A stretch of DNA of 64,000 nucleotides, from positions 226,275 through 290,274 of IMG/VR virus record IMGVR_UViG_3300032287_004484. One strand, 5' to 3'. Of the stretch, positions 1 through 64,000 are shown one piece after another; the first letter of the stretch is position 1, and the number at the start of each line of letters is the position of its first letter. The notes beneath the pieces are model-generated. The model searched no databases and was not told the origin of the DNA. It saw only the letters and a list, made by a program, of their open reading frames with translations. A program made the translations under genes and the position numbers.

Positions 1-1262
1 TTATTAGCACCTTCTAAATGAAGGTGTGGATCTTTATTGTTCATGATATCATTAATTATAATTTCTTTAAAAGGTTTATCAATAGTTGAAAAAGAATTTT
101 TATCAAAAGATAATAATTTTTGGTCCAAAACTTCTTTTTCTTGATCCTTTTTATTTTTTATAAAAATATTACTTTTAACGTTTTTTCTTATTAAAACTAA
201 ATTTTCACGACTCTTATTTAATGAATAATTAAAAGAATCTAAAACATCTTTTCTGATTTTAATTTCTATATTTTTATCACAGTGAGAACACTTTTCAGTT
301 TTAATTTTACACGACTCATTAATTTTTTCAAGTATAGAAAAAATATCTTTTTTATTTCTTTTATACTGATCTAAATTATTATTTAATTCCATTTTATTTT
401 TTTTATTAGAGGACTCGTGTTCTGAAATAAACTTATTGAGTTTAACATATTCAATAAAATTATTGATAATTTCAATGTTACTATTTTTGAGCAGTAATTC
501 TAATTCAGATTCTGTTTTAGAAATCTCTAATTGATTATTTTTTATACTGTTTCTTTTATTTATAATTAAATTTTTAATTATCCCATTTAAGGATTTAATA
601 GTAGTATTATGAGCATATTTTTCTTTTTCTAAAAAATCTCTTTCTTTACGATTAGCTGATAATTTTTCTTTAACAATCTTTCCATAATCTCTTAATTTAT
701 CTAATCGTACAATATTTTCTAAAAATACTGATCTTTGATTCCAAGGCAATTCTATAAAATTAGAATTGGTTTCTTTAGTTAGTGTAACACTATGAAGAAG
801 AGTTTCGTGATTAAGAGATATTAAGTTATTAATTTTTTCTTGTGTTAATTTAATATCAGCAAAAGATTCATCAATCCAAACACCATTATCTAATCTAAAA
901 AGGTCTAATCCATTTCCTTTAGAACTTAATTTACGATATCTTTCAATTTTCCATTCATCGTTACCTAATTTAAAATTGACTTTAACTAAAAGATTTTTCT
1001 TATTCTTTTTATTGATTAATCCATCTGCTTTAATTTTCTTATCTGGATTTTCGCCAAATATAACCCAATTAAGAGCTTTAATAATAGAACTTTTACCACA
1101 ACCATTCATTTTTTTAATGTCATCGCTAAAAACATTCATTTGAAAATCATGGTTTTCACCTCTAATTAAAAAAAGTCCACTTTCTGGAAATTTAAAAATT
1201 TGATTATCAGTAAAAGAAAAGAAGTTTTGTATTTCGAGTGTTTTAAATTCTATCTTATTCAT
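1..1262 (-). CDS. 46: gp46/SbcC/Rad50-like recombination ATPase (runs off window start)
   Basis: Hand translation from ATG at 1262: MNKIEFKTLEIQNFFSF...NGVGKSSIIKALNWVIFG (Walker A), long coiled coil, zinc-hook CSHC near nt 280-290. Absent from the ORF track because it is truncated. Confidence 0.93.
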   Translation of the reverse strand, partial: MNKIEFKTLEIQNFFSFTDNQIFKFPESGLFLIRGENHDFQMNVFSDDIKKMNGCGKSSIIKALNWVIFGENPDKKIKADGLINKKNKKNLLVKVNFKLGNDEWKIERYRKLSSKGNGLDLFRLDNGVWIDESFADIKLTQEKINNLISLNHETLLHSVTLTKETNSNFIELPWNQRSVFLENIVRLDKLRDYGKIVKEKLSANRKERDFLEKEKYAHNTTIKSLNGIIKNLIINKRNSIKNNQLEISKTESELELLLKNSNIEIINNFIEYVKLNKFISEHESSNKKNKMELNNNLDQYKRNKKDIFSILEKINESCKIKTEKCSHCDKNIEIKIRKDVLDSFNYSLNKSRENLVLIRKNVKSNIFIKNKKDQEKEVLDQKLLSFDKNSFSTIDKPFKEIIINDIMNNKDPHLHLEGAN

Positions 1263-1330
1263 TTCTATATTATTATATTAAAACATTTAATATATGTTTA
1301 TAAATATACTATAGAGGGAGAAAATAAAAT

Positions 1331-1486
1331 ATGTGGAGATTATGGTGTAAAGCATTAGGTGAAAAAGCAATTCCTAACGATAAAGAAGCTGATAAAGTTG
1401 CTTTTATCAGAACGATTTTAATTCTTCAAGCAATAATCACTAATTTTTTTATAATTTTAAATTTTTTTCTAACACATTTTAAGTGA
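1331..1486 (+). CDS. small conserved phage membrane protein (51 aa)
   Basis: MWRLWCKALGEKAIPNDKEADKVAFIRTILILQAIITNFFII...; SD GAGGGAG upstream; resembles the MWRxWAKALGEK family of T4-like phages (recalled). Confidence 0.7.
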   Translation: MWRLWCKALGEKAIPNDKEADKVAFIRTILILQAIITNFFIILNFFLTHFK

Positions 1487-2150
1487 CATTTAAAAAGTAT
1501 TTTTTAAATCCATTACATATTTTACTAACGTGTTTTTTATTATTTATCCAATTTCTTTTTAAATTTAATTCTTTATGACTATCAAAAGTATCAGATATTG
1601 AACATATAAAATCATCACGTTGTATTTGTTTTATAGATCCATCCTTTACTTCACAAGTATAAATAGGATAATAATCTTCTTCTGAATGTATCTCTTGACT
1701 TAGTAATTGTAAAGTGAAGTTTAAAAATGAAAATTCAAATGCTATTAATTTTAAATCTTCTTCAACCTCTTCAATTTTTGGCCATTTTCCAATGTTATAA
1801 TTATTACAAAAAATCTTTCCATCCCAATTACACCATCCATGTAATCCACCAACCCAAGACGAAGAAATTCTATCATTATGTAGATAACTTAATTCTAATC
1901 GTTGTATTTTATCTTCTATAATATCATAGTCTATAGGTATATGTGATATCCTATCTTCTATTGGAAATGAAGAAACATATATTTTATGTAATTCATCATA
2001 CAAGAGACTATTTTTTGATATATCATATTCTAATAAATACCAACGCTGTGTCCTTATTAAAATTTCAGATGCTTGTTCTTCTGAAATGCTTTCTCCAGTA
2101 ACTAATAGTCCTGGCCATTTTGGCCATCCTTCATTTTTTTGTTGAATCAT
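1479..2150 (-). CDS. conserved phage hypothetical protein
   Basis: 223-aa ORF with SSWVGGLHGWC and NIGKWP motifs; function unknown. Confidence 0.75.
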   Translation of the reverse strand: MIQQKNEGWPKWPGLLVTGESISEEQASEILIRTQRWYLLEYDISKNSLLYDELHKIYVSSFPIEDRISHIPIDYDIIEDKIQRLELSYLHNDRISSSWVGGLHGWCNWDGKIFCNNYNIGKWPKIEEVEEDLKLIAFEFSFLNFTLQLLSQEIHSEEDYYPIYTCEVKDGSIKQIQRDDFICSISDTFDSHKELNLKRNWINNKKHVSKICNGFKKYFLNVT

Positions 2151-2394
2151 ATTTTTTTTCTTTTATTTTTTGAGAAATTTTTTTAAGAAATTTAAACCAT
2201 CTAAAAAAAAGATAACCAATAAGAAAAAATGGATAAAATAGTATAAAAAGCGGTATTTCATCTTCATGATATATTATGTTATATTTATTATCGTTTATAT
2301 TTTCATAAATATAAATTAAAGATGCAAATAAAAAACCAATAATTAGATATATGCCTAATCCTAATAAAAAACTTATTAAACTTTCTGAATTCAT
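2131..2394 (-). CDS. small membrane protein
   Basis: Probable start MNSESL at 2394 (TAATG overlap); two hydrophobic segments. Confidence 0.6.
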   Translation of the reverse strand: MNSESLISFLLGLGIYLIIGFLFASLIYIYENINDNKYNIIYHEDEIPLFILFYPFFLIGYLFFRWFKFLKKISQKIKEKKYDSTKK

Positions 2395-2846
2395 TAAAAA
2401 ATTCTCCCTATTAATTTGATAAAGATTATTCCTGAACTTGTTCCAATACCAGCACCTAAACAATAAGAAATTCTTTCTCCCCAAGATGCTATTGTAATTC
2501 TTCTAATATTAAAAGTCCAAACTAAAGATAATAAAAAGCCACATACTCCAGCTTGAATCACCATTTCTTTAGAAATAAGAATTGTATTTACAGAAACAAA
2601 AAATATTTGTAATAATGATGATAAAAAAATACTAACTAAATGTTGTTTGTTTTTAATAAATCTAAATAATGCTATTAAAAAAAATAAAGGGTAAAGAAAA
2701 ACAATAATAAAAAAAAACATTACTTCAACAAATTTAAATTCATTTACTAAAGAATCATATTGTTGATTTTCTTTAGGTTTAAATATTAACCAAATGAAAT
2801 AAAATATTGCTCCTAGTGTAATGTAATAAATAAGGTATTCTTTCAT
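2394..2846 (-). CDS. multi-pass membrane protein
   Basis: 150 aa with 4-5 hydrophobic segments. Confidence 0.65.
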   Translation of the reverse strand: MKEYLIYYITLGAIFYFIWLIFKPKENQQYDSLVNEFKFVEVMFFFIIVFLYPLFFLIALFRFIKNKQHLVSIFLSSLLQIFFVSVNTILISKEMVIQAGVCGFLLSLVWTFNIRRITIASWGERISYCLGAGIGTSSGIIFIKLIGRIF

Positions 2847-3856
2847 AATTCTAAATATCCTAATAGTTCTTTTTTATCAATTTCAAAATTATTATCATTA
2901 ACATATGATTTTAATATATCTTCTGGATTAGAAGAAACTATTGTTTCCCAATCTTTTGCAACAGCTATTTTTTGATTACTTTTTGAAAGATCCCATTCAA
3001 AAAATACATCAAAATTATTTTTTAATAATTTCTCTCTATATTGTATTAATAATGAACTGTCTAGATTTTTTCTTATTATCAATTTTATAAAACTATTACT
3101 TAGTGAATTAATATATGTCATGTTAGAGTTTTTTAGTTCGACTGATATAAATTTAGGTGAATTAAGATTAGGTACAAATTCAATCTCATCTTTATCAGTA
3201 TTATAAAAAGTCCATCCATGATCTCCTTCGTCGCCAAAATGAGATTCATAAGGTGATGAAACATAAGTCATAGATCCTTTATTTTGAAAACTATGATAGT
3301 GTCCACTAAATACTTTATAAAAATCGTTCCCAAGACAATTAATATCTAACTCAGAATAAACATCTTCATGGCCATTATCTAAATTAAAGCCTTTTAAACC
3401 TAAATGAGTACAAAGAATATTCTTTTTATCTTTATCATAATTTACTTCCTTTAATTTATTAATAATTACTTCATCATTAAAGTAGGGTAAAAAATGAAAT
3501 CTAAAATCACTAGAATCAAAAAACCCGTAATCGTCAAAAAAATTACAGGAACTACTAAATATCGAAAGTCCATTAATCTTTGCATCTCCTTTGGAAAGTA
3601 TATCATGATTACCTGGAATCATATAAGTTGGAAACTTATTCATGATTTTTCTTAAAGAAAGAAGCGCTTCGTGTTGTGCCTCTATAGCAACGATATCTTT
3701 TAAATGAAATACATCACCTAAAATAAAAACATAATCAACTTTTCTTTCTATACAAATATCATAAAAATCATCTATAGATTTTATAATATGTTTTAAAAAA
3801 TTATTATTTTTTTTGTAAATCTTAATATGAAGATCACTAATAAATCCAATTACCAT
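2843..3856 (-). CDS. 47: gp47/SbcD/Mre11-like metallophosphoesterase nuclease
   Basis: Motifs SDLH, GDVFH, GNHD, HLG, GHYH; upstream of the gp46-like gene on the same strand. Confidence 0.93.
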   Translation of the reverse strand: MVIGFISDLHIKIYKKNNNFLKHIIKSIDDFYDICIERKVDYVFILGDVFHLKDIVAIEAQHEALLSLRKIMNKFPTYMIPGNHDILSKGDAKINGLSIFSSSCNFFDDYGFFDSSDFRFHFLPYFNDEVIINKLKEVNYDKDKKNILCTHLGLKGFNLDNGHEDVYSELDINCLGNDFYKVFSGHYHSFQNKGSMTYVSSPYESHFGDEGDHGWTFYNTDKDEIEFVPNLNSPKFISVELKNSNMTYINSLSNSFIKLIIRKNLDSSLLIQYREKLLKNNFDVFFEWDLSKSNQKIAVAKDWETIVSSNPEDILKSYVNDNNFEIDKKELLGYLEL

Positions 3857-3914
3857 ATATAAATTATATAATATGAATTTATTAATGTTTAAAAATTAAT
3901 TAATTTCAGTGTTA

Positions 3915-5033
3915 TTACTTATTTATTTTATTTATATAAACTTCATTTTTACCACTGCTCTTAATAAATGGAGCAACATATCTTAGGATTATTCTTTGTA
4001 CTGACTCAAATTTATTTATTTTATCATCATATTTAGGATACATTTTAGAAAGGTCTAATTGATTTTTTCTAGAAAATCCTGGTAAATTTTGCTGATCAGA
4101 ATACTTATAAAAGAAATCTTTTGAATTTTCATAAGCATCTTCGATTAATTCATCAATCATCCCTGGAAAATCAACATCTTTATTATCTGGAAAATTCTTC
4201 TTTGGAAATAATTTTAAAAAAGTATCGTATCCTTTAAAAGTATCTCTAAATTGTTTCCAAGTTATATCAGGATCTTTTTTTGTCCAATCATCTTTTTTTA
4301 ATCCATAAATAGATTTTTTTATATTATTTAAAATAACAGTTATATTTTTTTTATCACTATAACTTTTTGGTGTAGAAATAAAATTAGTTTGTATTGCTTG
4401 TAATTCTTTAAACATTTCAATTGGATCATATCCATAAGAATAATCAAAATCACCAAAAGTATCTTCATTGTCAAATTTATTAACTGAATTAATTTCAGAC
4501 ATAGCATGAAAAATATAATCGTGAAATAAACTATTAAATAAACCTTCTACGTTTTTATATGAATTTTGATATGTACTATATTTTTCAATAGTAAATTTTT
4601 CACTAATTTCAAAAGATAATTTTTCAAAACTCATTTTTTTTAAAATATCATTATCTTTAATAAAAGCAACAATTTTATTTTTTATTTCATCCCTAAATGA
4701 ATAATTTGGTTTTTTTAAAATATCATCTAAATTTATATTTAAATCTGATTTTAAAAAATGTTCAAATATAATTTGTAATTTTTGATATATTTTATACATT
4801 TCTTCATCTTTAGAAAAAACAAAAGCTTGCAATTGTAGATCATATATATTTTGATCAGAAATATTATTTTTTTTAAAAAACTCTTTAGCAATAGAAGTTA
4901 CATATTTAATTATACAAAAAAGATCAATATAATCAAATAAATTTTGTTTAATATCTAATTGTAAATCAAAATCATATAATTCTTTTATTTTTTCATCTAT
5001 TACTGCTTCAAAATAATTTATTAGTTTCATCAT
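3915..5033 (-). CDS. putative internal head (ejected) protein, paralog of 60584..62116
   Basis: N-terminus MKLINYFEAVIDE; ATCATAAAAATA at 5047-5058; shares HDxxxH, GYxP..ELxAxQ and TWKxFRxxF segments with 60584..62116. Confidence 0.55.
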   Translation of the reverse strand: MMKLINYFEAVIDEKIKELYDFDLQLDIKQNLFDYIDLFCIIKYVTSIAKEFFKKNNISDQNIYDLQLQAFVFSKDEEMYKIYQKLQIIFEHFLKSDLNINLDDILKKPNYSFRDEIKNKIVAFIKDNDILKKMSFEKLSFEISEKFTIEKYSTYQNSYKNVEGLFNSLFHDYIFHAMSEINSVNKFDNEDTFGDFDYSYGYDPIEMFKELQAIQTNFISTPKSYSDKKNITVILNNIKKSIYGLKKDDWTKKDPDITWKQFRDTFKGYDTFLKLFPKKNFPDNKDVDFPGMIDELIEDAYENSKDFFYKYSDQQNLPGFSRKNQLDLSKMYPKYDDKINKFESVQRIILRYVAPFIKSSGKNEVYINKINK

Positions 5034-5179
5034 TATATCCTAATAATATTTTTATGATCTTTTTTTATTACTATTTAAAAAAATCATAAACATTGTATAA
5101 ACATCTTGTATAAAATTACACTGAAGGTGAAGAAGAAAATTAGTACTGATTAGTTATATAAACCAAAAAATAAATTGAT

Positions 5180-5581
5180 ATGGAAAAAAAAGAAAAACAA
5201 AAAAAATTAAATATCTTAATCTTAAGTTTTTATAAAATTTTAAAACTTTCTTCTGATGATCAATTATTTTTACCATTAGAAGATGTTAAAGAAATTAATG
5301 ATGAAATGCGTGATAATTTAATGATGAAATTTTTAAATAATTATAACATAAATAAAAATTATTTATCAGATGATTTTTTTAAATATTTTATGAATAAAAA
5401 TTTATTAGATAATATTGATGATATGAATTATTTAGATTTTAATATTAAGGATAAAAGAATAGAAAAACTTTATAATAATTTTATACAGGATTTTAGTTTT
5501 TTTAAATATAAAAATAATGTTAAAGTATCAAATGATAAAAAGTTTTTAGCAGAATTAGAAAGAATAAGAAATTTACCTTAG
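5180..5581 (+). CDS. hypothetical protein
   Basis: 133-aa ORF, no recognised motif. Confidence 0.6.
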   Translation: MEKKEKQKKLNILILSFYKILKLSSDDQLFLPLEDVKEINDEMRDNLMMKFLNNYNINKNYLSDDFFKYFMNKNLLDNIDDMNYLDFNIKDKRIEKLYNNFIQDFSFFKYKNNVKVSNDKKFLAELERIRNLP

Positions 5582-5617
5582 AATAGACACTTTTTTATTT
5601 TTCTAATACAATAAAAA

Positions 5618-6412
5618 GTGGAAAAAATAAAATTCTCTAAGTCTAGGTATGGTTCTCAAAAAAATTGTTTAGGACAGTACTTTTATCAATATATTGAAAA
5701 GAGGTCTGTCCCTACTATTTTATGGCCAGGAACTTTAATAGGAACAGCTACTCACTTATTTATTGAGGAAAATTTAAATTCAATAGTTAAAGAAAAAGAT
5801 ATTAAAAAATTACCATTATTTGAAGAAACATTTTTTAAATGTAAAAAACAAGAAACATCTAATATCAAAGTTACTTACAGAACTCCAAAAAACTTTAATG
5901 AAAAAGAAGTTTTATCTAATAACAATAATTGGATAAAAGATATAATTAGATTTCTATTTTTATATTTACCTCCTGGTACAAAGATATTTGAAGAGGAAGT
6001 TGAGCAAGATATAGTAATAGATGATTTAATAATAAATGTTAAAGGTATTATTGATCTTCAAGTTAAAGATGAAGATAAATTATGGGTTTTTGATTTTAAA
6101 ACAACTAAAAATCCAAATTCTTGGATGTTTGTAAATTGGGAAAAAGACGCTCAAAGTCTTTCTTATTTGTGGTTAAAAAGAGAACAAAACCCATTAGGAT
6201 TTAATTATCTGATTTTTGATGCAGAAAATAAAATGATTTTTTCTAATAATATTGGATTTCAAGAAAATAGTAATGTAGAAAATAACTTAACTAATTTATT
6301 AAAAGATTTTATTAAAAATCATAAAGAATCTTTTGATAATAAAAATTGGAATCCAAGTCCAGATAATTGTAAATGGTGTCCATTTAAAGTTTTATGCCCA
6401 AGAAAACTTTAA
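5618..6412 (+). CDS. PD-(D/E)XK nuclease, RecB/Cas4-like
   Basis: GTATH, GIIDL...VFDFKTT, N-terminal Cys and C-terminal CKWCPFKVLC (Fe-S staple pattern). Confidence 0.85.
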   Translation: MEKIKFSKSRYGSQKNCLGQYFYQYIEKRSVPTILWPGTLIGTATHLFIEENLNSIVKEKDIKKLPLFEETFFKCKKQETSNIKVTYRTPKNFNEKEVLSNNNNWIKDIIRFLFLYLPPGTKIFEEEVEQDIVIDDLIINVKGIIDLQVKDEDKLWVFDFKTTKNPNSWMFVNWEKDAQSLSYLWLKREQNPLGFNYLIFDAENKMIFSNNIGFQENSNVENNLTNLLKDFIKNHKESFDNKNWNPSPDNCKWCPFKVLCPRKL

Positions 6413-6993
6413 AATCCTTCAATATCAAGTATTTGATATTTTTTATTTTTTTTAATTCGTTCTATTTCTGTTTTTAAATCATCAACAAAAATTATTTCAT
6501 ATCCTTGACTTTCCATAAATTTTATAGGATCATTTATTATTTCTTGACTTTTCCATTCAATTTTTTCTTTATCGTTTTTAAAATAAAAAAATTGATTAGA
6601 TTGTGTTAATTCTATAAATTTTTCTTTATCAAATTTAGTTAAATATGTTTCATGATTATTAATTTTTTTTTCATCTTCTTTATTAAAAACAATATAATCT
6701 TTTGTTTTTAAACGATATTTTAAAAATTGTAATCCCCTAGGTGCAGCATAAGGCGCTACCATTTTTTTTGTACCGACGAATAGACCTGTCGCCTTAGAAT
6801 AATCTTTTTCTGATTTTGATTTTGCTGAAATTGCATAAGAGTTAGTCCAATTACTATTATGGTAATATGTTTTCATTTTTTTATTAAAATCTATTATTCT
6901 TTTATCGTCTAATCTATAAACATATTTATTATCTTCATTCGATTCATTTATACATATTAAATCTTTTAATTCTTTTAAAAATTTCAAAATCAA
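6409..6993 (-). CDS. putative internal head protein, tandem paralog 1
   Basis: N-terminus LKFLKELKDLICINES; clearly similar to 7045..7614 (KYVYR, GLFxG, APYAxPRG). Confidence 0.65.
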   Translation of the reverse strand: MILKFLKELKDLICINESNEDNKYVYRLDDKRIIDFNKKMKTYYHNSNWTNSYAISAKSKSEKDYSKATGLFVGTKKMVAPYAAPRGLQFLKYRLKTKDYIVFNKEDEKKINNHETYLTKFDKEKFIELTQSNQFFYFKNDKEKIEWKSQEIINDPIKFMESQGYEIIFVDDLKTEIERIKKNKKYQILDIEGF

Positions 6994-7044
6994 TTACCTA
7001 TATTCTTTATTTTTATTAATAAATAAAAATCATATTTACAAAAA

Positions 7045-7614
7045 TTAAGGTTCCTCTTCCTCAACATTAATTCCACTTTCTTCAAGTCTATCTTTTTCAG
7101 TTTTTAAATCATCAACAAATTTAATTATATAACCTTGATTTTTCATAAATTCTATTGGATTAATTATTTTTTTTTGTTTCTCAAATTCTATTTTATTATT
7201 ATTTTTGTATGCAAAATATTCATTAGAAGTTTCTAATTTTTGAAAATTTTTTTTATTGAAAGCAGTTAAAAATGGTTGATGTGATTCAATCTTAGATTTA
7301 TCTTTTTTTCTAAAGATAATATAGTCTTTTTTATTATGATTATATTTAAGAAATGGAGTGCCTCTTGGAGAAGCATAAGGAGCAATGTCAAATAAATTTC
7401 CAGAAAATAAACCAGTGGATGTTTTAAAACCTTCTTTTGGTTTTGTATTATCTTGAAGAATTCCTGATTCTGTCCAATCATCTGTATGTTGATACGTATT
7501 TAAATTTAAATTGAAATTTTCTATTTTTTTATCATCAAATCTATAAACATATTTATTATCTTTATTTGATTCATTTATATATATTAAATCTTTTAATTTT
7601 TTTAAAAATTTCAA
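7045..7614 (-). CDS. putative internal head protein, tandem paralog 2
   Basis: N-terminus MKFLKKLKDLIYINES; paralog of 6409..6993. Confidence 0.65.
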   Translation of the reverse strand: MKFLKKLKDLIYINESNKDNKYVYRFDDKKIENFNLNLNTYQHTDDWTESGILQDNTKPKEGFKTSTGLFSGNLFDIAPYASPRGTPFLKYNHNKKDYIIFRKKDKSKIESHQPFLTAFNKKNFQKLETSNEYFAYKNNNKIEFEKQKKIINPIEFMKNQGYIIKFVDDLKTEKDRLEESGINVEEEEP

Positions 7615-7742
7615 AATTAATCCCTTATGTTAATATAATATTTTTACGGGTTTATTATAAAAAATACTTAAAAATAAACATCTTATTATAGAATAATATT
7701 AATTGAAAAAATTAATCAAGCTAAAAATTAAATATTAGTACA

Positions 7743-7824
7743 GGATCTATGGTGAAATTGGTAGACACAAGAGACTTAAAATCTCTCGCATAAAAGCGTG
7801 CAAGTTCGATTCTTGCTAGATCCA
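7743..7824 (+). tRNA. tRNA-Leu(TAA), CCA not encoded
   Basis: Acceptor GGATCTA/TAGATCC, D-loop TGGTAGAC, anticodon arm AGAGA-CT TAA AA-TCTCT, long variable arm, T-loop GTTCGAT. Confidence 0.95.
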
Positions 7825-7839
7825 TTATAAGGAGAAAAC

Positions 7840-8361
7840 ATGAGTCTTATAAAGTATGCTGAAGAAGAGATTAAGGCGGCTGGATTAAACGATCCAGACA
7901 GTGATTATAATGGCGATATTGGAAAAGCAGTATTAGAGTTAATACAAGTTTTTTCTAATCAAGGGCACTCTGGAATGAGTGCTTCTATTGTGAGAAATGT
8001 ATTTAATAAACTTGTAAAATACGAACCTTTGATTCCAATTACAGGTAATACAGAAGAGTGGATGGAAGTATCAGAAGGATTATTTCAAAATAAAAGACTA
8101 GGTGGTCTTTTTAAAGAAAATGGTAGAGTTTATTATTTAGATGCTATAATTTTTGTAGATGAGAATGGTAGTAGATTTTCTGGTATCTCTTATACTAAGA
8201 AAAAGAAAAAACAAATTACAAGTCGTCAGTTAGTTAAGACTTTTCCATTTATACCACAAACTTTTGAAATAGAAGTTTTTGATAAGAATGATGAGCGTTA
8301 TATAAAAAATAAAAAAGAACTAAAAAAAGTTTTTAAATACTATAACTACTATGAAACCTGA
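7840..8361 (+). CDS. conserved phage hypothetical protein
   Basis: MSLIKYAEEE...FSNQGHSGMSA motif; AGGAG SD. Confidence 0.75.
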   Translation: MSLIKYAEEEIKAAGLNDPDSDYNGDIGKAVLELIQVFSNQGHSGMSASIVRNVFNKLVKYEPLIPITGNTEEWMEVSEGLFQNKRLGGLFKENGRVYYLDAIIFVDENGSRFSGISYTKKKKKQITSRQLVKTFPFIPQTFEIEVFDKNDERYIKNKKELKKVFKYYNYYET

Positions 8362-8575
8362 TTATCAAAGATTATTTCTTACTGAGTTTGTTGCTCTAAT
8401 ACAACAGAAATATAAAATTGAATTTACTAAATTTTTCTATGAGGGAAAAAGAGAATATACGATTATGAAGCCTGAGTTTTTAATTCAAACTTACTCTGAC
8501 CAAGAGGCAGAGAAATATAATTGCGTTTTTGTTATCAACTTTTTCTATTTTAAAATTATTAGAAAACTCTATTAA
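8351..8575 (+). CDS. hypothetical protein
   Basis: 74-aa ORF overlapping neighbours in operon fashion. Confidence 0.5.
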   Translation: MKPDYQRLFLTEFVALIQQKYKIEFTKFFYEGKREYTIMKPEFLIQTYSDQEAEKYNCVFVINFFYFKIIRKLY

Positions 8576-8775
8576 TGAAAGTTTTAAAACTAAATGAATT
8601 AGACGATTCTTATTCTTTAGTAAAAGAAATATGTGATTATTGTAATGATGATATATTAACTGACAATATAAAAATTAATCATGTATTTACTCATAAGTCT
8701 ATTATTTCTCCAGGACAAAAAATAGAATTAGATATTTGTGAAAACTGCTTTCTCCAAAAATTTTTAAATTTCTAA
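8575..8775 (+). CDS. small protein with two CxxC motifs
   Basis: CDYC and CENC suggest a zinc ribbon. Confidence 0.55.
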   Translation: MKVLKLNELDDSYSLVKEICDYCNDDILTDNIKINHVFTHKSIISPGQKIELDICENCFLQKFLNF

Positions 8776-8816
8776 AAAATAGACACTTAAAAAACTATTT
8801 AATATAATAAATAAAA

Positions 8817-8890
8817 TGGCAAGTAGCTCAGTAGGTAGTAGCAAAGCACTGTTAATGCTTGGGTCGTAGGTTCGAATCCTACCTTGCCAG
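8817..8890 (+). tRNA. tRNA-Asn(GTT), CCA not encoded
   Basis: Acceptor TGGCAAG/CTTGCCA, anticodon arm AAGCA-CT GTT AA-TGCTT, T-arm GTAGG-TTCGAAT-CCTAC. Confidence 0.95.
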
Positions 8891-8954
8891 ATATTTAAAA
8901 AAAAATAAAACATATTAGAGATAAAAAAAACTTAAGTAATTATTTTATAAAAGC

Positions 8955-9158
8955 ATGAATAATTATACTTATAAAATTGAATATAATCGTTATAATTTAG
9001 GTGATTTTTTAGTAGAATTTATAGATGGTAAAAAAAATAATGTTTGGATATTAGAAGATTTATTTAATTCAAGTGAAGTACTTGGTACAAAGCGTTATGA
9101 TGCAACTTTAAGAGCAAAGGAATATATAAGAAAAAATCATCCTGAATTATTACTATGA
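8955..9158 (+). CDS. small accessory protein with C-terminal tag (HPELLL)
   Basis: 67 aa; similar in size and ending to 60015..60215. Confidence 0.7.
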   Translation: MNNYTYKIEYNRYNLGDFLVEFIDGKKNNVWILEDLFNSSEVLGTKRYDATLRAKEYIRKNHPELLL

Positions 9159-9360
9159 AATATATATATAAAATTGAAAGTGATGCTATTATTGAAATTG
9201 GGGAGATACAAATTCGTTGGCTTTTTAAAGAATTACAAAACAAATCATCATTAATAAAATTTAGAAAATTTTATTCTATTACAACAATAGAATCTTTTAA
9301 TAGAACACAGGATTTTTTTTAAATCATGTTATTAAAAATAATCCAGAATTAATCATATAA
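9155..9360 (+). pseudogene. disrupted small accessory gene ending NNPELII
   Basis: ATG overlaps the preceding stop; frame stops at TAA 9320-9322 just after a T8 run, while a family-type NNPELII* end follows at 9340-9360. Confidence 0.5.
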
Positions 9361-9404
9361 TATTTTTTATATACTGATTACTTTTTAGGTTTAATCGTTA
9401 GTTT
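9361..9404 (+). repeat. 44-bp direct repeat copy 1 (contains promoter motif)
   Basis: tattttttatatactgattactttttaggtttaatcgttagttt; one mismatch to 10150-10193. Confidence 0.9.
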
Positions 9405-9453
9405 GTATTTATTATATTATTAACTAAAATAGTAACAAATAAAGGAGACAACT

Positions 9454-10092
9454 ATGAATAAATTACAAATACTTACAATTAAAGATTTAAATAAACAAGA
9501 TCTAAAGAATAAAGATTTTGATCTTTTAGATATTAAAAAATCCATTAATTATGCAGCAGCTAGAAAAATAAGAATTAAAGAATTAGAACAAGAGGTTATT
9601 AAAGATGCAGACTTAGCGTTAAAATATGCTAGTTCAGTTATACGTGGAGAATGGTTAGAGGGCGAAGATATTATTAGTTCAAACATTAATGCTTCAACAC
9701 GTTACGCTAAACTTGTAATAAGTAAAAGATTTACAAAAGCTGAACCTTTAATTTTACAAGAATGTTATCCTACGTTATATTATGTAAGAACGATAATAAA
9801 ACAAAGATTTCCAGAAGGTGAACAAATAATAGCATCTAAACCAGATAGTGCTTATATATATGCTAAAGAATATATTTTTAGCAGATGGCCAGAAGCAGAA
9901 AAAACTATTAGTACAAATGCAGAGTATTCCTTTCTTTATGCTGAGTTTATTAATGATAAATTTCCAATGGCTCATAAGACAATTTTTACATCTTCTAATT
10001 CTGAATGGAGAAATAAATATCTTAATCTTCTTGAAAAGCTACGAATTAATACTCAAGAAATTAAAGATGAATATATTGAATTTTTATTATGA
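9454..10092 (+). CDS. alpha-solenoid repeat protein (about 24-aa YA..VI.GRW.EGE..I repeat), tagged
   Basis: About six internal repeats; ends YIEFLL. Confidence 0.75.
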   Translation: MNKLQILTIKDLNKQDLKNKDFDLLDIKKSINYAAARKIRIKELEQEVIKDADLALKYASSVIRGEWLEGEDIISSNINASTRYAKLVISKRFTKAEPLILQECYPTLYYVRTIIKQRFPEGEQIIASKPDSAYIYAKEYIFSRWPEAEKTISTNAEYSFLYAEFINDKFPMAHKTIFTSSNSEWRNKYLNLLEKLRINTQEIKDEYIEFLL

Positions 10093-10149
10093 ATTAAAAG
10101 AATTATTAGTAGGGATAATTATTCAATTATCCCTAAATTTTTAATATGA

Positions 10150-10193
10150 TATTTTTTATATACTGATTACTTTTTAGGTTTAGTCGTTAGTTT
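10150..10193 (+). repeat. 44-bp direct repeat copy 2
   Basis: Matches 9361-9404 except aatcg/agtcg. Confidence 0.9.
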
Positions 10194-10232
10194 CTAATTA
10201 TTATACAATTTAACTATAAGGAGAAAAAGTAT

Positions 10233-10463
10233 ATGATAAAACCAAAAGAAATTAGAAAAGAAGAAATAGACCTCAAGGGTTCTCAAGGTAATGCTTTTTA
10301 TATTATTGGAGCAGGAAAGAATCTTCATAGAGATCTTACAAGAGGAGGAATAGAGTTGCCTCCTTGGGAAGAAATAAGAAAAGACATGACGAGTTCAGAT
10401 TATAATCACTTAACACGAGTTTTTGATAAGTATTTTGGCGATTATGTTGATTTAGTTTATTAA
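10233..10463 (+). CDS. conserved small phage protein
   Basis: IDLKGSQGNAF motif; AGGAG SD. Confidence 0.7.
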   Translation: MIKPKEIRKEEIDLKGSQGNAFYIIGAGKNLHRDLTRGGIELPPWEEIRKDMTSSDYNHLTRVFDKYFGDYVDLVY

Positions 10464-10538
10464 AAAATATAAAGTTTTAATGTTTGAGTAATTGAATTTT
10501 TACTTAAACATTAAAACAACTTGGTATATAATAATAAT

Positions 10539-11522
10539 ATGGGTGGAAAAGCTATTATTCCTATAATAGGGAAAGAAGCAAAAAGGTTTGATATAAATAT
10601 TAGAAATAATATAATATCAAACCTTTCAATTATTGACGATTTAGTTCCTGTAAGAGAAATTAAAGAGAAAAAAGATTTTGGAGACATAGATTTTTTATGT
10701 TATTCTGAATTAAAAAGAGAAGAAAAAAATAATCAAATAATCGTTGAAATTGAAAAAAATAATTATTCATTTCAAGGTAAAATTACTAACGATAATGTTT
10801 TTTCTTTAGCTTTTAGTGACTATCAAATAGATATTATTTTTATTTCAAAACAACATCTTAATACGAGTTATTATTATTTTGCTGATAACGATAGAGGAAA
10901 CCTAATAGGATCTATTTACCATGCTCTTAATTTTAATTATGGACATCAGGGTTTATATCTAAAATTAGATAATACTAAAATCCTTTTATCGAATGATACT
11001 GAATCTATTCTTAATTTCTTAGGTTGTGGTAATGTTTTTATTAAAAAGATTTTAAGTGACGGTTTTGATACTTTTGAAGAGATGTATAAACATATAACTG
11101 AAATACCCTATTTTAGTTCTCAATATTTTCAATTTGAAAACCTTAATAATAAGAATAGGTCACGTAATTCTAAAAGAAATACTTATAATAATTTTTTACA
11201 TTATTTAAAAGATAAAACTTTTAGTGATCCTACTCCTAATATTGAATACATGAAATATAAATCTTTATCATACTTTAATAAAGAAAAAGAGTATGTTTCT
11301 TTGTTAAAAGAACAAGAGAAAAATAAGATTATACGAAAAATGATTTCTGGTGATTTATTTTTTAATATCACTGGATTAAAAGAAAAAAAATTAGGTGAAT
11401 TTATTATTTTCTTTAAAGAGAGAAATAAATCAATAATTGAAAATATAGAAACTTATAATATAGAATATTTTGAGGAAAAAATAAAAAATGAATACGATAT
11501 TTTTATCAATAATCAAAGGTAA
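10539..11522 (+). CDS. putative Pol-beta-superfamily nucleotidyltransferase
   Basis: KKDFGDIDFL and later QIDIIF fit the GDxD...D pattern; probable start MGGKA at 10539, 6 nt after TATAAT. Confidence 0.6.
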   Translation: MGGKAIIPIIGKEAKRFDINIRNNIISNLSIIDDLVPVREIKEKKDFGDIDFLCYSELKREEKNNQIIVEIEKNNYSFQGKITNDNVFSLAFSDYQIDIIFISKQHLNTSYYYFADNDRGNLIGSIYHALNFNYGHQGLYLKLDNTKILLSNDTESILNFLGCGNVFIKKILSDGFDTFEEMYKHITEIPYFSSQYFQFENLNNKNRSRNSKRNTYNNFLHYLKDKTFSDPTPNIEYMKYKSLSYFNKEKEYVSLLKEQEKNKIIRKMISGDLFFNITGLKEKKLGEFIIFFKERNKSIIENIETYNIEYFEEKIKNEYDIFINNQR

Positions 11523-11631
11523 ATTAATGCTAAGCGATTTGTTTTCTTTTGTAACCTTTGCTTTAACAGCAACTTTACTTTTAACTTTTTTTTATTATGC
11601 TTTTATAAATAAAAACATTGAAGACGAATAG

Positions 11632-11985
11632 ATGAACTTATATGTTCAAAAACCATGTGAAGCAATTCAATTAAATAAAGAAACCGTTCAAAAAATCATA
11701 GAAATATTTCCAGAAGAAAAATTTGTGTTTTTTGGTATTGAAATAATTAATGGGATTCAACAAAAAGTGTTTGATGATAATTTATCTAAGTTTAATCACG
11801 TAGGTGGATTTTTTTATCATAAAAAAGAAGTTAAGGTAATTTTTGAAAGTGAATGGATAATTAAAAGAAAAGATATATTTGAAATAGTCAATGATAATTA
11901 TTTTAAAAGTAATTTTGTTCAAATACCATTTATTGATTTACCAGATAAGCTAAAGGAGGAAGTTAATAATGTCACTATTAGATAA
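11632..11985 (+). CDS. conserved phage hypothetical protein
   Basis: KPCEAIQ...WII...YFKSNF pattern. Confidence 0.6.
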   Translation: MNLYVQKPCEAIQLNKETVQKIIEIFPEEKFVFFGIEIINGIQQKVFDDNLSKFNHVGGFFYHKKEVKVIFESEWIIKRKDIFEIVNDNYFKSNFVQIPFIDLPDKLKEEVNNVTIR

Positions 11986-12682
11986 AGAATACGAAGATAA
12001 TATTAATGATTTTAATAACAATGGTCTTTTTTTAAACGATGATTATTTAGATAAGTCGTTTAATTTCAAATCTGTTTTAGATGAGTTTTTACTTCTCAAT
12101 AAAATAACTGATTCGTTTTTTAATGAAGTATATAAAAATGGTTTTTCTGACATTTTATATTTTGAAACAGAAAATAATTTTAATTATTCTATTGATGAAA
12201 TAAACGATTTAGAAGAAAATTTAAAAGATATCGCAGAATTTAATTTTAATAAATATAATAAAATTTTAGATTACATGATTTTAAAAAGCACAGATGTAGA
12301 ATCTGAATTTTATGGTTCTATAATACATTTTACTTTTAATATTTTTGATCAAATAAAAAGAAGTTTATTATTATTTAAAAAAGTAAAAGAAAAATGGAAA
12401 AATGAATATAAGGCAACTTATAAAACTTTTAAAGATTTTAAAAATAGCAATGAATTTGAAAATATATTAATAAACATAGCAACAGAAGAACAGTTAAAAA
12501 CAAAAGAAGAAGATTTTCATAGTTTTTTAATATTTACATCAATTAATAGTGATTTCTTATTGAAAGAATTATATAATCGTGATGCAAATAAATTTTTATT
12601 TGACGATAACAAAGTTTTTTTTAAGAATAATGGTATTTCTTTATTGAAAGATATATCTAGTAGAATTATATCTTATAATTAA
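11969..12682 (+). CDS. hypothetical protein
   Basis: 237-aa acidic ORF. Confidence 0.6.
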   Translation: MSLLDKEYEDNINDFNNNGLFLNDDYLDKSFNFKSVLDEFLLLNKITDSFFNEVYKNGFSDILYFETENNFNYSIDEINDLEENLKDIAEFNFNKYNKILDYMILKSTDVESEFYGSIIHFTFNIFDQIKRSLLLFKKVKEKWKNEYKATYKTFKDFKNSNEFENILINIATEEQLKTKEEDFHSFLIFTSINSDFLLKELYNRDANKFLFDDNKVFFKNNGISLLKDISSRIISYN

Positions 12683-12685
12683 ATT

Positions 12686-13018
12686 ATGGAAAATAATTAC
12701 AATGATAAAGCAAATTTTTTAATTGAAAAATTTGATGATTACCAAAAAAAATCAAATATTAATGAAATAAAAGACCAAAAAGTTAAATTAAGTTATTATA
12801 GTTTGTTTTTTGATTTATATCCAGAATTATTTAATCAAAATTTTAATTTTACATATTTAGATGAAATTAAAGTTTTAATAAATAAGGAAATAAATACTTT
12901 TATGGTTTATTTTTCTGACAAAGGAATAATTAAGAAGATTATTTTTGATACTCCACATTACAGTATTATCAATCATAATTTCCCGATTAATAACTGGGAA
13001 CTTCTAAAAATTAGATAA
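12686..13018 (+). CDS. hypothetical protein
   Basis: 110-aa ORF in operon context. Confidence 0.55.
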   Translation: MENNYNDKANFLIEKFDDYQKKSNINEIKDQKVKLSYYSLFFDLYPELFNQNFNFTYLDEIKVLINKEINTFMVYFSDKGIIKKIIFDTPHYSIINHNFPINNWELLKIR

Positions 13019-13026
13019 AAAAATAT

Positions 13027-13518
13027 ATGGAAAGAATTTTAATCATATTGATACCCCTATTGCTAAATGTTTTTGCATTTTGTTATCACCCAGAAAAAAT
13101 AGAAAAAAGACAAGATAATATTTATCCAGTTCGTGATGTAAGAATATCTTCTGGTTTTGGAAAAAGAAAAGGTAATTTTCATTGGGGAATAGATTTTTCT
13201 GCTCCTTATGGAACACCAATAATTTCACCTATAGATATGAAAATATTTAAAGTAGGAAGAAATGAAAATCATGGTCTTTATATAATTGGAAAAGATTATG
13301 ATAATTTTTATTATCTTTTTGCTCACCTTAGTAAAGTTGATTTTAATGAATCTAAAGAAATTAAACAAGGTGAAATTATAGGTTACATTGGAAATACTGG
13401 ACTTTCTTTTGGACCTCATTTACATTATGAAATATCTTTTAATGGAGTTAATTTTAATCCTACTAATTTTACTAAAAAAAATTTTAAAATTAGACATTTA
13501 GAAGATGAATTTTATTAA
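13027..13518 (+). CDS. M23 (LytM-like) peptidase with signal peptide
   Basis: HWGIDF (HxxxD), FAHL, GPHLHYEI (HxH); hydrophobic N-terminus. Confidence 0.92.
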   Translation: MERILIILIPLLLNVFAFCYHPEKIEKRQDNIYPVRDVRISSGFGKRKGNFHWGIDFSAPYGTPIISPIDMKIFKVGRNENHGLYIIGKDYDNFYYLFAHLSKVDFNESKEIKQGEIIGYIGNTGLSFGPHLHYEISFNGVNFNPTNFTKKNFKIRHLEDEFY

Positions 13519-13558
13519 TATTTCTTAAATATATTTTATATAAATTAAGGAATATAAG

Positions 13559-13897
13559 ATGACTAGAGATCACTCGTTTCAATCACAAATTGATTTAATT
13601 TTTGATTCTATGGATTGGAACAATATAGAAAAAATCTTTCATGTTTGTGATTATAAATATATGAAAAATTTACATGAAGAATATAATCCTGAAATAGAAG
13701 ATTTAAAAGAAATGAGTTATCATCTTTTAAAGGATTGCTATAATCTAGGTAAAAAGAAAAATATTAATATGATTATAGCAAGTGGAAGATTTGAAGCATC
13801 TTGGAATAATACAGATGAAACGTTGTGTTTGAAATTTATACCCGAAGAAAAAGAAATAATGTTAGATGAAAAAAATGAATCTATATATGTAACTTAA
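13559..13897 (+). CDS. conserved phage hypothetical protein
   Basis: IFDSMDWNNIEK...ASGRFEA pattern. Confidence 0.6.
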   Translation: MTRDHSFQSQIDLIFDSMDWNNIEKIFHVCDYKYMKNLHEEYNPEIEDLKEMSYHLLKDCYNLGKKKNINMIIASGRFEASWNNTDETLCLKFIPEEKEIMLDEKNESIYVT

Positions 13898-14208
13898 ATT
13901 AAAGATTCTGATTTTATATTAATTGTAGGATATTTTAATTTAGAATTTATTTTAGATTCTAAAACAGATTTTTCTAAACACGTTCTTAAAGATAAAAGAT
14001 ATGTTATTTTATGGACTTCTAATTCAACGTATTCATCGTCGTGATTATAAAGATATTCTTCTATATCCATTTCAAGTTTTTCACAATAATTGATAGCATT
14101 TTTATGAATAAAATTAACTAACTGATCTTTATTAAGATCAGTTTTAATTTTATAAAAAATAACATCGTTTGAATTATCAAGTGAATCTATATAGTAGAAG
14201 TTTTTCAT
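13894..14208 (-). CDS. accessory protein, paralog of 14205..14561, ends ESLI
   Basis: Shared FYY.D....V.FYKI.TDL motif. Confidence 0.65.
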   Translation of the reverse strand: MKNFYYIDSLDNSNDVIFYKIKTDLNKDQLVNFIHKNAINYCEKLEMDIEEYLYNHDDEYVELEVHKITYLLSLRTCLEKSVLESKINSKLKYPTINIKSESLI

Positions 14209-14561
14209 TCTAAATCCTCTTTGTTTATTTCCATATTTATAAAATCAAGTTTAGAAGTTAAACGTTCTTCAGATCTAAATTTACTTAGAAAAGTTTGAAG
14301 TGAAAAAACATAATTAAAATTTCCAGCATCAACATCAAAAGTAAAATAATCTGGATTTTCACATTGACCTTCACTGAAATAAGATTCTTTAATTCCTAAT
14401 CTATTGGCTTCTATTTTTGCTTGCTTTTTTAAAAGTGATCTTAAACTTTTCAAAGATAAATCTGTTTCTATTTTATAAAAAACAGGTAACTCTCTTATTA
14501 CGTCTAAATAGTAAAAAGTATTTTTTTTCATAGTTTTATCCTCTTTTTTTAAATCATCCAT
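14205..14561 (-). CDS. accessory protein, paralog of 13894..14208
   Basis: Shared FYY.D....VFYKIETDL motif. Confidence 0.65.
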   Translation of the reverse strand: MDDLKKEDKTMKKNTFYYLDVIRELPVFYKIETDLSLKSLRSLLKKQAKIEANRLGIKESYFSEGQCENPDYFTFDVDAGNFNYVFSLQTFLSKFRSEERLTSKLDFINMEINKEDLE

Positions 14562-14866
14562 TGTAATAATTTTTTTTCATCATACTTATTATTCTTTTTT
14601 AAAAATTCTATATAATCATCTTTATATTGAGATTTAAAAATAGTATGATGACCTTTTTCAAAAATATCTTCTAATATATTAATAGCATAAAAATAAGATA
14701 CGTATGCATCTTTAGAAATAACTTCTTCTCCTTCATCCCAAGCTCCTTTAATCATATACATAGCATAATAAAAAGATTGCTCAGCATCAGTAGCAATAAT
14801 TTTTTCTAGTTCTGTTATTCTTTTATCCATAGATAAACTTTTATGTAAAGCTTCAATAGGTGTCAT
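14549..14866 (-). CDS. solenoid-repeat family protein (ends LLQWMI)
   Basis: MTPIEAL...RITELEKIIATD..QSFYYA...IKGAWDEGEEVI. Confidence 0.75.
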   Translation of the reverse strand: MTPIEALHKSLSMDKRITELEKIIATDAEQSFYYAMYMIKGAWDEGEEVISKDAYVSYFYAINILEDIFEKGHHTIFKSQYKDDYIEFLKKNNKYDEKKLLQWMI

Positions 14867-15156
14867 ATTAGGTGTTCTATTAATTTTAATTGATTTAAAA
14901 CACTTTTTAATCTTCTAAAGACAAGATTATTTTCTTTTATTATAAAATATTGTTCTTGATTGATTAATAATTTAAAATCCCAATTAATATCATTTAATAA
15001 TTTATGATTATTAGAAATGATATTTTGTCCATTCTCAAAATAAATTTCTGTTTCAGTATTTTCCTGATTTACAAGAACATAATTTTTTATTAAGCAATCT
15101 GAATCTAAATAACTTTTTGATGTTTTTATACAAAGAAAATAATTCATATCACCCAT
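14863..15156 (-). CDS. small tagged accessory protein (LIEHLI)
   Basis: ATGA-coupled chain of three genes. Confidence 0.65.
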   Translation of the reverse strand: MGDMNYFLCIKTSKSYLDSDCLIKNYVLVNQENTETEIYFENGQNIISNNHKLLNDINWDFKLLINQEQYFIIKENNLVFRRLKSVLNQLKLIEHLI

Positions 15157-15467
15157 TCATGTAGATTAAATTTACCTAAAAAATCAACTTTATTTTTATT
15201 TAAAACATCTTCTTTAAAATTTAGTTTTAAAAGTTCTTCAAAAAGATCTTTATTATTTATCTTTATAGAAAGATTAAATTTAATTTTCAATTCATATTTA
15301 AAATCATTTTGGTTCTTGGTTTTCTCTTGTTTAGAATCTGAAAAATAAGAATATCCATTATAAACTAGATAATTTTCTTTATCAACATAATGATATAAAA
15401 CGCAGGTAATAATTTTATCGTTAAATAAATTAAGACACAAATAAGCGTTTATTTTATTTTTATTCAT
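15144..15467 (-). CDS. small tagged accessory protein (LHEWVI)
   Basis: First gene behind the minus-strand promoter at 15495-15511. Confidence 0.65.
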   Translation of the reverse strand: MNKNKINAYLCLNLFNDKIITCVLYHYVDKENYLVYNGYSYFSDSKQEKTKNQNDFKYELKIKFNLSIKINNKDLFEELLKLNFKEDVLNKNKVDFLGKFNLHEWVI

Positions 15468-15494
15468 ATTACAATTATATATAAGAATAGTAAT

Positions 15495-15563
15495 AGTGAC
15501 TAAACCTAAAAAAAAGACATTTATAAACTACCCGTACTGGATATTTTTTTAGGTTTAAACACT
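15495..15563. promoter_or_regulatory. divergent pair of TTTTAGGTTTA(A/G)(A/T)CACT promoters
   Basis: Minus copy 15495-15511 and plus copy 15547-15563, each followed by a TATAAT-like box. Confidence 0.75.
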
Positions 15564-15642
15564 AATAGAGTAAATAAGTATAGTATTATATTAGAAATTT
15601 TTATTTATTAAGTAGAAATTTAATTTTAACAAGGAGAAAAAA

Positions 15643-16800
15643 ATGAGGAATTTAGAAAAAATATTAGACCTTTGTCAAAAATCCGACAATTCAGTCTTAT
15701 TAAAGGGACCTCACGGAATAGGGAAGAGTGAAAGAGTAGAAGCATTCGCAAAAGAAAAAGGTTATCATTGCGAAATTTTATTTCTTTCTCACCAAGAAAC
15801 TGGAGATTTAATTGGTATTCCATATTTAGAAAATGGAAATACCGTATGGAGTACACCAATCTGGTTACAAAGAATTTATGATGCTTCTAAGAATGGAAAA
15901 ACGTGTGTATTATTCTTAGATGAATTAAACAGAGCAAGATTAGATGTTAGACAATCTGCTTTACAGTTAGTATTATCTAAGCAAATTCACCAGCACGTAC
16001 TTCCAAAAGATTCTTTAGTAGTAGCAGCAGTTAATCCAGAAGATGATTACCAAGTGTCTGAATTAGATCCAGCACTTTTAGATAGATTTGAAGCTATTGA
16101 ATTGAAAGCAAACACTGAAGAGTGGATTGAATGGGCTAGAAAAAAGTCAGTCAATGAAACAGTAGTTTCTTTTGTAGCAGATAATCCAGATAAATTGTGG
16201 TTCAAAACTAACAATGAAAATGAAATCAACCATCCTACTCCAAGAAGCTGGGTAAAAGTATCTAATTTTCTAAAAGTTTTAGAACTTGAAAAAGAAGCAG
16301 ATGAGGAAAAATTCTTTTTACTTCAAACTTTTGTAAATGGAAAGATTGGTAGAAGCGTTGGTAATCAATTTTCTATTTATTGGAAAGAAAAACAAGCACT
16401 TTCTATGGAAAGTATTGAAAAAGCAATTAAGAAAATTAAGAATAGGAAGAAAGAAAACATGGACGAAGCTATGGAGATACTAAAACCAGTTCTCTCTACT
16501 ATCGAAGTCATAAAACTTTCTCTTATTGGAGAGGACTTACTTAAAAAGTATATTCCAAAAACAGCTACTATTGCAACAATAGATAAAGCATTTGAAACCG
16601 CTTTTCCAGTTATGGCTTTTTTCTATTCTTTAGAATTAGAAGTTTCACATTCTATTCTAAAAGGTCTTAAAGAAAAAGACGATGAAAATATGAAAGAATT
16701 ATACGCTGGTTTAGCTCGTTGTGATTCAGCAGCTGCTGGAAAATTTAGAGAAAAAGAAATTTTCCGAAGGATTATAGATAAATTCGACAACAAGAAATAA
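15643..16800 (+). CDS. MoxR-like / dynein-related AAA+ ATPase
   Basis: GPHGIGKS, LFLDELNRA, AAVNP, LDPALLDRF, TPRSW. Confidence 0.92.
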   Translation: MRNLEKILDLCQKSDNSVLLKGPHGIGKSERVEAFAKEKGYHCEILFLSHQETGDLIGIPYLENGNTVWSTPIWLQRIYDASKNGKTCVLFLDELNRARLDVRQSALQLVLSKQIHQHVLPKDSLVVAAVNPEDDYQVSELDPALLDRFEAIELKANTEEWIEWARKKSVNETVVSFVADNPDKLWFKTNNENEINHPTPRSWVKVSNFLKVLELEKEADEEKFFLLQTFVNGKIGRSVGNQFSIYWKEKQALSMESIEKAIKKIKNRKKENMDEAMEILKPVLSTIEVIKLSLIGEDLLKKYIPKTATIATIDKAFETAFPVMAFFYSLELEVSHSILKGLKEKDDENMKELYAGLARCDSAAAGKFREKEIFRRIIDKFDNKK

Positions 16801-16823
16801 CTAATCCTTATTTCAATCTTCTT

Positions 16824-16860
16824 GGAAGCCACTACTTTTTTAGTGGCTCCTATTTTTTTT
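16824..16860 (+). terminator. intrinsic terminator after the AAA+ gene
   Basis: GCCACTA/TAGTGGC stem followed by a T-run. Confidence 0.75.
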
Positions 16861-16970
16861 ATTTTAAATGTTATTTTTTTAGGTTTAATCACTTGTAATT
16901 ATTATTAGTATAATTTATATTATGGAACAAAAAATAATTGAAAATAGAAAATATTTAATAGGAGGATACT

Positions 16971-18230
16971 ATGGATAAAATCAACAAAGAAGTCTATGAA
17001 GAAACAATGGCTAATACTCTTTGGGGACAAGAAAATCAATATGTATTTTATGGTCACATAATTGCAGCCACAAAAGTACATTTTGATAATACACTACCTG
17101 CACCTGCTGGGGTATATTTCGCAAAAAGTCAATTTAATTTAGTGATTAATTTAGAAAAGTTTTCTGAATACTCTCTAAAAGAAAGAAGATCAATATTAGT
17201 TCACGAAGCTTTACATATAATTCTTAATCATATAGGTAGAGCAAAGAATAAAAGAAGATTTTGCTGGAATATATCAACAGATACTGCTTTAAATCAATTT
17301 ATCAAGGATTTACCGCCAGACTGTATGTTACCAGAAAAATTTGGATTAGAACCAAAATTATCTGCGGAGAATTATTATTCTTTTCTTAGAAAGAAAATTG
17401 ACGATAAAGAAATTTCTTTCAAAGTAATTTATGAAGACGGTTCTTCTGACGATAACAACAATGGAAATCCGCAGCAAGGCAATGGAAAGAAAATATCGAA
17501 AGTTATTATGAGGGTTAAATCTAAAAGTGGTGTCAAAGAATATGAAATTGACCCTCACGTAGCAGACGATCGTAACGAAGGTGAAGTAAATGAAGAATTA
17601 GTAAATCTTATGAGGGAGAAATTAATTCAACATGCTGAGAATAAAAGTAGGGGATTGATACCATCTGATATTGCAGATGAAATTGAAAAACTTCGTTCTA
17701 AGAAAATTGATTGGAAAAAGCATATTCGTAATCAAGCTTCTAATTCTTCCATAGATGTAGAAGAGTCTATAAAAAGAAGAAATCGTAGATTTATGAATCG
17801 AGTAGAAATTAAAGGATTTATAAAAACTTATTCTTCTAAAGGAGTAGTAATATTAGATACTTCTGGATCAGTTAGTAATGAATTTATTTCTAAAACTTTA
17901 GGAGAAATTGATAACTTATGTAAATCAACTAATTCTGAAGTCGAACTAATTCAGGTAGATGCTCAAGTACATAGTATTAAAAAATATACTCCTTCTAATA
18001 AGAAAGTAGGTATTGTTGGTAGAGGTGGTACTTATCTTTATCCAGCAATTGAACATATTAAAAATAAAAAAATTCGTTGTGACTATATAATAGTATTAAC
18101 GGATGGAGAAATTGAAAATTCTTGGAAAGAAGTACCTCAACAAAATATATTCTTTCTTTTACCCAAAGATGGAAAATTAGCGTTAGATATTTCTAATTTC
18201 AAAAAAGCAAAAGTTTTTAATATAGATTAA
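16971..18230 (+). CDS. VWA-domain protein with N-terminal HExxH metallopeptidase-like domain (DUF2201-type)
   Basis: LVHEALHIILNH; MIDAS-like LDTSGS, GRGGT, VLTDG. Confidence 0.9.
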   Translation: MDKINKEVYEETMANTLWGQENQYVFYGHIIAATKVHFDNTLPAPAGVYFAKSQFNLVINLEKFSEYSLKERRSILVHEALHIILNHIGRAKNKRRFCWNISTDTALNQFIKDLPPDCMLPEKFGLEPKLSAENYYSFLRKKIDDKEISFKVIYEDGSSDDNNNGNPQQGNGKKISKVIMRVKSKSGVKEYEIDPHVADDRNEGEVNEELVNLMREKLIQHAENKSRGLIPSDIADEIEKLRSKKIDWKKHIRNQASNSSIDVEESIKRRNRRFMNRVEIKGFIKTYSSKGVVILDTSGSVSNEFISKTLGEIDNLCKSTNSEVELIQVDAQVHSIKKYTPSNKKVGIVGRGGTYLYPAIEHIKNKKIRCDYIIVLTDGEIENSWKEVPQQNIFFLLPKDGKLALDISNFKKAKVFNID

Positions 18231-18240
18231 AAAAATAATT

Positions 18241-18273
18241 AATCTCTTTCTTTTTTAAGAAAGAGATTTTTTT
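18241..18273 (+). terminator. intrinsic terminator
   Basis: AATCTCTTTCTT/AAGAAAGAGATT stem then T-run. Confidence 0.75.
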
Positions 18274-18317
18274 TAATTATTTTTGATGATTTATTAAAAA
18301 CAAAAAAGGATATAATA

Positions 18318-18608
18318 ATGAATCAAAAAGAATATACATTATCAATTAAAATAAATGATAATCAAAAAATAATAGGATTATCTGTATTTGACGCTAAAAA
18401 CAATTTAAAATATACAGGTGAAAAAATAATTAAAGATTATAGTTCAGACTTATCGTTTTATTTAGCAAATTTTCAAAGTGACCCACATCTAATTAATATA
18501 GATGAAAAAACTTTTAATCAATTTTTAAAAGCTGATTTTAGAGATATTAAAGATATGTTTTTAATTGATTTTTATAAAAAATATAATTTTGAAGAATTTA
18601 TTTTATAA
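18318..18608 (+). CDS. small tagged accessory protein (FEEFIL)
   Basis: Convergent with 18603..18923. Confidence 0.65.
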   Translation: MNQKEYTLSIKINDNQKIIGLSVFDAKNNLKYTGEKIIKDYSSDLSFYLANFQSDPHLINIDEKTFNQFLKADFRDIKDMFLIDFYKKYNFEEFIL

Positions 18609-18923
18609 ACACCACTCCTCTAATCCATTATAAATTAAAAACGTTTTTAAATCTATTTTTCTATAATCTTTTCTTTTTAAATTTAGAACTTTAAAAAATA
18701 AAACTTTATTTATTGGAACAAAAAAATCTAAATTTAATTTAAAAAAAAGTAAATTTCCTTTCATTGAAAATTCGTTTGGATTATCTAAAAAAAAAATATC
18801 TCCTTTGTTTTTATCGTACACTCTAATGGATGATATTTTTTCATTTTTTAAAGTAAAACCAAGGTAATAATTTTCTTTCATGTGTTTTAATATATTAAGT
18901 GTTTTATTTTTAGGTTTAAACAC
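18603..18923 (-). CDS. small tagged accessory protein (LEEWCL); true start probably MKENYY
   Basis: Track start lies inside the promoter motif at 18908-18924. Confidence 0.6.
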   Translation of the reverse strand: MFKPKNKTLNILKHMKENYYLGFTLKNEKISSIRVYDKNKGDIFFLDNPNEFSMKGNLLFFKLNLDFFVPINKVLFFKVLNLKRKDYRKIDLKTFLIYNGLEEWCL

Positions 18924-18981
18924 TTATTATATATTATAGTATATTATATTATTACAAATAATAAAATAAGGAGAAAGTAAT

Positions 18982-19413
18982 ATGGAAAGAAAAAAATTAT
19001 TAAAAACATCCGTTGAATTTTCAAATCTGCTTGGTATTGAACCGTTTAACTGTTCATGGGCTCAAAGATCAATAAACTTGATAAGTGAAAACTTTGATGA
19101 TTTTAAAGAATTAAAATTAAATTATGGCGTAGTTGACGTTGAAAATGATAAAGAAGTATTTTTTAAAATCTCAAATATTTCTTTTGAAGAAGAAATAAAC
19201 ATGGTCAGTTTCGTATATGGTAGCGAAGGTCACGATAGTTTAACTTTAAAAGATTTAATTGGTTTTATTGAGCACCTAAGAAAAGAAAAACCTAATAGTT
19301 GGGGTTCTATTATTCTTAATTGTGAAAACTTATTTGTTATCAATAATTGTGTTATTATTGGTGATAAACTTTGTTTTTCTTTTAAACCAAATAGTACAGG
19401 AGTTTCAGTTTGA
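18982..19413 (+). CDS. hypothetical protein, paralog of 45662..46072
   Basis: ENFDDFKELKLNYG vs ENYDSWKDIKLGY; LTLKDL vs VTLSQL. Confidence 0.6.
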   Translation: MERKKLLKTSVEFSNLLGIEPFNCSWAQRSINLISENFDDFKELKLNYGVVDVENDKEVFFKISNISFEEEINMVSFVYGSEGHDSLTLKDLIGFIEHLRKEKPNSWGSIILNCENLFVINNCVIIGDKLCFSFKPNSTGVSV

Positions 19414-19548
19414 AGATAAGAATAAATTTTGATTTTTTAAATGAAATGCTAAACAACGTAAAAAGTGTTTGGCATGAATTTAAAAAACTTGAAAAAGAAA
19501 ATAGCCCGTCTTCTTGGATTAAAGAAGTAAACTTTGAGGAGGGAGCAG

Positions 19549-19716
19549 ATGGTAAAAAATCTAATAGTTCTAGCAGCAGTTCTAGTGTTACTGAATAATT
19601 TCATTAGTGATTCAGATGTTGCAATGACAGAATATAAAATAATTGAAAAAAATGCTAAAACAGAAATCAGATTTTACGATTCAGGTGAAAAATATCGTTG
19701 TACTCTAACAAAATAA
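19549..19716 (+). CDS. small secreted/membrane protein
   Basis: AGGAGG SD before ATG 19549; signal-like MVKNLIVLAAVLVLL. Confidence 0.5.
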   Translation: MVKNLIVLAAVLVLLNNFISDSDVAMTEYKIIEKNAKTEIRFYDSGEKYRCTLTK

Positions 19717-19746
19717 AAAAATAAAACCTAAAAGGGAAAGAAAACT

Positions 19747-20271
19747 ATGAAAACAGAACCATGGATTCAAAAACAATACTTCTCACAAGAAGAAGCATTT
19801 AAAATTGGGGAATCTGAATTTTTTAATTTTTTTGAAAGCAAAAAATTAAAATTTGGAGTAGCATTAACATCTGGAGTTGTTGGTACAATTAGTAATTATC
19901 ACGCAGTTAGACACCAAATATCTGAATCAAGGTTCGATATGATAGGCTCTCATTATGCTGATATATACGCTATTGGATTAACTGCTTTTTTAGATATGAT
20001 GATTATAGTTTTTTATCTTATGAGGGATAAAAAATTAATTAACATATCTACTTTTTCAACATTCACTATTTCTGTATATGCTAACTTGATGTTATCTCTT
20101 CACAGTGCTGGTGGATCAACTTTTAAAAATTTACTTCTTAGTTTTTTAGATCCTGGACAATTTTTTCATTTATTCGTATCTTTAACTATGGCGACACTTC
20201 CAATCTTTGTATTAAAACACTGTATGGGATTATTAGTTCAACAATTAGAAAGTGAAAAAACTAACGCTTAA
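19747..20271 (+). CDS. membrane protein (DUF2637-like)
   Basis: Four hydrophobic segments; AFLDMM and SVYANL pattern. Confidence 0.55.
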   Translation: MKTEPWIQKQYFSQEEAFKIGESEFFNFFESKKLKFGVALTSGVVGTISNYHAVRHQISESRFDMIGSHYADIYAIGLTAFLDMMIIVFYLMRDKKLINISTFSTFTISVYANLMLSLHSAGGSTFKNLLLSFLDPGQFFHLFVSLTMATLPIFVLKHCMGLLVQQLESEKTNA

Positions 20272-20284
20272 GCGTTAGTTTTTT
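20255..20284. terminator. perfect 30-bp palindrome, probably a bidirectional terminator
   Basis: AAAAAACTAACGCTTAAGCGTTAGTTTTTT, overlapping the stop of 19747..20271. Confidence 0.75.
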
Positions 20285-20356
20285 GTTTAGATGTTAATAT
20301 TTTAGGATTAATCATTGTATTAAAATGTAAGTATAATTATCTAGTAGGTAATAAAA

Positions 20357-20692
20357 TTGAAAGAAAATTCTATTGTTAGACAATTAGTAAAAGTTTTAGA
20401 AGAAAAAACTCTAAAAAGAAAACAAATGATTGAAGAAATTTGGAGAATCTCTGGAAGAAAAGATCCAATTAATTATTCATCTTGGTCAACAAACATTACT
20501 AAATTATATCAACTTGGTATTTTAAGAAAGCATAAGAAAATAGGATATTGGTGTGTACCTGGAACTTCTAAATTAAAATATTTTTATACTGGACCTTTTA
20601 ATTATATAAAAGAAGGTATTATAAATGAAGATGATCTTACACACCTTATGGTTAAAAAATTTGTAGAACAAAATGCTGATCAATTTATTTAA
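20357..20692 (+). CDS. hypothetical protein, possible winged helix
   Basis: Helical basic N-half, NITKLYQLGILRK. Confidence 0.5.
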   Translation: MKENSIVRQLVKVLEEKTLKRKQMIEEIWRISGRKDPINYSSWSTNITKLYQLGILRKHKKIGYWCVPGTSKLKYFYTGPFNYIKEGIINEDDLTHLMVKKFVEQNADQFI

Positions 20693-20730
20693 AAATAAAC
20701 ATTCATTTTATTAATAAATAAAATGAGTTA

Positions 20731-21027
20731 ATGAATGATTATATTAGTGTCTCAAAATTTAACGATTCTGTTATTATTTACATTTATAGAAAAAATTATG
20801 TTTATTCAAATCTTATTATTACTTTTATGAATCCAACTAAATATTTAACTCTTAGAAGGAAATTAAAAAATAATTGGTTTGTATATTACACGACTATGCC
20901 TTTTACAAAAAATAAAAATCAACTTATAAATAAAGATAAACTTAGGTATTTATTATCTATTTCTTTTAATAAAGAAAACAATAGTAATTTTCATGTAGAA
21001 CATGGCTTTGAGGAGTATTTTATATAA
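20731..21027 (+). CDS. small tagged accessory protein (FEEYFI)
   Basis: C-terminal tag. Confidence 0.65.
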   Translation: MNDYISVSKFNDSVIIYIYRKNYVYSNLIITFMNPTKYLTLRRKLKNNWFVYYTTMPFTKNKNQLINKDKLRYLLSISFNKENNSNFHVEHGFEEYFI

Positions 21028-21266
21028 TGATATTTTCAAAATTTGAGATCAATTAATTGAAAAATATTTTAAATATTTAAAAACATTAAAAATAAGTGAT
21101 CAAAATTTAATCAGTTTTCAAGTTTAAACATTCAAATATATTTACTATATAATAATAATAGGGAATATTTTTATTATAAACACATAATAGAGGAAAATAT
21201 TTTTGAATAGCGATATAATAACACTTAAAGATATTTATGAAATTACTAAAAACACTGGAAAACTGA

Positions 21267-21773
21267 ATGGCTTTTATGAACATGATTTATCAAACTTCTT
21301 ATGCTGAAGCAAAAAAAATTCTTAAAGATTGTAAAAAGAGTAAAAAAAGGGATCTTGAGAACGAAAAAAGATTATTAAGATATAAAGAGTATGCAATTTA
21401 TTATGCTAGTAATATTATTAAAGGTAGATGGGAAGATTTAGAAAAAAATTTTTTAAGATCAAATGGAAGAGTTAATTCTAAAGAAATCGTTCTTTATTGT
21501 CGTAGAGTAATAAAAAAAAGATGGATAAAAAGTGAAAAAAAGATTTTATTATATTCTGATGCTTCTTATTATTATTCTCTTTATATAATAAAAGGTAGAT
21601 GGGAAAAAGGAGAAAAAAAAATATCTAATAGTCCATATTATTCTTTTTTATATGCTAAGCATGTTTTAAAAGATTATTTTGAATTAGGAAATGAAATTAT
21701 TTTAGATTCTGACTATGCTAACGATTATAGACAATTTTTAATTGATATAAATAAGGTAGAATATTTATTGTGA
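21267..21773 (+). CDS. solenoid-repeat family protein (VEYLL)
   Basis: Repeats YYASNIIKGRWEDLE, YYYSLYIIKGRWEKGE. Confidence 0.75.
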   Translation: MAFMNMIYQTSYAEAKKILKDCKKSKKRDLENEKRLLRYKEYAIYYASNIIKGRWEDLEKNFLRSNGRVNSKEIVLYCRRVIKKRWIKSEKKILLYSDASYYYSLYIIKGRWEKGEKKISNSPYYSFLYAKHVLKDYFELGNEIILDSDYANDYRQFLIDINKVEYLL

Positions 21774-22048
21774 ATTGTTATTTAGTGTATAGTTTATATA
21801 TAAATAAAATTGATGTATTTTACTTATATTTTAAAAAAGAAGAAAAAATAAAAATGTTTTCTTTTGCTGGGACTATATGTAACATTGATCCATTATCAAC
21901 AGAAGGTTTTAACGAAGTGTTTCCAACTAATAGCTGGAAAAGAATACCATTTAATGAGGATAATATATATGAGATAAAAAATGAAATAACAGCGTTATCT
22001 GAAAAACAATTTTTAGAAAAATTAAAACTACAAGAGTGGCAAATTTAA
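21770..22048 (+). CDS. small tagged accessory protein (LQEWQI)
   Basis: Coupled chain, C-terminal tag. Confidence 0.65.
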   Translation: MNCYLVYSLYINKIDVFYLYFKKEEKIKMFSFAGTICNIDPLSTEGFNEVFPTNSWKRIPFNEDNIYEIKNEITALSEKQFLEKLKLQEWQI

Positions 22049-22326
22049 TGAAAAATAAAAAAAGATTATATATAGAAGATTCAAAGATAACAAATAAAAT
22101 ACTTAATATTTTAGTTATAGATACCGATAAAGATATAGTTATACATCAAAAAAAAGAATTTAAAATAAAAAAAATAGAAACATATTATAAAAATATTATT
22201 AAAGATTCAATACCAATATCAGATAAATATTATGAACTGTTTAGTAAAATAAATTTAATTCATTTTTGTTGTTTAAATAGACAAGAATTTTTACAAGCAT
22301 GTTTATTGGAGGAATGGACATTATGA
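22036..22326 (+). CDS. small tagged accessory protein (LEEWTL)
   Basis: Coupled chain, C-terminal tag. Confidence 0.65.
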   Translation: MANLMKNKKRLYIEDSKITNKILNILVIDTDKDIVIHQKKEFKIKKIETYYKNIIKDSIPISDKYYELFSKINLIHFCCLNRQEFLQACLLEEWTL

Positions 22327-22803
22327 ATAATACTTTTTATCAAGGATTAAAAGGTAAAAATATATATCAAATAATAGATCAATATCTTGATAATCGTAAT
22401 GAATTTAAAATTCTTTATAAGCAAAAAGATAAAGATAAATTTTTTGTTAAAAATGAAAAAGATTTTTTCAAAATCTTTAAAAAGACTTTTTTATGAAAAT
22501 AAAAATTCTTTTTTGTTATATAACGATAGGAACTATTTTAGGTTTAATTTTTTATTTCTTAGACGATTCTTATATTGAAGAACAAGATAAAATAAAGATG
22601 TTTGCTTTGTTTTCTCTTTTTTATCCAATAATGATAATTATAAGAATATTGTTATTTTTTAAGAAAAGATAAAAAGTAATTAGTTTTTAATTTATCATCT
22701 ATATAATACTCATTTCTTTTATTAGAAGAAACATCCTCACAATGATGCTTCTTTCCATCTTTAATAACTTGCTTACATGTTCCACAAATTAAAACTTCTT
22801 TCT

Positions 22804-23088
22804 TCATTTTATCCATCCTTTATACCATTGTAAAATTACTATTTTTGCTTCACTTGATTTACGATTCATTTTTTTATATCTAGGTGCTAGAACTGGACAA
22901 TCTATTTTTTCTAAAGCTTTTTGAAGATCTTGAAATTCTTCAATATCAAACTGTTCAAAAATATTATTATCTCCAAAATTACACTTTTTATTAAAAATAC
23001 TAAAAGCTTCAAACTTTGAAAACTCGCCGCCAATTATTGCTCCAGAATAATCTTCAGAACCTTTTTTACTTATTTTATATATACTCAC
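22804..23088 (-). CDS. hypothetical protein
   Basis: AGGAG SD; promoter motif at 23131-23148. Confidence 0.6.
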   Translation of the reverse strand: MSIYKISKKGSEDYSGAIIGGEFSKFEAFSIFNKKCNFGDNNIFEQFDIEEFQDLQKALEKIDCPVLAPRYKKMNRKSSEAKIVILQWYKGWIK

Positions 23089-23158
23089 GCTATTTCTCCT
23101 TCTAGTATATAGAATACTAGAATTTTGAGTAGATGCATAAACCTAAAAGTATATCATA

Positions 23159-23494
23159 TTAAATTAGATATTCCTCTAATTTAAGAGTTGTAAAAAGATC
23201 CTCTAAACTTTGACTAAAAATTTGATTAGGATGAAGTCCTAATATATAATTTAATTGTTGAGGTGTCAAAACAAATACTTCATCCTCAGGATAACTAACT
23301 AAATACTCTTCATATAATTCATCGTTTAAAATAAAATCAACATAGTTATCACCTATTAAATCATTTTTTTTATCAAACTCATTAACGATTGATGGATCAT
23401 ATATTTTTTTATTTTCTAAATCAAATAAAACGCATTCAATTATTTGATGATTAATTTGATGGCAATTAAGATAAATATAATAACTGTTTTTCAT
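23159..23494 (-). CDS. small tagged accessory protein (LEEYLI)
   Basis: Tag present although followed by a promoter rather than a coupled gene. Confidence 0.7.
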   Translation of the reverse strand: MKNSYYIYLNCHQINHQIIECVLFDLENKKIYDPSIVNEFDKKNDLIGDNYVDFILNDELYEEYLVSYPEDEVFVLTPQQLNYILGLHPNQIFSQSLEDLFTTLKLEEYLI

Positions 23495-23883
23495 ATCACT
23501 AGCTCATATAATTTATTTTCAATAAAATATTCATTAATATATTCTGATTTCATAGATTTTGGTCTATTCCTTTTTAAGTTAAAAAAAGTTTTTAAATTTA
23601 AAGGATACATTTTTTTTATATTAACATCATATATATGATCATATTTAACATCCTTTAAAAGTAATCTTTCTAAATTAAAAGTTTTTTTGATATCATAACG
23701 TTTATCAAAATAACGAAATTCCATTAAAACGTTATCTTTAACGTCCACATAATGATATTCAGAAAAATAAGATATAAAATAATAATTATTAAAATTAATT
23801 AAATCTAATTTATATCCATATAAATTACCATTATTAACGTAATTATCATCAATAATATGAACGTAATATCCTTCAAATTTCAA
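23491..23883 (-). CDS. small tagged accessory protein (LYELVI), paralog of 25314..25658
   Basis: LDLINFNNYYFI vs LCLIDFNNYYVI. Confidence 0.7.
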   Translation of the reverse strand: MKFEGYYVHIIDDNYVNNGNLYGYKLDLINFNNYYFISYFSEYHYVDVKDNVLMEFRYFDKRYDIKKTFNLERLLLKDVKYDHIYDVNIKKMYPLNLKTFFNLKRNRPKSMKSEYINEYFIENKLYELVI

Positions 23884-24200
23884 AGTAAATGTTCACTCAA
23901 ATTATTTTCTAATAAGATGTTACGATATTGATTAATAGATTCTTCTAACTGAAATACTTTAGACGATAGAGCGTCATTTTCTTCTTGTAAGGTATCAATT
24001 TCAACTCTGTACTCTGAATTTGCACCTAGAGAGTCTGATATATCATCTTCTAATCTTGAACACTCATTTATTTTTTCTACGTAATCATAAAAAACATTCT
24101 CAATTTTGTCTAGTAGAGTTCCTCCTCTAGAAACATTAAATTCATCTTTATATTTATATAATAAAGATTCTATATCATTATAAAATTTTTCATAATCCAT
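23880..24200 (-). CDS. coiled-coil tagged protein (LSEHLL) directly downstream of the pistol ribozyme
   Basis: True start MDYEK at 24200, with GGAG 8 nt upstream. Confidence 0.75.
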   Translation of the reverse strand: MDYEKFYNDIESLLYKYKDEFNVSRGGTLLDKIENVFYDYVEKINECSRLEDDISDSLGANSEYRVEIDTLQEENDALSSKVFQLEESINQYRNILLENNLSEHLL

Positions 24201-24208
24201 ATTATGAT

Positions 24209-24282
24209 CTCCACCGCACAAACCATTTTAAAGAGTGTGCACGCTCTGGCTTAAGGAACTATTTAAAGTCGCCAGGACGACT
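24209..24282 (-). ncRNA. pistol self-cleaving ribozyme
   Basis: Minus strand AGTCG-TCCTGG-CGACT-TTAAATAG-TTCC-TTAAG-CCAGA-GCG-TGCAC-loop-GTGCG-G^T-GGAG: P1, pseudoknot, conserved UUAAAUAG, UUAAG and GCG, P3, P2 and GU cleavage site all fit the pistol consensus. Confidence 0.88.
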
Positions 24283-24317
24283 GCTAGGAAAAATTAAGGG
24301 ATATTGGTAATTCTTTT

Positions 24318-24626
24318 TTAAATATATGCCTCTAATAATCCTAATCTAAATATAAAATCTTTTACATCTATATTTTGAATTTCATAGTTAGTCATTTTTA
24401 ATATTTTTTTAAAGATATCATTATCAATAAAATATTTATAATAATTTTCTTTATTAAAAGATTTTATTATTTCTTGATTTTTAGATTTACTTACTTCTTG
24501 TCCTAACATATAAAAAGTCATTGTAAAAAAATTATTATCACTATGATAGTTATTACCTTTATTATCATATAATAATAACCCTTTTATAGAATCTCCTTCT
24601 AATCTTATATATAAAATATTATCCAT
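24318..24626 (-). CDS. small tagged accessory protein (LLEAYI)
   Basis: Behind promoter motif 24656-24672. Confidence 0.7.
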   Translation of the reverse strand: MDNILYIRLEGDSIKGLLLYDNKGNNYHSDNNFFTMTFYMLGQEVSKSKNQEIIKSFNKENYYKYFIDNDIFKKILKMTNYEIQNIDVKDFIFRLGLLEAYI

Positions 24627-24757
24627 TTGTAACTATTATATAATTATTTTAGATAAGTGTTTAAACCTAAAATTCTGTATAGGATATTCTTTTGGGTTTA
24701 GTCACTATTAAATTTTTAGTTTATTATTTAACTAGATAAATAAAAAGAGGCAAAATT

Positions 24758-25312
24758 ATGAAATTATAAATTAAAGAAATTTATACCTTCAATGGAAAAG
24801 AGTATGATTCTCTTGAACAATTAAAAGAAGCTAAAATCAAATATAATCAACAATTATTAGAGGAGTCACCTCAGAAAAAAAGTAATTTTTCTCTTATTCC
24901 AGTTTACGATGTTGATATTTCTAATTTAATTTTTCATCACGAAATTTATGATGAGGCTACTTTATTAGATTTAGTTGAAATGCGTCAAAAATTATCCAAC
25001 GAACAGTATCGTTATGTGCTACCTACTTATTCTGAAATAAAAAAATTACAAACTTTAAAACTTATTCCTGAATGGTTGCCTTTAAAAGAATTTTGGACTT
25101 CTACTAGATTTTTATATAACACTTATATTTCTTACGATAATGAAAGAAAAGTTTTTAATGATATTTATCCACAATATAAAAGAATGGCATTTCTTCTTAA
25201 AAAAGAAAATAAACAAGAATCTTGGTTTAGAGATCCTCCAATTCCAAATTCAATCGACGAAATGATTTATCTTGATGAGAAACAAAAAGGTAAAATTATT
25301 TATTCCTATTAA
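24758..25312 (+). pseudogene. Lcl/DUF1566-like protein with an in-frame TAA at codon 4
   Basis: GAGG SD and ATG 24758 are in frame with track ORF 24980..25312; single TAA at 24767-24769; YVLPTYSEI and EFWTST motifs. Confidence 0.55.
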
Positions 25313-25313
25313 T

Positions 25314-25658
25314 TCAAATAATCAATTCAAATAATTGATGCTTCTTAAAAAAATCGTTTAATGATTCTTCTGTTAAGTGTTTTGGTGTATCGTTAGATAA
25401 TTTTTGAAAATCTTTAAAAGATAACTCGTGCATTTTATTTATTTGACAATCATAATAACCATTAAAATAATGTTTAAAAACAATAAGATCTTCTTCTGTT
25501 TTAAAAAAATCAAAAATAACTTTTTGTTTATTAATTAATAAATTATCAACATTGTGAAAAATTATAACATAATAATTATTAAAATCAATTAAACATAATT
25601 CTTTATATTTTGTATGATCATAATCGTTTATACATAAATAATAATCAATAAATTTCAT
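25314..25658 (-). CDS. small tagged accessory protein (LFELII)
   Basis: C-terminal tag; paralog of 23491..23883. Confidence 0.7.
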   Translation of the reverse strand: MKFIDYYLCINDYDHTKYKELCLIDFNNYYVIIFHNVDNLLINKQKVIFDFFKTEEDLIVFKHYFNGYYDCQINKMHELSFKDFQKLSNDTPKHLTEESLNDFFKKHQLFELII

Positions 25659-26023
25659 ATATAATCTTGCATGTTTAAAATGTATTCTTTTAAAAAGTCA
25701 TCTATTTTTTCTATTGCATATTCTAAAGTATCCTTGTAATTATAATATCGAAAATAAATTGAATACTTATGTTTTAATTCAAATTTAAAACTTTTTTTAG
25801 GGAAAACCCATTGTATTTTAGATATTGTTAGTGACCAATTTTGTTTTTTTAGTTTAAAGGAAATATAATTTTTATCCTTTTGTTTAAATGAAACTTCTGT
25901 ATTAGGATTTCTAAAATTAATTGGAATATTTGTATTGATTATAATAAATTTATCAGTTTCTTTAAAATTATTAATCATTGTATATTTTTGTAATTCTTTT
26001 TTTATTATTTGTAAATTATCCAT
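25655..26023 (-). CDS. accessory protein (ends MQDYI)
   Basis: Behind promoter motif 26051-26068. Confidence 0.6.
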   Translation of the reverse strand: MDNLQIIKKELQKYTMINNFKETDKFIIINTNIPINFRNPNTEVSFKQKDKNYISFKLKKQNWSLTISKIQWVFPKKSFKFELKHKYSIYFRYYNYKDTLEYAIEKIDDFLKEYILNMQDYI

Positions 26024-26132
26024 AACTATATTTTATACTAATAGTAATTAGATGTTTAATCCTAAAAATTGAACAGTTAGAATTTTTATAAAAACTTTAA
26101 ATATGTTTTGATTAAATATATAATATAAATAT

Positions 26133-26330
26133 ATGAAACAGGAAATAATAGTTCTAGTGGTATATTTGATTGTAATAGTTTTAGTTATTGGACTTATAAC
26201 GCAAGTAGTATGGAACAGTCTTATATCAGATATATTTTCATTAAGACAAATTTCTTATTTAGAGTCAGTAGTTTTAAATATTTTTTTTAGAATATCTTTT
26301 CAAGGATTTGAATTTAACCCCAAGGAATAA
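26133..26330 (+). CDS. small membrane protein
   Basis: Hydrophobic; VWNSLISDIFSLRQISYLES pattern. Confidence 0.6.
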   Translation: MKQEIIVLVVYLIVIVLVIGLITQVVWNSLISDIFSLRQISYLESVVLNIFFRISFQGFEFNPKE

Positions 26331-26372
26331 TCAATTTTTATTCATAGTTTATCACCCCTTAAACAAACACTC

Positions 26373-26398
26373 GCCATCTTAGGATGGCATTTTTTTTT
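26373..26398 (+). terminator. intrinsic terminator
   Basis: GCCATC-TTAG-GATGGC then T-run. Confidence 0.75.
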
Positions 26399-26686
26399 AA
26401 ACATAAGTAATTTTAAATTCTATAATAAATAAAGGAATTTAAAATTGAATAATAAGAAAATTTTAATGCATCTTATTTCAACTTATGGATCACTAAGTCA
26501 CAATCAAAATCAAAAAATAATAGATGGTTTTTTTAATCAATCAAAAGATATTTTTAAAATTAAAGATTTTATAGAATATTATAATTCTAACGCTAATAAA
26601 CCTATTAATGATTATGCTTTATCCATGTATTTTAGATATATGAAGTGAACATTTTAAATTTTTAAATAATTTTATACAGGTGACAA

Positions 26687-27124
26687 ATGATTGATATAGA
26701 GTGGAACGATAAATTTAATAGTTTTTATAATTGGTATGAAATAAATGATCTTATTGCTGAATCAGAATGGGATTTAGTTCCAGATGATTTATTAATTTTT
26801 TATGTTAATTCACATAAAGATAAAATTGATAATCATATATGGACTAACAAAGTTCATAATACATTAAAAAAAGCAAGTCAGACTTATAATTATAAATATG
26901 GTTTTTTTGATTTTAGAGATAAAAATCAAAAATGTAAAGTAGTGTTATATAAAAATCCAAATAAAATAGATGTTTCTAAAAATAAATTTTGGCTGATTTG
27001 TAATGAGAAAGTAGATTTTATTAAAAAATATAATTCTCTTGAAGATGCTCAAGACGATTTATTTATAACTTCTCAAAAAAGAGAAGACGATTTATTTCTC
27101 TTAGAAACAAAAAATTTTAGATAA
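26687..27124 (+). CDS. hypothetical protein
   Basis: 145-aa ORF. Confidence 0.6.
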   Translation: MIDIEWNDKFNSFYNWYEINDLIAESEWDLVPDDLLIFYVNSHKDKIDNHIWTNKVHNTLKKASQTYNYKYGFFDFRDKNQKCKVVLYKNPNKIDVSKNKFWLICNEKVDFIKKYNSLEDAQDDLFITSQKREDDLFLLETKNFR

Positions 27125-27212
27125 AACATATTTTTAAATTTAATTTTATATAATATTTATAGAGTTAATCAAAGATTAATTCTACACACAACACACACAA
27201 GAGGTAGAAAAT

Positions 27213-27458
27213 ATGACAGCTTATGAAATTAGGCTAAAATTGCTAGAAATGGCACAAAGTTTATTGATTGAAAAGTACAATCAAGAAAATGAGATTGAAA
27301 GAATAAATTGGGAAAAAAAAGTAAATGATGCAGAGAGAACTGGCTCAGCATTACCAATTTATGAGAGAAAATCTTCCTTCCCCAGTGAAGATGACATTAT
27401 CAAAAAAGCTAAAGTTTTAAATCAATTTGTTTCATCTAAAGGTGGTTCTTATGAATGA
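27213..27458 (+). CDS. conserved small phage protein (YEIRLKLLEMA family), tandem paralog 1
   Basis: FPSEDDIIKKA..LNQFV; CA-rich leader. Confidence 0.75.
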   Translation: MTAYEIRLKLLEMAQSLLIEKYNQENEIERINWEKKVNDAERTGSALPIYERKSSFPSEDDIIKKAKVLNQFVSSKGGSYE

Positions 27459-27678
27459 GATGGAAATAAAATTGAATGTTTTAAAAATGGCTAAAGATAT
27501 AATTGTTGATAGATATTTTAATAAAAAAGAAGTTCTAATATGTAATTGGCAAGCAGGTTTGAACGTAGCCGAAAAAAGTGGTAAGGATTATCCAGATTGG
27601 AAATCAAATCTGGATTTTCCAGATGAAGATGAAGTTATTAAAATGGCAAAACTTTTTAATGATTTTATTTTTAATTAA
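27451..27678 (+). CDS. tandem paralog 2 of 27213..27458
   Basis: MEIKLNVLKMAKD...FPDEDEVIKMA..FNDFI; start MNEME at 27451. Confidence 0.7.
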   Translation: MNEMEIKLNVLKMAKDIIVDRYFNKKEVLICNWQAGLNVAEKSGKDYPDWKSNLDFPDEDEVIKMAKLFNDFIFN

Positions 27679-27688
27679 TTAAAAGCTT

Positions 27689-27717
27689 AACCTCTCTCTA
27701 TCATTGAGAGAGGTTTT
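27689..27717 (+). terminator. intrinsic terminator
   Basis: AACCTCTCTC/GAGAGAGGTT stem. Confidence 0.7.
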
Positions 27718-27796
27718 AATAATGATTAATTTTTGGGTTTTATCACTCTATTAAGAATATATTACAATATATTTATTAAGTTAATGGAGAATAAAA

Positions 27797-28228
27797 GTGT
27801 TAAAAATAGAAATAGTATATAAAGACAGTCAAGGGAATATTCTTAAAAAAGAAGATATTCAAAAACAAAAGATTTCAAAAATTAGAACAATTAACCCTAA
27901 TTTAGTTGATTCTTCTGGTTTTTATTATAAAACAAGAAAATCAAAAAACTCAGCAGTTAAGGTTTATTCAAAACAACCAGAAGTAATTCCTTCTTTTTGT
28001 TTCAAAGAAGATTCAGCTTCTATAAAAATTGAAAACCAAAAATTCTTTTTAAGTTATGATAAAAATAAAAATCAAGGTGAACTCTATCAAAAAATAGATC
28101 CAACTCTAGTGAAGAATTTTCTTAAAGATCAAAAAAGAATGATCAAACAAATCAGACTTGAAATTGAAAAAATTGAAGAAGCTAAAATTGACGAAGAATC
28201 ATTTTTAAAATTAGTAGAAACAGTATAA
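27797..28228 (+). CDS. hypothetical protein
   Basis: 143-aa ORF behind promoter motif 27731. Confidence 0.6.
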   Translation: MLKIEIVYKDSQGNILKKEDIQKQKISKIRTINPNLVDSSGFYYKTRKSKNSAVKVYSKQPEVIPSFCFKEDSASIKIENQKFFLSYDKNKNQGELYQKIDPTLVKNFLKDQKRMIKQIRLEIEKIEEAKIDEESFLKLVETV

Positions 28229-28411
28229 GGAGAATTAAAAAATGTTAGAAACTTTTTCTTTTATAGCAGTATTAATAGTTGGTTTATTAGCTGTTATTTC
28301 ATCTTTAGCATGTGAAATCAATAACAAAAAATACACATCTAAAAAAAATTGAAATACAATAAAAATATCCACTTTTAAATAAGTGGATATTTATTTTAAA
28401 AAGGAAGTTAA

Positions 28412-29341
28412 ATGAGAAATATATATATCCTTTATGGCCCACCTCTATCTGGTAAAACAACTTTTTCTAACCTTATAACTAAATACGATAAAGACATAAA
28501 AATTGTTTCAAGAGATGTTATTAGAGATAATTTAAACGATCACTCTAATTTACCTGAGATTGAAACCATAATAACTAAAATAGAGGAATCTTATTTTTCA
28601 TCTTTAATTACTCAATACGATATTATTTGTGATAATACTTTTTCTAAAGTTAAATACATTAAAGACTTCCTTAATTTAATAAAAAAAAGTAAAATAAAAA
28701 TTAAGGTTCGTCTTGTTGATTTTAGTGATATACCGTTTGATACACTATTAGAAAGATCTTTAAATCGTGATAGAAAAGTTGATCTGGTAGTAATTAAAAA
28801 ATTTTTTACAAGGTGTAAACAAAATTTAAAAAGTGTTATTGAATTAATTAATAATTTTAATAACGATTCTTCTTTTATTTCTGAATATAAACCAACAATC
28901 ATTAGTAAAATACCAATTATTAATAATAACGATAGGGCTATAATTGTTGATATAGATGGAACACTATCTCATAGTGGCGGATTAAGAAGTCCATTTGAAT
29001 ATGATAAAGTTATTAATGATGATATAGACGAAATTATTAGAGATATAGTTACTTCTTATAAAAATTCAAATCACAAAATAATAATTGTTTCAGGAAGGGA
29101 AGATTCTTGCTATAACATGACTTGTGATTGGTTAAATAAATATCGTGTTCCTTTTGATTTTTTATACATGAGAAAATATAAAGATTTTAGAAAAGATGCT
29201 ATTGTTAAAAAAGAAATATTTGATAAATATATTAAAGATAATTATAATGTTCTTTTTTGTTTAGATGATAGAAATCAAGTTGTAGAAATGTGGAGAAGCA
29301 TCGGAGTTAAATGTTTACAGGTTCAAGAAGGAAATTTTTAA
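28412..29341 (+). CDS. pseT: polynucleotide 5'-kinase / 3'-phosphatase (PseT/Pnkp-like)
   Basis: GPPLSGKTT kinase P-loop; HAD motif DIDGTL, SGR, DDR. Confidence 0.93.
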   Translation: MRNIYILYGPPLSGKTTFSNLITKYDKDIKIVSRDVIRDNLNDHSNLPEIETIITKIEESYFSSLITQYDIICDNTFSKVKYIKDFLNLIKKSKIKIKVRLVDFSDIPFDTLLERSLNRDRKVDLVVIKKFFTRCKQNLKSVIELINNFNNDSSFISEYKPTIISKIPIINNNDRAIIVDIDGTLSHSGGLRSPFEYDKVINDDIDEIIRDIVTSYKNSNHKIIIVSGREDSCYNMTCDWLNKYRVPFDFLYMRKYKDFRKDAIVKKEIFDKYIKDNYNVLFCLDDRNQVVEMWRSIGVKCLQVQEGNF

Positions 29342-29402
29342 ATAAAAACATTTATTTGATTAAAAATAAAATATATACTAATCTTAAAAATAAGGCAACA
29401 AG

Positions 29403-29870
29403 TTGAATCACTTTAAACAAAATAATCAATTATTTCAATATTTTAATAATGATAATAGATGCGAAATATTTAATTATATATCTTATAATAATGTTAATCA
29501 ACCCGATAAAAAATTACAAGCTTTATTAGGTTCAATAGAATTGATAACTTATCCTGGAAGGATACAAACTTGGCTAGGACTTAAAAGAAACTCTAGTACG
29601 ATTGATAATTTTATTTGGATTAAAATAACTAACTCATTTAGTGATAATGAAGACATGATAGATCCGCATTATTATAAAGGTTTTTATTTATCACTAATAG
29701 GTTCTGAAAATTCTCTTTTAATTCAATACAATTCTCCTTTAAAAAGTTTTGAAATAAATTCAATCATTAATTTTATTAATAAAATCACATATGTTAAAGA
29801 TAATGACTTTATCATCGATAACATTGAAAAAATTATTAAAAGAAAAGCAGACTTTATAGATAAAGTCTAA
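29403..29870 (+). CDS. hypothetical protein
   Basis: 155-aa ORF. Confidence 0.55.
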   Translation: MNHFKQNNQLFQYFNNDNRCEIFNYISYNNVNQPDKKLQALLGSIELITYPGRIQTWLGLKRNSSTIDNFIWIKITNSFSDNEDMIDPHYYKGFYLSLIGSENSLLIQYNSPLKSFEINSIINFINKITYVKDNDFIIDNIEKIIKRKADFIDKV

Positions 29871-30113
29871 TTTTTCGTTTCAAACACTAAATATATATAG
29901 TGGACAAAAAATTTATAAAATATAATCCGATAGATTATAGACACCTAGAATTTTTCCCAAGATTATCTTTAGTTATTGATAAGAATGATGTAAGTTTAAT
30001 TTTTGAATTTTTTTGGATAGGCTTTAAAATTCCTCTATAAAATTTAGGTTTATACATTAAATTGAAAATTACTTATAATTCTATTATGAACAATAAAGCA
30101 AAAAAAAATTCTA

Positions 30114-30434
30114 ATGAAAGCAAAGAAAGGTTTAGTTCTATCAAAAGAAGATGAAGATATTCTTTTTAATCCTAATATTGTTAGTATTGGTTTATCAATC
30201 AAATATGTAAATGATGTTTCTAAAGTAAGAAATTTAAAGTTTGAAAAAATTTTAGAACAGTATTGTGAAGAATATGAATCTTTATGGGGAATAGATGAAA
30301 GTGAGATTTCTTTTTACATAAGAAAAATATTAAAAGGACCTTGGCCAAAAATGGAAAAATATTTGTCAGATCCTTTTTTACAGAAATATAAAATCTTCTT
30401 AGAAGAAAATAATTTTCAAGAACACTTGATTTAA
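30114..30434 (+). CDS. degenerate solenoid-family tagged protein (FQEHLI)
   Basis: FYIRKILKGPWPKME; convergent with the RNA ligase. Confidence 0.65.
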   Translation: MKAKKGLVLSKEDEDILFNPNIVSIGLSIKYVNDVSKVRNLKFEKILEQYCEEYESLWGIDESEISFYIRKILKGPWPKMEKYLSDPFLQKYKIFLEENNFQEHLI

Positions 30435-31444
30435 TCTTCTTTTAAAAGAAATTTATTACTGATTGCTTTAAATGATGTTCGATTAAGAATTTTAGTTCTT
30501 AAAACAATCCCTTCTCTTTCTGTATCTTTATGTAATAAAGATTTACCTTCTGCATAAGTCAATAATTCTTTCATGTTAAAAGGTAATTTAAAATCTTCAT
30601 CAATCATTGGAACTGTCTCTAATCCTAGATTTTTAATGATCGTTTTAAAATCATTAAAGTTATAATATTTCATAGTGAATATATCGAAAACATTAAAGAA
30701 TTTAATTTGATGTCCAGATATTTTATACTTATTACCTTGAATACCTTCACCAATTAATTCACCTTGTAAAGCAATATTATCTATTGATTTACTTTTTAAA
30801 ATATTTTCAATATTTAATTTTCTAACAGTAGACCAAAAAGTATTTTTATCGTCTTCTAGTAAATCTAAATTCCTAGAACAAACTCCAAAGACACCGTCTT
30901 TTAAATAAATAGTTATCGAACTACCATCACATTTTTCTGTGACATAGTATTGATCATCAACTAATTTATTATAATCTAAATTTTGGATTCTTTCTTCATC
31001 AGTTTTTGGAATTTCAGATGGGAAATTTCCTCTTGCAACTCCACTTAATTGTGCTGGAATAGGAGGTTCGTATTTTTGAATTCCTAACTCTTCTGTTAAA
31101 TCTTCACTTACATAAAAGTTTCTTTCTTTTAATAAAGAAGAATCAATTAAAGTTTTTATTGGAACTATTAATCCTTGACTTATAGTTCCTCTTAACTTAA
31201 CTGTCTTTAGACGAAAGCCTTCTTGATCACCCATTTTTTTATAAGAACTTTTTCTTAAAAATTCAAACACTGGATGAATTGGTAAAAAAGAATCAATCTC
31301 AAAATAAACACACATTTGTCTAACTTCAAAATCACCTTTTTTAACAACACAGTTCCATCCGTCTACTACAGCAACCTCAATAAGATCAGCCCCTTCTATA
31401 GGAACTAATTCTTGAACATATCTAATAGTGGCTAATTTTCTCAT
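30431..31444 (-). CDS. RNA ligase, DRB0094/Rnl2-like family with N-terminal OB-like domain
   Basis: MRKLATI...IEGADLIE; TEKCDGSS (motif I), LQGELIG, EREGIV, FKAIS. Confidence 0.92.
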   Translation of the reverse strand: MRKLATIRYVQELVPIEGADLIEVAVVDGWNCVVKKGDFEVRQMCVYFEIDSFLPIHPVFEFLRKSSYKKMGDQEGFRLKTVKLRGTISQGLIVPIKTLIDSSLLKERNFYVSEDLTEELGIQKYEPPIPAQLSGVARGNFPSEIPKTDEERIQNLDYNKLVDDQYYVTEKCDGSSITIYLKDGVFGVCSRNLDLLEDDKNTFWSTVRKLNIENILKSKSIDNIALQGELIGEGIQGNKYKISGHQIKFFNVFDIFTMKYYNFNDFKTIIKNLGLETVPMIDEDFKLPFNMKELLTYAEGKSLLHKDTEREGIVLRTKILNRTSFKAISNKFLLKED

Positions 31445-31476
31445 ATTTTAAATATATAAAAAAATTATTACGATGT

Positions 31477-31782
31477 TTAAAAAAATTTAATTAATATAGT
31501 TGGATGTTTTTCATTAATATCTTCTATTAGAAAAAGAGTTAAACCAAGATCAATTGTTGTTACAGATTTATCATCTGGCGATTCTGTTGTTAAATATGAA
31601 ACACCAGGGCCAAAAGTCATATAATAATTATCAGCAATATAGTGACCTTCTTCGGGTGAAGGAATGTGAAAATCATTTAGGTTTGAATATTTTTTCATTG
31701 CATCTTTATATAGATGATCTTCTAAAACTTGCACTGATAATTTATCGTCAATTTGAATAATATTGTTTTTTAAAACTTTCAT
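31477..31782 (-). CDS. divergent Lcl/DUF1566-like small protein
   Basis: YKDAM...FHIPSPEE resembles the W-x-L-P-x-x-x-E-L motif. Confidence 0.45.
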   Translation of the reverse strand: MKVLKNNIIQIDDKLSVQVLEDHLYKDAMKKYSNLNDFHIPSPEEGHYIADNYYMTFGPGVSYLTTESPDDKSVTTIDLGLTLFLIEDINEKHPTILIKFF

Positions 31783-31785
31783 TAT

Positions 31786-32979
31786 TTATTTCTTACTCCA
31801 TTTGTCAGGCGAATCACCTTCTGAGTGATAATCACCATATTTATCATATCCACCTCGCCAAGTACCATCTTTCCAAACACCATTCTTCCATGTTCCTTTA
31901 TACCAAAGACCGTTTTCCCAAATACCATCTTCCCAAATTCCTTTAAACCAAGTACCATACTCCCAAACACCATTCTTCCATGTTCCTTTATGCCAAGTAC
32001 CATCTTCCCAAGTACCACCCCACCAAATACCAACCCACCAAGTACCGTCTTTCCAAACACCATCCTTCCACGTTCCTTTATGCCAAGTACCATCTTCCCA
32101 TGTTCCTTTCCACCAAATGCCATTTTCCCATTGACCACCTTCCCAGGTGCCATTATACCAATCACCTTTTTCCCAATTTATTTTTATTTCGTGTTGATCA
32201 TGTAAATATGTTGTATAAACAGCATCTTTTGATATATTTTTTTTGATAAGTTCATCATAGTTTTTAATGTATAATGATAATTGTTCTTGTTTTGATGTGT
32301 CAGAGTTTTGAGAAAAAACTTTTTTAAGGTAATTTATATCTTTATTAGCTGACCTCCAAGATTTACCTTCATTATCACTATAAGAAAGAGGAATTATAAT
32401 ATCATTATTATATGATACTAAAACTAAACCATCATGTCTACCAGTAAAAACTATCCCATCAATTATTTTTATTAATAACTTTTTATATACATTATAAACA
32501 TAAGAAGCTATATCAGATGAATAATTTGATGTTTTCTGTAATTCTAATATTTTTTTTTCATCTATTTGTTTATACTTATCATATTTATCAAAATCAAAAT
32601 ATTTCATTTGATCTATAATAAACATATCTTTTGATGTTTTTATTTTTTTACTAACAGATGATTTTAAAAAATTATCATAATCAAAAAACATAAATCTATT
32701 TAAAGAATTAATCATAAACTTAACAATTATATCACCATAATTTGATTTCATTCTTTGTCTAAATTGAGATTCTAATTCATAGGTACTATAAAATCCTTTT
32801 CCATAAGTATCTCCAACACCTGTCCTAAAACCTGTATTATAAATTTTATTTATAAGATCTTCTGTTTTAGTTCTATGATAAACAGTAGCTTTATTACTAT
32901 AAATACTTTCAAAAATAATATTATTTAAGTTTTTAGTAAATTTTTTATTAGTCATTTTTTTAATCCTTATATATTCCAT
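31786..32979 (-). CDS. putative ADP-ribosyltransferase-fold protein with GxWxx pentapeptide repeats (paralog 1)
   Basis: VYHRT...GF...YGKGFYST; about 21 GxWxx repeats; probable start MTNKKF at 32955 with IFE|S. Confidence 0.6.
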   Translation of the reverse strand: MEYIRIKKMTNKKFTKNLNNIIFESIYSNKATVYHRTKTEDLINKIYNTGFRTGVGDTYGKGFYSTYELESQFRQRMKSNYGDIIVKFMINSLNRFMFFDYDNFLKSSVSKKIKTSKDMFIIDQMKYFDFDKYDKYKQIDEKKILELQKTSNYSSDIASYVYNVYKKLLIKIIDGIVFTGRHDGLVLVSYNNDIIIPLSYSDNEGKSWRSANKDINYLKKVFSQNSDTSKQEQLSLYIKNYDELIKKNISKDAVYTTYLHDQHEIKINWEKGDWYNGTWEGGQWENGIWWKGTWEDGTWHKGTWKDGVWKDGTWWVGIWWGGTWEDGTWHKGTWKNGVWEYGTWFKGIWEDGIWENGLWYKGTWKNGVWKDGTWRGGYDKYGDYHSEGDSPDKWSKK

Positions 32980-34130
32980 TTATCTGGTGAATCACCTTGT
33001 GGATGAAATCTTCCAAATTTATCTTTTCCTCCATGCCAAGTACCACCTAACCAAGTGCCACCTTTCCAAGTTCCATCTAACCAATCACCGTTTTTCCAAA
33101 TGGCGTTATTCCAAGTACCTTTTTCCCAAATGCCTTTTTCCCAAATTGGATTATCATCATCATTCCAAAATATACTTCCAAATGTTCCATCCTTCCATGT
33201 TCCATCTTCCCAAGTTCCACCTTCAAAATAACCTTTTAACCATGTTCCTTTTTTCCAAGTACCATTTTCCCATGTACCATTATACCAAACTCCACTATAC
33301 CAAATCCCATTTTCCCAAGTAAAATAATTTCTATATTTTATATCATAATTTTCTATATCGTCTATTTCGTAATCAGCATCACTAGATATTTTAGCATCCT
33401 CAATCCAATGTTTTATTTTAGTGTCTTTTTTATATTTAACTTTAACGTCGTCAGTATATTGAGAGAATACTTTTTTTAAATAGTTTATATCTTTATTTGG
33501 TTTAATCCAGTCTTTTCCATCATTTAAAGAAAAAGATAATGGGATAATTAAATCAGTATTATAACAAACAATGTTTTTGCCTTCATCATCAGATGTAAAA
33601 AATACTCCATCAATATATCTTTTAATTTTAAAATGACCACCAAAATAGCTTAATATTTGATTAAAAATATCAGAACTATATTTTGATTCTCGAAATTCAA
33701 AATCTTCTAATGATTGTTCTGGTTCTAAAAATTGAAAATTAAAGTGTTTTAATTGATCAATAATAAAATTTTTTTTCTTTGATTTTAATTTTTTAAAAAG
33801 ATTAGTTTTTTTAAATTCTTTATAATCTAAAACTAAAAAATTATTTATAGATTTAATCATCATTTTAACTATAATCGAACCATATTTGTGTTCCATATAA
33901 TCTTTATTTCGACCTATTTGATGTTTTAAATCGTATGTAGCATACATACCTATTCCATAATTAGATGTATCTTTAGGCTTGTATCCATCTTTAAAAATAA
34001 GATTTATTAAATCTTTTTCTTTTGTTCGATGATATACAGTAGCTTTTGCACCATAAATATCTTCTAAAAGAATTTCTTTTAAACTTTCACTAAATAATTT
34101 TTCTTTATATAAATCCATTTTACTTCTCAC
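32967..34130 (-). CDS. putative ADP-ribosyltransferase-fold protein with GxWxx repeats (paralog 2)
   Basis: VYHRT...YGIGMYAT; same repeat and GDSPDKW end; ATCATAAAAATA at 34141-34152. Confidence 0.6.
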   Translation of the reverse strand: MRSKMDLYKEKLFSESLKEILLEDIYGAKATVYHRTKEKDLINLIFKDGYKPKDTSNYGIGMYATYDLKHQIGRNKDYMEHKYGSIIVKMMIKSINNFLVLDYKEFKKTNLFKKLKSKKKNFIIDQLKHFNFQFLEPEQSLEDFEFRESKYSSDIFNQILSYFGGHFKIKRYIDGVFFTSDDEGKNIVCYNTDLIIPLSFSLNDGKDWIKPNKDINYLKKVFSQYTDDVKVKYKKDTKIKHWIEDAKISSDADYEIDDIENYDIKYRNYFTWENGIWYSGVWYNGTWENGTWKKGTWLKGYFEGGTWEDGTWKDGTFGSIFWNDDDNPIWEKGIWEKGTWNNAIWKNGDWLDGTWKGGTWLGGTWHGGKDKFGRFHPQGDSPDKWNI

Positions 34131-34230
34131 TCAATTTAATTATTTTTATGATTAAATGTTTTATGTATTAATATTTTAATTTTAGACACTTATTATTTTT
34201 AAATAATATAATTAATTAAGGGAAAAATAT

Positions 34231-35517
34231 ATGTCACTACAAAGAGCTAAAAAACTAATATCTGATCCATTCAACAAAAGAGATAAAGATTCTAAAAATA
34301 TAGTACAATTATGTAACAAAATTAAAACAGATTTTTTATCTATTGATAATATTTTAAAATTTAGAAATAGAATGGACTATTTAGTTCCAGAAAAAAGATT
34401 ACCAGATGATTGTCTATTAATAGTGATTGATACAGAGACAACAGGTTTAATGCAACAAAATAAATTAGATGTTTTTACTGATAATCTTGGTAATAAACAC
34501 GAATATATTTCTTATCGTAATCAAATTAGAGAAATAGGAGCTGTTTCTTATAATTGGGATTTAAACTTTGAAGATAATAGTGATAAAACTTTTTTTCATG
34601 GAAAAATAAAAGATTCTGTTCTTGATGAATATAATTCTGTAGAAAAAATTGAAAACAATTTAATTTCTAAATTTCAAGAAACATATCTAGAAAATAAAGA
34701 AAATATCATAAGTGCTTTTTCTTTAGCACAAGCAAAAAGTGGAAAATTTAATCCAGATTATCAAGTTTTTAAAAGTAATTTTCCATCTATGTTTGAATCT
34801 TTAAATGAATTTAATAAAGAAACTTTAATTAAATATATCTTCAAATATAATCTATTACAAGCAATAAGTTTTATGAATCACTCAGATAAAGAAATTTATA
34901 AATATCCTTTTGACCATTCTAAAACTTATAAAATCAATAATAATTATAGTGATGAATTACATCTTATAGAATCACTTTTTGATTTTATTGAATCTAAAAA
35001 GAAATTATATTCTAATGTTATTATAGGAGCTCATAATTTGCCTTACGATGAAGGTATGATTAAAGGAGCAATAACATCTGCAATAGATTATTATACTTAT
35101 ATAGATGAAAATCCTTCTAAAAAAGAATATTATGGTTTTTTACTAGAAAGACATAAAAATATATTTTATAACAAACTAAATACTATTGATATTTTTAAAG
35201 ATATTTTAAATACTAAAAAATATGGTAATCGTTTAGTTAGTTTATATTCTCATAGGAACGATCTTAAAAAAGTAAAGATGTTAAAACATATTGTAAAATC
35301 ATTATCAAATAAAAAATATTCTAGTGGAAGTTTTAGTGTTGCACTAGGTAGTTTAGCACCTTTATCTTTAAATCAAGATTTTCATACAACAATTAACGAT
35401 ATTTATGTTACGGTAGAAACTCTTAAATATTATTTTTGTATTCCAATAATATTAGATTATAATCATAAATTAAAAGTAAGTGATGACTTACAAGAAACAA
35501 TAGGAAATATTTTATGA
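34231..35517 (+). CDS. DnaQ-like DEDDh 3'-5' exonuclease
   Basis: VIDTETTG (ExoI), GAHNLPYD (ExoII), HTTIND (ExoIII). Confidence 0.8.
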   Translation: MSLQRAKKLISDPFNKRDKDSKNIVQLCNKIKTDFLSIDNILKFRNRMDYLVPEKRLPDDCLLIVIDTETTGLMQQNKLDVFTDNLGNKHEYISYRNQIREIGAVSYNWDLNFEDNSDKTFFHGKIKDSVLDEYNSVEKIENNLISKFQETYLENKENIISAFSLAQAKSGKFNPDYQVFKSNFPSMFESLNEFNKETLIKYIFKYNLLQAISFMNHSDKEIYKYPFDHSKTYKINNNYSDELHLIESLFDFIESKKKLYSNVIIGAHNLPYDEGMIKGAITSAIDYYTYIDENPSKKEYYGFLLERHKNIFYNKLNTIDIFKDILNTKKYGNRLVSLYSHRNDLKKVKMLKHIVKSLSNKKYSSGSFSVALGSLAPLSLNQDFHTTINDIYVTVETLKYYFCIPIILDYNHKLKVSDDLQETIGNIL

Positions 35518-35744
35518 ATCAAAAAGTTACTGTTGCTGATGGTACTTGGACTAAAACTTTAGATAAATCTACTAGACCAGAGACTGGTGATTACACTTGG
35601 TTTTATGATAAATTTTATCGAGTCATAGTAAAAAATCTTTATAACAATGATAATTATATAGTTCTAAGAGCTAAAAATGGAGAAACAATATCTATTGATT
35701 CTTCTCTTTATCAAACTCTTGGAAGAGTAGATATAAATTCATAA
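35514..35744 (+). CDS. hypothetical protein
   Basis: 76-aa coupled ORF. Confidence 0.55.
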   Translation: MNQKVTVADGTWTKTLDKSTRPETGDYTWFYDKFYRVIVKNLYNNDNYIVLRAKNGETISIDSSLYQTLGRVDINS

Positions 35745-36121
35745 TGTTAGAAAAACATTCTTTAACTTATCCGACAGAAGTTGGATCTATTAAAATTGAA
35801 ATTGAAAATGATCTTGACTTATATAAAGATTCTAAAAAATACGGAAGTGATTCTTATTACCTTACTAAAATTTTACAAATAAAAAATCAATTAATTTCTT
35901 TAAATGAAGAAAAGAAATGGAACGATATTATATGGGAAAACATAAAATTTAAAACTCATATTGGTATTAGAATTTATCTTTATTTAAAAGAAGAAAATAA
36001 ATATCTTTGTTCTATTATTTCTCCTGATGAATGGAAAAATAAATTTAACTTTATTGGGGATTTTATTTTAAATACAGATAGTATTTGGATAAAAAATAAT
36101 ACCTCTTTATCCAAATCTTAA
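35744..36121 (+). CDS. DUF2452-like protein
   Basis: IYLY...SIISPDEW pattern. Confidence 0.55.
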   Translation: MLEKHSLTYPTEVGSIKIEIENDLDLYKDSKKYGSDSYYLTKILQIKNQLISLNEEKKWNDIIWENIKFKTHIGIRIYLYLKEENKYLCSIISPDEWKNKFNFIGDFILNTDSIWIKNNTSLSKS

Positions 36122-36122
36122 A

Positions 36123-37880
36123 TTATTTTTTTAAAAAATTTCTCGTTGATTCTATACTTGCTTTTATATCATCTAATCCAACGATGTCAGGATTTAATTC
36201 TTCTATTGATAATTCTAAGAAATCTAAATAATCTAATCTAGTTTTTACAGGTGTTTTTGAAACTTTTATTTTATTAATAAAACTTCTTAAATTATTAATT
36301 GTTTGATAAATAACATTCTGTGAAGTAGTTCCACTTTTTATGAAATCTATTTTTTTAATAAAATCACTAAATACATTAGATTCTCTATCTATTTCTTCTT
36401 GTTCTAATTCAATTAATTCATCTAATTTATCTTCATCTTCTTGTTCTTTTTTTAATAATTTATTAAAGATTTGTTCTTCTTCTTTTTCTTTAATTTTTGA
36501 TGGACTTAATACAGAAGTTTGAGTTTTACTAATATCTTTTTTTGCTTTTTCAATTTCATCTGGAACTAAAGTTCCTTTTTCTATTTGTGAAAGCACAGAA
36601 TTTATTTTTTGTAAAATTTTCTCTGGATTTTTAGATGTATTTTCTTTTTTTATTTTTGAGATAATAGAAGGAGGTAAAAGTGATAAAAAAGTTTTTGTAA
36701 GTATTTTTTCATAAGTTGCATCTGAGACGTCATTGTTATCAAGATTATTTTTTCTTTCTTTAAAGATAGAATAGAACATTTTATTTTCGTCACTTAAATT
36801 ATAGTATCCAGTATTTAAAGATGAACTTTTTATTGAATCAAATACACCTTTAACTTTATTCCATCCGTCAATAATTGCTGGTTTATATTCTTCCCATTTA
36901 TTAATTCTATCTTGTGGTTTAAGATTATCCCAACCTATACTTTTTTTATCAGCTAATGAAACTTTTATATTAGAACTAGGAATCGTCATGGTTGATGCAG
37001 TGCTTAAAGTTTTAGATTTGGTAATACCATAAGTAGATTGGAGTTTATCTTTTCTTTCTTGTTCTTTCGTATCTTTATCTATTTTTAATAAATATTCTTT
37101 TTGAGCATTTAATAATTTATTAAGTTGTTCATTTTCATTTTTTTTCTTTATAAGTTCGTTTAACATGTTAGACTTAAAAGCTGAAACGCTATATTTATTC
37201 CCGCCTGTTTTATCTTTTATTATTTCTCTAGCCATTTCAATCATAGATTGATTATTAAGCTTTTTTTCTAAAGAGCGAGCTTCTATAATATTTTCTCGTA
37301 TGTTTGTTATTGTTTGTCTTTCAAATTTTTTATTTTTTTCTAATTCTTCTCGTTTTTTATCTTCTGATAAATTACTTGATAAAATGTCTTTTTCTCTTTT
37401 ACTATATCTTTCTTTTTCAATTTCAATTTTATTTTCATATCGTTCAATTTCTTTTTCTTGAAATTCTAAATTTTCAAATTCTTTATCTTCTAAACGTTTC
37501 ATATAACTTTGTTTTTCTTTTTTTGTTAATATAGGGTTTCTTATAACCATATTAAAAAAAGCTGATGGAAAATCTTTTTCTCTTTTAGTCAATTCTTCTG
37601 CATCTAAAAGATTTTTTTCGTTTATAATAACGTCATTCTGTGCGAAAGACATGTTAAAAGTTTGAATATGAATTGCATCATTAAAATTTACTTGTTTATC
37701 ATCTAAAAACATCTTCTCGAAATCTTCTATTTCTTTTTTCGCTTTTTTACCATCGGTACTATTAGGTTCTTTTAAAAAAGAATTAAAATCAATTTCATTA
37801 AATTGATCAAATATTTTTTTTGCCTCATCTATTGATTCATATATGTATATAATGTTTTTTAGTAGCGATGAAAATTTCAT
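36123..37880 (-). CDS. large coiled-coil putative internal head protein
   Basis: MKFSSLLKNIIYIYE|S N-terminus; charged heptad regions. Confidence 0.6.
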   Translation of the reverse strand: MKFSSLLKNIIYIYESIDEAKKIFDQFNEIDFNSFLKEPNSTDGKKAKKEIEDFEKMFLDDKQVNFNDAIHIQTFNMSFAQNDVIINEKNLLDAEELTKREKDFPSAFFNMVIRNPILTKKEKQSYMKRLEDKEFENLEFQEKEIERYENKIEIEKERYSKREKDILSSNLSEDKKREELEKNKKFERQTITNIRENIIEARSLEKKLNNQSMIEMAREIIKDKTGGNKYSVSAFKSNMLNELIKKKNENEQLNKLLNAQKEYLLKIDKDTKEQERKDKLQSTYGITKSKTLSTASTMTIPSSNIKVSLADKKSIGWDNLKPQDRINKWEEYKPAIIDGWNKVKGVFDSIKSSSLNTGYYNLSDENKMFYSIFKERKNNLDNNDVSDATYEKILTKTFLSLLPPSIISKIKKENTSKNPEKILQKINSVLSQIEKGTLVPDEIEKAKKDISKTQTSVLSPSKIKEKEEEQIFNKLLKKEQEDEDKLDELIELEQEEIDRESNVFSDFIKKIDFIKSGTTSQNVIYQTINNLRSFINKIKVSKTPVKTRLDYLDFLELSIEELNPDIVGLDDIKASIESTRNFLKK

Positions 37881-37998
37881 TGATAATGATCCTCTTGTTA
37901 TTTATTTTTAAGTGTTATTAGTAAATATATGATTTTTTTTTAGGTTTCAACACTAGAATAGTAATTTATTATAATATAGAAAAGTAAAAAAATAAATT

Positions 37999-38307
37999 AT
38001 GAATAATAAATATTTAGCAATAAATGTCTTTAAAGACTCCACAATAAAAAGTCTATATGTTATAGATTTTGATACTAAACTAATGTATTGCGGAGTTTCA
38101 AACATAGGAGGCGCTACAGAAGTTTTTAATTATAATATTAAAAAAATAAATTCTACTGAAAGAGGAAGTATTTATTTTGATTATTTTTTTTTAATAAACG
38201 ATAAAAACGTTCTATCTAAAATTTTAAATTCTTCTTACACTGAATTATCAGAAATGAGAATAGAGCAAGTTATCCAAAAATTTGGAATGATAGAATGGTC
38301 TATTTGA
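37999..38307 (+). CDS. small tagged accessory protein (MIEWSI)
   Basis: Promoter motif at 37937; C-terminal tag. Confidence 0.7.
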   Translation: MNNKYLAINVFKDSTIKSLYVIDFDTKLMYCGVSNIGGATEVFNYNIKKINSTERGSIYFDYFFLINDKNVLSKILNSSYTELSEMRIEQVIQKFGMIEWSI

Positions 38308-38580
38308 TTTTAAAAAATACATGCTATATTTTTAGGTTTAATCTTTTATTCAAAAATATTATATTATATATATAAGAGGTAAAAACAATATGATGAAAAT
38401 TTCAATATACTTATTTTTATTCATGATAGGTATAAATTTATATTTTGACAACTGTGAGCTTGCTAAACCTTATCCAGAGCCAAAAGCTAAGGTTAAAAGT
38501 AAATATAAAAACGCTGATGAAAGAACAACAGAAATTGTAGATAGTAATTATGACGTAAAATATCCAAAGAGAAATTAATT

Positions 38581-38874
38581 ATGGATAAAAATGATATATA
38601 CAATGAAGACTTTAAAGATCAAATAAAAAAAGCAATAATGGAACAAATTGCTGATGAGAGTCAAAAAGTTAATCACGCTATATCAGAAATTAAATATAAA
38701 ATTCAAATGATAACTACTTCAAAATTAAGTAAGGATACAAAAAAAAGAAAGATTAAAGAAATTACTGATTATATAACTAAAAATTCAGCACAATGGATAG
38801 AACATTCAAACGATATTGCTTCTTCTTTTTTATATAATATAAAAAAAGGAGAATCAAATGCAAACATCAAGTGA
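38581..38874 (+). CDS. helical protein, tandem paralog 1
   Basis: SEIK.K...SKLSK.TK shared with 38858..39088. Confidence 0.65.
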   Translation: MDKNDIYNEDFKDQIKKAIMEQIADESQKVNHAISEIKYKIQMITTSKLSKDTKKRKIKEITDYITKNSAQWIEHSNDIASSFLYNIKKGESNANIK

Positions 38875-39088
38875 AGATCAATTTAAAAGAGTAATGTTAG
38901 AAAGGCTATCAGAAGAAAATCAAAAAGTTAAAAAATTAAAATCAGAAATTAAATCTAAATTTCAAGAGATATGTGATTCTAAATTATCTAAAGAAACAAA
39001 AAGAGAAATAGTGATTGAATTGAAAAAATACCTAGAATATGGAGAACCCTGGATTAATAATTCCAGTGAAATAAAAGATCCAACATAA
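38858..39088 (+). CDS. helical protein, tandem paralog 2
   Basis: Similar to 38581..38874. Confidence 0.65.
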   Translation: MQTSSEDQFKRVMLERLSEENQKVKKLKSEIKSKFQEICDSKLSKETKREIVIELKKYLEYGEPWINNSSEIKDPT

Positions 39089-39100
39089 AGGAGAAAAACA

Positions 39101-39559
39101 ATGGGGTTAGATATGTATGTGTATGCTACATCTAAAAAGAATCTAGTTAGTGATGAATTAAATCCTGTAATTAGATTAAAGAAAAATTCTAAGGAAGAAG
39201 AAGTTTTTTATTGGAGAAAACATCCTGCTCTTCATGGATGGATGTACAATAAATATTTAGATAAATTAAAAGAGAATGAAATTTCTCCAAGTGAAGATGA
39301 TTTAGATTTCAATGGTCCTTGTCTAAGACTAAATGAAAGTGATTTAGACGAACTTGAAAATGATTTAAATGATTTTAATCTACCTTGGGATACTACTGGA
39401 TTCTTTTTTGGCTCAGATAACCCTCAAAGTTTAGATATGGATAAAGAAGAAAAAGAAAAGTACTTTAAACAAATTATAGAAAATGATTTAGAATTTGTGT
39501 CTAAAAGTAGAACTTTCCTTAAAAAGGGTTTTATTGTTTTATATCATGCGAGTTATTAA
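39101..39559 (+). CDS. conserved phage protein (MGLDMY...YWRKH family)
   Basis: YWRKHPALHGWM, TTGFFFG. Confidence 0.75.
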   Translation: MGLDMYVYATSKKNLVSDELNPVIRLKKNSKEEEVFYWRKHPALHGWMYNKYLDKLKENEISPSEDDLDFNGPCLRLNESDLDELENDLNDFNLPWDTTGFFFGSDNPQSLDMDKEEKEKYFKQIIENDLEFVSKSRTFLKKGFIVLYHASY

Positions 39560-39922
39560 ATGAATTACTTTGTATGTAAAACTTCTAAACTGCTTTCTCT
39601 TGAAACTGGTTGGGGTAATGGATATATTTCATTACCTCCATCACATCCATTATATGAAAAACATTATAATAATATAAATGATAACGATGAATATTTTATT
39701 CCTCATGGTCTATGGACTTACTCCAACTATTTTTCTAGTTTTAATAAAAATCATATTAGTCTAATTTATTTTAACGATATTGAAATAAACGATAAAGATT
39801 GGATTCTTGGTTTTGATACTTCACATTTAGGAGATAATCCTAAAAATTGGAATAAAAATAAAGTTATTAAAGAAACTCTAATAACTTTTGATTTTTATTC
39901 CAAAATTGAGAACTTTATTTAA
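39560..39922 (+). CDS. conserved phage protein ending IENFI
   Basis: GYISLPPSHP...HG...GFDTSH motif. Confidence 0.7.
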   Translation: MNYFVCKTSKLLSLETGWGNGYISLPPSHPLYEKHYNNINDNDEYFIPHGLWTYSNYFSSFNKNHISLIYFNDIEINDKDWILGFDTSHLGDNPKNWNKNKVIKETLITFDFYSKIENFI

Positions 39923-40857
39923 TCTTCTAATCCATAAAATGGAGCGTTATCTTGAAATATATCTTTAAACATTCCATATTCCATTTTCATTATTTCATCT
40001 TTATCATACATTTCACTTCCATCATCAGAATTATAAGATGAAGAGAAAGCATTATCAACAATTTCTTTTAATTTATCTTTACTAATGCCAGCAATTTGTA
40101 TTGCGTTATATTCTAAAGATTCTTTATCATCATACTCTTTTTTTGATATAATTATTATATCTTCTTTTTTATCTACATTATATCCATTAAAAGGATTAGA
40201 ATTTACTTCGTCTAAAAAATAACCTATTGACATAGTTCTAGCACGTATAGGAGAAATTTTATTTTGACTCATAATAGAAGATATTTTATCTTCTGAAAAT
40301 TTTAGTTTATCTTTTATTACTGATAAAAATTTATCGTTGATTGATGCTTCTATTTTTTTTACTTCTTTCTTATTTTTTTGTTTTTTTATTGAGCTTTCAC
40401 TTTCTAATCTTTTTAAAATATCATCTTTATAAAGTTTAACATATTTTTCTGGAGTAATTAAACGATAATTAAAAATAAATTCGATAGGATCTCCATTAAA
40501 AAATCCTGTAATTATCTTTCCAAGATTAACATCTTCGATAATTTTTTCTTGAAACTTTTTTAAACTTTCTTTATTAATCTTAAAAAGATTCATGATAGCA
40601 ATATCTGTTTTATTAAAATTTGCAATATTTTTCTTAGTATCATCATCTATGTTACTATTAGATTTTAATTTATTTAATAAATCTCCTAATTTTTGTTTTT
40701 TAGCATAATCATAACTTATTTCTTCAATTATATATTTTTCTTGATTTATTAAATAACAAAAAACATCAGGCTTCTTATAAGAATTTAAAATACTTCTTTT
40801 TTCAGAATCACTATATCCTTCTTGAATGATTGAAATGTATTTTTTAAACAGCGACAT
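39919..40857 (-). CDS. putative internal head protein
   Basis: MSLFKKYISIIQE|G; ATCATAAAAATA at 40875-40886. Confidence 0.6.
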   Translation of the reverse strand: MSLFKKYISIIQEGYSDSEKRSILNSYKKPDVFCYLINQEKYIIEEISYDYAKKQKLGDLLNKLKSNSNIDDDTKKNIANFNKTDIAIMNLFKINKESLKKFQEKIIEDVNLGKIITGFFNGDPIEFIFNYRLITPEKYVKLYKDDILKRLESESSIKKQKNKKEVKKIEASINDKFLSVIKDKLKFSEDKISSIMSQNKISPIRARTMSIGYFLDEVNSNPFNGYNVDKKEDIIIISKKEYDDKESLEYNAIQIAGISKDKLKEIVDNAFSSSYNSDDGSEMYDKDEIMKMEYGMFKDIFQDNAPFYGLED

Positions 40858-40919
40858 ATTTACCTCTTTTTCTTTATTTTTATGATAAAAAGATAAATAT
40901 GTAGTATTTTTTTAAAAAA

Positions 40920-41264
40920 TTATAATTTTTTAAAGTTTAAATGATTTTGATAATATAACCATTCTTCATTAATCCAAACATAGTTATATTCTTGTCTAAA
41001 ATCAAGTAACTGCTTTTGAGTTTTTAAAATTTCTGATTTTTGATCTTTTTCTTGACGATCACGTTCATAAAAAAGACTAGAATTAATATCCTCTCCAAGA
41101 GAAGATATATTTCCGAAAGATAATAACTGTCTAATTTTATCTTCAGAATTATAATTTTCTTTTAGAGTTTTTCCAACTCCTCCTAAATAACCATCCCAGT
41201 GACAATAAACTGATTCTATTGTCTCATCATCGTTTTGAATTCCTATTGTACTTCTTGTTGCCAT
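40920..41264 (-). CDS. YCHWDGY-family protein, paralog of 56811..57182
   Basis: MATRSTI...YCHWDGYL.GVG.TL. Confidence 0.75.
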   Translation of the reverse strand: MATRSTIGIQNDDETIESVYCHWDGYLGGVGKTLKENYNSEDKIRQLLSFGNISSLGEDINSSLFYERDRQEKDQKSEILKTQKQLLDFRQEYNYVWINEEWLYYQNHLNFKKL

Positions 41265-41279
41265 GGTTTTCTCCTTTTT

Positions 41280-41615
41280 TTAAATAATCCATTCTTCAAA
41301 TGAAAATTTCTTGCTAAATGTTATTGAATCCATTCTATGAATATCTATCATTTTTAATTTTTTAATTTTTTCAAAATTTTCAAAACTGATTGGTATTTTA
41401 GATGAATTATTATAATAAATTTTAAAAAGCAATAAATCTTTACTAATTTTAGTGTACAAAATTCTATCATTAGAAATATCTTCTTTATCTGTAAAAAAAG
41501 TAACTTTTTTTTGTCCATCAATTAATAAAAGACTGTCAATTTCATTTCTATTTGATTTTTTAGAATAATAATCATCAAATTGATATAGACTGGTTAAAAT
41601 TAAAAAATAATTCAT
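41280..41615 (-). CDS. small tagged accessory protein (FEEWII)
   Basis: Tag present although the next gene has its own separate SD. Confidence 0.7.
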   Translation of the reverse strand: MNYFLILTSLYQFDDYYSKKSNRNEIDSLLLIDGQKKVTFFTDKEDISNDRILYTKISKDLLLFKIYYNNSSKIPISFENFEKIKKLKMIDIHRMDSITFSKKFSFEEWII

Positions 41616-41980
41616 ATTAATAATTCAGCTTTTTCATTAATTATTTTTTCTGCTTTTTCTAAAGACTCTATTTGTTTAAAACTAAGTGCTTTTCCCCATT
41701 CATTACAAGAAGAATAAATCTGATTACTAACAAATTGTATTGAGCGTAGAAACATTCCCATTTTTGTTCTTTCTTCTTTAGGTACTGGTTTATTCATAAT
41801 AGATAAGTAGATTTCACGAACTCTAAGGAGGCGATTCCAATTCTTTTTATCTTCATCAGCCCATTTAGAAATAGATTCTTGACGATATCTTTCTTTTCCT
41901 TTGTCCATATTTTGCTGATAAAGTCTTGCTTTTTTTACTTTATCAGAATTTATACCACCTCTAAAATTCGTATATATCAT
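41612..41980 (-). CDS. accessory protein ending KAELLI
   Basis: Behind minus promoter 42027-42043. Confidence 0.65.
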   Translation of the reverse strand: MIYTNFRGGINSDKVKKARLYQQNMDKGKERYRQESISKWADEDKKNWNRLLRVREIYLSIMNKPVPKEERTKMGMFLRSIQFVSNQIYSSCNEWGKALSFKQIESLEKAEKIINEKAELLI

Positions 41981-42105
41981 ACTATTCTTCTCCTATATAT
42001 TAATATAATAACTATTTTTCTAATATGATGTCTAAACCTAAAAAAGAAACAATAGAACTATTAGGTTTAAACACTTAACTCTATTGCTAATATAATAATT
42101 TTACT

Positions 42106-43116
42106 ATGGTTAATATAAATTTACTTGAAAAAATGGTTGAAGAAGATTTAGTCAATGCTACTGATCACCCTACTCTTCCAATTACGATCTTTAATTATTC
42201 TAAATTTTGTCAATTCAAAAAGGAATGGAATGAAATAACTCTTCAATGTAGAGGATTAATCTTAGACGATAATTATAATGTTATCGCTAAACCTTTTCCT
42301 AAGTTTTTTAATTTAGAAGAAGAAAAAAGTATTCCTAACGAACCTTATACGATTTATGAAAAATTAGATGGATCACTAGGTATTCTTTTCTTTTATGAAG
42401 GTTGGCATATGGCAACTAGAGGATCCTTCATTTCTGAACAGTCTGTTAAAGCTAAACAAATATTAATCCAAAAATATTCTCATCTTTTAGATTCTTTAAA
42501 TCGTGATTGGACTTATCTATTTGAAATAATTTATCCTGAGAATCGTATTGTATTAAACTACGGTGATCAAGAAGATATTATAATGCTTGGCATTTTTGAT
42601 CGCAATTCCTTACAAGAAATAGAATTAAAAGATTATGGTTTTCCATATTTAAAACCTAGCCAATACAATTCACTATCTTTTAAAGAACTTAAAAATCTTA
42701 ACATCAAAAATCACGAAGGTTTTGTAATTAAGTTTGAAAATGGAAAAAGAATTAAAATTAAATTTGAAGACTATGTTCAATTACATGGAATCGTTACTGA
42801 ATTTAGCAATAAAAAAGTATGGGAGATGTTAAGCACTGGAGCAAATTTTAATGATCTTCTAGAAGTTGTTCCAGATGAATTCTTTCAAAAAGTTAAAGAT
42901 GTTAAAGAAGAATTAGAAAATCAATTTTCTTCTATTAAACAAAAATCAATTTCTATTGCTAATGATGTTAAAAATTTTCCTGATCGTAAATCAATAGCAG
43001 TTCACTTACTTAATAATCACAAAGATGTAATGTCTGTTGTATTTGGATTATTAGATAATAAAGATGTAGATAAAATAATTTGGAAAATGATTCAGCCAGA
43101 TTTTGAAAAAATTTAA
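42106..43116 (+). CDS. rnlA: T4 Rnl1-like RNA ligase
   Basis: CRGLIL, PFPKFFN, EKLDGS, TRGSF, FEII, EGFVI, KIKF. Confidence 0.92.
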   Translation: MVNINLLEKMVEEDLVNATDHPTLPITIFNYSKFCQFKKEWNEITLQCRGLILDDNYNVIAKPFPKFFNLEEEKSIPNEPYTIYEKLDGSLGILFFYEGWHMATRGSFISEQSVKAKQILIQKYSHLLDSLNRDWTYLFEIIYPENRIVLNYGDQEDIIMLGIFDRNSLQEIELKDYGFPYLKPSQYNSLSFKELKNLNIKNHEGFVIKFENGKRIKIKFEDYVQLHGIVTEFSNKKVWEMLSTGANFNDLLEVVPDEFFQKVKDVKEELENQFSSIKQKSISIANDVKNFPDRKSIAVHLLNNHKDVMSVVFGLLDNKDVDKIIWKMIQPDFEKI

Positions 43117-43646
43117 ACTGATTTCTTTAAAAGAACATAACAGTACATATTAATATTCACTATAACTTTCTTATTATTTTTAAAAGAAAATGCCCAATAA
43201 TTTTGATGATCATATGGTGTTGAACTCCAATAAAAATCATCATCAAAATTTTTCTTTATACTGTTAGGTAAACTAATAAAATCATCTATCGTTAAAAGAC
43301 TCCAGTTACTACCTCTATTATAAAGATAATGTGATAATTTAGAATATGGCAAACAAGGATGTTTATAAGTCTCTTCTAGTTCTATTTCTTCTTTGACCTC
43401 TTGAATATGAACGTTTTTTTTAACGCTAAAAAATCCTTTTAAGTAATCTTCAATTCTATTAAAAAGCAAACCCTCATTTATTTGAGAGGTTTGTTCTTGA
43501 TTATCAATAAAAACTTCTTCATAAAAAATATCTTTTATGTTTTCTATTATAAGATCTACATCATTACTATTAATCATATCTATCTTATCTTTGTTAATAT
43601 CTTGATTTAAAATTTCTTTTTTGTTGTTTATTTCTTCTTGTTTCAT
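43113..43646 (-). CDS. protein with C-terminal Lcl/DUF1566-like domain
   Basis: WSLLTIDDF...FYWSST...YWAFSF. Confidence 0.65.
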   Translation of the reverse strand: MKQEEINNKKEILNQDINKDKIDMINSNDVDLIIENIKDIFYEEVFIDNQEQTSQINEGLLFNRIEDYLKGFFSVKKNVHIQEVKEEIELEETYKHPCLPYSKLSHYLYNRGSNWSLLTIDDFISLPNSIKKNFDDDFYWSSTPYDHQNYWAFSFKNNKKVIVNINMYCYVLLKKSV

Positions 43647-43750
43647 TTCTTAATCAGTAGTATTATTTTCTCTACCTTCAGAGAATTTTATACAAGATGT
43701 TTATTATATGTTTATGTTTTTTTTATTTTATGATAAAAAATTTTTAACAG

Positions 43751-44335
43751 TTGATGTTATATAATATCTATATGAAACATAAAAAAACTATAAAAACAGA
43801 AACGATGGATTTTAAATTTATAAGTTTATTTGGCGATATTACTGACGAATCTTCTAAAGATGTTATTATACCGATACTTAAAGAAAGAAATAAAAATTTG
43901 ATTTTATTAATTAATTCTATGGGTGGAAGTGTTAGTGCTGGTAATGCTATTATTGATGCTATGCTTTGGTCTAAGGTTCCAGTGTACACAGTAGTAATAG
44001 GAGCAGCTTATTCTATGGCTTTTAATATCTCTATTATGGGAGAAAAAAGATTTTGTACTCCTCTTTCAACTTTTATGGTTCATGATAGTCAATATGATTT
44101 TGGTGTTTATAATCATCCATTAGATATAAAAGATGTAGTTGATTTTCAATTAAAAGTTGATAGTATTCTTAATAAATTTATAACTACTAAAACAAAAATA
44201 ACTCCTCAAGAACTTGAAAAGATGTTAACATCTAGAAGAGATAATTATTTTATGGCTGATGCTGCACTAAAGAAAAAGATTGTAGATTATGTTATAAAAG
44301 ATGAAGATGAATTATTAAAAAATATTGTTGATTGA
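43751..44335 (+). CDS. clpP: ClpP-like protease
   Basis: INSMGGSV, AYSMA (Ser), MVH (His), RDNYF (Asp). Confidence 0.9.
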   Translation: MMLYNIYMKHKKTIKTETMDFKFISLFGDITDESSKDVIIPILKERNKNLILLINSMGGSVSAGNAIIDAMLWSKVPVYTVVIGAAYSMAFNISIMGEKRFCTPLSTFMVHDSQYDFGVYNHPLDIKDVVDFQLKVDSILNKFITTKTKITPQELEKMLTSRRDNYFMADAALKKKIVDYVIKDEDELLKNIVD

Positions 44336-44887
44336 TTATTTAGTTTCTTCTGGAGGAGTCTCTTCAGCAGGTGTAGATTCAACCTTTTCTTCTGGAGCCA
44401 TTTCAGATGCAAAATCATCAGATCCAGATTGTCCATCCTTTTTACCAGCAATAACATATGCTCCTCGAATTGTTTTAGAATCAAGATAATATTTTTGATT
44501 ATTAAAAGTTAAACTTTTTTTATCATCGCTAATATTAATCTCTTTTTTATTGTTTTTTTGATAAATTACATTATTTATAATTGGGTAATAAGAATTATTA
44601 ACCTCAAGATATAATTTTTCTTCATCTTTTGGAAGATCTTCTAAAGTAGATTCTTTAATTTTTCTTGAATAAAAAAATATTTTAATTGGTTTATTTAAAG
44701 CTTTTGGTTCTATATATCCAATATCTTTAATATTAGGAAAAAGACCTTTATTAATAAATGATTTATATTGACCATTGATACGAATACTATTTATAGGATA
44801 AAATGTATTTTCTTTTTTATCGTAAAAAACTTTTTCTAAAAATTCAAACAATAAAATTTTGTTTTCAAAGTATTTTATTAAATTCAT
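44336..44887 (-). CDS. putative internal head protein
   Basis: MNLIKYFENKILLFE N-terminus; acidic/proline tail. Confidence 0.5.
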   Translation of the reverse strand: MNLIKYFENKILLFEFLEKVFYDKKENTFYPINSIRINGQYKSFINKGLFPNIKDIGYIEPKALNKPIKIFFYSRKIKESTLEDLPKDEEKLYLEVNNSYYPIINNVIYQKNNKKEINISDDKKSLTFNNQKYYLDSKTIRGAYVIAGKKDGQSGSDDFASEMAPEEKVESTPAEETPPEETK

Positions 44888-44962
44888 GTTAAAGATTACT
44901 TAATATATATTTTATAATTTTATAACATTTTTATTTATTTTTTATGATTTTATTTTTAGACA

Positions 44963-45000
44963 TAAAAAAAAGTGGGAATTTTATATCCCACCTTTTTTAT
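44963..45000. terminator. terminator downstream of 45004..45189
   Basis: AAAAGTGGGA...TCCCACCTTTTTT; similar to 54412-54444. Confidence 0.7.
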
Positions 45001-45003
45001 TTT

Positions 45004-45189
45004 TTAAGAACTTTTGTTTACTACATTGAGTGCTTTGATAATATCGTTTGCTTTCGCAACTACGTTATCTAAGCCTTTTGGTATTTCCTCATAAAGAAGC
45101 TCCATAGCAGCTGCCTTTGTTGCTTCTTCTAACGTTGAAAACTCTCTGTCCCCTACTTTATAAGTCTTGGATATTTCTATTCCTTCCAT
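45004..45189 (-). CDS. about 60-aa protein, triplicated family
   Basis: YKVGDREFSTLEEA; paralogs at 46104 and 54449. Confidence 0.75.
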   Translation of the reverse strand: MEGIEISKTYKVGDREFSTLEEATKAAAMELLYEEIPKGLDNVVAKANDIIKALNVVNKSS

Positions 45190-45359
45190 ATTTAATTTAC
45201 CTCTTTTATTTTAGTTATATAAATAGAATAATACTATTTTGAATTAATGCAAAAACCCAAAAAGTATATCCAGTAATATAGGATATATTTTTAGGTTTAA
45301 TCACTTACTAGAATAAATAGTATAAATTAGTATGGCAAGAAATAAAAGTATGGTACAAT

Positions 45360-45653
45360 ATGGTTAATAAAAAATTAATTCTAACTGTTTTTCTAATCTC
45401 AAAATCAATATTTAGCACTCCTGAAATAGGTGATATAATTGAAGATCCATTATCTTTTTCTGAGTGGGATTATTGTTTTATTCTTAAAAAGAATAAAACA
45501 GATAAGGAACATTTTGCGAAAGTAGAAAATGGTGAAAAAATCAAGAATATCATGATTCAAGAGAATTTAAAAAGTATCTACTTTAGGGATTGCCGATTAG
45601 AAAAAAAATGGAGGAAAATATTGAGGAAGATTCAAATTGAAAATAAAATTTAA
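45360..45653 (+). CDS. small secreted protein
   Basis: Signal-like N-terminus. Confidence 0.5.
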   Translation: MVNKKLILTVFLISKSIFSTPEIGDIIEDPLSFSEWDYCFILKKNKTDKEHFAKVENGEKIKNIMIQENLKSIYFRDCRLEKKWRKILRKIQIENKI

Positions 45654-45661
45654 AATAAAAG

Positions 45662-46072
45662 GTGAGTAAAATGGATGAGCACATGATAGATGATTTATTA
45701 GATGAATCAAGCAATGAAGGTTTGTGTTCAATGAATTGTTCTGATATACAGAGCATAATAAATTTCTGTAAAGAAAATTATGATTCTTGGAAGGATATTA
45801 AACTAGGATATGTAATGACTTTTTCTAGCGATAAAAAATTACCTTTAGAAGTAAATGATTTTGAATTAGATAGAGGACGAAGAAATTTAGTTTTCAAATC
45901 TAAGGATAATATATCTGAGATAGTTACTTTATCACAATTAGAAAAATATTTAGATTTCTTAAAGTTTGATATAGATGATTGGTCTAGCGTTAGAATTTCT
46001 TGTGATAACTATTCATATGCTAATGGTAGTTATATGAATGATTCTAATGATACTTATTATTTTCTTTCTTAG
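45662..46072 (+). CDS. hypothetical protein, paralog of 18982..19413
   Basis: Shared motifs noted at 18982. Confidence 0.6.
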   Translation: MSKMDEHMIDDLLDESSNEGLCSMNCSDIQSIINFCKENYDSWKDIKLGYVMTFSSDKKLPLEVNDFELDRGRRNLVFKSKDNISEIVTLSQLEKYLDFLKFDIDDWSSVRISCDNYSYANGSYMNDSNDTYYFLS

Positions 46073-46103
46073 GTCAACAAAAAAATAAAAAGGAGGTTTC
46101 TGA

Positions 46104-46280
46104 ATGAAACTCGAAAGTAAAAAAGTGTATAAGGTAGATGGTATGGATTATGAAACGAAAAAAGAGGCTAATTTAGCTTTATCTAAAAAATCTCTTCAAG
46201 AGTACCTAGATAAAGGTATTGATGAGATTGTTGCTAATTCCTCTGAAGTTATCAGACTTCTCCGACCATTTAAAAAATAA
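46104..46280 (+). CDS. 58-aa protein, triplicated family (not in track)
   Basis: MKLESKKVYKVDGMDYETKKEA...; AGGAGG SD; terminator 46296-46326. Confidence 0.8.
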   Translation: MKLESKKVYKVDGMDYETKKEANLALSKKSLQEYLDKGIDEIVANSSEVIRLLRPFKK

Positions 46281-46331
46281 AATAGGAGCCTAATTATAGG
46301 GAGTACAAAACTCCCTATTTTTTTTTAAACT

Positions 46332-47108
46332 ATGAATCAACTAACAATAAATAAAGAAATATGGGGATATAATTTTGAATCTTTTTTAGACCAAGAAATT
46401 CCACAAAATATTTTTCAAGATGATCTTAAGATTTTAAATTCTGAAAAATTTGATTTCAATGAAAAAGAATTAAGTGATTTTTTATTCTTTCTAAAATTAG
46501 ACTCATTAAATACTATCTATAAAGAAGTCCATGTCGCTAGAAAAAGAACAATAAATAGAGAAACAGTTTATAATGATACTCCATTTCAATCAGCAAGGAT
46601 CAGAGTTATTAAAGACTATATCTATAAAAAACAAATGTTCTTTAACTTATTTAATTTTTATTTAGAATCTAATTTTTCTAATGATAATCCAACTTCACAT
46701 AAACAACTGACTGTTGAAGTATTAGAAAAAATGGTTTTAAGTTTAAGTTATATGTCTGGATCTGGATTCAATAAATCTTTAACTGAGATGCTAAGAAAAT
46801 CACAAAGTAAAAATTATTCATTTCAATTAAAAGATATTGTTTGGATTAAAGAAACTGAAAACTTTAAGGATTGTATGTTAGTCGAATTGGACTTAGATTT
46901 ACCTCCTGATTCTAATGTATTTTTTAATTCTTTTATGAATAATAAAAGTTTTGAAGATACTTTTAATTCTCTTGGAGATGATAAATTTAAGTATGCTAAA
47001 CATATCAACCTTGATAACAAACTATACCACTTCTCTAAAAAATCCCTTCAAAAAGACAATCAAAAGGTTATCTTCTTTTTAGATAAACTTTTTGAATTAA
47101 AAAAATAA
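46332..47108 (+). CDS. hypothetical protein
   Basis: 258-aa ORF. Confidence 0.6.
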   Translation: MNQLTINKEIWGYNFESFLDQEIPQNIFQDDLKILNSEKFDFNEKELSDFLFFLKLDSLNTIYKEVHVARKRTINRETVYNDTPFQSARIRVIKDYIYKKQMFFNLFNFYLESNFSNDNPTSHKQLTVEVLEKMVLSLSYMSGSGFNKSLTEMLRKSQSKNYSFQLKDIVWIKETENFKDCMLVELDLDLPPDSNVFFNSFMNNKSFEDTFNSLGDDKFKYAKHINLDNKLYHFSKKSLQKDNQKVIFFLDKLFELKK

Positions 47109-47149
47109 AAAATTAGTTCATCTTATATACCTAACTATATAATTAATAT

Positions 47150-47728
47150 ATGGTATATAAGATGAACTTCTTCTATTTAAAAAGAAAAATTAAAGTTAAA
47201 AGTTTTTTTCTTCGTCAAGATTTTAAATATTTTTTTAGTGATATTCATGATAAAATAGATAAGATTTTTATTTCTAATCCAAGATGGTTTTTTAAAAGAA
47301 TAAAATATCTCATTTACTGGATTCCTATAATTTGGAAAGATTATTGGTTTGATGATTATTATATTTTAATTATTTTAAAACATAAATTAAAAGATATGGC
47401 AATTAATTTTAAAGAAAATGGGATGACTGTCGAATCAGCTACAATAGCTAAAGAAATAGATGAATTAATAAGATTAATTGATTTATATCATTATGAAGAT
47501 AACGAGATATATGGTAATGAAGTAGAAAAAATTTACGGTAAAGATATAGATCCGTTTTCTACTAAAAGAGTTAAACAAGGTTATAGATGGTTAGTTTCTA
47601 AAAATAGAAATGAAAAATATTTTGAAGATTTAAGAAATTTTATGGATTTAAATGAAAAAAGAAAAAAGATTTTAATAGATAAAATATATAAAACTCTAGC
47701 GGAGAATAATGGTTATTGGTGGGATTAA
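47150..47728 (+). CDS. conserved phage hypothetical protein
   Basis: WIPIIWKDYWFD...KHKL and terminal WWD. Confidence 0.7.
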   Translation: MVYKMNFFYLKRKIKVKSFFLRQDFKYFFSDIHDKIDKIFISNPRWFFKRIKYLIYWIPIIWKDYWFDDYYILIILKHKLKDMAINFKENGMTVESATIAKEIDELIRLIDLYHYEDNEIYGNEVEKIYGKDIDPFSTKRVKQGYRWLVSKNRNEKYFEDLRNFMDLNEKRKKILIDKIYKTLAENNGYWWD

Positions 47729-47939
47729 TTTTCAAAATATATATTTGATGATTAAAAAAAACAAAGATAAAATAAAGCCAATCAATACCATTAATTGTTC
47801 TAATAACTTAAAAAAAAATAAAGAAGGTGAAAATAAAAACATTGAATTTTATGTTTAATATGTTTTTTCGTTTCTGATTTAATATAATTTAAATAGCTGA
47901 TATTTAATATCAGAGATCACTATAAGGAGACCATAAAAC

Positions 47940-48188
47940 ATGGCAAAACTCAGAACAAAAAAAACTAAAACAATTTCTAAAATTTCTAAAACACCTAAAA
48001 TAGCAACTGCATCTGCAAAAGATTTAGGATTAGAAAAAGTACAAGTTAACTCCATCAAGACTCTTTACACAAAAGAAAAACTAGGCGCTAAAAAGATTTC
48101 TGATACCATAGGTATTCCAAGAAGAAAAGTAATGAGAGTTCTAGAACTCGAAGGACTTTGTTCTTTCGCAACCGGTTCTTACAAATAA
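47940..48188 (+). CDS. basic HTH DNA-binding protein
   Basis: K/T-rich N-terminus; LGAKKISDTIGIPRRKVMRVL helix-turn-helix. Confidence 0.6.
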   Translation: MAKLRTKKTKTISKISKTPKIATASAKDLGLEKVQVNSIKTLYTKEKLGAKKISDTIGIPRRKVMRVLELEGLCSFATGSYK

Positions 48189-48207
48189 TTTTTAATAGGA
48201 TTAAATA

Positions 48208-48879
48208 GTGAAAAAAATAATTTTCCTCGAAAAAGAATTAAAAATAGACGACTTCTCAGCGAGTAAAATGGGATCTTTCTCTGGAACACTAGATGAAAAT
48301 GGTTATTCTATTTTAAGAGAAGAGAAAAAAATAAGATATTTTTTAAATCAATCTTTAAAATATTCTAATCCAGTTCTTTTAGATATTGGATCTAATTTTG
48401 GTTCTTATTCTTATTTATCACTATTTAATCCTAACCTAGTAGTACACTCTTTTGAACCAGTTCCAATAGTATATCAATCTTTTTTAGAAAACATAAAATT
48501 AAACGATATTCCTAATATCAATATTTATAATTATGGATTATCTTCTTATAATGGAAACGCTAAAATTAGAATACCAAAAAGTAACAACATTGGCATGTCT
48601 AAAATATCTAAAAAAGGTGATTTAGATATTGAATTAAGAACTTTAGATTCTCATATAGATAGCATTAAAGAATGTCACCTTATTAAAATAGACGTTGAAG
48701 GACACGAGTTAGAAGTTCTAAAAGGATCAGTAGAGTTTTTTAAACTTCGTAATCCAAAATATATTCAAATAGAAATCTGGAAAGATTCACCTACAAAAGA
48801 AGAAACGATTAATTGGTTTTTAGATAGAGGATATCAGTATAAAAAAAATAGAACTGATTATATATTTTTTCCAAAATAA
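48208..48879 (+). CDS. FkbM-family SAM methyltransferase
   Basis: LDIGSNFG, SFEP, KIDVEGHELEVLKG. Confidence 0.9.
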   Translation: MKKIIFLEKELKIDDFSASKMGSFSGTLDENGYSILREEKKIRYFLNQSLKYSNPVLLDIGSNFGSYSYLSLFNPNLVVHSFEPVPIVYQSFLENIKLNDIPNINIYNYGLSSYNGNAKIRIPKSNNIGMSKISKKGDLDIELRTLDSHIDSIKECHLIKIDVEGHELEVLKGSVEFFKLRNPKYIQIEIWKDSPTKEETINWFLDRGYQYKKNRTDYIFFPK

Positions 48880-49067
48880 TCATTGTCTTAATATAAAAAA
48901 TAAATTATGAAAAATAAAACATATGAATTAATAAAGGTATTATTAGCAATAGTTTTATTACCTGTTTTTATTATAATTTTTGTTGTTTCATTAATCATAA
49001 CTTCATTAGTTACTTTTTACTCTTATTTTTTTGAAATAAACAATGAAGATAAAAAAGGAGAATCAAA

Positions 49068-49382
49068 ATGAAAAAAATTATTTTTATTTTATTATTATGT
49101 ATTTTACCTCTTAAAGCTGAATCAGAGAACGAACTTTTATTTTCTGTTTTAGTTGAAAGTTCTATAACACCGGCACAAAAAACAATTATGAGTAATTATT
49201 TTAAATCTTTAATTTCTAAAAAAGAAAATGAAATTAAAAAACTTGAAGATAAAATTTTATTATCTTATGGCGGTAAATATCAAAGAGATAAAATCATTAA
49301 ACAAAACATAAAAAACGAAATGATATCTCTTGAAAAAGAAATTGAAACTTATAAATACACATCTAATCAACTAGGAAAATAA
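49068..49382 (+). CDS. small secreted protein
   Basis: MKKIIFILLLCILPLKA signal peptide. Confidence 0.55.
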   Translation: MKKIIFILLLCILPLKAESENELLFSVLVESSITPAQKTIMSNYFKSLISKKENEIKKLEDKILLSYGGKYQRDKIIKQNIKNEMISLEKEIETYKYTSNQLGK

Positions 49383-49742
49383 ATGGAAGAATTTAATAAA
49401 ATAGAATTGCCCGAAGGATTAACTTCTACAGGACTTAAAGCTCCTAGAGGAATCTCTGTATCTAGGGAAAGAGCGGGTAATTATTATGATGCTGAGGAAT
49501 TTGCTAAAACAGATCCTAATCATCATATTCCTGTGATAGAAGAGTTACATGTTATTGCTGATGTTGCTCCATTTATGTTACCACAAATGGTAAGATTAGT
49601 TTCTAACACTGAGACTCCCGAATTTAATTCTGTTATGGGGTTCCTTTTAGAAAAAATCGGTAATGATCGTTATCGTTCAGAACTTTCTCCAATAAGTAAA
49701 ACTAAAAAGTGTTCTTTTGTATTAGTGAGGATTGATTATTAA
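49383..49742 (+). CDS. divergent Lcl/DUF1566-like protein, tandem paralog 1
   Basis: YYDA...HHIPVIEEL...FVLVRIDY. Confidence 0.5.
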   Translation: MEEFNKIELPEGLTSTGLKAPRGISVSRERAGNYYDAEEFAKTDPNHHIPVIEELHVIADVAPFMLPQMVRLVSNTETPEFNSVMGFLLEKIGNDRYRSELSPISKTKKCSFVLVRIDY

Positions 49743-50055
49743 AATTCGTATTCCTTCAAATTTAACTATAAATCAAATAAAAAAAGGCACTTATTATGAT
49801 GCTATTAATGATAAGAGTTATGATGATACTTTTCATGTTCCTTCTATTGAAGAAATAAGAATAGCAATTAAATATGCTGATATACCTTTTATTCAAAATA
49901 AACCTTATATTTCTAATGAATTAGTTAAAGATTCAGAAAATGAGATTAAGTGTTTAGTTTTTGTAAATTATTATAATAAATATGATTTCAAAGAAATAAC
50001 AATGGATAAGAATTCTAAGAGTACCTATTATTTTTTAATTAAAATTGATTACTGA
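49732..50055 (+). CDS. divergent Lcl/DUF1566-like protein, tandem paralog 2
   Basis: YYDA...FHVPSIEEI...YFLIKIDY. Confidence 0.5.
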   Translation: MIIKIRIPSNLTINQIKKGTYYDAINDKSYDDTFHVPSIEEIRIAIKYADIPFIQNKPYISNELVKDSENEIKCLVFVNYYNKYDFKEITMDKNSKSTYYFLIKIDY

Positions 50056-50064
50056 TGAGGTTAT

Positions 50065-50688
50065 ATGAGTTTTATAAACGCTAACATACCATTGATAGAG
50101 TGTTACATAAGAAAAGAATTTCTTTTTAATGGTGAAGAACAAAATGAACAGTTTGAAGAAGTTATAATTTTTGGCGTTACATCTTTAAGGTTCAGAACAT
50201 TGATGTTTAATGTTATGACTAAAGGCGGTGGACATTTTTGTAGAATGCCAATACACGCTTTTTGCCATAAAAAAAACGCTCCTAAACAAAAACTTGAAGA
50301 TTTAGTTATTTGGAATAATTTCTCATATGATATTGATGTTATCAGATATGATTATTTAGCTGATTGTAAACCTAAAGTTTTTTTAAGAGATAATAACCCT
50401 TATTTTGGTGATTATCTATTTACTATTGACTACGCTCATCCACAAAAAAACAATTTAGATTTTGATTACTCAGAAGATCCTGATGATCATAAAAGTGCTA
50501 ACTTAATAAAACTAGATAATGGAAATTTTGCTATTATGCCTAATAATAGAATTTTATGGAGTGATACATCTTTTATAGATCCTTATAAAGAAACTCCGAA
50601 ATGGAAAGCTAACACAAAAATATGGGAAATACCAAAGAGTGGTTGGAAAGCTGAAGGTGAATATTTTTATAACATTGAATCTAAATAA
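50065..50688 (+). CDS. conserved phage hypothetical protein
   Basis: INANIP...RMPIHAF...PNNRILW. Confidence 0.7.
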   Translation: MSFINANIPLIECYIRKEFLFNGEEQNEQFEEVIIFGVTSLRFRTLMFNVMTKGGGHFCRMPIHAFCHKKNAPKQKLEDLVIWNNFSYDIDVIRYDYLADCKPKVFLRDNNPYFGDYLFTIDYAHPQKNNLDFDYSEDPDDHKSANLIKLDNGNFAIMPNNRILWSDTSFIDPYKETPKWKANTKIWEIPKSGWKAEGEYFYNIESK

Positions 50689-50774
50689 AAAATAAACATT
50701 TACAAATAGGACTAAATATAATAATACAAAGTGGTTTACAAAGAACTACAAAATTTAACAAAAGGAAAACAAAA

Positions 50775-51701
50775 ATGAGTGCAAATGACTATTTAGAAAA
50801 ACTCCGACAACAAGCGATGGCAGCTTTAGACGGTGGTCCAAAAAAGTATATAAATGAAAATGAGTGGGCTCCAACAGATGTTCCAACAAAAGTAAGATTT
50901 TTACCTTTACCTGAAAAAGAAGGTAAGTTAAATTTCCCTTACATGACTCATACTTATCACTATATTCAAGGTGGTAGAGATGATGGAAAAGACATTAAAC
51001 TCTTCGTACCAAAGAAAGTAAATAAAGATGGAGCACTAGTTGAAGATCCAATAGATGTATTTGTAAGAAAACTTTACGATACAAAAATTGATAGTGAAAT
51101 TAAGATTGCAGCTTCTTTAAAAAGAAAAAGAGCTTTTTATTTTAATGCTCTTGTATATGAAGATGGTGTTACTCCAACTCTTAAAGTTATAGTTGATACA
51201 TCTGGAGAAGGAAAATTAGCAAGAAGAATCTGTTCTGTAATGGGAATACCATTTTGTAAAGATATTGATGACAAATGGTTTCCTGATAAAGATTTTGCTT
51301 ATGATCCAGATAAACCATATTTTAATCTTGTCGACACTACCTCTGGATATGATTTTAAAATTAAAAAAAGCATAACTGGAAAAGATCCATGGAATTTTGA
51401 TTACAATGAATCTTTCCCAATTACTAATAAAGGACTTAGACCTCTAACTGATACTGAACAGTCGATGTTAAAGAGTGCTCCTGATCTTTATAATTATGTA
51501 AATTATGAATCTGACTTTAATAAAATTGAAGAATATTTAAATAGGGCTATTAGCCATTTAAGTATTAATAAATCAAGTGGAAGTACTGCTTCTCCAAAAG
51601 CACCGTTTACTTCTAAAACAACAGCTGCTCCATATGTTCAATCAGCTACTGTTGAAGATGATTTATCAGAAGAAGATCTTAGAGCTCAATTATTAGATTA
51701 A
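50775..51701 (+). CDS. 32: gp32-like single-stranded DNA-binding protein
   Basis: KVRFLP, NALV, GYDFKIK, acidic C-tail; next to UvsX. Confidence 0.85.
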   Translation: MSANDYLEKLRQQAMAALDGGPKKYINENEWAPTDVPTKVRFLPLPEKEGKLNFPYMTHTYHYIQGGRDDGKDIKLFVPKKVNKDGALVEDPIDVFVRKLYDTKIDSEIKIAASLKRKRAFYFNALVYEDGVTPTLKVIVDTSGEGKLARRICSVMGIPFCKDIDDKWFPDKDFAYDPDKPYFNLVDTTSGYDFKIKKSITGKDPWNFDYNESFPITNKGLRPLTDTEQSMLKSAPDLYNYVNYESDFNKIEEYLNRAISHLSINKSSGSTASPKAPFTSKTTAAPYVQSATVEDDLSEEDLRAQLLD

Positions 51702-51710
51702 TTTTAAAAC

Positions 51711-51733
51711 AAGCCACTTATTAAAAGTGGCTT
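51711..51733. terminator. hairpin between gp32 and uvsX
   Basis: AAGCCACTT/AAGTGGCTT stem; weak T-tail. Confidence 0.5.
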
Positions 51734-51753
51734 CATATGACTATGAGGTTAAA

Positions 51754-52908
51754 ATGGCTAAAAAAGAAAAAGGTGAAGTGACAGAATTAGATCTTCTCCA
51801 AAAAGAAATAAATTCATTTATTAAAACTAATTCTAAAATAGAAGTCGAGAGTTTAGAGGACCATGATTTTTTCCCTGAATTTTTAGACACTGGTAATTTT
51901 GCACTCAACTGGGCAATCTGTGGTAAATTCAAAGGCGGATTCCCTGCTACAAAATGTGTAGAAATGTTTGGTGCAGAAGGAAGTGGTAAATCTTTAATGC
52001 TAATAAAATTAGCAGGTGAAAATATTAAAAAAGGCGGTCTTTCTTATGTCGTTGATACAGAAGACGCTGTTAATCCTAATTTTGCACGAATTATTATGAA
52101 TGATCCTGAAGGAAAGATAATTAATAAAATCCAAAGAATTGATACTATTGATACAATAGAACAATTAAAAGGTTTTTTAATTAATCTTGCTGAAAAGAAA
52201 ATTGCTATGAAAACAGAGATCCCTATTTTTGTGGGGATAGATTCTATTTCTCAATTAAGTTCTGATAAAGAAATGGAAGATTCTAGGACTGGTAATAGTG
52301 CTCGTGATATGACTAAACAGCAAGCAATGAGAGCGCTCTTTCGAGTTGTTAATCGTTACTTACGGGCTGCTAATATGACTCTTGTTGTTCTAAGTCATAC
52401 GAGTGCTGCTATTGGAGCTTTTGGTAATCCTGTAACAGCTGCTAATCACGGAGGTGGAGTTAAATTTGCTTCATCTGTTAGGGCTTGGATTACTTCGTCT
52501 AAAGAGGTTTCTGATTCTGCTGGGATACCACTAGGAGTTAGAATTAATTTTAAAATAGAAAAGAATCGTCTTGTTTTTAAAGGTAGAAAAGCAAGTGTTA
52601 ATCTTTCATTTAAAAAAGGAATTCAAAAGTATAGTGGATTACTAGAGCTTCTCGCTGATAATGATGTAATTAAATTAAGCACCAAAGATATTAAAAAGAC
52701 AACTAAAGTTGTTTTTGAAGGTGAAGAATTTAGTGCTTCTAAGTTAGAGGAATGGATAGCACAAAGTGGTGGCGAAGAAAAAGTTTTAGAAAGATGGCAA
52801 AAACATTTAGATGATATTTATGGAAACCAAAACATCGAAGAATCTTTTGAAGAAGAAGGAGACGATGAAGAAGATGTTTTGGTTCCATTAATGGAAGTTG
52901 CTGATTGA
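51754..52908 (+). CDS. uvsX: UvsX/RecA-like recombinase
   Basis: DTGNFALN, GAEGSGKS, IDSI, GGGVKFASS, KNR; start MAKKE at 51754 with GAGG SD; no intein. Confidence 0.93.
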   Translation: MAKKEKGEVTELDLLQKEINSFIKTNSKIEVESLEDHDFFPEFLDTGNFALNWAICGKFKGGFPATKCVEMFGAEGSGKSLMLIKLAGENIKKGGLSYVVDTEDAVNPNFARIIMNDPEGKIINKIQRIDTIDTIEQLKGFLINLAEKKIAMKTEIPIFVGIDSISQLSSDKEMEDSRTGNSARDMTKQQAMRALFRVVNRYLRAANMTLVVLSHTSAAIGAFGNPVTAANHGGGVKFASSVRAWITSSKEVSDSAGIPLGVRINFKIEKNRLVFKGRKASVNLSFKKGIQKYSGLLELLADNDVIKLSTKDIKKTTKVVFEGEEFSASKLEEWIAQSGGEEKVLERWQKHLDDIYGNQNIEESFEEEGDDEEDVLVPLMEVAD

Positions 52909-53321
52909 TAGTTAATCTTTATCGTGAAATAAAAAAAGAGGGGTCTCTAATTATAGAGACCTTTTCTATTTCGCCTAGAAAAAAAGAATTAATATCTACT
53001 TCTACAAGAGTTACCGATTTTATAGTTTTATTGACCCAATTACATTCTATTAGAGAAGATTATCCATTAATCAAAATAGAGTTTTTTGATTATATCATTA
53101 GACGAACTTATAATTATATAGAAAATAAACCAATACCTGAAAGAGGTCTTAATTTTCAATTTAACTATATTCCATTTAAGGGTGAAAAAAAATGTAAGAA
53201 ATGTTTTCATTATAGAAAAAAAGGTAAAGTAGAATACTGTTCTGGTAGGCTTAAAAAACTAAAATGGGATGTATGGAAAGATTGTCTTTATTGGAAAGAA
53301 AATTCAATAATTAAACTTTAA
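52905..53321 (+). CDS. hypothetical protein with C-terminal Cys cluster
   Basis: CKKC...YC...DC. Confidence 0.55.
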   Translation: MIVNLYREIKKEGSLIIETFSISPRKKELISTSTRVTDFIVLLTQLHSIREDYPLIKIEFFDYIIRRTYNYIENKPIPERGLNFQFNYIPFKGEKKCKKCFHYRKKGKVEYCSGRLKKLKWDVWKDCLYWKENSIIKL

Positions 53322-53461
53322 CGTGCAAAGTGCCAATTATTTCTATCGTTAAAAACTTTTAATTTATTTTAAATGTTTTTAATCTACAACATAAAATTAT
53401 TTTTGGGTTTATACATCTATTTCTTTTTATATTAGAATTAATATATGGAGAATAAAACACT

Positions 53462-53842
53462 ATGAGAAAGTCAACAAGAAATAAAACAACTTATTCAAGA
53501 GCTCAAAGGGCTTTAGAAATATGTCGTGAGTATAACAAAAGAATCCATAAACTTGAAAAAATAATTGCATCTGAAGAAGATACCGCTTATGTTTATGCTT
53601 TAGACGTAGTAGGAGGATCTTTTCCAGAGGGAGAAGCAATTATTCTTAAAAATCCACAACTTGCAACAGAGTATGCTTTTTATGTTTTAGATGCACCCTT
53701 TGAAAAAGGACATCCAGTTATTTTTAATTCAAAAAATGATCAAGACTGTATAGATGATTATGTGGATTTCTTAATTGAAAAAGGATATAGTAAGGAAAAA
53801 ATTGATTCGCTTTTAATTCAATATTCTCATCAATTAATATGA
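53462..53842 (+). CDS. solenoid-repeat family protein
   Basis: RIHKLEKII...YVYALDVVGGSFPEGE. Confidence 0.75.
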   Translation: MRKSTRNKTTYSRAQRALEICREYNKRIHKLEKIIASEEDTAYVYALDVVGGSFPEGEAIILKNPQLATEYAFYVLDAPFEKGHPVIFNSKNDQDCIDDYVDFLIEKGYSKEKIDSLLIQYSHQLI

Positions 53843-54015
53843 ATAAAAGTGATTTTTCTTTAAAAGAAAATAAATATATTGATGATAATCTGACTTCAAT
53901 AAGAGCATCAATAGATTTTTTAATAGAAGAAAGATTTATTTACTATGATAATTCTTATGTATATAAAGATATGTTAAAGTGGTTAAAAAAATATCATTCT
54001 GAATTAATTATTTAA
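53839..54015 (+). CDS. 58-aa tagged protein (HSELII), not in track
   Basis: Hand translation; ATGA overlap with the previous stop. Confidence 0.65.
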   Translation: MNKSDFSLKENKYIDDNLTSIRASIDFLIEERFIYYDNSYVYKDMLKWLKKYHSELII

Positions 54016-54081
54016 TTTCATTTTTTATACCTTTTGTCCTTTTCTTAATATAATTATATTAAGAAAACATAAAAATAAAAA

Positions 54082-54360
54082 ATGGAACTAGAATGGGAAA
54101 AATTTCATTGCACAGAAAAATTAAATTATAAAGATGCTATGGACTATTTAAAAACTGTATCTGAAGATGGTTGGAGATTACCTTCTATTGATGAATTACT
54201 GTATGCTTGTAAAAATTATGAAGAAGGTTTTCAGAGATGGGGTTATTGGAGTTGTGATACAGAAGATCAATATAAATTAATTGTTTATTTTTATACTGCT
54301 AATATTTGGAAAATGGATTTAGATTCAAGAATGTATGTTCGTTTTGTAAGAGATATTTAA
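54082..54360 (+). CDS. Lcl/DUF1566 (C-type lectin-like fold) protein
   Basis: LNYKDA...GWRLPSIDEL...YWS...YVRFVR. Confidence 0.8.
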   Translation: MELEWEKFHCTEKLNYKDAMDYLKTVSEDGWRLPSIDELLYACKNYEEGFQRWGYWSCDTEDQYKLIVYFYTANIWKMDLDSRMYVRFVRDI

Positions 54361-54411
54361 TATAAAACATAATTAACAAATTTTATTAAATGATAAAAAA
54401 TAAATAAACAT

Positions 54412-54444
54412 AAAAAAAGTGGGATTTTTCAACCCCACTTTTTT
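54412..54444. terminator. bidirectional terminator
   Basis: AAAAAAAGTGGG...CCCACTTTTTT between convergent genes. Confidence 0.75.
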
Positions 54445-54448
54445 CTTC

Positions 54449-54625
54449 TTACTTAGAAAGAATGTTTAAAGCCTTTCGTACTTCTTCAGCATTCTCAATA
54501 AGAGCCTCTAACCCATTCTCGAAGTGTTTTTCAAGAATTTCTCTTGCGGTTGCTTTGACTGCTTCTTCTTTAGAATTGTATTCAACCCCGTTTACTCTGT
54601 AAACTTTACTTACTTTAATTTCCAT
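54449..54625 (-). CDS. 58-aa protein, triplicated family (not in track)
   Basis: MEIKVSKVYRVNGVEYNSKEEA...; GGAG SD. Confidence 0.8.
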   Translation of the reverse strand: MEIKVSKVYRVNGVEYNSKEEAVKATAREILEKHFENGLEALIENAEEVRKALNILSK

Positions 54626-54785
54626 GGTTTTTTCTCCGGTTTTAAAATTTATACTAATAGAATAATATTTTTTGTAAGTATTTTATAAACCCAAAAAATT
54701 ACTATTAAAATACGCTATTTTTTTAGGTTTAAACATTTATTTTATATTTGTATATAATTTAATTAGAAATTTTATATATAAATAT

Positions 54786-54992
54786 ATGGATATTAAAAAA
54801 AGAAAAATCATATGGGAATCACTAGTAGTAGACATAAACAAGAAAAGAATTTTTTATAAAACTGAAGATCACTATCATCATTTCTTAAATGTTGCGTTTA
54901 AAGATTTGTTGATACTAGAGAAAGATGCTCCAGAACATTATAAAATTTTTCAAGAAATTTTATATCGTAATTATGGGGAGTGGATAATATGA
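54786..54992 (+). CDS. small tagged protein (YGEWII)
   Basis: First gene of a long tagged-gene array. Confidence 0.65.
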   Translation: MDIKKRKIIWESLVVDINKKRIFYKTEDHYHHFLNVAFKDLLILEKDAPEHYKIFQEILYRNYGEWII

Positions 54993-55378
54993 CCCCTAGA
55001 CAAGCACTTGATAAAATTATTAAAAACAATAAAAGATCTTGTAGATTAGAAAAAATAATTGCACAAGATCCAGAATCTTCTTTTCTTTATGCTTGTCATT
55101 TAAACGAAAGATTCGTTCAAGGAGAAGAAGCGATAATCATTAGTGTATATCATACTCATCACTATATTGAAGAAATAGTAAGGGCTCCTTTTCCAAAAGG
55201 AGAAAAGATTATTTCCACAGAACCATTTTATTCTTATCGTTATGCAAAAAATATATTAAAAAATGTATTTCATCTCGCTCATCCAGTTATTTTTAAATCT
55301 TCATTTAAAAATGATTATATAAATTTCTTAAAATCTATTAATTATGATCTTAATGAAATAGGAGAATGGTTAATATGA
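54989..55378 (+). CDS. solenoid-repeat family protein (IGEWLI)
   Basis: MTPRQAL start at 54989. Confidence 0.75.
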   Translation: MTPRQALDKIIKNNKRSCRLEKIIAQDPESSFLYACHLNERFVQGEEAIIISVYHTHHYIEEIVRAPFPKGEKIISTEPFYSYRYAKNILKNVFHLAHPVIFKSSFKNDYINFLKSINYDLNEIGEWLI

Positions 55379-55691
55379 CTCCTAAAGAAGCCTATATTAA
55401 ATGTTATAATGAAAATCGTAGAATACCTGAATTAGAAAATATTATTGCTACTGATTCATATTATTCTTATCGTTATGCTAGTGATGTAATTAGAGGAAGA
55501 TGGGAAAGCCGTGAAAAAAATATTGCTACACATTCAGAATATTCTTATTATTATGCTCATTATGTAATTAAAGGTCCATTCAATTTATGTCATCCAATTA
55601 TTTTTAGTTCTATTTATAAAAACGATTATATAAACTTTTTAAAATCTATCAATTATGATCTTAATGAAATAGGAGAATGGTTAATATGACT
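55307..55691 (+). repeat. 74-bp direct repeat pair (55307-55380 and 55618-55691)
   Basis: Both encode KNDYINFLKSINYDLNEIGEWLI* plus the next ATG; four differences, all synonymous. Confidence 0.9.
55375..55689 (+). CDS. solenoid-repeat family protein (IGEWLI)
   Basis: MTPKEAY start at 55375. Confidence 0.75.
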   Translation: MTPKEAYIKCYNENRRIPELENIIATDSYYSYRYASDVIRGRWESREKNIATHSEYSYYYAHYVIKGPFNLCHPIIFSSIYKNDYINFLKSINYDLNEIGEWLI

Positions 55692-55731
55692 ATTTATAAT
55701 TTTTATAAAAACATGAGGATTATTTAGTATA

Positions 55732-56049
55732 ATGAATTATAAGATCAAAAAGATAAATAAAAAAATAATGTTAAATACTCCTTACTATTTAGAAATAACT
55801 TCTGATAGTCTTAATAAAATTGATAGTTTTATTTTATATGATTTCAATGAAAAACTTTGTTTTTTTGGAACATATGAAATTAAAAATTATTATGATAGTT
55901 TTGATGAATCTCAAAAAACAAAACAATATAAAATTCCAATTTCAAAAAGACTGTTTAATGATTTTTTAAAATTATCAATACATAATTTACGAGAAACTAA
56001 TAAAAACATTTTTCTTGCTCTAAATGGATTAGAAGAGTGGATCATATGA
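55732..56049 (+). CDS. small tagged accessory protein (LEEWII)
   Basis: C-terminal tag. Confidence 0.7.
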   Translation: MNYKIKKINKKIMLNTPYYLEITSDSLNKIDSFILYDFNEKLCFFGTYEIKNYYDSFDESQKTKQYKIPISKRLFNDFLKLSIHNLRETNKNIFLALNGLEEWII

Positions 56050-56333
56050 GAAAATTGTTTATTGTAACAATTAATGATATGTATAAGAAAATTAGTCAAG
56101 ATGAAAAATTTTTTAATGGCAATTTAATTCATACGATATATACATATGATGATTATAATATTAATGAAGTAGCATCTTATTTATCATTATCAATTGATTT
56201 TATTAAAAAGCATACAATCTTTATTGATGAAAATGTTTTTACTAAAATAAATACTTATGGAATTATGAAAAAACACCATATTAATATTAAGGATTTTTTT
56301 GAAAAAATATCTTTAGAAGAACACTTAATATGA
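56046..56333 (+). CDS. small tagged accessory protein (LEEHLI)
   Basis: ATGA-coupled start at 56046. Confidence 0.65.
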   Translation: MRKLFIVTINDMYKKISQDEKFFNGNLIHTIYTYDDYNINEVASYLSLSIDFIKKHTIFIDENVFTKINTYGIMKKHHINIKDFFEKISLEEHLI

Positions 56334-56800
56334 CTCCTAAAATAGCTTTTTTTATTTCTTCATACGAAAATAAGAGATCTCCTAAATTAGAAAATATTAT
56401 TTCTACTGACGCTAATTATTCTTATCAGTATGCTCTTCACGTTGTTAAAGGTAAATGGAGAAAAGGAGAAAATATAATTATTACAAGTCCTTATTATTCT
56501 TACTTATATGCCCTTCATATTGTTAAAGGTAAATGGATAAAAGGAGAAGAAGTAATTTCTAATGATTCAGAGTGTTCTTATCATTATGCCAAAGATATAA
56601 AAATAGGAAGATTTAAAAAAGGAGAAAAAAGTATTATTAAAAATCCAAAATATTCTTACTGGTATATAAAGTACGTTGTCAAAAAACCATTGCCACAATT
56701 TAATAAAATAATTTTTAATTCTAAATTTTTACAAGACTATATACAATTTTTACAAAACAACAATTACAACATTAACAAATTTTCTGAATATATGATATAA
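56330..56800 (+). CDS. solenoid-repeat family protein (FSEYMI)
   Basis: Four YA.H.VKG.W.KGE repeats. Confidence 0.8.
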   Translation: MTPKIAFFISSYENKRSPKLENIISTDANYSYQYALHVVKGKWRKGENIIITSPYYSYLYALHIVKGKWIKGEEVISNDSECSYHYAKDIKIGRFKKGEKSIIKNPKYSYWYIKYVVKKPLPQFNKIIFNSKFLQDYIQFLQNNNYNINKFSEYMI

Positions 56801-56810
56801 GGAGATACAA

Positions 56811-57182
56811 ATGGCTACAAGATCAACAATTTCAATTTTAAAAAAATATGGAACATTAAAATCAATCTATTGTCACTGGGATGGGTATTTAGAAGGAGTA
56901 GGAGAAACGTTAATTGTAAACTATAAAACGCCTCAACAAGTAGATGAACTTATTGAAAATGGCGATGTTTCTTGTTTAGGATCAACGATAAATGAAACAG
57001 ATTTTTATCATGAAAAAGATAGTCGTATTGCTTATTTAGAATATAAAAGTTTAGATGAACCAGGATATTTTCATTCTTTACAAGATTATAATTACATTTA
57101 TAAGGAACAAGAACAAAGATGGGAATATTTTCGTTGGTACGAAATAAATAAAATGACTTGTTTCTTACACCATTTGATTTAA
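56811..57182 (+). CDS. YCHWDGY-family protein with tag-like end (FLHHLI)
   Basis: Paralog of 40920..41264. Confidence 0.75.
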   Translation: MATRSTISILKKYGTLKSIYCHWDGYLEGVGETLIVNYKTPQQVDELIENGDVSCLGSTINETDFYHEKDSRIAYLEYKSLDEPGYFHSLQDYNYIYKEQEQRWEYFRWYEINKMTCFLHHLI

Positions 57183-57221
57183 AAAGATTTTTTAAAAGAT
57201 TAACTAATTAGACTGTTTACT

Positions 57222-57259
57222 TTTTAGGTTTAAACACTTATTATAAATTGAATTATAAT
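57222..57259 (+). promoter_or_regulatory. type example of the repeated promoter
   Basis: TTTTAGGTT-TAAACA-17 nt-TATAAT. Confidence 0.8.
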
Positions 57260-57281
57260 ATAATATATAGGATAAAATAAT

Positions 57282-58175
57282 ATGAATAAATATAACTATA
57301 AATACGATCACATAATAAAAATTGATGACCAAATTTTAAAAGAAGATTTTTACGAAATTGTAAGAAAGCATAAAGTTAATAGAAAAAGAGATTTAAATTT
57401 AGAGGAAAGAATTTTAAAGAGTCAAAATCCTTTATTAGCTGTTTTCTATGCTAGAGAAGTTGTAATGGATAGATGGATAGAAGGCGAAGATATAATTTTT
57501 AACTTTCCTTCTGATCAATCTATTTATTTTTATTTAACTTTTTTGATAGAAAATAAAGTTAGAGATCTTGAAGATTTATTTCCAAAATTAGAAAAATGTA
57601 TGGTAGAGTTTAAGGATTTTATGGCTATTAGATATTATATCTCTAGTGTAATTAAAAGAAGATGGAAAGAAGGTGAAGACGCTATTATTGAATGTAAATC
57701 TCTTAACGATATTAATTGGTATTCTAAATATTATATTAAAGGTAGATGGAAAGAGGGAGAACAAGTTTTTTTAGAAGAAATAACAAATATAAACTTTTCT
57801 AGCCATTTGCACTTCCACCTTGTTTACCAATTATCTTATTATATAGATAAAATCGCTAAATGTAAAATTGACGATATTGATAAAGAGATTATTAAAAATA
57901 TGAAATATTTTTGCGAGAAATATCCTCATGTAAATATTTTTAGATATATAAATGGAGCACATCCAAAAGGTTGGGAAGAAGCAGAAGAGTTTATTGTTCT
58001 TGATGCTAACCTTAGTGTTATGTATGCAATGAAAATTATAAAAAGACCTTTTGTAAAAGCACATCAAAATATCTTTAGTTCTAAAACAGATAAAAGAATT
58101 ATAAATCGCTATACAAATTTTCTCAATAAATTAAGTAAAAAGAAAACAGTAAACTTCTCAGAGTTCTTAATTTAA
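57282..58175 (+). CDS. long solenoid-repeat family protein (FSEFLI)
   Basis: About eight repeats (VMDRWIEGE, IKRRWKEGE, IKGRWKEGE). Confidence 0.75.
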   Translation: MNKYNYKYDHIIKIDDQILKEDFYEIVRKHKVNRKRDLNLEERILKSQNPLLAVFYAREVVMDRWIEGEDIIFNFPSDQSIYFYLTFLIENKVRDLEDLFPKLEKCMVEFKDFMAIRYYISSVIKRRWKEGEDAIIECKSLNDINWYSKYYIKGRWKEGEQVFLEEITNINFSSHLHFHLVYQLSYYIDKIAKCKIDDIDKEIIKNMKYFCEKYPHVNIFRYINGAHPKGWEEAEEFIVLDANLSVMYAMKIIKRPFVKAHQNIFSSKTDKRIINRYTNFLNKLSKKKTVNFSEFLI

Positions 58176-58177
58176 AA

Positions 58178-58708
58178 ATGAAAACTTTATATTTATTAGA
58201 AAATAAAAAGATAAAAGAGAAATATAATAATTTTCTAATTAAAAATAATGTTTTTTATTCTTATCAATATTATCTTGGATCAGGAGATGAAGGAGACGCT
58301 TTTATGGTTTCTGATTCTGAAATAAGAGGAGTTATAAAATTAACAACTAGAAGATTAGAATATAAGATTTCTAAAAAATTAATTAAGAATCAATATCTTA
58401 ATCTTTGTACAGTATATGATTGTAATATTTTAAGTCCTAATGAATTATATGTTATTTATAAAAAGTTTTATTTTGTTAATTCTATAACATCTGATTTAGT
58501 TGATTTTGCTTTAAAAAATAAAGATTTAAATAATTTTGGACTTATTGGTTTTGAATTAAAAAAGATTAAAAGTCAATTAAAAGAATTTGGATTAAGTGAT
58601 GGAGGTGATTTATGGGGTGGTAATGTAGGATGGGATAAAAATAAATTAGTTCACTTTGATATAGATGAAACTGTTTATGGAACGTATAAAGAAAGTTTTT
58701 TAGAATAA
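58178..58708 (+). CDS. minimal protein-kinase-like-fold enzyme
   Basis: LGSGDEG (Gly loop), VIK, DLWGGNV (catalytic loop), FDID (metal binding). Confidence 0.65.
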   Translation: MKTLYLLENKKIKEKYNNFLIKNNVFYSYQYYLGSGDEGDAFMVSDSEIRGVIKLTTRRLEYKISKKLIKNQYLNLCTVYDCNILSPNELYVIYKKFYFVNSITSDLVDFALKNKDLNNFGLIGFELKKIKSQLKEFGLSDGGDLWGGNVGWDKNKLVHFDIDETVYGTYKESFLE

Positions 58709-58753
58709 ACACTTTTATATTTTGTATATATATTATATATAAAGGAATATTAA

Positions 58754-58945
58754 ATGACAAAAAAAGAAGCAACTAGAATTTTAAACATTAGATTAGAAGC
58801 TCTTAATGAAGCAATTAAAAGAAAGGCAATTAAAACTGATATTACTGGTAAAATAATTGATCAATCAGTTTTTGATTACCTTAATGAATTAGAGGAAAGA
58901 AGAAAAGCACCTCCAATAAATTGGATTAAAAGAAATGAATTTTAA
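58754..58945 (+). CDS. excisionase-like HTH protein, tandem paralog 1
   Basis: TKKEATRILNI...LEERR. Confidence 0.65.
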   Translation: MTKKEATRILNIRLEALNEAIKRKAIKTDITGKIIDQSVFDYLNELEERRKAPPINWIKRNEF

Positions 58946-58961
58946 AAGGATAAAAAAATAA

Positions 58962-59180
58962 ATGGAAACAACAATAGAAAAACAAACAATAACTAAAAAA
59001 GAGGCATGTGATATTTTACAAATTAAAAAACACACATTAAATAATCTTATTAAAAGTAAAATAATATCTTCTTTTAACGAAGAAGTTATTTTTTCTTCTG
59101 TTTTTAAATATAAAAAAGAATTAGAAGAAAGAAGATCAATTAACAAACCAATGTGGATAAATAGAGGCGGATATGGTTGA
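58962..59180 (+). CDS. excisionase-like HTH protein, tandem paralog 2
   Basis: TKKEACDILQI...LEERR. Confidence 0.65.
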   Translation: METTIEKQTITKKEACDILQIKKHTLNNLIKSKIISSFNEEVIFSSVFKYKKELEERRSINKPMWINRGGYG

Positions 59181-59508
59181 ATCTAAAAAAGAAACTTACT
59201 TATATATGGGAATATCGTTAGATAAATTTTCTAATGATCCAACAGATAAAATTTCCATGATAGACTTTTATAATTCTTTTAATCAACAAATATATTCTCA
59301 TTGTTCTACAAGTTTTAAAAATAAAGAAAGATTCACGTTTCAAAAACTTGGAGATAACTTTACTTTTGAAGAATGGAGAACTGGACATGATATTATTATT
59401 CCTATTACAAAAGAAAAATTTGATATGATAAAACAGATTAACATTCTTAATCATAAAAGTTTAAAAAAGTTTTTAAGATCGTTTAGTTTTGAGGAGTACA
59501 TTATATAA
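59173..59508 (+). CDS. small tagged accessory protein (FEEYII)
   Basis: C-terminal tag. Confidence 0.7.
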   Translation: MVESKKETYLYMGISLDKFSNDPTDKISMIDFYNSFNQQIYSHCSTSFKNKERFTFQKLGDNFTFEEWRTGHDIIIPITKEKFDMIKQINILNHKSLKKFLRSFSFEEYII

Positions 59509-60018
59509 ATGATAAAAATATTAATTGCTAATACACATTCTAAAATAGATTTTGAATCAGTCGATAAATCAGAAAAGAAAGAATTTATTAAAATGCTGAA
59601 AGAAAAATTTACAGTTAGAAATCCATCGCTAGAAAGAAACCCTATGGTAATAAGAGGACTAATGAGTGCTGATCATTGTTTTTACGACGTTGAAAACTCT
59701 ATTCTTCCAACTGGTTTAGTTCCACATCTTAGAATTTATTCTAAACAAAATAATTTTCAAATTGAAATTAAAGACTTTAGAAAATTTCCAAAACAAAACC
59801 AAAACATATTAGATGGGATCAACGATAAACAAATTAAAATGGGAATTCACGAAGCAAGGGATTACCAAATAGATGCTCTAGCTGATTTAGTTAAATATCG
59901 TGGAGGAATAATGGAGGGAGGAACTGGAATGGGTAAATGTCTTGGTAAATCAACAGAGATTGAAATAGAAGTTGATGATGACTTTTATTCATTTCTAATA
60001 AAACATAATTTTATATGA
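59509..60018 (+). CDS. uvsW: UvsW-like SF2 helicase N-fragment fused to a 26-aa split-intein IntN
   Basis: ARDYQ (Q motif), GGTGMGK then CLGKSTEIEIEV...; Cys1 at 59938. Confidence 0.9.
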   Translation: MIKILIANTHSKIDFESVDKSEKKEFIKMLKEKFTVRNPSLERNPMVIRGLMSADHCFYDVENSILPTGLVPHLRIYSKQNNFQIEIKDFRKFPKQNQNILDGINDKQIKMGIHEARDYQIDALADLVKYRGGIMEGGTGMGKCLGKSTEIEIEVDDDFYSFLIKHNFI

Positions 60019-60215
60019 AAAATCAATATACAATAGAATATGATAAGATGATTAAAAATTACCAAGTCAGTTGTGTAGGAAAATTTAACTTTAGTGCATC
60101 GCTAGGATATTTAAAAAATCTTGATAACCAAAGCATGTGGAAAGAAAAAAAATTAGAATATTATTTTGAACTTCTTGATTGGGTAGAAAAAGAACACCCA
60201 GAGTTATTAATATGA
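60015..60215 (+). CDS. small tagged protein (HPELLI) between the helicase halves
   Basis: ATGA overlap with the IntN stop. Confidence 0.7.
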   Translation: MKNQYTIEYDKMIKNYQVSCVGKFNFSASLGYLKNLDNQSMWKEKKLEYYFELLDWVEKEHPELLI

Positions 60216-60550
60216 ATGATTCAGAATGGGATGAAATGATTGCTTGGTGTCCAACACAATTAAGTAAAAGAGTTTATGTCGAAGGAATAGAGTTAATTCT
60301 TTATTTAAGATGGAGATGGAATGATCCGTTCACTTATAACATTTATATTGAAGAAGATAAAAAAGAATTAGAAGAACTTCTAAAAATAGGGATGTTTCAT
60401 TATGATTTATTTAATAAGTATAATCGTTGGTATTCACAAAAAGATTTTGATAAAGATAAAATAGAAAGGGATGCAGAAGATATTTGGTATAACTTCGAGA
60501 AGTCAAGGATAGAAAAAATTTTAAAAGATAATCCGCATTTAATAATTTAA
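60212..60550 (+). CDS. accessory protein (NPHLII) between the helicase halves
   Basis: WCPTQ...YLRWRW motif; start 60212. Confidence 0.65.
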   Translation: MNDSEWDEMIAWCPTQLSKRVYVEGIELILYLRWRWNDPFTYNIYIEEDKKELEELLKIGMFHYDLFNKYNRWYSQKDFDKDKIERDAEDIWYNFEKSRIEKILKDNPHLII

Positions 60551-60583
60551 AGAATTTTTATTTTTAAATCATAAAAATAAATT

Positions 60584-62116
60584 ATGAAATTTATTGAAAA
60601 ATTAAATCTTCTTGTTGAAGGTATAGGTTCAACGATTAATTTTAATTCCACTCAAATTGGTCTTAATATAGGAAAAGATGATTCATTTTTAAATTTTATT
60701 GATAATGCTTATTTAATGAAACAGATAAAATTTTTTATTAACGAAGAGATAGATAGATTTAATAAAATTTTTCCTAACAATAAAAAACAAAAAATTAAAA
60801 TTGAATTTAATCAAACGAAGGAAAAAAATGAATCGTTAGAAATGGTTGAAAAATTTATAGAAGACGATAAAAATGATAAAGCAGCGCTTCACAATTTTAA
60901 AATAAAATATATTAATCATATAGTAGAATGGTTTAAGGATGATAAAAATTTAAATAAAGATTATAAAAAGCATTTTGAAAAAGAATTACAAAATTCTAAT
61001 TTTTGGGCCTTTTTTAAAAGTGAAAGAGGCGAACTTTATTTAAGCGATGTAACTACGCTTAATAATATCAATGCAGAAATAATTCATGATTTAGTTTTAC
61101 ATCTTTTTGCTAATCAAGAAGATATGTTTTATTTTTCAATAAGTGATAATGGATATGGATTTAATGATCCTAGCGGTTATTCACCAGAAAGTTTATTAAA
61201 TGAACTATATGCTTTACAGTCTGATCATATGATTTTTTATTATAGTTATGAAGTTCAAAAACCTTTTATAGACGTTTTTTATAAAGATCTTTCTGAGATT
61301 CAATCAAAAAATCAATTAGAAACAGTTCTTAATTTCTTTAAAGATGAAAAAATAAAATATTTAATACAAAGACAGTTATTTAATGAAAAAGTTGTTTACG
61401 GAAAACTCTTAATTGATATTTTTTCAGTTGTTGAAAAACATAAACAATATTTTCAAAACTCATATTCTTTTTTACAAAAACATAAAGATTCTCAAGGTAA
61501 AATAGTTAATTTTAAAAGATATAGTTATCCATTTATTCAAAACGTTATTTCTTCAATTCAAAAACGTCAAAGTAAAATTCCAACGTGGAAAGATTTTAGA
61601 ACATACTTTAACGATTACCCAGCAATACAAATATTATTTAAAAAAGATAAATATCTAGATGATAAAAAAATTAGTGATCATCCTGAACTTAATGATATTA
61701 ATCAAATATTTTATAAAGCATTAGATTCTGGTCAAAGCTTAATGAAAACAAGTTCTACATCTGGTAATACTAAAAGAAAAGAAGAGATAGTAGAACTTCC
61801 TAATTTTTTAAAGAGGATGAGAGGTAAAAGTAAAAACGACATTGAAGCAGCTATGTTGAAAATACCAGATAAAGAAAAAAGAGAAAGATTATTTAAAAAA
61901 TATATTCAATTTCAAAAATATACTAATCAATATGAAATAGGTCAAATAGGAAAACAATTAGTTGGTAAAAAAGAAGTTTATAATTTTCAAAATACAATAG
62001 ATGTTATATTAGATAAAATTTTTAAATTAGTTAGAAGCAATAAATTTACTAATAATAAAATTTATTATGATATGATAGAGAAAAAAATAAAAATAGAAAA
62101 GGAAAATAATCCTTAA
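60584..62116 (+). CDS. putative internal head protein between the helicase halves
   Basis: MKFIEKLNLLVE|G; ATCATAAAAATA at 60568-60579; paralog of 3915..5033. Confidence 0.6.
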   Translation: MKFIEKLNLLVEGIGSTINFNSTQIGLNIGKDDSFLNFIDNAYLMKQIKFFINEEIDRFNKIFPNNKKQKIKIEFNQTKEKNESLEMVEKFIEDDKNDKAALHNFKIKYINHIVEWFKDDKNLNKDYKKHFEKELQNSNFWAFFKSERGELYLSDVTTLNNINAEIIHDLVLHLFANQEDMFYFSISDNGYGFNDPSGYSPESLLNELYALQSDHMIFYYSYEVQKPFIDVFYKDLSEIQSKNQLETVLNFFKDEKIKYLIQRQLFNEKVVYGKLLIDIFSVVEKHKQYFQNSYSFLQKHKDSQGKIVNFKRYSYPFIQNVISSIQKRQSKIPTWKDFRTYFNDYPAIQILFKKDKYLDDKKISDHPELNDINQIFYKALDSGQSLMKTSSTSGNTKRKEEIVELPNFLKRMRGKSKNDIEAAMLKIPDKEKRERLFKKYIQFQKYTNQYEIGQIGKQLVGKKEVYNFQNTIDVILDKIFKLVRSNKFTNNKIYYDMIEKKIKIEKENNP

Positions 62117-62157
62117 TATTGTTTAAACATATAGTTATAGTTGAAATATAATTATAT

Positions 62158-63675
62158 ATGAAAAAGGTAAAAATTAAAATAGGTAAACTATTTGAAGCTA
62201 TTGAAAAATATGAAAAACATAACTTTTATACAGATGAAGAATATTATCCAAAAACAGAAATTAAATTAAAAGATAAAAATGGTGATTTTCAAAAAGTTCC
62301 AGCACTAATAAAAAAACGAGATCAAATCTTAAAAATTGTATTACAAAATAAAGATCTTCTTAAGGTAGGTACAAATCATATTATTTGTACCCAAAATTGG
62401 GAAGAAAAAAAATGTAAAGATTTAAACCTAAAAGATAAACTCATTAAAAACAATGCAAGTCTAGTTGGCATAGAAAGCATAAAACTAGAAGATGAAGAAG
62501 ATGTATTTGATCTTCAAATAGATAGTGAGGATCACTTATATTCTGATGCCAAAGGATATGTTCACCACAATACTTTTATTATGTCTATGGCGTGTAGTCT
62601 TTATAATACATCTAAAATTTTAGTTCTTTTTAATCGTACAGAACTTCTTTTTCAAACACGAGAAAAATTTGTTAAAGAGTATGGATTCAAAGAAGATGAA
62701 GTTGGTATAATTGGTGGCGGATCTTATGATGATTCGTGTAGAATAACACTTCTAACAACACAAAGTTATCAAAATATCTTTCATCTTTTTCCAGATATAA
62801 AAGTTATTATTACTGATGAGTGTCACGAAACTGGTAGAACGTCAACAGCAGAGAAGATTATTTATTCTTGTCAAAGCGCTTCTATTAAAATAGGTTTGTC
62901 AGCAACTGTATCAGTAATTGAAAATCCTTACGAAAAAATGAAATTACATGGTAACATAGGTCCAATCATACATAAGGTACCATACGATAAATTACGTGAT
63001 ATGGGAACACTAGCAACAGTATCAGTAACTATGTATAAAATAGGTGTTATAAATTCTATACCAATAATTGGATCTTGGAATGATGTTTATGAAACAATAA
63101 AAATTAAAAAACCAGAAGATATAGAGATTTATGAAAAATTAAATTATGAAATCGTTAAAGAAGGTAATAACATAAGTGCTAGAAAATTTATTTGTTATGG
63201 TGATGAAAGCAATTTATATATTTATAATTCCACTAGAAATGAACTCATTGCTAAAATAGCATCGCAAAAAGAAAGAGTTCTTATCCTATTCACTAAGTTA
63301 GCACATGGAAGAGAATTATTAAAACTTATTCCACATGGCATTTTAATTAGTGGTGATGATGATCGTTACGCTCGTGAACAAGCTAAACAAAAAATAAAAG
63401 ATGATCTAAACACAGTAATTATTGCGAGTTCTATTTTTGATGTCGGAGTAGATATACCAGCAATTAAAACACTTATCCTAGCTGGTAGTTCTGTAAGTAA
63501 TGTTAGAGTCATGCAAAAGATAGGTAGAGCAACTAGAAAAGATTTAAACACTCTTAAAGAAGACGCTGAAATAATTGATTTCATGCAATATGATAATCCT
63601 TTATCTTTAAAGCAAAGTAAAAAAAGAAAGAAGATATACGAAAATTTATTAAAGGTTCCTGTAACTTTAATATAA
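62158..63675 (+). CDS. uvsW: 138-aa split-intein IntC fused to the UvsW-like helicase C-fragment
   Basis: GTNH (block B), VFDLQI (block F), YVHHN|T (block G, ends 62571); extein has TDECH, SAT and IASSIFDVGVDIP...QKIGRATR. Confidence 0.92.
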   Translation: MKKVKIKIGKLFEAIEKYEKHNFYTDEEYYPKTEIKLKDKNGDFQKVPALIKKRDQILKIVLQNKDLLKVGTNHIICTQNWEEKKCKDLNLKDKLIKNNASLVGIESIKLEDEEDVFDLQIDSEDHLYSDAKGYVHHNTFIMSMACSLYNTSKILVLFNRTELLFQTREKFVKEYGFKEDEVGIIGGGSYDDSCRITLLTTQSYQNIFHLFPDIKVIITDECHETGRTSTAEKIIYSCQSASIKIGLSATVSVIENPYEKMKLHGNIGPIIHKVPYDKLRDMGTLATVSVTMYKIGVINSIPIIGSWNDVYETIKIKKPEDIEIYEKLNYEIVKEGNNISARKFICYGDESNLYIYNSTRNELIAKIASQKERVLILFTKLAHGRELLKLIPHGILISGDDDRYAREQAKQKIKDDLNTVIIASSIFDVGVDIPAIKTLILAGSSVSNVRVMQKIGRATRKDLNTLKEDAEIIDFMQYDNPLSLKQSKKRKKIYENLLKVPVTLI

Positions 63676-63754
63676 GGTTTAATTTTTGGGTTAATACATC
63701 TAATTAATTCTATATTACAATACTATTATAGAAATTTAATTAGGAGCAGATACT

Positions 63755-64000
63755 ATGTTCGATACAAAAGAATATAAAAAACAATACTATGAAGAAAATA
63801 AGGATAACTTAAAAAAATATCAAAAACAATATTATAAAAAAAATAAAGAACAAAGTAAACAATACTATGAAGAAAATAAGGATAAGATTAAAAAATACTA
63901 TGAAGAAAACAAGGATAAGATTAAAATTTTCTATGAAGAAAATAAGGATAACTTAAAAAAATATCAAAAACAATATCGTGAAGAAAATAAGGATAAAATA
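63755..64000 (+). CDS. YYEENKDK-repeat protein, possibly a homing endonuclease N-terminus (truncated by window)
   Basis: AGGAG SD, own promoter at 63685, tandem YYEENKD(K/N) repeats. Confidence 0.55.
   Translation, partial: MFDTKEYKKQYYEENKDNLKKYQKQYYKKNKEQSKQYYEENKDKIKKYYEENKDKIKIFYEENKDNLKKYQKQYREENKDKI

Follow-up and report, generated by a model that had tools for sequence, protein, structure and literature searches.

Some 30 otherwise unrelated proteins of an uncultured freshwater phage begin with a short leader, and together with a promoter-like motif shared by their genes these leaders probably serve, by analogy with phage T4, to load the proteins into the capsid. As judged by sequence comparison, the leader is a real, conserved and cargo-independent class, and the promoter-like motif is real, linked to the leader genes and kept in relatives. 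The phage has a complete genome of 290 kb with terminal repeats and a G+C content of 25.6%, to which the window, a stretch of 64,000 nucleotides, belongs; protein statistics were calculated over the 430 predicted proteins of the whole genome. The sequencing runs that contain the phage sequence are DNA metagenomes only, with no RNA run among them.

By its sequence the genome is that of a T4-type phage, with distant kinship to T4, and it encodes a gp23-like capsid protein, a gp20-like portal and a prohead protease of the gp21 family. The protease matched PF03420 (Peptidase_S77) above the cut-off (E 2e-20, 70 bits) and phrog_207 at 5e-35, and it is 33% identical to T4 gp21 across the blocks GE(L/M)xHP and G(V/I)SSR. 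Genes neighbouring the protease gene encode N-termini of a similar kind, for example MKINLFEQLLFICE↓S, MKDNKQLEIILE↓N and MLKDFKFYLEMVE (the arrow marks a putative leader boundary), and LISE61↓S of the capsid protein lies in the stretch where T4 has LTE65↓A.

The original prediction from the window listed ten such N-termini (IDE, INE↓S twice, IFE↓S, LLE↓D, IYE↓S, IQE↓G, LFE, LLE↓N and LVE↓G), and all were correct when re-read, as were four sites of ATCATAAAAATA, three on the minus and one on the plus strand, and the TAAAAATA cores upstream of 6993, 7614 and 37880 (Table 1). Its count of about ten proteins was wrong both ways: eight or nine of the ten stand up to scrutiny, one or two are doubtful, and about 20 further members lie outside the window, for a total of about 30. 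The leader-like N-terminus of 58178 is probably a product of chance and not a class member; no promoter motif was found upstream, nor any support among the relatives compared. Gene 44336 is an intermediate case and a possible member, with a matrix score of 2.6 and no relatives among the loci fetched for comparison. The true starts are likely to be 5030, 6987, 32955 and 34118, and not 5033, 6993, 32979 and 34130.

Table 1. Motifs and genes discussed in the text. Coordinates are those of the window unless marked as genome coordinates.
Feature	Coordinates	Strand	Details
12-mer ATCATAAAAATA	5047-5058	-	16 nt before ATG at 5030; AGGA Shine-Dalgarno between
12-mer ATCATAAAAATA	34141-34152	-	22 nt before ATG at 34118
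12-mer ATCATAAAAATA	40875-40886	-	17 nt before ATG; AGAGG Shine-Dalgarno between
12-mer ATCATAAAAATA	60568-60579	+	exactly 4 nt before ATG of 60584; no Shine-Dalgarno; candidate leaderless-mRNA promoter
Core TAAAAATA	7008-7015	-	upstream of 6409-6987
Core TAAAAATA	7639-7646	-	upstream of 7045-7614
Core TAAAAATA	37903-37910	-	22 nt upstream of 37880
Putative cargo gene, 371 aa	3915..5030	-	leader MKLINYFE..IDE at 4992-5030
Putative cargo gene, TTG start	6409..6987	-	15-residue leader MKFLKELKDLICINE↓S at 6943-6987; paralogue of 7045
Putative cargo gene, TTG start	7045..7614	-	leader MKFLKKLKDLIYINE↓S at 7570-7614
Putative cargo gene	31786..32955	-	leader MTNKKFTKNLNNIIFE↓S at 32908-32955
Putative cargo gene	32967..34118	-	19-residue leader ending LLE↓D at 34062-34118
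Putative cargo gene, 585 aa	36123..37880	-	leader MKFSSLLKNIIYIYE↓S at 37836-37880
Putative cargo gene, 312 aa	39919..40857	-	canonical 13-residue leader MSLFKKYISIIQE↓G at 40819-40857
Possible member, 183 aa	44336..44887	-	MNLIKYFENKILLFE at 44843-44887; sole TAAAAATA at 44951-44958, 63 nt upstream
Probable non-member	58178..58708	+	MKTLYLLE↓N; start 2 nt past stop codon of upstream gene
Putative cargo gene, 510 aa	60584..62116	+	12-residue leader MKFIEKLNLLVE↓GIGS at 60584-60619
Prohead protease, gp21 family (Peptidase_S77)	genome 186573-187226

The four copies of the 12-mer in the window compare with 0.34 expected, and 0 of 100 shuffles reached four. Upstream intergenic DNA holds five copies against 0.05 expected under Markov models of the same intergenic DNA; in 15 kb of such DNA CATAAAWATA occurs 13 times against 0.6-0.9 expected (about 15-fold), and TAAAAATA occurs 51 times upstream against 15-22 expected. 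The octamer TAAAAATA is present in 345 copies genome-wide, and other A-rich octamers are likewise frequent upstream of genes. Intergenic DNA, itself 8% of the genome, contains 18 of the 33 genomic motif copies, which are oriented in the sense of the downstream gene. Of the 12 copies that lie no more than 25 nt from a start, about nine are upstream of leader genes, and outside the window leader and motif are associated with an odds ratio of 4-8 (p 2e-5 to 2e-4). An early-type (sigma-70-like) promoter is almost never present at leader genes, the two motifs being mutually exclusive. Spacing to the start is either 13-26 nt with a Shine-Dalgarno, as for most canonical leaders, or exactly 4 nt without one; the latter class is a spike of nine genes, from which leaderless mRNA would result. 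The 4-nt spacing is maintained in relatives, and a 30%-identical homologue of 60584 on a 328-kb contig has the identical 12-mer at the identical distance.

The leader genes would be driven by this -10-like element of their own, (C)ATAAAWATA, which is akin to the late promoter that gp55, gp33 and gp45 read in T4, TATAAATA. It is possible, though rather doubtful, that the element instead drives transcription in a different temporal class, or serves as an A-rich enhancer of translation or a site of RNA processing. Such a reading is favoured by the search for gp55, in which the phrog_234 and phrog_12791 profiles gave no match in the genome even at E up to 1 and phmmer with T4 gp55 as query found nothing among the genome's proteins. 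It is also favoured by the capsid gene, which has no motif within 70 nt, and by the 4-nt spacing, which would put a T4-like start point on the ATG or within it. The sole clear sigma gene of the genome is of the ordinary sigma-70 family, and a weak gp55 candidate at genome 116542-117141 was rejected as having no similarity to gp55. Against it stand the intergenic, gene-oriented placement, the mutual exclusion with the early motif, and the presence of the element upstream of the portal, baseplate-wedge and head-cluster genes. The core also departs from TATAAATA at a single position, and the exact TATAAATA stands in the same place in relative G001. The element precedes several very large genes as well; most large genes are unannotated. 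Of the structural genes, before which a genome-wide scan was expected to find the motif, those of the portal, baseplate wedge and head cluster have it, the capsid gene does not, and the scaffold gene has only the one-base-longer variant TAAAAAATA. Of the variant late promoter proposed earlier, the enriched, sense-oriented octamer related to TATAAATA stands, and a homologue of gp55 to go with it was not found.

The leaders themselves are amphipathic, 12-19 residues long and of several sub-classes, with the consensus M-[KS]-x-F-x-x-Y-L-[E/x]-I-I-x-E and 12- and 15-residue MKF..L..PhiPhixE variants. Membership had been judged by [I/L]-x-E, which alone is uninformative: [ILV]-x-E is found at residues 6-30 of 176 of the 430 predicted proteins (41%), at 1.26x its internal density, so that by itself it is not above chance, and since it is frequent by chance in an AT-rich proteome it does not fix the exact cleavage site. 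More specific patterns are enriched. Phi-Phi-x-E-[SGNDA] occurs at 46 N-terminal sites against about 21 expected (2.2-fold), with a peak at E10-14, and K, Q and N controls for the Phi-Phi-x-E pattern gave an enrichment of about 1.0. A leave-one-out position matrix gave eight N-terminal matches at a score of at least 8, against 0.5 expected, with no internal proteome site reaching 10; the leader of 39919 scored 11.4 and that of 7045 scored 7.9. The register Phi4..[YFL]7-Phi8 occurs 26 times against 7.4 expected in this genome, and 12 times against 2.3 in a 52-kb relative. Counted by column in 38 leaders, the best-conserved positions are F4 (24/38), Y7 (29/38) and L8 (25/38), with E at position 9 or 13.

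The bodies behind these leaders are diverse. All-against-all BLAST detected no paralogy for most proteins with the common leader, and the alignment of 39919 with genome 129042 is confined to residues 1-13, the leader; likewise, 7045 and the unrelated 36123 family have M1, K2, F3, L7, E15 and S16 in common. The proteins reach 656 aa and are slightly more basic than others (p 0.048), only a few being small and basic. Their genes are dispersed, mostly antisense among early-type genes, and tandem paralogues are common. Pfam and PHROG searches placed the 3915 protein in no family and gave no match for the 36123 protein, for which there was also no atlas lead.

Three related phages have leaders of this type in abundance. 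Conservation of the leader equals or exceeds that of the body in four cargo families, and in two of them the leader is the most conserved segment: 60584 homologues keep M1, K2, L7, E12, G13, I14 and G15 invariant at about 30% overall identity, and 36123 homologues keep the leader at 31-38% identity. The boundary Glu of the 32967 family is at least 90% conserved over 43 homologues despite varying leaders, and among homologues purifying selection acts on both the leader and the Glu that closes it. For 3915 the leader sequence ending in IDE was read correctly, but the boundary was not: homologues have M1, L3, Y6 and E8 invariant, the Glu among these (E8) being that of Y-[FL]-E and not that of IDE. 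Within 52 kb, G001 has MKxFxxYLE-type leaders on about 20 of about 70 ORFs, most without a homologue in this genome; many of them have Y-L-E9, with Tyr and not Leu or Ile at P3. A third phage has at least six MNLFKKY(Y/F) genes inside 21 kb.

It is unlikely that the leader, though a real signal, serves another purpose, for instance as a helix for assembly or oligomerisation that stays uncleaved, as a signal directing proteins to the membrane or to a different part of the virion, or as a tag for degradation. Such a role would accommodate the variable position of the conserved Glu (E8, E9, E12, E13, E15, E19) and the modelling of the leader as low-confidence short helices. However, the leader is too short and too charged (K, E, D, Q throughout) for a secretion signal, it is found on the head-cluster proteins around the S77 protease, and its Glu always ends it right before the conserved body. 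It also agrees with the T4 capsid-targeting sequence (CTS) determinants at positions 4, 7 and 8, and in this respect the T4-like class originally proposed is upheld, apart from 58178 and perhaps 44336.

Less likely still is that promoter and leader together are a mobile cassette, or that the leader reflects a 5' coding constraint from leaderless-mRNA initiation, with no protein targeting in either case. The frequent tandem paralogues and the nine genes at 4-nt spacing would suit it, as would 3915, 60584 and genome 144713-146041, which are mutual distant paralogues with the 12-mer retained in all three, so that the five genome-wide 12-mer/gene pairs amount to three independent families. Yet common leaders keep their residues despite synonymous codon differences, the majority of canonical leaders come with a normal Shine-Dalgarno and a spacing of 13-26 nt, and the leader outlasts by far any recognisable similarity of the body. 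Compositional chance, by which Lys/Ile/Leu/Phe/Glu-rich N-termini and A/T octamers recur without function at such a G+C content, draws on the base rates given above but is hardly credible for the whole class and stands only for individual weak members (58178, perhaps 44336), because N-termini show a 3.5- to 16-fold excess of the specific leader, the motif exceeds Markov models fitted to this intergenic DNA by 2- to 100-fold, the two co-occur, and both are kept in relatives at 30-45% protein identity.

One cargo family is ADP-ribosyltransferase (ART)-like by its predicted fold, recalling T4 Alt. The modelled body of 32967 (pLDDT 86) has an ART-like fold over residues 21-205, followed by Trp pentapeptide repeats, and 290 metagenomic homologues were found, some with a T4-like 10-mer leader, MKSFKQFVKE. 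Structural matches reach a middling Z of 5.6-7.0 over about 120 residues, short of the 8 at which the tool counts a match as confident. The matches listed belong to the ART superfamily (PARPs, catalytic domains of the diphtheria and cholix toxins, ParT, MbcT, NatT), save one; that chain, a cyanophage pre-ejectosome protein, is also the best match. The NAD-site columns H30, R31, T32 and Y59 are invariant or nearly so; a conserved third catalytic residue (Glu) was not found in the family columns, and the ART-like cargo had no match in Pfam. Gene 31786, directly downstream of 32967 and without a promoter of its own, encodes an ART-like N-terminal domain with G-x-W-x-x repeats.

For capsid loading as in T4, the leader would bind the prohead scaffolding core and thereby bring the protein inside, and the gp21-family protease would then cut it off after Glu. 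The mature proteins would remain alongside the packaged DNA, where some would form part of the core or scaffold and others would be destined for delivery into the host. We infer targeting, cleavage, packaging, ejection, late timing and leaderless initiation of the leader proteins in this way, and the finding would extend the T4 internal-protein mechanism to a far larger cargo set. More tentatively, a freshwater clade of jumbo T4-like phages may devote about 7% of its genes to CTS-tagged, head-packed cargo, delivered as a large host-takeover or anti-defence arsenal that includes PARP-like ARTs and expressed partly from leaderless late mRNAs, whose TAAAWATA promoter would be recognised by some factor other than a gp55 relative.

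Like the T4 late promoter, the element described here is an 8-bp, A/T-only, -10-like sequence with no -35 box, near the gene and before some virion genes; its core, TAAAAATA or TAAATATA, differs from the T4 octamer at one position (3 or 5). Unlike it, the element has an extended conserved C-A (or A-T-C-A) before the core and a class at a fixed 4 nt from ATG without Shine-Dalgarno, and no gp55 homologue accompanies it. The T4 internal proteins and Alt carry a CTS that gp21 cleaves after [ILV]-x-E; in the T4 record ipII and ipIII begin MKTYQEFIAE↓A and alt begins MELITELFDE↓D. Alt, an ART bearing a CTS, belongs to the R-S-E clade of ARTs, and the ART-like cargo here resembles PARP/diphtheria-toxin-type and RES-domain folds. 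A PHROG search found no homology of the cargo to T4 internal proteins or Alt. Targeting by the T4 CTS is set by residues 4 and 7 and processing by residues 8 and 10 (PMC9026906). The leaders resemble it as short N-terminal segments heading proteins that have no other kinship: positions 4 and 7 are hydrophobic or aromatic, position 8 is aliphatic, and a Glu ends the segment. This genome, too, has a gp21-family protease and, as with Alt, an ART-like cargo. They differ from it in length (12-19 residues against 10) and in number (about 30 cargo genes against 4-5).

The jumbo phages phiKZ, 201phi2-1 and SPN3US have inner-body or ejection-protein propeptides that are cleaved by gp175 or gp245 (PMC9026906, PMC5694885), and in them a diverged gp21-like protease cuts numerous head proteins after Glu. 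Propeptides of the phiKZ type are long, and their sites reportedly have very few determinants besides Glu (PMC9026906), whereas the protease and capsid protein here match T4 families directly and the leaders are in the T4-like decapeptide style. The T-even internal proteins are diverse except for the CTS, which is conserved (PMC3012670), and as in their variable loci, cargo here turns over fast behind a conserved leader (PMC3012670, PMC9026906); the 86%-MCP relative has about 20 leader genes, mostly without homologues here. Unlike the T-even loci, this system is larger in scale, with genes dispersed in early-gene regions and encoding few proteins of the small, basic type.

About 30 predicted genes of this genome carry a leader, a short N-terminal segment that resembles the capsid-targeting sequence (CTS) of phage T4 and closes in Glu. 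The original prediction named about ten in the window (genes 3915, 6409, 7045, 31786, 32967, 36123, 39919, 44336, 58178 and 60584, by their start positions), and eight or nine of these belong to the larger class. All ten N-termini, four copies of a promoter-like 12-mer and three TAAAAATA cores lie where they had been placed, and the [ILV]-x-E sites are present, but that pattern is too loose as a membership rule because 41% of the proteins in a crude call of 430 genes over the whole genome have it at residues 6-30. In the family of 3915 the invariant Glu is E8, not the Glu of IDE as previously read.

A narrower pattern requires two hydrophobic residues (Phi) in Phi-Phi-x-E and a small or acidic residue after the Glu. 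Near N-termini it is found 2.2 times as often as expected and peaks sharply at E10-14, and control patterns ending in K, Q or N instead of E show no N-terminal enrichment. For the register Phi4/[YFL]7/Phi8 there are 26 cases where 7.4 would be expected. A leave-one-out position matrix finds 8 N-terminal sites at scores of at least 8 (0.5 expected) and also recovers new members absent from its building set. The clearest class is the 13-mer M-[KS]-x-F-x-x-Y-L-x-I-I-Q-E, found in about 14 genes of the genome and, within the window, in 39919 only; the other window genes have 12- or 15-residue MKF..L..PhiPhixE variants. A basic 'internal protein' character is only weakly supported as a class feature. 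Searches of the ten proteins against Pfam and PHROG gave no family and nothing usable, and protein-atlas look-ups of 3915 and 36123 returned low-confidence models and no lead.

On sequence comparison, the leader is a module and not a product of paralogy. Plain paralogy of the genes that share it was rejected, as all-against-all BLAST leaves most of them unlinked; the alignment of 39919 with genome 129042 is confined to residues 1-13, and leaders held in common differ at synonymous codon positions. A secretion signal peptide was also rejected, the leaders being short, charged and without a hydrophobic core.

The module is kept in relatives. In G001, a 52-kb fragment of a related phage whose capsid protein is 86-88% identical, about 20 of about 70 ORFs start with MKxFxxYLE or similar, most of them lacking homologues here. 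A 142/399-kb phage, whose proteins are about 45% identical, carries at least six MNLFKKY(Y/F) genes in 21 kb, and a 328-kb phage carries the 60584 leader unchanged. In this 328-kb relative the immediate upstream neighbour of the 60584 homologue is a TnpB / IS605 OrfB-like gene (L061:1749-2939). Related-locus searches seeded with 60584 and with 39919 returned no relatives. In the families of 32967/31786, 60584, 36123 and 3915, conservation of the leader or of its closing Glu equals or exceeds that of the body. For 32967/31786 there are 290 homologues; conservation of the boundary Glu reaches at least 90% across 43 homologues, leader lengths run from 9 to about 25 residues, and one homologue has MKSFKQFVKE, nearly the T4 sequence. 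Members of the 60584 family, about 30% identical, all share M1, K2, L7, E12, G13, I14 and G15.

In the 32967/31786 family the N-terminal domain is modelled well (pLDDT 86), and the leader as helical with low confidence. Structural matches of this domain are folds of the ADP-ribosyltransferase (ART) superfamily (Z 5.6-7.0), the best being a cyanophage pre-ejectosome protein. These matches suggest, but do not prove, an ART-like fold. The C-terminal halves (window 31786-32500 and 32967-33400) consist of about 25 tandem Trp pentapeptide repeats, G-[TVI]-W-x-x, which are conserved across the metagenomic family.

The DNA motif upstream of leader genes has the core TAAAWATA, often as part of the longer CATAAAWATA or ATCATAAAAATA. 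Across 15 kb of intergenic DNA that truly lies upstream of genes, with expectations from Markov models trained on the same 15 kb, the 10-mer CATAAAWATA occurs 13 times (0.6-0.9 expected), TAAAAATA 51 times (15-22) and the 12-mer 5 times (0.05). Because distant paralogy links 3915, 60584 and genome 144713, the five pairs of 12-mer and gene stand for three families. Eighteen of the 33 genomic 10-mers fall within the intergenic 8% of the genome, and about 9 of the 12 lying at most 25 nt from a start precede leader genes. Outside the window, in DNA unseen when the prediction was made, crude leader patterns are associated with the motif at odds ratios of 4-8 (p 2e-5 to 2e-4). The expectation that the motif precedes structural genes held for the portal, a baseplate-wedge gene and head-cluster genes, and failed for the capsid gene. 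The motif also stands upstream of several very large genes, and a PHROG scan of ten motif-preceded genes named only a baseplate wedge and an exonuclease. A pattern search of IMG/VR for the 12-mer with ATGAAATTT after it was discarded: all 22 matches were due to chance and none had a leader-like ORF.

Spacing from motif to start is bimodal, being 13-26 nt with a Shine-Dalgarno sequence or exactly 4 nt without one (9 genes). Homologues that are 30-45% identical keep the 4-nt spacing, in one case together with the identical 12-mer, and this arrangement suggests leaderless mRNAs. A second, sharply conserved promoter-like motif consists of TTTTT[AG]GGTTTA[AT][AT]CA[CT]TTA, about 15 nt and a TATAAT-like box. 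About 35 good genomic copies lie 33-85 nt before small genes, mostly on the plus strand and almost never before leader genes; it also occurs in the 328-kb relative and probably marks an early or middle promoter class. A gp55 homologue was sought in the genome and none was found; the genome encodes a sigma-70-family factor and has a weak second candidate. A search for T7-like RNA polymerase families yielded none, and its controls gave no signal either.

Coordinates of head, nuclease, helicase, tRNA, promoter-like and sigma-factor features
Feature	Location	Strand	Remark
Prohead protease, Peptidase_S77 (gp21 family)	genome 186573-187226		33% identity to T4 gp21
Major capsid protein, gp23-like	genome 191651-193249
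T4 gp47 homologue (SbcD-like nuclease)	window 2843-3856	-
T4 UvsW helicase homologue	window 62158-63675	+
tRNA-Leu(UAA)	window 7743-7824
tRNA-Asn(GUU)	window 8817-8890
4-nt-spaced motif copies	window 60568-60583; genome 146042-146057, 117182-117195, 280342-280355 and others
Second motif, starts near	window 9385, 10174, 15501(-), 15549, 16879, 18910, 23138(-), 24662(-), 24692, 30044, 38332, 42033(-), 42061, 45291, 53403, 54686(-), 54723, 57224
Sigma-70-family factor	genome 51664-52431		outside window; PF04542 at 7e-11; phrog_351
Weak second region-2-like candidate	genome 116542-117141		gp55 size; directly upstream of motif-preceded gene

The record, a single contig, is 290,274 bp long, has a G+C content of 25.6% and carries direct terminal repeats; the window is its final 64 kb. 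A 15-kb part of the window, compared by Megablast with GenBank phages, gave no match and no close relative. The genome belongs distantly to the T4 lineage, as judged by its gp21-family protease, gp23-like capsid protein and gp20-like portal and by proteins resembling gp47 and UvsW. A sequencing-run search found the sequence in nine DNA metagenome runs, some with a freshwater label, and no RNA run among the matches. Small proteins form three families of paralogues with 15-16 members each, encoded mostly in the terminal genome regions (window members include 8955-9158, 9454-10092 and 57282-58175). A homing-endonuclease-like gene (genome 193347-194555, outside the window) directly follows the major capsid gene, as segD stands just after gene 23 in T4.

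The leader class is best explained by T4-style capsid targeting with proteolytic leader removal; we regard the targeting as likely, and the late timing and ejection of these proteins, also part of the original prediction, with less confidence. Leader-gene expression would be driven by the motif as a T4-late-like promoter variant. If this is correct, leader and motif form a simple sequence rule picking capsid cargo across a clade of uncultured jumbo phages, and would list dozens of orphan proteins with a likely role inside the head or as infection begins; proteins of this kind are foremost candidates for anti-defence and host-takeover functions. There would also be a variant of the late promoter in a genome with no recognisable gp55, and the fixed spacing of this promoter to the ATG suggests leaderless late mRNAs. 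The T4 CTS would be ancient and transferable well outside the T-even group, a point that bears on protein-delivery engineering.

The proposed mechanism is already known from T4; new would be its unusual scale and the unstudied phage clade. In T4, targeting by the CTS depends on residues 4 and 7 and processing on residues 8 and 10 (PMC9026906, review), and the CTS may be the way in which T4-like phages load varied proteins (PMC9026906; see also PMC3012670). Positions 4, 7 and 8 are the best-conserved leader positions here too. In the T4 record, ipII and ipIII begin MKTYQEFIAE, with A after the cut, ipI begins MKTFKEF..., and alt, gp68 and gp22 begin MELITELFDE (then D), MLLIPETHELVLE (then N) and MLKEQLIAE (then A). 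T4 Alt is a precedent for a CTS-carried ART. Proteins encoded near the protease gene have the same N-termini as the leaders, and the capsid protein has L-I-S-E61, followed by S, in the segment that holds L-T-E65, followed by A, in T4.

What the first reader, a model, noticed from the sequence alone, without database searches (positions are those of the whole stretch)
8955..60550. About 30 unrelated accessory proteins share a C-terminal E-x-x-[I/L]-COOH tag
Seen: I count 32 ORFs (one via a frameshift) with Glu at -4 and Ile/Leu at -1, often [L/F]-E-E-[W/Y/H/F]-x-[I/L]: e.g. ELLL 9158, EFLL 10092, EHLI 14863, EWVI 15144, EFIL 18608, EWCL 18603, EYFI 21027, EWQI 22048, EWTL 22326, EYLI 23159, EHLL 23880, EWSI 38307, EWII 41280, EWLI 55378 and 55689, EYMI 56800, EFLI 58175, ELLI 60215. 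Five near misses also occur (QWMI, QDYI, HQLI, HHLI, HLII). The tag spans at least three non-homologous families, while core enzymes lack it. Assuming typical residue frequencies, only a few would be expected by chance (rough estimate). SD plus ATGA coupling could create E-x-x-I, but the tag persists at convergent ends (18603/18608, 30434), before promoters (23159) and where the next gene has its own SD (41280). Inference: a shared docking or degradation signal, such as a degron for the phage ClpP-like or a host PDZ/AAA+ protease, or a hub-binding peptide like the C-terminal LDFL(L/F) gp45 clamp motif of T4 gp33/gp55/gp43. I know of no described system like this.
Basis: partly seen in the sequence, partly recalled or inferred. 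Interest (0 to 1): 0.9.

Follow-up and report, generated by a model that had tools for sequence, protein, structure and literature searches.

The report
Shared C-terminal tail on phage proteins
In a very AT-rich jumbo phage, and in sampled regions of at least three related phages, about 30% of ORFs (all small proteins of unknown function, from at least three unrelated families) end in the same tail (hydrophobic-x-Glu-aromatic-hydrophobic-Ile/Leu), which is kept as protein sequence and also doubles as the next gene's ribosome-binding site; its function is still unknown.

Summary
In the window, 32 of 125 ORFs end E-x-x-[I/L], against about 2 expected. The adjacent 10 kb of the same phage adds 33 of 38. 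Across eight loci of this clade (24-27% GC) the count is 110 of 368. An outgroup phage and T4/CP220 controls show almost none.

"About 30 unrelated proteins" is overstated. The carriers fall into three amplified families (A helical-repeat, B about 100 aa alpha/beta, C about 65-85 aa) plus a few small lineages. These three families are mutually undetectable by profile comparison once the tails are removed.

Translational coupling contributes. At ATGA-overlapped stops the Glu codon is GAG in 57% of cases (background 12%) and the last codon is ATA. At uncoupled stops the tag persists (26 of 173, p about 1e-17) with background codons, so the amino acids are under selection. In family A the tail is a lineage-specific add-on.

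What the tail does was not tested. I favour a C-terminal docking peptide read in trans (about 0.4) over an intramolecular capping helix seeded by RBS overprinting (about 0.35).

The parts
9454..10092 (+). Family A (helical repeat), 212 aa, tail ..EFLL. A vestigial ATGA start is followed by a 2-codon ORF.
   Evidence: BLAST cluster; tail-less HMM membership; junction DNA
21267..21773 (+). Family A, 168 aa, tail ..VEYLL, overlap-coupled
30114..30434 (+). Family A short form, 106 aa, tail ..FQEHLI. Convergent with the RNA ligase gene, so uncoupled.
54980..55378 (+). Family A, tail ..NEIGEWLI. The likely true start is the ATGA at 54989.
55366..55689 (+). Family A, tail ..NEIGEWLI (likely start 55375). 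This protein was the AF2 target.
56330..56800 (+). Family A, 156 aa, tail ..SEYMI. The next gene has its own GGAG after the stop.
57282..58175 (+). Family A, 297 aa, tail ..SEFLI
14549..14866 (-). Family A near miss, tail ..LLQWMI (Gln instead of Glu)
53462..53842 (+). Family A near miss. An internal ..DSLLI is followed by a 7-aa extension that again ends tag-like (..HQLI).
14863..15156 (-). Family B (about 100 aa, alpha/beta), tail ..LIEHLI. First sequence of the AF2 model.
15144..15467 (-). Family B, tail ..LHEWVI
18318..18608 (+). Family B, tail ..FEEFIL. Convergent with 18603-18923; the two stops share the palindrome TTATAA.
18603..18923 (-). Family B, tail ..LEEWCL, convergent and uncoupled
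23159..23494 (-). Family B, tail ..LEEYLI, uncoupled
23491..23883 (-). Family B, tail ..LYELVI
24318..24626 (-). Family B, tail ..LLEAYI, uncoupled
25314..25658 (-). Family B, tail ..LFELII, uncoupled
37999..38307 (+). Family B, tail ..MIEWSI, uncoupled
41280..41615 (-). Family B, tail ..FEEWII. The next gene has its own AGGAG after the stop.
55732..56049 (+). Family B, tail ..LEEWII
59173..59508 (+). Family B, tail ..FEEYII
20731..21027 (+). B-like by architecture only (not significant by HMM), tail ..FEEYFI
21770..22048 (+). B-like by architecture only, tail ..LQEWQI
22036..22326 (+). B-like (marginal), tail ..LEEWTL
56037..56333 (+). B-like by architecture only, tail ..LEEHLI
8955..9158 (+). 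Family C (about 65-85 aa, MNYTY...W...KW..NHPELLL), tail ..NHPELLL
9155..9355 (+). Frameshifted family C pseudogene. The second frame ends ..NNPELII.
60015..60215 (+). C-like, tail ..EHPELLI
53839..54015 (+). C-like, tail ..YHSELII, uncoupled
60179..60550 (+). C-like near miss, tail ..DNPHLII
23880..24221 (-). Coiled-coil-like protein outside A/B/C, tail ..ENNLSEHLL. A 113-aa ORF in L007 (13414-13755) ends with a similar tail (..ENLSEHAI); BLAST found no similarity between the two bodies.
41612..41980 (-). Singleton, 122 aa, tail ..KAELLI
54786..54992 (+). Singleton, 68 aa, tail ..YGEWII
13894..14208 (-). Weak form ..SESLI. A weak paralog (14205-14561, BLAST E 0.003) ends ..KEDLE; two 106-aa ORFs at the corresponding place in L013 (8667-8987, 8984-9304) end ..TEDLI and ..SEDLI, with no homology test run.
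39560..39922 (+). Weak form ..IENFI, possibly a chance match
45360..45653 (+). Weak form ..IENKI, probably a chance match
25655..26023 (-). Near miss, tail ..MQDYI
56811..57182 (+). Near miss, tail ..LHHLI (paralog of 40920-41264, which ends ..FKKL)
43751..44335 (+). ClpP-like protease with Ser/His/Asp aligned to solved ClpPs. A candidate partner only; no link to the tag has been shown.
15643..18230 (+). MoxR AAA+ (15643-16800) and VWA/DUF2201 (16971-18230) pair, flanked by family B genes here and in relatives. A candidate partner only.

Best explanation
**What is shown.** The tag is a strictly C-terminal motif: Phi(-6)-x-E(-4)-[W/Y/F/H/L](-3)-Phi(-2)-[I/L](-1)-COOH. It sits on three sequence-unrelated, massively amplified families of small proteins of unknown function, plus a few minor lineages. 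These occur in a clade of 24-27% GC jumbo phages. Many of the genes lie in tightly packed tandem arrays.

**Dual coding (shown).** Where the stop overlaps the next start (..NNA TGA), the Glu codon is preferentially GAG. It lies 8 nt before the AUG and so serves as the downstream Shine-Dalgarno core. The last codon (ATA/TTA/CTA) supplies the A of the AUG. The amino acids are also selected in their own right: at stops with no downstream gene the tag persists with ordinary codon usage.

**Function (inferred, not shown).** I think the tail most likely works as a short C-terminal docking peptide or mini-helix read in trans by one common partner. Recognition would go through the free carboxylate, I/L(-1), the aromatic at -3 and the invariant Glu. 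That would give dozens of otherwise unrelated accessory proteins a common fate or location. The partner could be a protein hub or a protease/adaptor; the phage's own ClpP-like enzyme is one candidate. The partner is unidentified.
For: **Scale and specificity**
- 32 of 125 ORFs in the window carry the tag, against 2 expected.
- 33 of 38 ORFs in the adjacent 10 kb of the same genome carry it. One search shows that this array directly follows the window's last genes.
- 110 of 368 ORFs carry it across eight clade loci.
- Controls: 0 of 12 in the tail-gene region of the same phage; 2 weak and 0 strict of 32 in an outgroup phage; 0 of 96 in T4 and CP220 control regions, including 0 of 14 overlap-coupled genes.

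**Families are unrelated**
- Tail-less hhalign gives probability of 0.2% or less for A-B, A-C and B-C. The positive control, B (window) against B (array), gives 97.7%, E 1.9e-12.
- AF2 models differ: B is a beta sheet plus helices (pLDDT 84.5); A is all-helical (pLDDT 80.9).

**Selection acts on the protein**
- Uncoupled stops: 26 of 173 carry the tag (p 8e-18) and 19 of 173 the strict form (p 2e-31).
- At -4, GAG is used in 43 of 75 coupled tags (p 7e-21 against the 12% background) but in 4 of 26 uncoupled tags, which matches background.
- At -1, ATA is used in coupled tags and ATT in uncoupled ones.
- Uncoupled family-B genes beside the VWA gene in two other phages keep LEEW[I/T]I, with synonymous codon variation.

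**The tail is not part of the ancestral fold in family A**
- The repeat domain occurs in 5109 protein clusters. Of the best 150 hits, 11 end E-x-x-[I/L]: nine small proteins (104-171 aa) with the ..NYD...EW/Y.. tail and two larger proteins (756 and 852 aa) with unrelated tails (..TEEDI..DNEELL). The others stop at or near ..DYxxFLKS.. or end differently.
- Large family-A proteins in the same phages lack the tag.

**Conservation**
- Glu(-4) is the only invariant column in family B and the only column conserved at 90% or more in family C.
- Family B is tagged in 31 of 31 members and family C in 30 of 34.
- Position -1 is almost exclusively I or L.
- In both models the tail is a separate short helix after a break. 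In family A it has lower confidence than the body (pLDDT 66-78 against about 90).
Against: - No receptor was found and no binding or stability test was possible.
- In the family B model the tail helix has high confidence (block mean about 88). That is what one expects of a segment packed against the domain, not of a free linear motif.
- There is essentially no disordered linker before the tail, which is unusual for docking peptides and degrons.
- Part of the cross-family similarity has a simple RNA-level cause. All three families live in ATGA-coupled arrays, where an SD-like codon at -4 and an NUA codon at -1 are favoured. The families are therefore not independent samples for those two positions.
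- Tags on uncoupled copies could be inherited from arrayed ancestors and kept for folding reasons alone.
- Only about 84 kb of the 290-kb genome was examined.
Confidence: 0.4

Rival explanations
1. The tail is an intramolecular capping helix seeded by RBS overprinting. As these small genes were packed into ATGA-overlapped arrays, each ORF came to read through the next gene's ribosome-binding site. That gives Glu (GAG/GAA) at -4 and an NUA codon (Ile/Leu) at -1 in every family. The intervening residues then evolved to be hydrophobic, so that the new tail folds back as a mini-helix on the domain. Copies that later lost their downstream neighbour keep the tail because it is now part of the fold. 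Nothing reads the tail in trans.
For: - GAG is enriched about 5-fold at -4 only in coupled genes, and ATA at -1 occurs mainly in coupled genes.
- Untagged coupled genes also carry GGA/GAG/AGG at -5 to -3, and I/L at -1 in 11 of 20. In T4/CP220, I/L is at -1 in 9 of 14 coupled genes.
- 75 of the 110 tags are overlap-coupled.
- Several 'uncoupled' tags still carry a vestigial ATGA or TAATG start followed by a short dead ORF, for example 9454, 20731 and 23159.
- AF2 predicts the tail as a confident helix in family B. A cap helix after the last repeat of a two-repeat solenoid is structurally sensible for family A.
Against: - Coupling alone gives few tags: 0 of 14 in the T4/CP220 controls, and only 3 of 20 with Glu at -4 among untagged coupled genes of the clade. 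This compares with 60% tagged among coupled clade ORFs.
- It does not explain why -3, -2 and -6 are hydrophobic or aromatic rather than the Lys and Asn that dominate this proteome (K 11.6%, N 7.8%).
- It does not explain why a surface-type Glu is the single most conserved residue even in long-uncoupled family-B genes across genomes.
- It does not explain why -1 is restricted to I or L.
Confidence: 0.35
2. The tail mediates oligomerisation within or between the paralogs. Its short amphipathic helix would dock on a neighbouring subunit, or on the helical-repeat groove of family A proteins. The families would then assemble into mixed complexes.
For: - The hydrophobic stripe L(-6)/W(-3)/Phi(-2) suits helix-helix packing.
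- Family A is a TPR-like helical repeat by weak fold resemblance only (Sec17, FIS1; E above 7). Repeats of that kind often bind terminal peptides (general knowledge).
- The families are co-arrayed and probably co-expressed.
Against: - There is no direct evidence.
- The Foldseek matches are not significant.
- Family A proteins carry the tag themselves.
Confidence: 0.1
3. The tag is purely a nucleotide-level by-product (SD plus ATGA, or a conserved junction or recombination cassette), with no selection on the amino acids.
For: Same codon evidence as above. Both sides of array junctions are conserved (tail plus MNYTY or MTPKEA starts).
Against: - The tag persists at 26 uncoupled stops with background codon usage.
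- Synonymous sites vary freely between paralogs and orthologs: GAA/GAG, CAT/CAC, TTA/TTG/CTA, ATT/ATA.
- Some downstream genes have their own SD after the stop (41280, 56330).
- Trp (TGG), rare in a 24% GC genome, is enriched 8.5-fold at -3.
Confidence: 0.05
4. The motif [L/I]-x-E followed by three residues is a T4-type prohead-protease cleavage site or capsid-targeting signal, marking proteins that are packaged and trimmed in the head.
For: [L/F/I] at -6 and Glu at -4 resemble the L/I-x-E cleavage rule of the T4 gp21 protease. That rule is recalled from memory and was not tested here.
Against: - Family C has His or Tyr at -6.
- Removing three C-terminal residues has no known precedent.
- The carriers sit in accessory arrays away from the structural genes, which themselves lack the tag.
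Confidence: 0.03

Closest known systems
C-terminal sliding-clamp (gp45) binding tails of T4 gp43 and gp55 (SLDFL[F/Y])
   Same: Both are short acidic-plus-aromatic/hydrophobic peptides at or near the C-terminus. Both are shared by otherwise unrelated proteins so that all can dock on one hub. The pattern acidic-aromatic-Phi-Phi (D-F-L-F) compares with E-W-L-I.
   Different: - T4 gp43 ends ..SLDFLFG and gp55 ends ..SLDFLYEAND. The T4 motif is therefore not strictly terminal and has a different register.
- In T4 the carriers are a handful of replication and transcription proteins. Here they are over 100 small accessory proteins, while the replication proteins in the window (UvsX, gp32-like, polymerase-like fragment, helicase) lack the tag.
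- No clamp gene was seen in the 84 kb examined.
C-terminal degrons of AAA+ proteases (ssrA ..YALAA for ClpXP, MuA ..RRKKAI); recalled from memory
   Same: Both depend on a free C-terminus with a hydrophobic last residue. Such a tag can be appended to unrelated proteins. The phage encodes a ClpP-like protease with an apparently intact triad.
   Different: - The sequence differs: those degrons have no Glu at -4 or aromatic at -3, and the known ClpX motifs end in small residues or are basic.
- The tail here is predicted helical and lies directly against a folded domain.
- No unfoldase or adaptor has been identified, and turnover was not measured.
Class II PDZ ligands (Phi-x-Phi-COOH, e.g. ..EYFI, ..EYYV, ..EFYA of eukaryotic membrane proteins); recalled from memory
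   Same: The pattern is the same: E(-4), aromatic(-3), hydrophobic(-2), I/V/L(-1), read together with the free carboxylate. ORF 20731-21027 ends exactly ..EYFI.
   Different: Those are eukaryotic systems. Bacterial PDZ domains are mostly extracytoplasmic (general knowledge). No PDZ protein was found or searched for across the whole phage or host genome. The resemblance is of pattern only.
Imprint of a downstream Shine-Dalgarno sequence and ATGA overlap on the C-terminal codons of the upstream gene (general knowledge of operon architecture)
   Same: This imprint is demonstrably present here. GAG at -4 lies 8 nt before the overlapped AUG, and NUA occupies -1.
   Different: The usual imprint is a mild compositional bias. 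Here it coincides with a six-residue protein motif that is kept at uncoupled stops, across genomes and in three unrelated families. It is far more frequent than in coupled genes of T4, CP220 or non-family genes of the same clade.

Membership tests
Translational-coupling by-product (SD + ATGA) | Enrichment confined to stops that overlap or abut a downstream start | tested here: not met
   26 of 173 uncoupled clade ORFs are tagged against a 1.6% baseline (p 8e-18); the strict form is at 19 of 173 against 0.12%. The convergent pairs 18318/18603 and 30114 carry the tag.
Translational-coupling by-product (SD + ATGA) | Codon choice at tag positions biased towards SD-like or start-forming nucleotides | tested here: met
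   In coupled tags GAG is used in 43 of 75 against a 12% background (p 7e-21), and ATA at -1 in 38 of 43 Ile codons. In uncoupled tags GAG is used in 4 of 26 and ATT predominates. Coupling therefore shapes the codons but not the presence of the motif.
Translational-coupling by-product (SD + ATGA) | Comparable tag frequency in coupled genes of other AT-rich T4-like phages | tested here: not met
   0 of 14 overlap-coupled ORFs (0 of 96 in total) in 25 kb of T4 and 50 kb of Campylobacter phage CP220. This is a small sample.
One paralogous protein family with a conserved C-terminus | Detectable homology among all carriers outside the tail | tested here: not met
   hhalign of tail-less profiles gives probability of 0.2% or less for A-B, A-C and B-C, against 97.7% for the B/B2 positive control. 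The B-to-A HMM hit is no better than the best decoy. The AF2 topologies differ.
T4-type gp45 clamp-binding tail | Consensus S-L-D-F-L-[F/Y] at or near the C-terminus | tested here: not met
   T4 gp43 ends ..ASLDFLFG and gp55 ends ..SLDFLYEAND. The tag is [L/F]-x-E-[W/Y/H/F/L]-Phi-[I/L]-COOH, with a different register, and is strictly terminal.
T4-type gp45 clamp-binding tail | Carried by polymerase or late-transcription factors, with a gp45-like clamp encoded | tested here: inconclusive
   The replication proteins in the window lack the tag. No clamp was found in the ORFs scanned, but only about 84 of 290 kb were seen and not every ORF was scanned.
ClpXP/ssrA-like C-terminal degron | Terminal ..LAA-like or basic MuA-like sequence | tested here: not met
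   The tails end E-Omega-Phi-[I/L]. The degron consensus is recalled from memory.
ClpXP/ssrA-like C-terminal degron | Tag-dependent proteolysis by a Clp-type protease | not testable with these tools
   A ClpP-like gene is present at 43751-44335 (Pfam E 2.7e-26; Ser/His/Asp aligned). Stability cannot be measured here.
Class II PDZ ligand | Phi-x-Phi-COOH with a free carboxylate | tested here: met
   Position -3 is W/Y/F/H/L and -1 is I/L in 92 of 368 clade ORFs. This is a match of pattern only.
Class II PDZ ligand | A cognate PDZ-domain receptor in the same compartment | not tested
   No PDZ hit appeared among the 35 window proteins scanned with Pfam or in the Pfam columns of the fetched loci. 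The host is unknown.

The most novel reading that the evidence does not exclude
This clade of AT-rich jumbo phages may use a proteome-wide C-terminal 'address label' (Phi-x-E-Omega-Phi-[I/L]-COOH). The label sits on 65 small ORFs from unrelated families in the 84 kb of this phage examined so far (110 across eight loci of the clade). One receptor would read it and give these proteins a common fate, such as timed destruction by the phage's own ClpP-type protease or recruitment to a single hub. The same nucleotides serve as the ribosome-binding site and start of the next gene in the arrays.
Probability: 0.35. Interest if true: 0.85.

Novelty: new variant of a known kind. Interest (0 to 1): 0.62.

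Why it matters
Jumbo phages carry hundreds of small genes of unknown function, and there are few handles for studying them as a group. Here 110 of the 368 ORFs sampled in this clade, from at least three unrelated families, share one terminal peptide.

If that peptide is read in trans, a single pull-down with a synthetic tail could identify a central hub or protease pathway. It would also assign a common logic, such as timing, location or turnover, to dozens of orphan proteins at once.

Even if the tail is only structural, the locus is an unusually clean natural example of dual coding. One six-codon stretch serves at once as a conserved protein element, a Shine-Dalgarno sequence and a start-codon donor. 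The two layers can be separated by comparing coupled and uncoupled copies.

Tried and rejected
1. **Chance.** Rejected.
2. **Pure SD/ATGA artefact.** Rejected as the sole cause but shown to shape codon choice.
3. **One hidden superfamily.** An iterated tail-less family-B HMM pulled in family A. Against shuffled decoys this was drift: 14549 scored 15.1 and the best decoy 15.3. hhalign confirmed there is no relation.
4. **Known families.** Pfam and PHROGs gave nothing for A, B or C.
   - Foldseek of both models against the PDB, and of the family-B model against BFVD, gave no significant match.
   - ESM Atlas features for family B lean towards PD-(D/E)XK or restriction-endonuclease-like clusters, at 0.83-0.88 only. 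This is a lead, not a finding. Family C gave nothing.
5. **Recent DNA exchange of tails between families.** Similar tails differ at synonymous sites, for example 23880 against 30114. The family-A protein with an ..ELLL tail (L012 5591-5998) differs from ..EWLI at two of the last four codons (TGG/TTA and ATA/TTA), so point changes are enough to account for it.
6. **Finding relatives by single-protein pattern scans.** UvsX in IMG/VR found only the source contig. MoxR in JGI metagenomes found nothing. The full family-C alignment was too divergent to search with. Relatives were reached instead through cluster members and MoxR homologs.
7. **Distant homologs of 55732 and 30114.** Only near-identical proteins were returned.
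8. **Literature.** No paper describing such a motif turned up, and the sample accessions were not found.
9. **T4 prohead-protease site.** Judged unlikely (see rivals).
10. **One look-up returned gene calls but no DNA.** It was used only for gene order.

Full report
**What the window is.** The 64-kb window has 23.8% GC. It is the last 64 kb of a 290,274-bp viral contig, IMGVR_UViG_3300032287_004484. It encodes the following annotated genes:
- T4-like replication and repair genes: UvsX/RecA (51727-52908), a weak gp32-like hit (50775-51701), a helicase and a PD-(D/E)XK nuclease;
- an RNA-repair set: polynucleotide kinase-phosphatase (PNK) and two RNA ligases;
- a MoxR AAA+ / VWA-DUF2201 pair (15643-18230);
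- a ClpP-like protease (43751-44335);
- a Tad3 anti-Thoeris homolog (7840-8361);
- two tRNAs.

No cultured phage is close: megablast found nothing, and UvsX is 31.4% identical or less among the 15 matches listed.

**Checking the observation.** I called ORFs mechanically (125 non-overlapping ORFs of at least 40 aa). The frameshifted copy (9155-9355..NNPELII) is real. From the internal frequency of the same pattern, 2.0 are expected (p about 1e-28). The stricter E-[WYFHL]-x-[IL] pattern occurs 28 times against 0.28 expected. Trp is 8.5-fold enriched at -3 and Leu 2.8-fold at -6. No Pfam-annotated enzyme carries the tag.

**How many independent carriers are there?** Far fewer than about 30.
- *Family A.* BLAST links nine ORFs into a family with an internal helical repeat of roughly 34 aa (..YA..VIKGRW.EGE..I..).
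- *Family B.* Sixteen proteins of about 100 aa share an architecture: an N-terminal YYL.I...I..h.LYD motif and a C-terminal F..FL......L.EW.I motif. With the last eight residues removed, leave-one-out HMMs recover 8 of the 16 at rank 1 among 2625 real and shuffled sequences.
- *Family C.* This family runs MNYTY.I ... W ... R..KW...NHPELLL over about 65-85 aa.
- *Membership across all clade loci.* Tail-less HMMs with decoy-calibrated thresholds give A 36 members with 26 tagged, B 31 of 31 and C 30 of 34. A further 23 tagged ORFs lie outside these families.
- *ORFs outside the families.* Some recur as similar-length ORFs at corresponding places in different phages: the 82- and 83-aa ORFs ending ..YYGEEWNI in L013 and L014, and ..S/TE[D/S]LI. 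The ..NLSEH[L/A][L/I] pair (window 23880, L007 13414) shares only the tail.
- *The three big families are unrelated.* Tail-less hhalign gives probability of 0.2% or less for A-B, A-C and B-C. The window and array subsets of B match at 97.7%, E 1.9e-12. An apparent B-to-A link from HMM iteration scored no better than shuffled decoys.
- *Fold predictions.* AF2 gives a beta sheet plus helices for B (pLDDT 84.5, pTM 0.78) and an all-helical repeat for A (pLDDT 80.9). Neither has a significant structural neighbour. Pfam and PHROGs are silent.

**The phenomenon is much bigger than the window.**
- A pattern search for the family-C tail fetched positions 1-10054 of the same contig (L012). There, 33 of 38 ORFs are tagged. 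They sit in one same-strand, 4-nt-overlapping array of about 5 family-A, about 20 family-C and about 10 family-B genes.
- Gene order on another assembly shows that this array directly follows the window's last genes: the helicase, then a repeat-rich gene in which the contig broke.
- The 10 kb on the other side of the window holds an SbcC-like gene, the tail tube and the sheath. It has 0 of 12 tagged.
- Related jumbo phages were reached through cluster members and MoxR homologs (MoxR 58-64% identical; contigs of 102-399 kb; 23-27% GC). They carry the same families and tails: L003 7 of 32, L005 4 of 31, L007 18 of 45 (including an 11-gene family-C array), L013 7 of 44 and L014 9 of 41.
- The clade total is 110 of 368 ORFs, with 92 in the strict form.
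- An outgroup jumbo phage (MoxR 44% identical, 29.4% GC) has 2 weak and 0 strict of 32.
- Control regions of T4 (25 kb) and Campylobacter phage CP220 (50 kb, 27.6% GC) have 0 of 96.

**Is it translational coupling?** Partly.
- 75 of the 110 tags overlap the next start. The typical junction is ..GAG TGG TTA ATA TGA.. or ..CCA GAG TTA TTA TTA TGA AT...
- In coupled tags the Glu codon is GAG in 43 of 75, against a 12% background (p 7e-21). It lies 8 nt before the AUG, which is an SD-like position. The last codon is ATA, TTA or CTA, donating the A of the AUG.
- Untagged coupled genes show the same tendency in other ways: GGA, GAG or AGG at -5 to -3, and I/L at -1 in 11 of 20.
- Coupling cannot be the whole story, for four reasons:
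  1. 26 of 173 uncoupled clade ORFs carry the tag (p 8e-18) and 19 the strict form (p 2e-31).
  2. In the uncoupled tags the codons revert to background: GAG 4 of 26, ATT instead of ATA. This is the signature of selection on the amino acids.
  3. Family-B genes beside the VWA gene in L013 and L014 keep LEEW[I/T]I at plain TAA stops, with GAA/GAG variation.
  4. Coupled genes outside the families, and in T4 and CP220, almost never carry the full motif.
- Some tagged genes are followed by a gene with its own AGGAG after the stop (41280, 56330). Others are convergent: 18318 and 18603 share the palindromic TTATAA, and 30114 faces the RNA ligase gene.

**Is the tail part of the ancestral fold?** Not in family A.
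- The repeat occurs in 5109 clusters at 50% identity, including proteins with up to 27 matched stretches.
- Of the best 150 hits, 11 end E-x-x-[I/L]. Nine are small proteins (104-171 aa) ending ..NYD...[I/F]xE[W/Y][L/M][I/L]; two larger proteins (756 and 852 aa) end ..TEEDI and ..DNEELL and only match by pattern. Many others stop at or shortly after the preceding ..DYxxFLKS.. helix, or have other tails.
- Large family-A proteins (253-410 aa) in the same phages lack the tag.
- The tail is therefore an add-on of the arrayed small genes.
- One member (53462) has an internal ..DSLLI followed by seven extra residues that again end tag-like..HQLI.

**Shape and conservation.**
- Glu(-4) is the only invariant column in B and the only column conserved at 90% or more in C.
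- Position -1 is almost always I or L. Position -3 varies within each family among W, Y, F, H and L.
- Each family has its favourite version (A EWLI, C ELLL, B E[W/Y/H]II) but samples the same degenerate space. One family-A member has ..ELLL and one family-C member has ..EHLI.
- In both AF2 models the tail is a separate short helix after a 3-4 residue break. Block-mean pLDDT is about 88 in B and 66-78 in A.
- B, the short A forms and 23880 share a longer pattern: F(-12) L(-11) .. N(-8/-7) Phi(-6) x E Omega Phi Phi. It reads as helix, N-cap, terminal mini-helix.

**What it most likely is.**
- *Shown:* a dual-coded, strictly C-terminal protein motif that is under amino-acid selection. It is shared by at least three unrelated amplified families and is restricted to one phage clade.
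- *Inferred:* its function. I favour (about 0.4) a docking peptide read in trans by a common partner. The reasons are as follows:
  - an invariant surface-type Glu;
  - an I/L-only last residue at a fixed distance from the carboxylate;
  - the add-on nature of the tail in family A;
  - its recurrence on unrelated folds.
- *Main rival (about 0.35):* the array architecture overprinted each downstream RBS onto the upstream C-terminus. This seeded E..[I/L] in every family. The rest then became a hydrophobic capping helix that is now structurally indispensable. The confident tail helix in B, the absence of a linker and the absence of any identified receptor favour this view.
- *Minor rivals:* oligomerisation among the paralogs (0.1), a pure RNA-level artefact (0.05) and a prohead-protease or packaging signal (0.03).

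**Comparison with known systems.**
- *T4 clamp-binding tails.* They share the logic and a loose acidic-aromatic-Phi-Phi pattern. They differ in sequence, register, strictness of position and kind of carrier (gp43 ..SLDFLFG, gp55 ..SLDFLYEAND).
- *ssrA and MuA degrons.* They differ in sequence. A ClpP-like gene with aligned Ser/His/Asp is present, but nothing links it to the tag.
- *Class II PDZ ligands.* From memory (..EYFI, ..EYYV), these match the pattern best, but no receptor is known here.
- *SD imprint on upstream C-termini.* This known effect is present here in extreme form.
- *Literature.* I found no description of such a motif.

**Limits.**
- Only about 84 of 290 kb of this genome, and about 20-kb samples of its relatives, were examined.
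- Gene calls are mechanical.
- Paralogs are not independent observations. The family-level count is roughly 6-10 lineages.
- AF2 coordinates, multimer prediction and any experiment were unavailable.

Noticed in passing
window 7840-8361 (+): A 173-aa protein matches Pfam Tad3, the type I Thoeris inhibitor (E 2.8e-36, 124 bits). Homologs sit at the corresponding place in related phages (Pfam columns of L010 and L014). It looks like an anti-defence gene next to the tRNA genes.
   Followed up: partly
window 43751-44335 (+): A ClpP-like protease (PF00574, E 2.7e-26) whose best solved relatives are genuine ClpPs (E about 1e-16), with Ser, His and Asp aligned. It lies among accessory genes, not beside portal or capsid genes.
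   Followed up: partly
window 9454-10092, 14549-14866, 21267-21773, 53462-58175; proteins P0003-P0152: The family-A repeat (..YA..VIKGRWPEAEP.I..) is widespread: 5109 clusters at E of 0.001 or better, and proteins up to 2253 aa with 27 matched stretches. No Pfam family covers it; only weak HTH_35 hits appear.
   Followed up: partly
window 63756-64000 and L012 1-520: The contig ends inside a gene made of YYEENKDK-type repeats. On another assembly this 122-aa gene is followed directly by the 37-gene tagged array. The contig ends are therefore an assembly break in a repeat, and the genome map is probably circular or permuted.
   Followed up: partly
window 45004-45189 (-), 46104-46280 (+), 54449-54625 (-); also 18982-19413 and 45662-46072: Three paralogous ORFs of 58-61 aa are present, two of them followed by GC-rich hairpins (GGTGGGAT..ATTCCC; GTGGGGTT..AATCCCAC). 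Two paralogous ORFs of about 140 aa are also present. Related phages (L005, L013) repeat a 59-aa plus 134-aa gene pair several times. This may be a small mobile or repeated cassette.
   Followed up: no
window 31786-32979 and 32967-34130 (-): Two tandem paralogs (397 and 387 aa, 44% identical, no Pfam or PHROG hit) end ..SPDKWSKK and ..DSPDKWNI. A related phage has a similar pair ending ..GDSPDKWDIK and ..GDSPNKWDIK (L014 18934-21095). This is a second, different conserved C-terminus.
   Followed up: no
L003 8350-8766, L004 2854-4296, L013 14312-15598: IS605-type OrfB/TnpB (Cas12f-like) genes, full-length or truncated, are inserted beside the tagged arrays and beside the MoxR/VWA block in related phages. 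They are absent at those places in the window.
   Followed up: no
window 59509-60018 (+) to 60584-62116 (+): A 169-aa ORF with a P-loop-like GGTGMGK motif ends ..KHNFI. It is separated from a 510-aa ORF of unknown function by two family-C-like small genes. This could be a gene split by insertion of the small genes, but it was not checked.
   Followed up: no
L007 13971-15164 and 15161-17199: In the 349-kb relative, a Peptidase_M14 carboxypeptidase, a histidine-kinase-like ATPase and a C39-like peptidase lie immediately after tagged small genes. A carboxypeptidase is another conceivable reader or trimmer of hydrophobic C-termini.
   Followed up: no
window 28412-31444 and 42106-43116: An RNA-repair set is present: polynucleotide kinase-phosphatase (PNKP HAD domain, E 6.7e-49), an Rnl2-like ligase with a PHA02142 OB domain, and a T4 Rnl1-like ligase. 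This suggests defence against host tRNA or anticodon nucleases.
   Followed up: no

What the first reader, a model, noticed from the sequence alone, without database searches (positions are those of the whole stretch)
24198..24282. Pistol ribozyme whose P2 stem hides the Shine-Dalgarno of the next gene
Seen (minus strand, a GC-rich island): P1 AGTCG/CGACT with loop TCCTGG; TTAAATAG; P2 5' strand TTCC; TTAAG; pseudoknot partner CCAGA; GCG; P3 TGCAC/GTGCG; G^T; P2 3' strand GGAG; then ATCATAAT-ATG (24200). Known: this matches the env25 pistol layout (CGUGG UUAGGG CCACG UUAAAUAG UUGC UUAAG CCCUAA GCG UUGAU..AUCAG GU GCAA), which cleaves at G^U to give 2',3'-cyclic phosphate and 5'-OH. The pseudoknot here is one pair shorter. 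Predicted cut between 24214 and 24213. Inference: cleavage releases an mRNA starting UGGAGAUCAUAAUAUG with a freed SD and an RNase-resistant 5'-OH end, i.e. ribozyme-gated translation of 23880..24200 and its coupled downstream genes.
Basis: partly seen in the sequence, partly recalled or inferred. Interest (0 to 1): 0.92.

Follow-up and report, generated by a model that had tools for sequence, protein, structure and literature searches.

The report
Pistol ribozyme heading a phage operon
A real, evolutionarily conserved pistol self-cleaving ribozyme sits just upstream of a small-gene operon in an uncultivated 290 kb phage. Its last four bases (GGAG) are very probably also the next gene's ribosome-binding site, but this overlap is a local peculiarity and "ribozyme-gated translation" is not shown.

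Summary
The predicted cut lies between G24214 and U24213. The P2 3' strand GGAG (24212-24209) lies 8 nt before the only ATG of gene B (24200).

The same ribozyme lineage heads B-like genes in four related phage lineages. Its core is 38-41/41 identical where gene B DNA is only 60-64% identical, so it is under selection. What lies upstream varies: gene A, an unrelated gene, or only a promoter with two tandem ribozymes.

The best reading is a constitutive processing element, a natural counterpart of the synthetic insulator RiboJ. It would set a fixed 5'-OH end 13 nt before the B start codon.

The SD/P2 overlap is not a family trait. Among 57 unique pistols this window has the shortest gap to a start codon. 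Relatives have GGAA, and two lineages carry a separate SD further downstream.

"Gating" has no known input, P2 is a weak mask, and a 5'-OH end is not generally RNase-resistant. I file it as a new member of a known family, of moderate interest.

The parts
24635..24663 (-). Promoter-like element TAAACA-17 nt-TATAAT, the presumed start of the transcription unit
   Evidence: Consensus scan. The motif AATTTTAGGTNTAAACA-N17-TATANAAT is shared with L152 and L160. Function is inferred, not shown.
24318..24626 (-). Gene A (102 aa, hypothetical). It has no SD and may be leaderless. It is a swappable cassette between the promoter and the ribozyme.
   Evidence: ORF. No family match. It is replaced by an unrelated 97-aa gene in L150/L152 and is absent in L160.
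24283..24289 (-). Conserved 5' flank UCCUAGC (UCCYAGY in all copies of this lineage), function unknown
   Evidence: Alignments A5 and A6. The homology breakpoint with L150/L152 is at 24289. The motif is found only next to these ribozymes.
24209..24282 (-). Pistol self-cleaving ribozyme, full length
   Evidence: Rfam RF02679 at 47.7 bits, gathering score 34.5, model positions 1-68. It is 74/74 identical in L151 although gene B there is 81% identical in DNA.
24267..24282 (-). P1 hairpin AGUCG/CGACU with loop UCCUGG (24277-24272), which is the 5' strand of the pseudoknot
   Evidence: P1 and pseudoknot covariation in 54 pistols: 96.4% of cells paired, 0 of 500 shuffles as good.
24255..24258 (-). 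P2 5' strand UUCC
   Evidence: Invariant in all related copies.
24242..24254 (-). Catalytic junction UUAAG-CCAGA-GCG. It holds purine-32 (24251), G33 (24250), the pseudoknot 3' strand (24249-24245), and the equivalents of env25 G40 (24244), C41 (24243) and G42 (24242).
   Evidence: Invariant or nearly invariant columns of alignment A4. Residue roles come from PMC6154101. Relatives differ only by A or G at position 32, a change that keeps activity in env25 (PMC6154101).
24215..24241 (-). P3 hairpin
   Evidence: The outer five pairs are conserved. The distal part differs in each lineage but keeps its own pairing, and 3 pairs changed on both sides.
24213..24214 (-). G|U junction. The predicted scissile bond is between G24214 and U24213.
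   Evidence: Position in the Rfam alignment. The cleavage site of the family is taken from PMC4604425 and PMC6154101. Cleavage was not tested here.
24209..24212 (-). P2 3' strand GGAG, which is also the probable Shine-Dalgarno sequence of gene B
   Evidence: It lies 8 nt before the ATG, like the SDs of other genes in the window. It is GGAA in L154, L158, L160, L161 and L162; both forms pair with UUCC.
23880..24200 (-). Gene B (106 aa, coiled-coil-like, hypothetical). It has a single ATG.
   Evidence: Homologues found. The family alignment fixes the N-terminus.
23491..23883 (-). Gene C (130 aa). Its TTG start overlaps the TGA stop of gene B.
   Evidence: Homologues follow B in L154, L158 and L160.
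23159..23494 (-). Gene D (111 aa). Its ATG overlaps the stop of gene C.

Best explanation
This is a functional pistol self-cleaving ribozyme that belongs to the 5' end of a conserved operon of small genes (B-C-D...) in a group of uncultivated, AT-rich jumbo phages. As soon as the P2 3' strand has been transcribed, the RNA folds and cuts itself between G24214 and U24213. The cut detaches whatever lies upstream: gene A here, another gene or only a leader in relatives. The upstream piece ends in a 2',3'-cyclic phosphate. The operon mRNA is left with a fixed 5'-OH end, U-GGAG-N8-AUG. The four-pair P2 then falls apart. In this lineage its 3' strand, GGAG, serves as the Shine-Dalgarno sequence of gene B. 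The element therefore works like a constitutive processing site or insulator, a natural counterpart of the synthetic RiboJ, and not like a regulated gate.

Shown here: family membership, conservation, genomic architecture and SD geometry. Inferred: actual cleavage, the transcript structure, use of GGAG as the SD, and the consequences for expression.
For: **It is a pistol.**
- Rfam hit well above threshold.
- All conserved core residues are present.

**It is under selection.**
- It is 74/74 identical in L151, where gene B DNA is 81% identical. That gives P of about 8e-6 for no change, using a divergence I derived from the BLAST identity outside the ribozyme.
- The first 41 nt are 38-41/41 identical in L154, L158, L160, L161 and L162, where gene B DNA is 60-64% identical.
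- Substitutions fall at tolerated positions (purine-32, P3 interior). The P3 interior is rebuilt with compensatory pairs.
- The shortened pseudoknot recurs, with covariation, in unrelated pistols.

**It belongs to the B operon, not to the upstream gene.**
- The ribozyme precedes B-like genes in four lineages.
- The upstream content is gene A (window, L151), an unrelated gene (L150, L152), other genes (L154, L158), or a terminator plus promoter with two tandem copies and no cistron (L160).

**The SD reading is plausible.**
- GGAG lies 8 nt from the only ATG of B.
- Other genes in the window use GGAG-type SDs at 5-10 nt.

**The position fits the family.**
- About half of 57 pistols lie 8-56 nt upstream of an ORF on the same strand.
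- Published work suggests ribozymes process polycistronic RNAs (PMC6765202). Pistols cleave at about 10 per min (PMC4604425).
Against: - No cleavage assay or transcript data exist for this RNA.
- The promoter call is a consensus match in AT-rich DNA, where such matches are no more frequent than chance.
- The pseudoknot has a bulge, and its effect on the cleavage rate is unknown.
- In L160 the same 8-nt geometry has GGAA, a poor SD. The short distance, not an SD function, may be what is conserved.
- Some genes of this phage have no SD at all.
- Nested folding predicts the SD region to be mostly paired both before and after cleavage.
- The conserved 5' flank UCCYAGY is not explained by this model.
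Confidence: 0.62

Rival explanations
1. One reading: ribozyme-gated translation. The SD is locked in P2 until self-cleavage, so cleavage is the obligatory and possibly tunable switch that turns on B-C-D. The 5'-OH end then stabilises the message.
For: - GGAG is both the P2 3' strand and the only SD candidate.
- Synthetic switches of exactly this design work in bacteria (reviewed in PMC8495972, PMC10353319).
- The conserved 5' flank could in principle compete with the pseudoknot or with P2 and so tune cleavage.
Against: - No ligand or sensor domain is present.
- Pistol cleavage is fast (PMC4604425), so the masked state lasts only seconds.
- P2 is weaker than SD:anti-SD pairing.
- Three of the four lineages have GGAA, and two carry a separate SD outside the ribozyme. 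None of 56 other pistols shows the overlap.
- A 5'-OH end is a substrate of RNase J1 (PMC3997798).
Confidence: 0.2
2. Cleavage lowers expression. The 5'-OH end, only one nucleotide from the SD, gives a 5'-3' exonuclease (RNase J type) direct access. The operon is then expressed less than gene A, or only while ribosomes protect the 5' end.
For: - The glmS precedent, and trimming by RNase J1 up to the initiating ribosome (PMC3997798).
- Strong AAGGAG-type SD use and 23% G+C, which I read as hinting at a Firmicutes-like host (an inference, not a test).
Against: - The host is unknown.
- In L160 there is no upstream gene to be favoured, and the ribozyme is duplicated. That is an odd way to reduce expression of a promoter's only operon.
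Confidence: 0.1
3. The element matters mainly at the DNA level, as a conserved junction where gene cassettes are exchanged by recombination. RNA cleavage would be secondary or lost.
For: - The homology breakpoints lie exactly at the ribozyme's 5' flank (24289) and at the -10 element (24634).
- There is a tandem duplication in L160.
- Arrays of near-identical ribozymes lie between small genes in other phages.
Against: - The pattern of conservation is that of an RNA structure. The catalytic core is invariant, there are compensatory changes in P3, and the U-A to U.G change keeps P2 paired.
- A recombination site would not need these features.
Confidence: 0.05
4. A chance match or a decayed, inactive ribozyme.
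For: The score (47.7 bits) is at the low end of the pistols sampled (39.7-70.2 bits). The pseudoknot is one base short.
Against: - E = 1.3e-5 for the whole window.
- Strong purifying selection across four lineages.
- The short pseudoknot is a recurrent, covarying natural variant.
Confidence: 0.03

Closest known systems
Pistol ribozyme family (Rfam RF02679; env25, Lysinibacillus sphaericus and Alistipes putredinis representatives)
   Same: - P1, P2, P3 and a pseudoknot between the P1 loop and the P2-P3 junction.
- The AAA linker, purine-32, G33, and the equivalents of G40, C41 and G42.
- A two-base G|U junction.
- Phage context and an intergenic position on the coding strand.
   Different: - The pseudoknot 3' strand is one base shorter, giving five pairs and a bulged C.
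- A lineage-specific conserved 5' flank, UCCYAGY.
- The P2 3' strand coincides with the SD of the next gene.
- A stable association with one operon across related jumbo phages.
RiboJ and related synthetic ribozyme insulators (PMC6206723)
   Same: A self-cleaving ribozyme placed between variable upstream sequence and the ribosome-binding site. The downstream mRNA then always starts at the same 5'-OH end, whatever lies upstream.
   Different: - RiboJ is engineered from a satellite-RNA hammerhead and carries an extra hairpin to expose the RBS.
- Here the element is natural, belongs to the pistol class, and the RBS lies inside the ribozyme's closing helix.
- Function here is inferred only.
Synthetic hammerhead, twister and pistol switches that mask the SD in a ribozyme stem (reviewed in PMC8495972, PMC10353319)
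   Same: The SD is base-paired within a ribozyme helix and is released by cleavage.
   Different: The synthetic devices carry an aptamer that controls cleavage and use longer masking helices. Here there is no sensor and the mask is only four pairs.
glmS ribozyme in 5' UTRs of Gram-positive bacteria (PMC6765202, PMC3997798)
   Same: A self-cleaving ribozyme in a 5' leader whose 5'-OH product decides the fate of the downstream mRNA.
   Different: glmS needs the cofactor GlcN6P and cleavage leads to decay by RNase J1. Here there is no cofactor site and the outcome is unknown.

Membership tests
Pistol ribozyme (RF02679) | Covariance-model score above the curated gathering threshold over the full model | tested here: met
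   47.7 bits against 34.5, model positions 1-68, E = 1.3e-5. Relatives score 45.5-50.8 bits.
Pistol ribozyme (RF02679) | [quoted passage not shown] | tested here: met
   - P1 is AGUCG/CGACU.
- Loop UCCUGG can pair with CCAGA as five pairs with one bulged C, one base fewer than canonical.
- The same short form occurs in L141, L149, L138 (with a compensatory change) and L136/L140.
- Covariation of P1 and the pseudoknot in 54 pistols: 96.4% of cells paired, 0 of 500 shuffles as good.
Pistol ribozyme (RF02679) | About ten highly conserved nucleotides (AAA linker, purine-32, G33, G40, C41, G42) | tested here: met
   All are present: A at 24264-24262, A at 24251, G at 24250, GCG at 24244-24242. These are the invariant or nearly invariant columns of A4. 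Residue roles come from PMC6154101 and PMC4604425.
Pistol ribozyme (RF02679) | Two-nucleotide junction (usually GU) between the 3' strands of P3 and P2, which holds the scissile bond | tested here: met
   G24214 and U24213, exactly two nucleotides, aligned to the model's junction. It is invariant in the related copies.
Pistol ribozyme (RF02679) | P2 and P3 helices supported by covariation | tested here: met
   - P3: the distal part differs in each lineage but keeps its pairing, and 3 pairs changed on both sides.
- P2: UUCC pairs with GGAG or GGAA, a one-sided change from U.G to U-A. This is weak evidence for P2 alone.
Pistol ribozyme (RF02679) | Mg-dependent self-cleavage giving a 2',3'-cyclic phosphate and a 5'-OH end | not testable with these tools
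   Needs in vitro transcription and end mapping.
Ribozyme-gated or SD-masking translational switch (a functional class, known only from synthetic devices) | SD sequestered in a ribozyme helix | tested here: met
   GGAG at 24212-24209 is the P2 3' strand and lies 8 nt from the ATG.
Ribozyme-gated or SD-masking translational switch (a functional class, known only from synthetic devices) | A regulatory input, or a mask strong and long-lived enough to control initiation | tested here: not met
   - No extra domain is present.
- P2 duplex is -2.5 kcal/mol against -5.2 to -6.4 for the anti-SD pairing.
- No predicted gain in SD accessibility after cleavage.
- The family cleaves at about 10 per min (PMC4604425).
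Ribozyme-gated or SD-masking translational switch (a functional class, known only from synthetic devices) | Conservation of the SD/helix overlap among relatives | tested here: inconclusive
   - It is conserved in the four near-identical contigs.
- L160 has the same 8-nt spacing but GGAA.
- L154/L161 and L158/L162 have separate SDs 28 and 21 nt downstream.
- None of 56 other pistols shows the overlap.

The most novel reading that the evidence does not exclude
Because the SD is the last strand needed to close the ribozyme, 30S binding and catalytic folding exclude each other. Self-cleavage would then be an obligatory activation step for the B operon, or the reverse: ribosome availability would decide whether the transcript is cut. 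The conserved 5' flank UCCYAGY could act as a decoy for the pseudoknot or for P2 and so set the cleavage rate. This would be the first natural ribozyme-based translational switch of the kind that synthetic biologists have built, and it would give a biological role to the pistol class.
Probability: 0.15. Interest if true: 0.7.

Novelty: new member of a known kind. Interest (0 to 1): 0.38.

Why it matters
The biological role of pistol ribozymes is still unknown, as it is for most bacterial and phage self-cleaving ribozymes (PMC6765202). This locus gives a concrete, testable case:

- one ribozyme lineage tied to the 5' end of one conserved operon;
- interchangeable upstream content;
- a tandem copy in a plain 5' leader in one relative;
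- in this window, a ribosome-binding site built into the closing helix.

If cleavage is confirmed, the locus would show that phages use pistols to give mRNAs a defined 5'-OH end independent of context, the principle behind engineered ribozyme insulators. If the SD overlap also affects initiation, it would be a natural precedent for SD-masking ribozyme switches. Otherwise it is one more phage pistol, with a shortened pseudoknot.

Tried and rejected
1. **MFE folding of the region.** The program cannot model the pseudoknot and pairs the P1 loop with the pseudoknot strand instead. z = 0, so it is uninformative about the fold.

2. **My own covariance model from a MAFFT alignment.** Abandoned because P3 was misaligned. 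I used the Rfam model on the fetched loci instead.

3. **My regex and energy parsers for P2/P3.** They were error-prone and were replaced by the Rfam coordinates.

4. **L134 as a second SD-in-P2 case (GUGG-AG-AUG).** Rejected: no substantial ORF follows.

5. **Stop-codon recoding.** The 128-aa homologue P0003 seemed to read TGA as Trp. The DNA has TGA, so the protein is a table-4 gene call. ORF coverage of the window does not improve with TGA or TAG read as sense, and TGA ends 31 of 99 long ORFs.

6. **Function of genes A-D.** No Pfam or PHROG match. The protein atlas gives only viral hypothetical clusters.

7. **Host assignment.**
   - No near DNA match among isolated phages.
   - Protein matches are distant and taxonomically scattered.
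   - Both genome-contig scans found no real pistol of this type.

8. **Other ribozymes in the window.** None, even at E <= 1.

9. **Pairing partner of the conserved 5' flank.** Several 3-4 bp options exist and none is resolvable, because the flank hardly varies.

10. **Literature.** Full-text searches found only synthetic SD-masking ribozymes and no natural pistol example. The discovery paper (PMC4509812) is not held.

Full report
**1. The observation**

| Element | Sequence | Window coordinates |
|---|---|---|
| P1 5' strand | AGUCG | 24282-24278 |
| P1 loop (pseudoknot 5' strand) | UCCUGG | 24277-24272 |
| P1 3' strand | CGACU | 24271-24267 |
| Linker | UUAAAUAG | 24266-24259 |
| P2 5' strand | UUCC | 24258-24255 |
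| Junction | UUAAG | 24254-24250 |
| Pseudoknot 3' strand | CCAGA | 24249-24245 |
| Core | GCG | 24244-24242 |
| P3 hairpin | | 24241-24215 |
| Cleavage dinucleotide | G\|U | 24214\|24213 |
| P2 3' strand | GGAG | 24212-24209 |
| Spacer | AUCAUAAU | 24208-24201 |
| Start codon | ATG | 24200-24198 |

- A scan of the whole window against all 4227 Rfam families gives one ribozyme hit. It is Pistol (RF02679) at 24282..24209, full model, 47.7 bits against a gathering score of 34.5, E = 1.3e-5.
- A permissive scan finds no other ribozyme.
- The element is 47% G+C in a window of about 23% G+C.

**2. The shortened pseudoknot**

The model alignment shows a one-base gap in the pseudoknot 3' strand (GCC-AGAGCG). 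The loop UCCUGG can still form five pairs with CCAGA if one C bulges out.

- Among about 45 real pistols from IMG/VR this was the only copy with the short strand.
- A targeted metagenome scan found it in independent pistols:
  - L141 and L149 have the same loop and partner but different P1, P2 and P3.
  - L138 has UCCCGG with CCGGA, a compensatory change.
  - A human-gut family (L136, L140 and others) has UCUGGG with CCAGA.
- All pass the Rfam threshold.
- In 54 pistols collected here, P1 and the pseudoknot are paired in 96.4% of cells. None of 500 shuffles was as good, and slid controls gave 28-44%.

The short pseudoknot is a natural subclass, not a sign of decay.

**3. Where the window comes from**

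- The window is part of IMGVR_UViG_3300032287_004484, a 290,274 bp viral contig.
- It encodes a UvsX/RecA-like recombinase, a helicase, an RNA ligase, an AAA ATPase and two tRNAs.
- It has no near relative among isolated phages. The host is unknown.
- Many genes carry AAGGAG-type Shine-Dalgarno (SD) sequences 6-9 nt before the ATG, so the host's ribosomes use SD pairing.
- There is no evidence for stop-codon recoding.

**4. The local gene map (minus strand)**

1. A promoter-like TAAACA-17-TATAAT at 24663-24635.
2. Gene A (24626..24318, 102 aa, no SD, possibly leaderless).
3. A 35-nt spacer that ends in a conserved flank UCCUAGC (24289-24283).
4. The ribozyme.
5. An 8-nt spacer.
6. Gene B (24200..23880, 106 aa), whose only Met codon is the start.
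7. Gene C (23883..23491), overlapping B by TTGA.
8. Gene D (23494..23159), overlapping C by ATGA.

None of the encoded proteins matches a Pfam or PHROG family. There is no terminator between A and B.

**5. Relatives**

Sequence and profile searches with gene B and the contigs that encode the hits give four lineages in which the same ribozyme precedes a B-like gene.

| Lineage | P2 3' strand | Gap to ATG | Separate SD |
|---|---|---|---|
| window, L150, L151, L152 | GGAG | 8 nt | none |
| L160 (two identical tandem copies; values are for the second) | GGAA | 8 nt | none |
| L154, L161 | GGAA | 28 nt | AAGG |
| L158, L159, L162 | GGAA | 21 nt | GAGGGTG or AAGGGTG |

All copies share P1 AGUCG, loop UCCUGG, pseudoknot strand CCAGA and P2 5' strand UUCC.

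Evidence that the RNA is under selection:
- In L151 the ribozyme is 74/74 identical although gene B DNA is 81% identical. That gives P of about 8e-6 for no change, using a divergence I derived from the BLAST identity outside the ribozyme.
- In the distant lineages the first 41 nt are 38-41/41 identical, while gene B DNA is 60-64% identical.
- Differences fall at purine-32 (A or G), at linker position 22 and inside P3. A32G keeps activity in env25 (PMC6154101).
- The distal part of P3 is different in each lineage but pairs with itself each time.

This is the signature of a functional structured RNA.

**6. What lies upstream varies**

- L150 and L152 carry an unrelated 97-aa gene in place of gene A. 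The homology breakpoints are at window 24289, the start of the flank, and at 24634, the -10 element.
- In L160 a terminator and the homologous promoter-like element are followed directly by the two ribozymes, with no cistron in between.
- In L154 and L158 other genes precede the ribozyme.
- Downstream, homologues of B and C follow in all lineages.

The ribozyme therefore belongs to the 5' end of the B operon and not to any upstream gene.

**7. The SD/P2 overlap in context**

I used Rfam coordinates for 57 unique pistols and measured the distance from the ribozyme's 3' end to the next ORF start on the same strand.

- The window has the shortest distance, 8 nt. The next shortest are 16-19 nt.
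- About half of the pistols lie within 56 nt of a start, usually with a separate SD downstream of the ribozyme.
- SD-like P2 3' tetramers occur in 4 of 57 pistols (GGAG here, AGGA twice, AAGG once). Only here does a start codon follow at SD spacing.

The overlap is therefore not a property of the family. Within the lineage, GGAA is the commoner state (three of four lineages). GGAG occurs where the ATG is 8 nt away and no other SD exists. The A-to-G change keeps P2 paired (U-A becomes U.G) while improving SD pairing. This is suggestive of selection for SD function, but it rests on a single event.

**8. Mechanism**

*Most likely (confidence 0.62).* The ribozyme cleaves constitutively during transcription. 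This sets a constant 5'-OH end, U-GGAG-N8-AUG, for the operon mRNA whatever lies upstream. GGAG serves as the SD once the four-pair P2 has dissociated. This matches the published suggestion that bacterial and phage ribozymes process polycistronic RNAs (PMC6765202). It is also the principle of the engineered insulator RiboJ (PMC6206723).

- No sensor or regulatory input is visible.
- Pistols cleave at about 10 per min (PMC4604425).
- P2 is worth about -2.5 kcal/mol as a duplex, against -5.2 to -6.4 for SD:anti-SD pairing.
- Nested folding predicts no gain in SD accessibility after cleavage.

*Against "RNase-resistant 5'-OH".* In RNase J organisms the 5'-OH glmS product is degraded by RNase J1 (PMC3997798). 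The effect of the 5'-OH end therefore depends on an unknown host.

**9. Unexplained**

All copies of this lineage carry UCCYAGY immediately 5' of P1, mostly within CUUGCCUCCCAGC. In L158 and L162 it lies 6 nt further away.
- The motif is absent from the other pistol loci and from the rest of the window.
- It could pair with the P1 loop as a decoy of the pseudoknot strand, with U|GG across the cleavage site, or with GGA of P2.
- It varies too little to test any of these.

**10. Verdict**

This is a genuine, selected pistol ribozyme and a new member of a known family, from a short-pseudoknot subclass. Its genomic logic is interesting and testable: it is tied to one operon and it behaves like an insulator. 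The SD embedded in P2 is real as sequence but idiosyncratic. Ribozyme-gated translation and RNase resistance remain speculation. Interest is moderate.

Noticed in passing
window 24758..25312 (+), stop at 24767-24769: A plus-strand gene with a good SD and ATG has TAA as its fourth codon. The frame then stays open into the 110-aa ORF at 24980..25312. The 99%-identical relative L152 has GAA at that codon. Intact 183-184 aa homologues in L154 and L160 align from window 24755 onward. This is a nonsense mutation or a sequencing error in this contig.
   Followed up: yes
window 24283-24289 (-); L150, L152, L154, L158, L160, L161, L162: A conserved GC-rich flank UCCYAGY (mostly CUUGCCUCCCAGC) lies directly 5' of P1 in every copy of this ribozyme lineage. 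It is absent from other pistols. Its function is unknown. It may be a decoy for the pseudoknot or for P2.
   Followed up: partly
window 24290-24633 (-) versus L152 268-652 and L160 2780-2816: Gene A is an exchangeable cassette. Relatives carry an unrelated 97-aa gene, or no gene at all, between the same promoter-like element and the same ribozyme. The homology breakpoints lie at the -10 element and at the ribozyme flank.
   Followed up: yes
window 24626-24663 (-): Gene A has no SD, and its ATG lies 8 nt after a -10-like TATAAT. It may be translated from a leaderless mRNA. The element AATTTTAGGTNTAAACA-N17-TATANAAT is shared with L152 and L160.
   Followed up: partly
L160 2817-2891 and 2918-2992: Two identical pistols in tandem, 26 nt apart, lie in a 5' leader just after a terminator and a promoter-like site. 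The second ends 8 nt before the B-like start codon.
   Followed up: yes
L103, L125, L024, L109 (IMG/VR contigs): Ribozyme arrays between small genes: seven pistols in L103, two pistols plus seven type II hammerheads in L125, and three pistols each in L024 and L109.
   Followed up: no
window 30431..31444 (-): An RNA ligase gene (PF09414 plus the PHA02142 OB domain) lies 6 kb from the ribozyme. Its best match is 48% identical, in a 735 kb uncultured phage. Any link to ribozyme products is not evident.
   Followed up: partly
L151 gene 320-706 (protein P0003): The database protein of 128 aa reads TGA as Trp, which is a table-4 gene call. The DNA has a TGA stop exactly as in the window. L151 also lacks about 300 nt of gene C.
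   Followed up: yes
window 7743-7824 and 8817-8890 (+): Two phage tRNA genes: Leu (anticodon TAA) and Asn (anticodon GTT).
   Followed up: no
about 40 IMG/VR loci, for example L001, L003, L009: A highly repeated element, AAATAGTAGTTACGCCCATGAGCG followed by a terminator-like hairpin, matched my first pistol pattern. It has no P1 or pseudoknot and is not a pistol.
   Followed up: no
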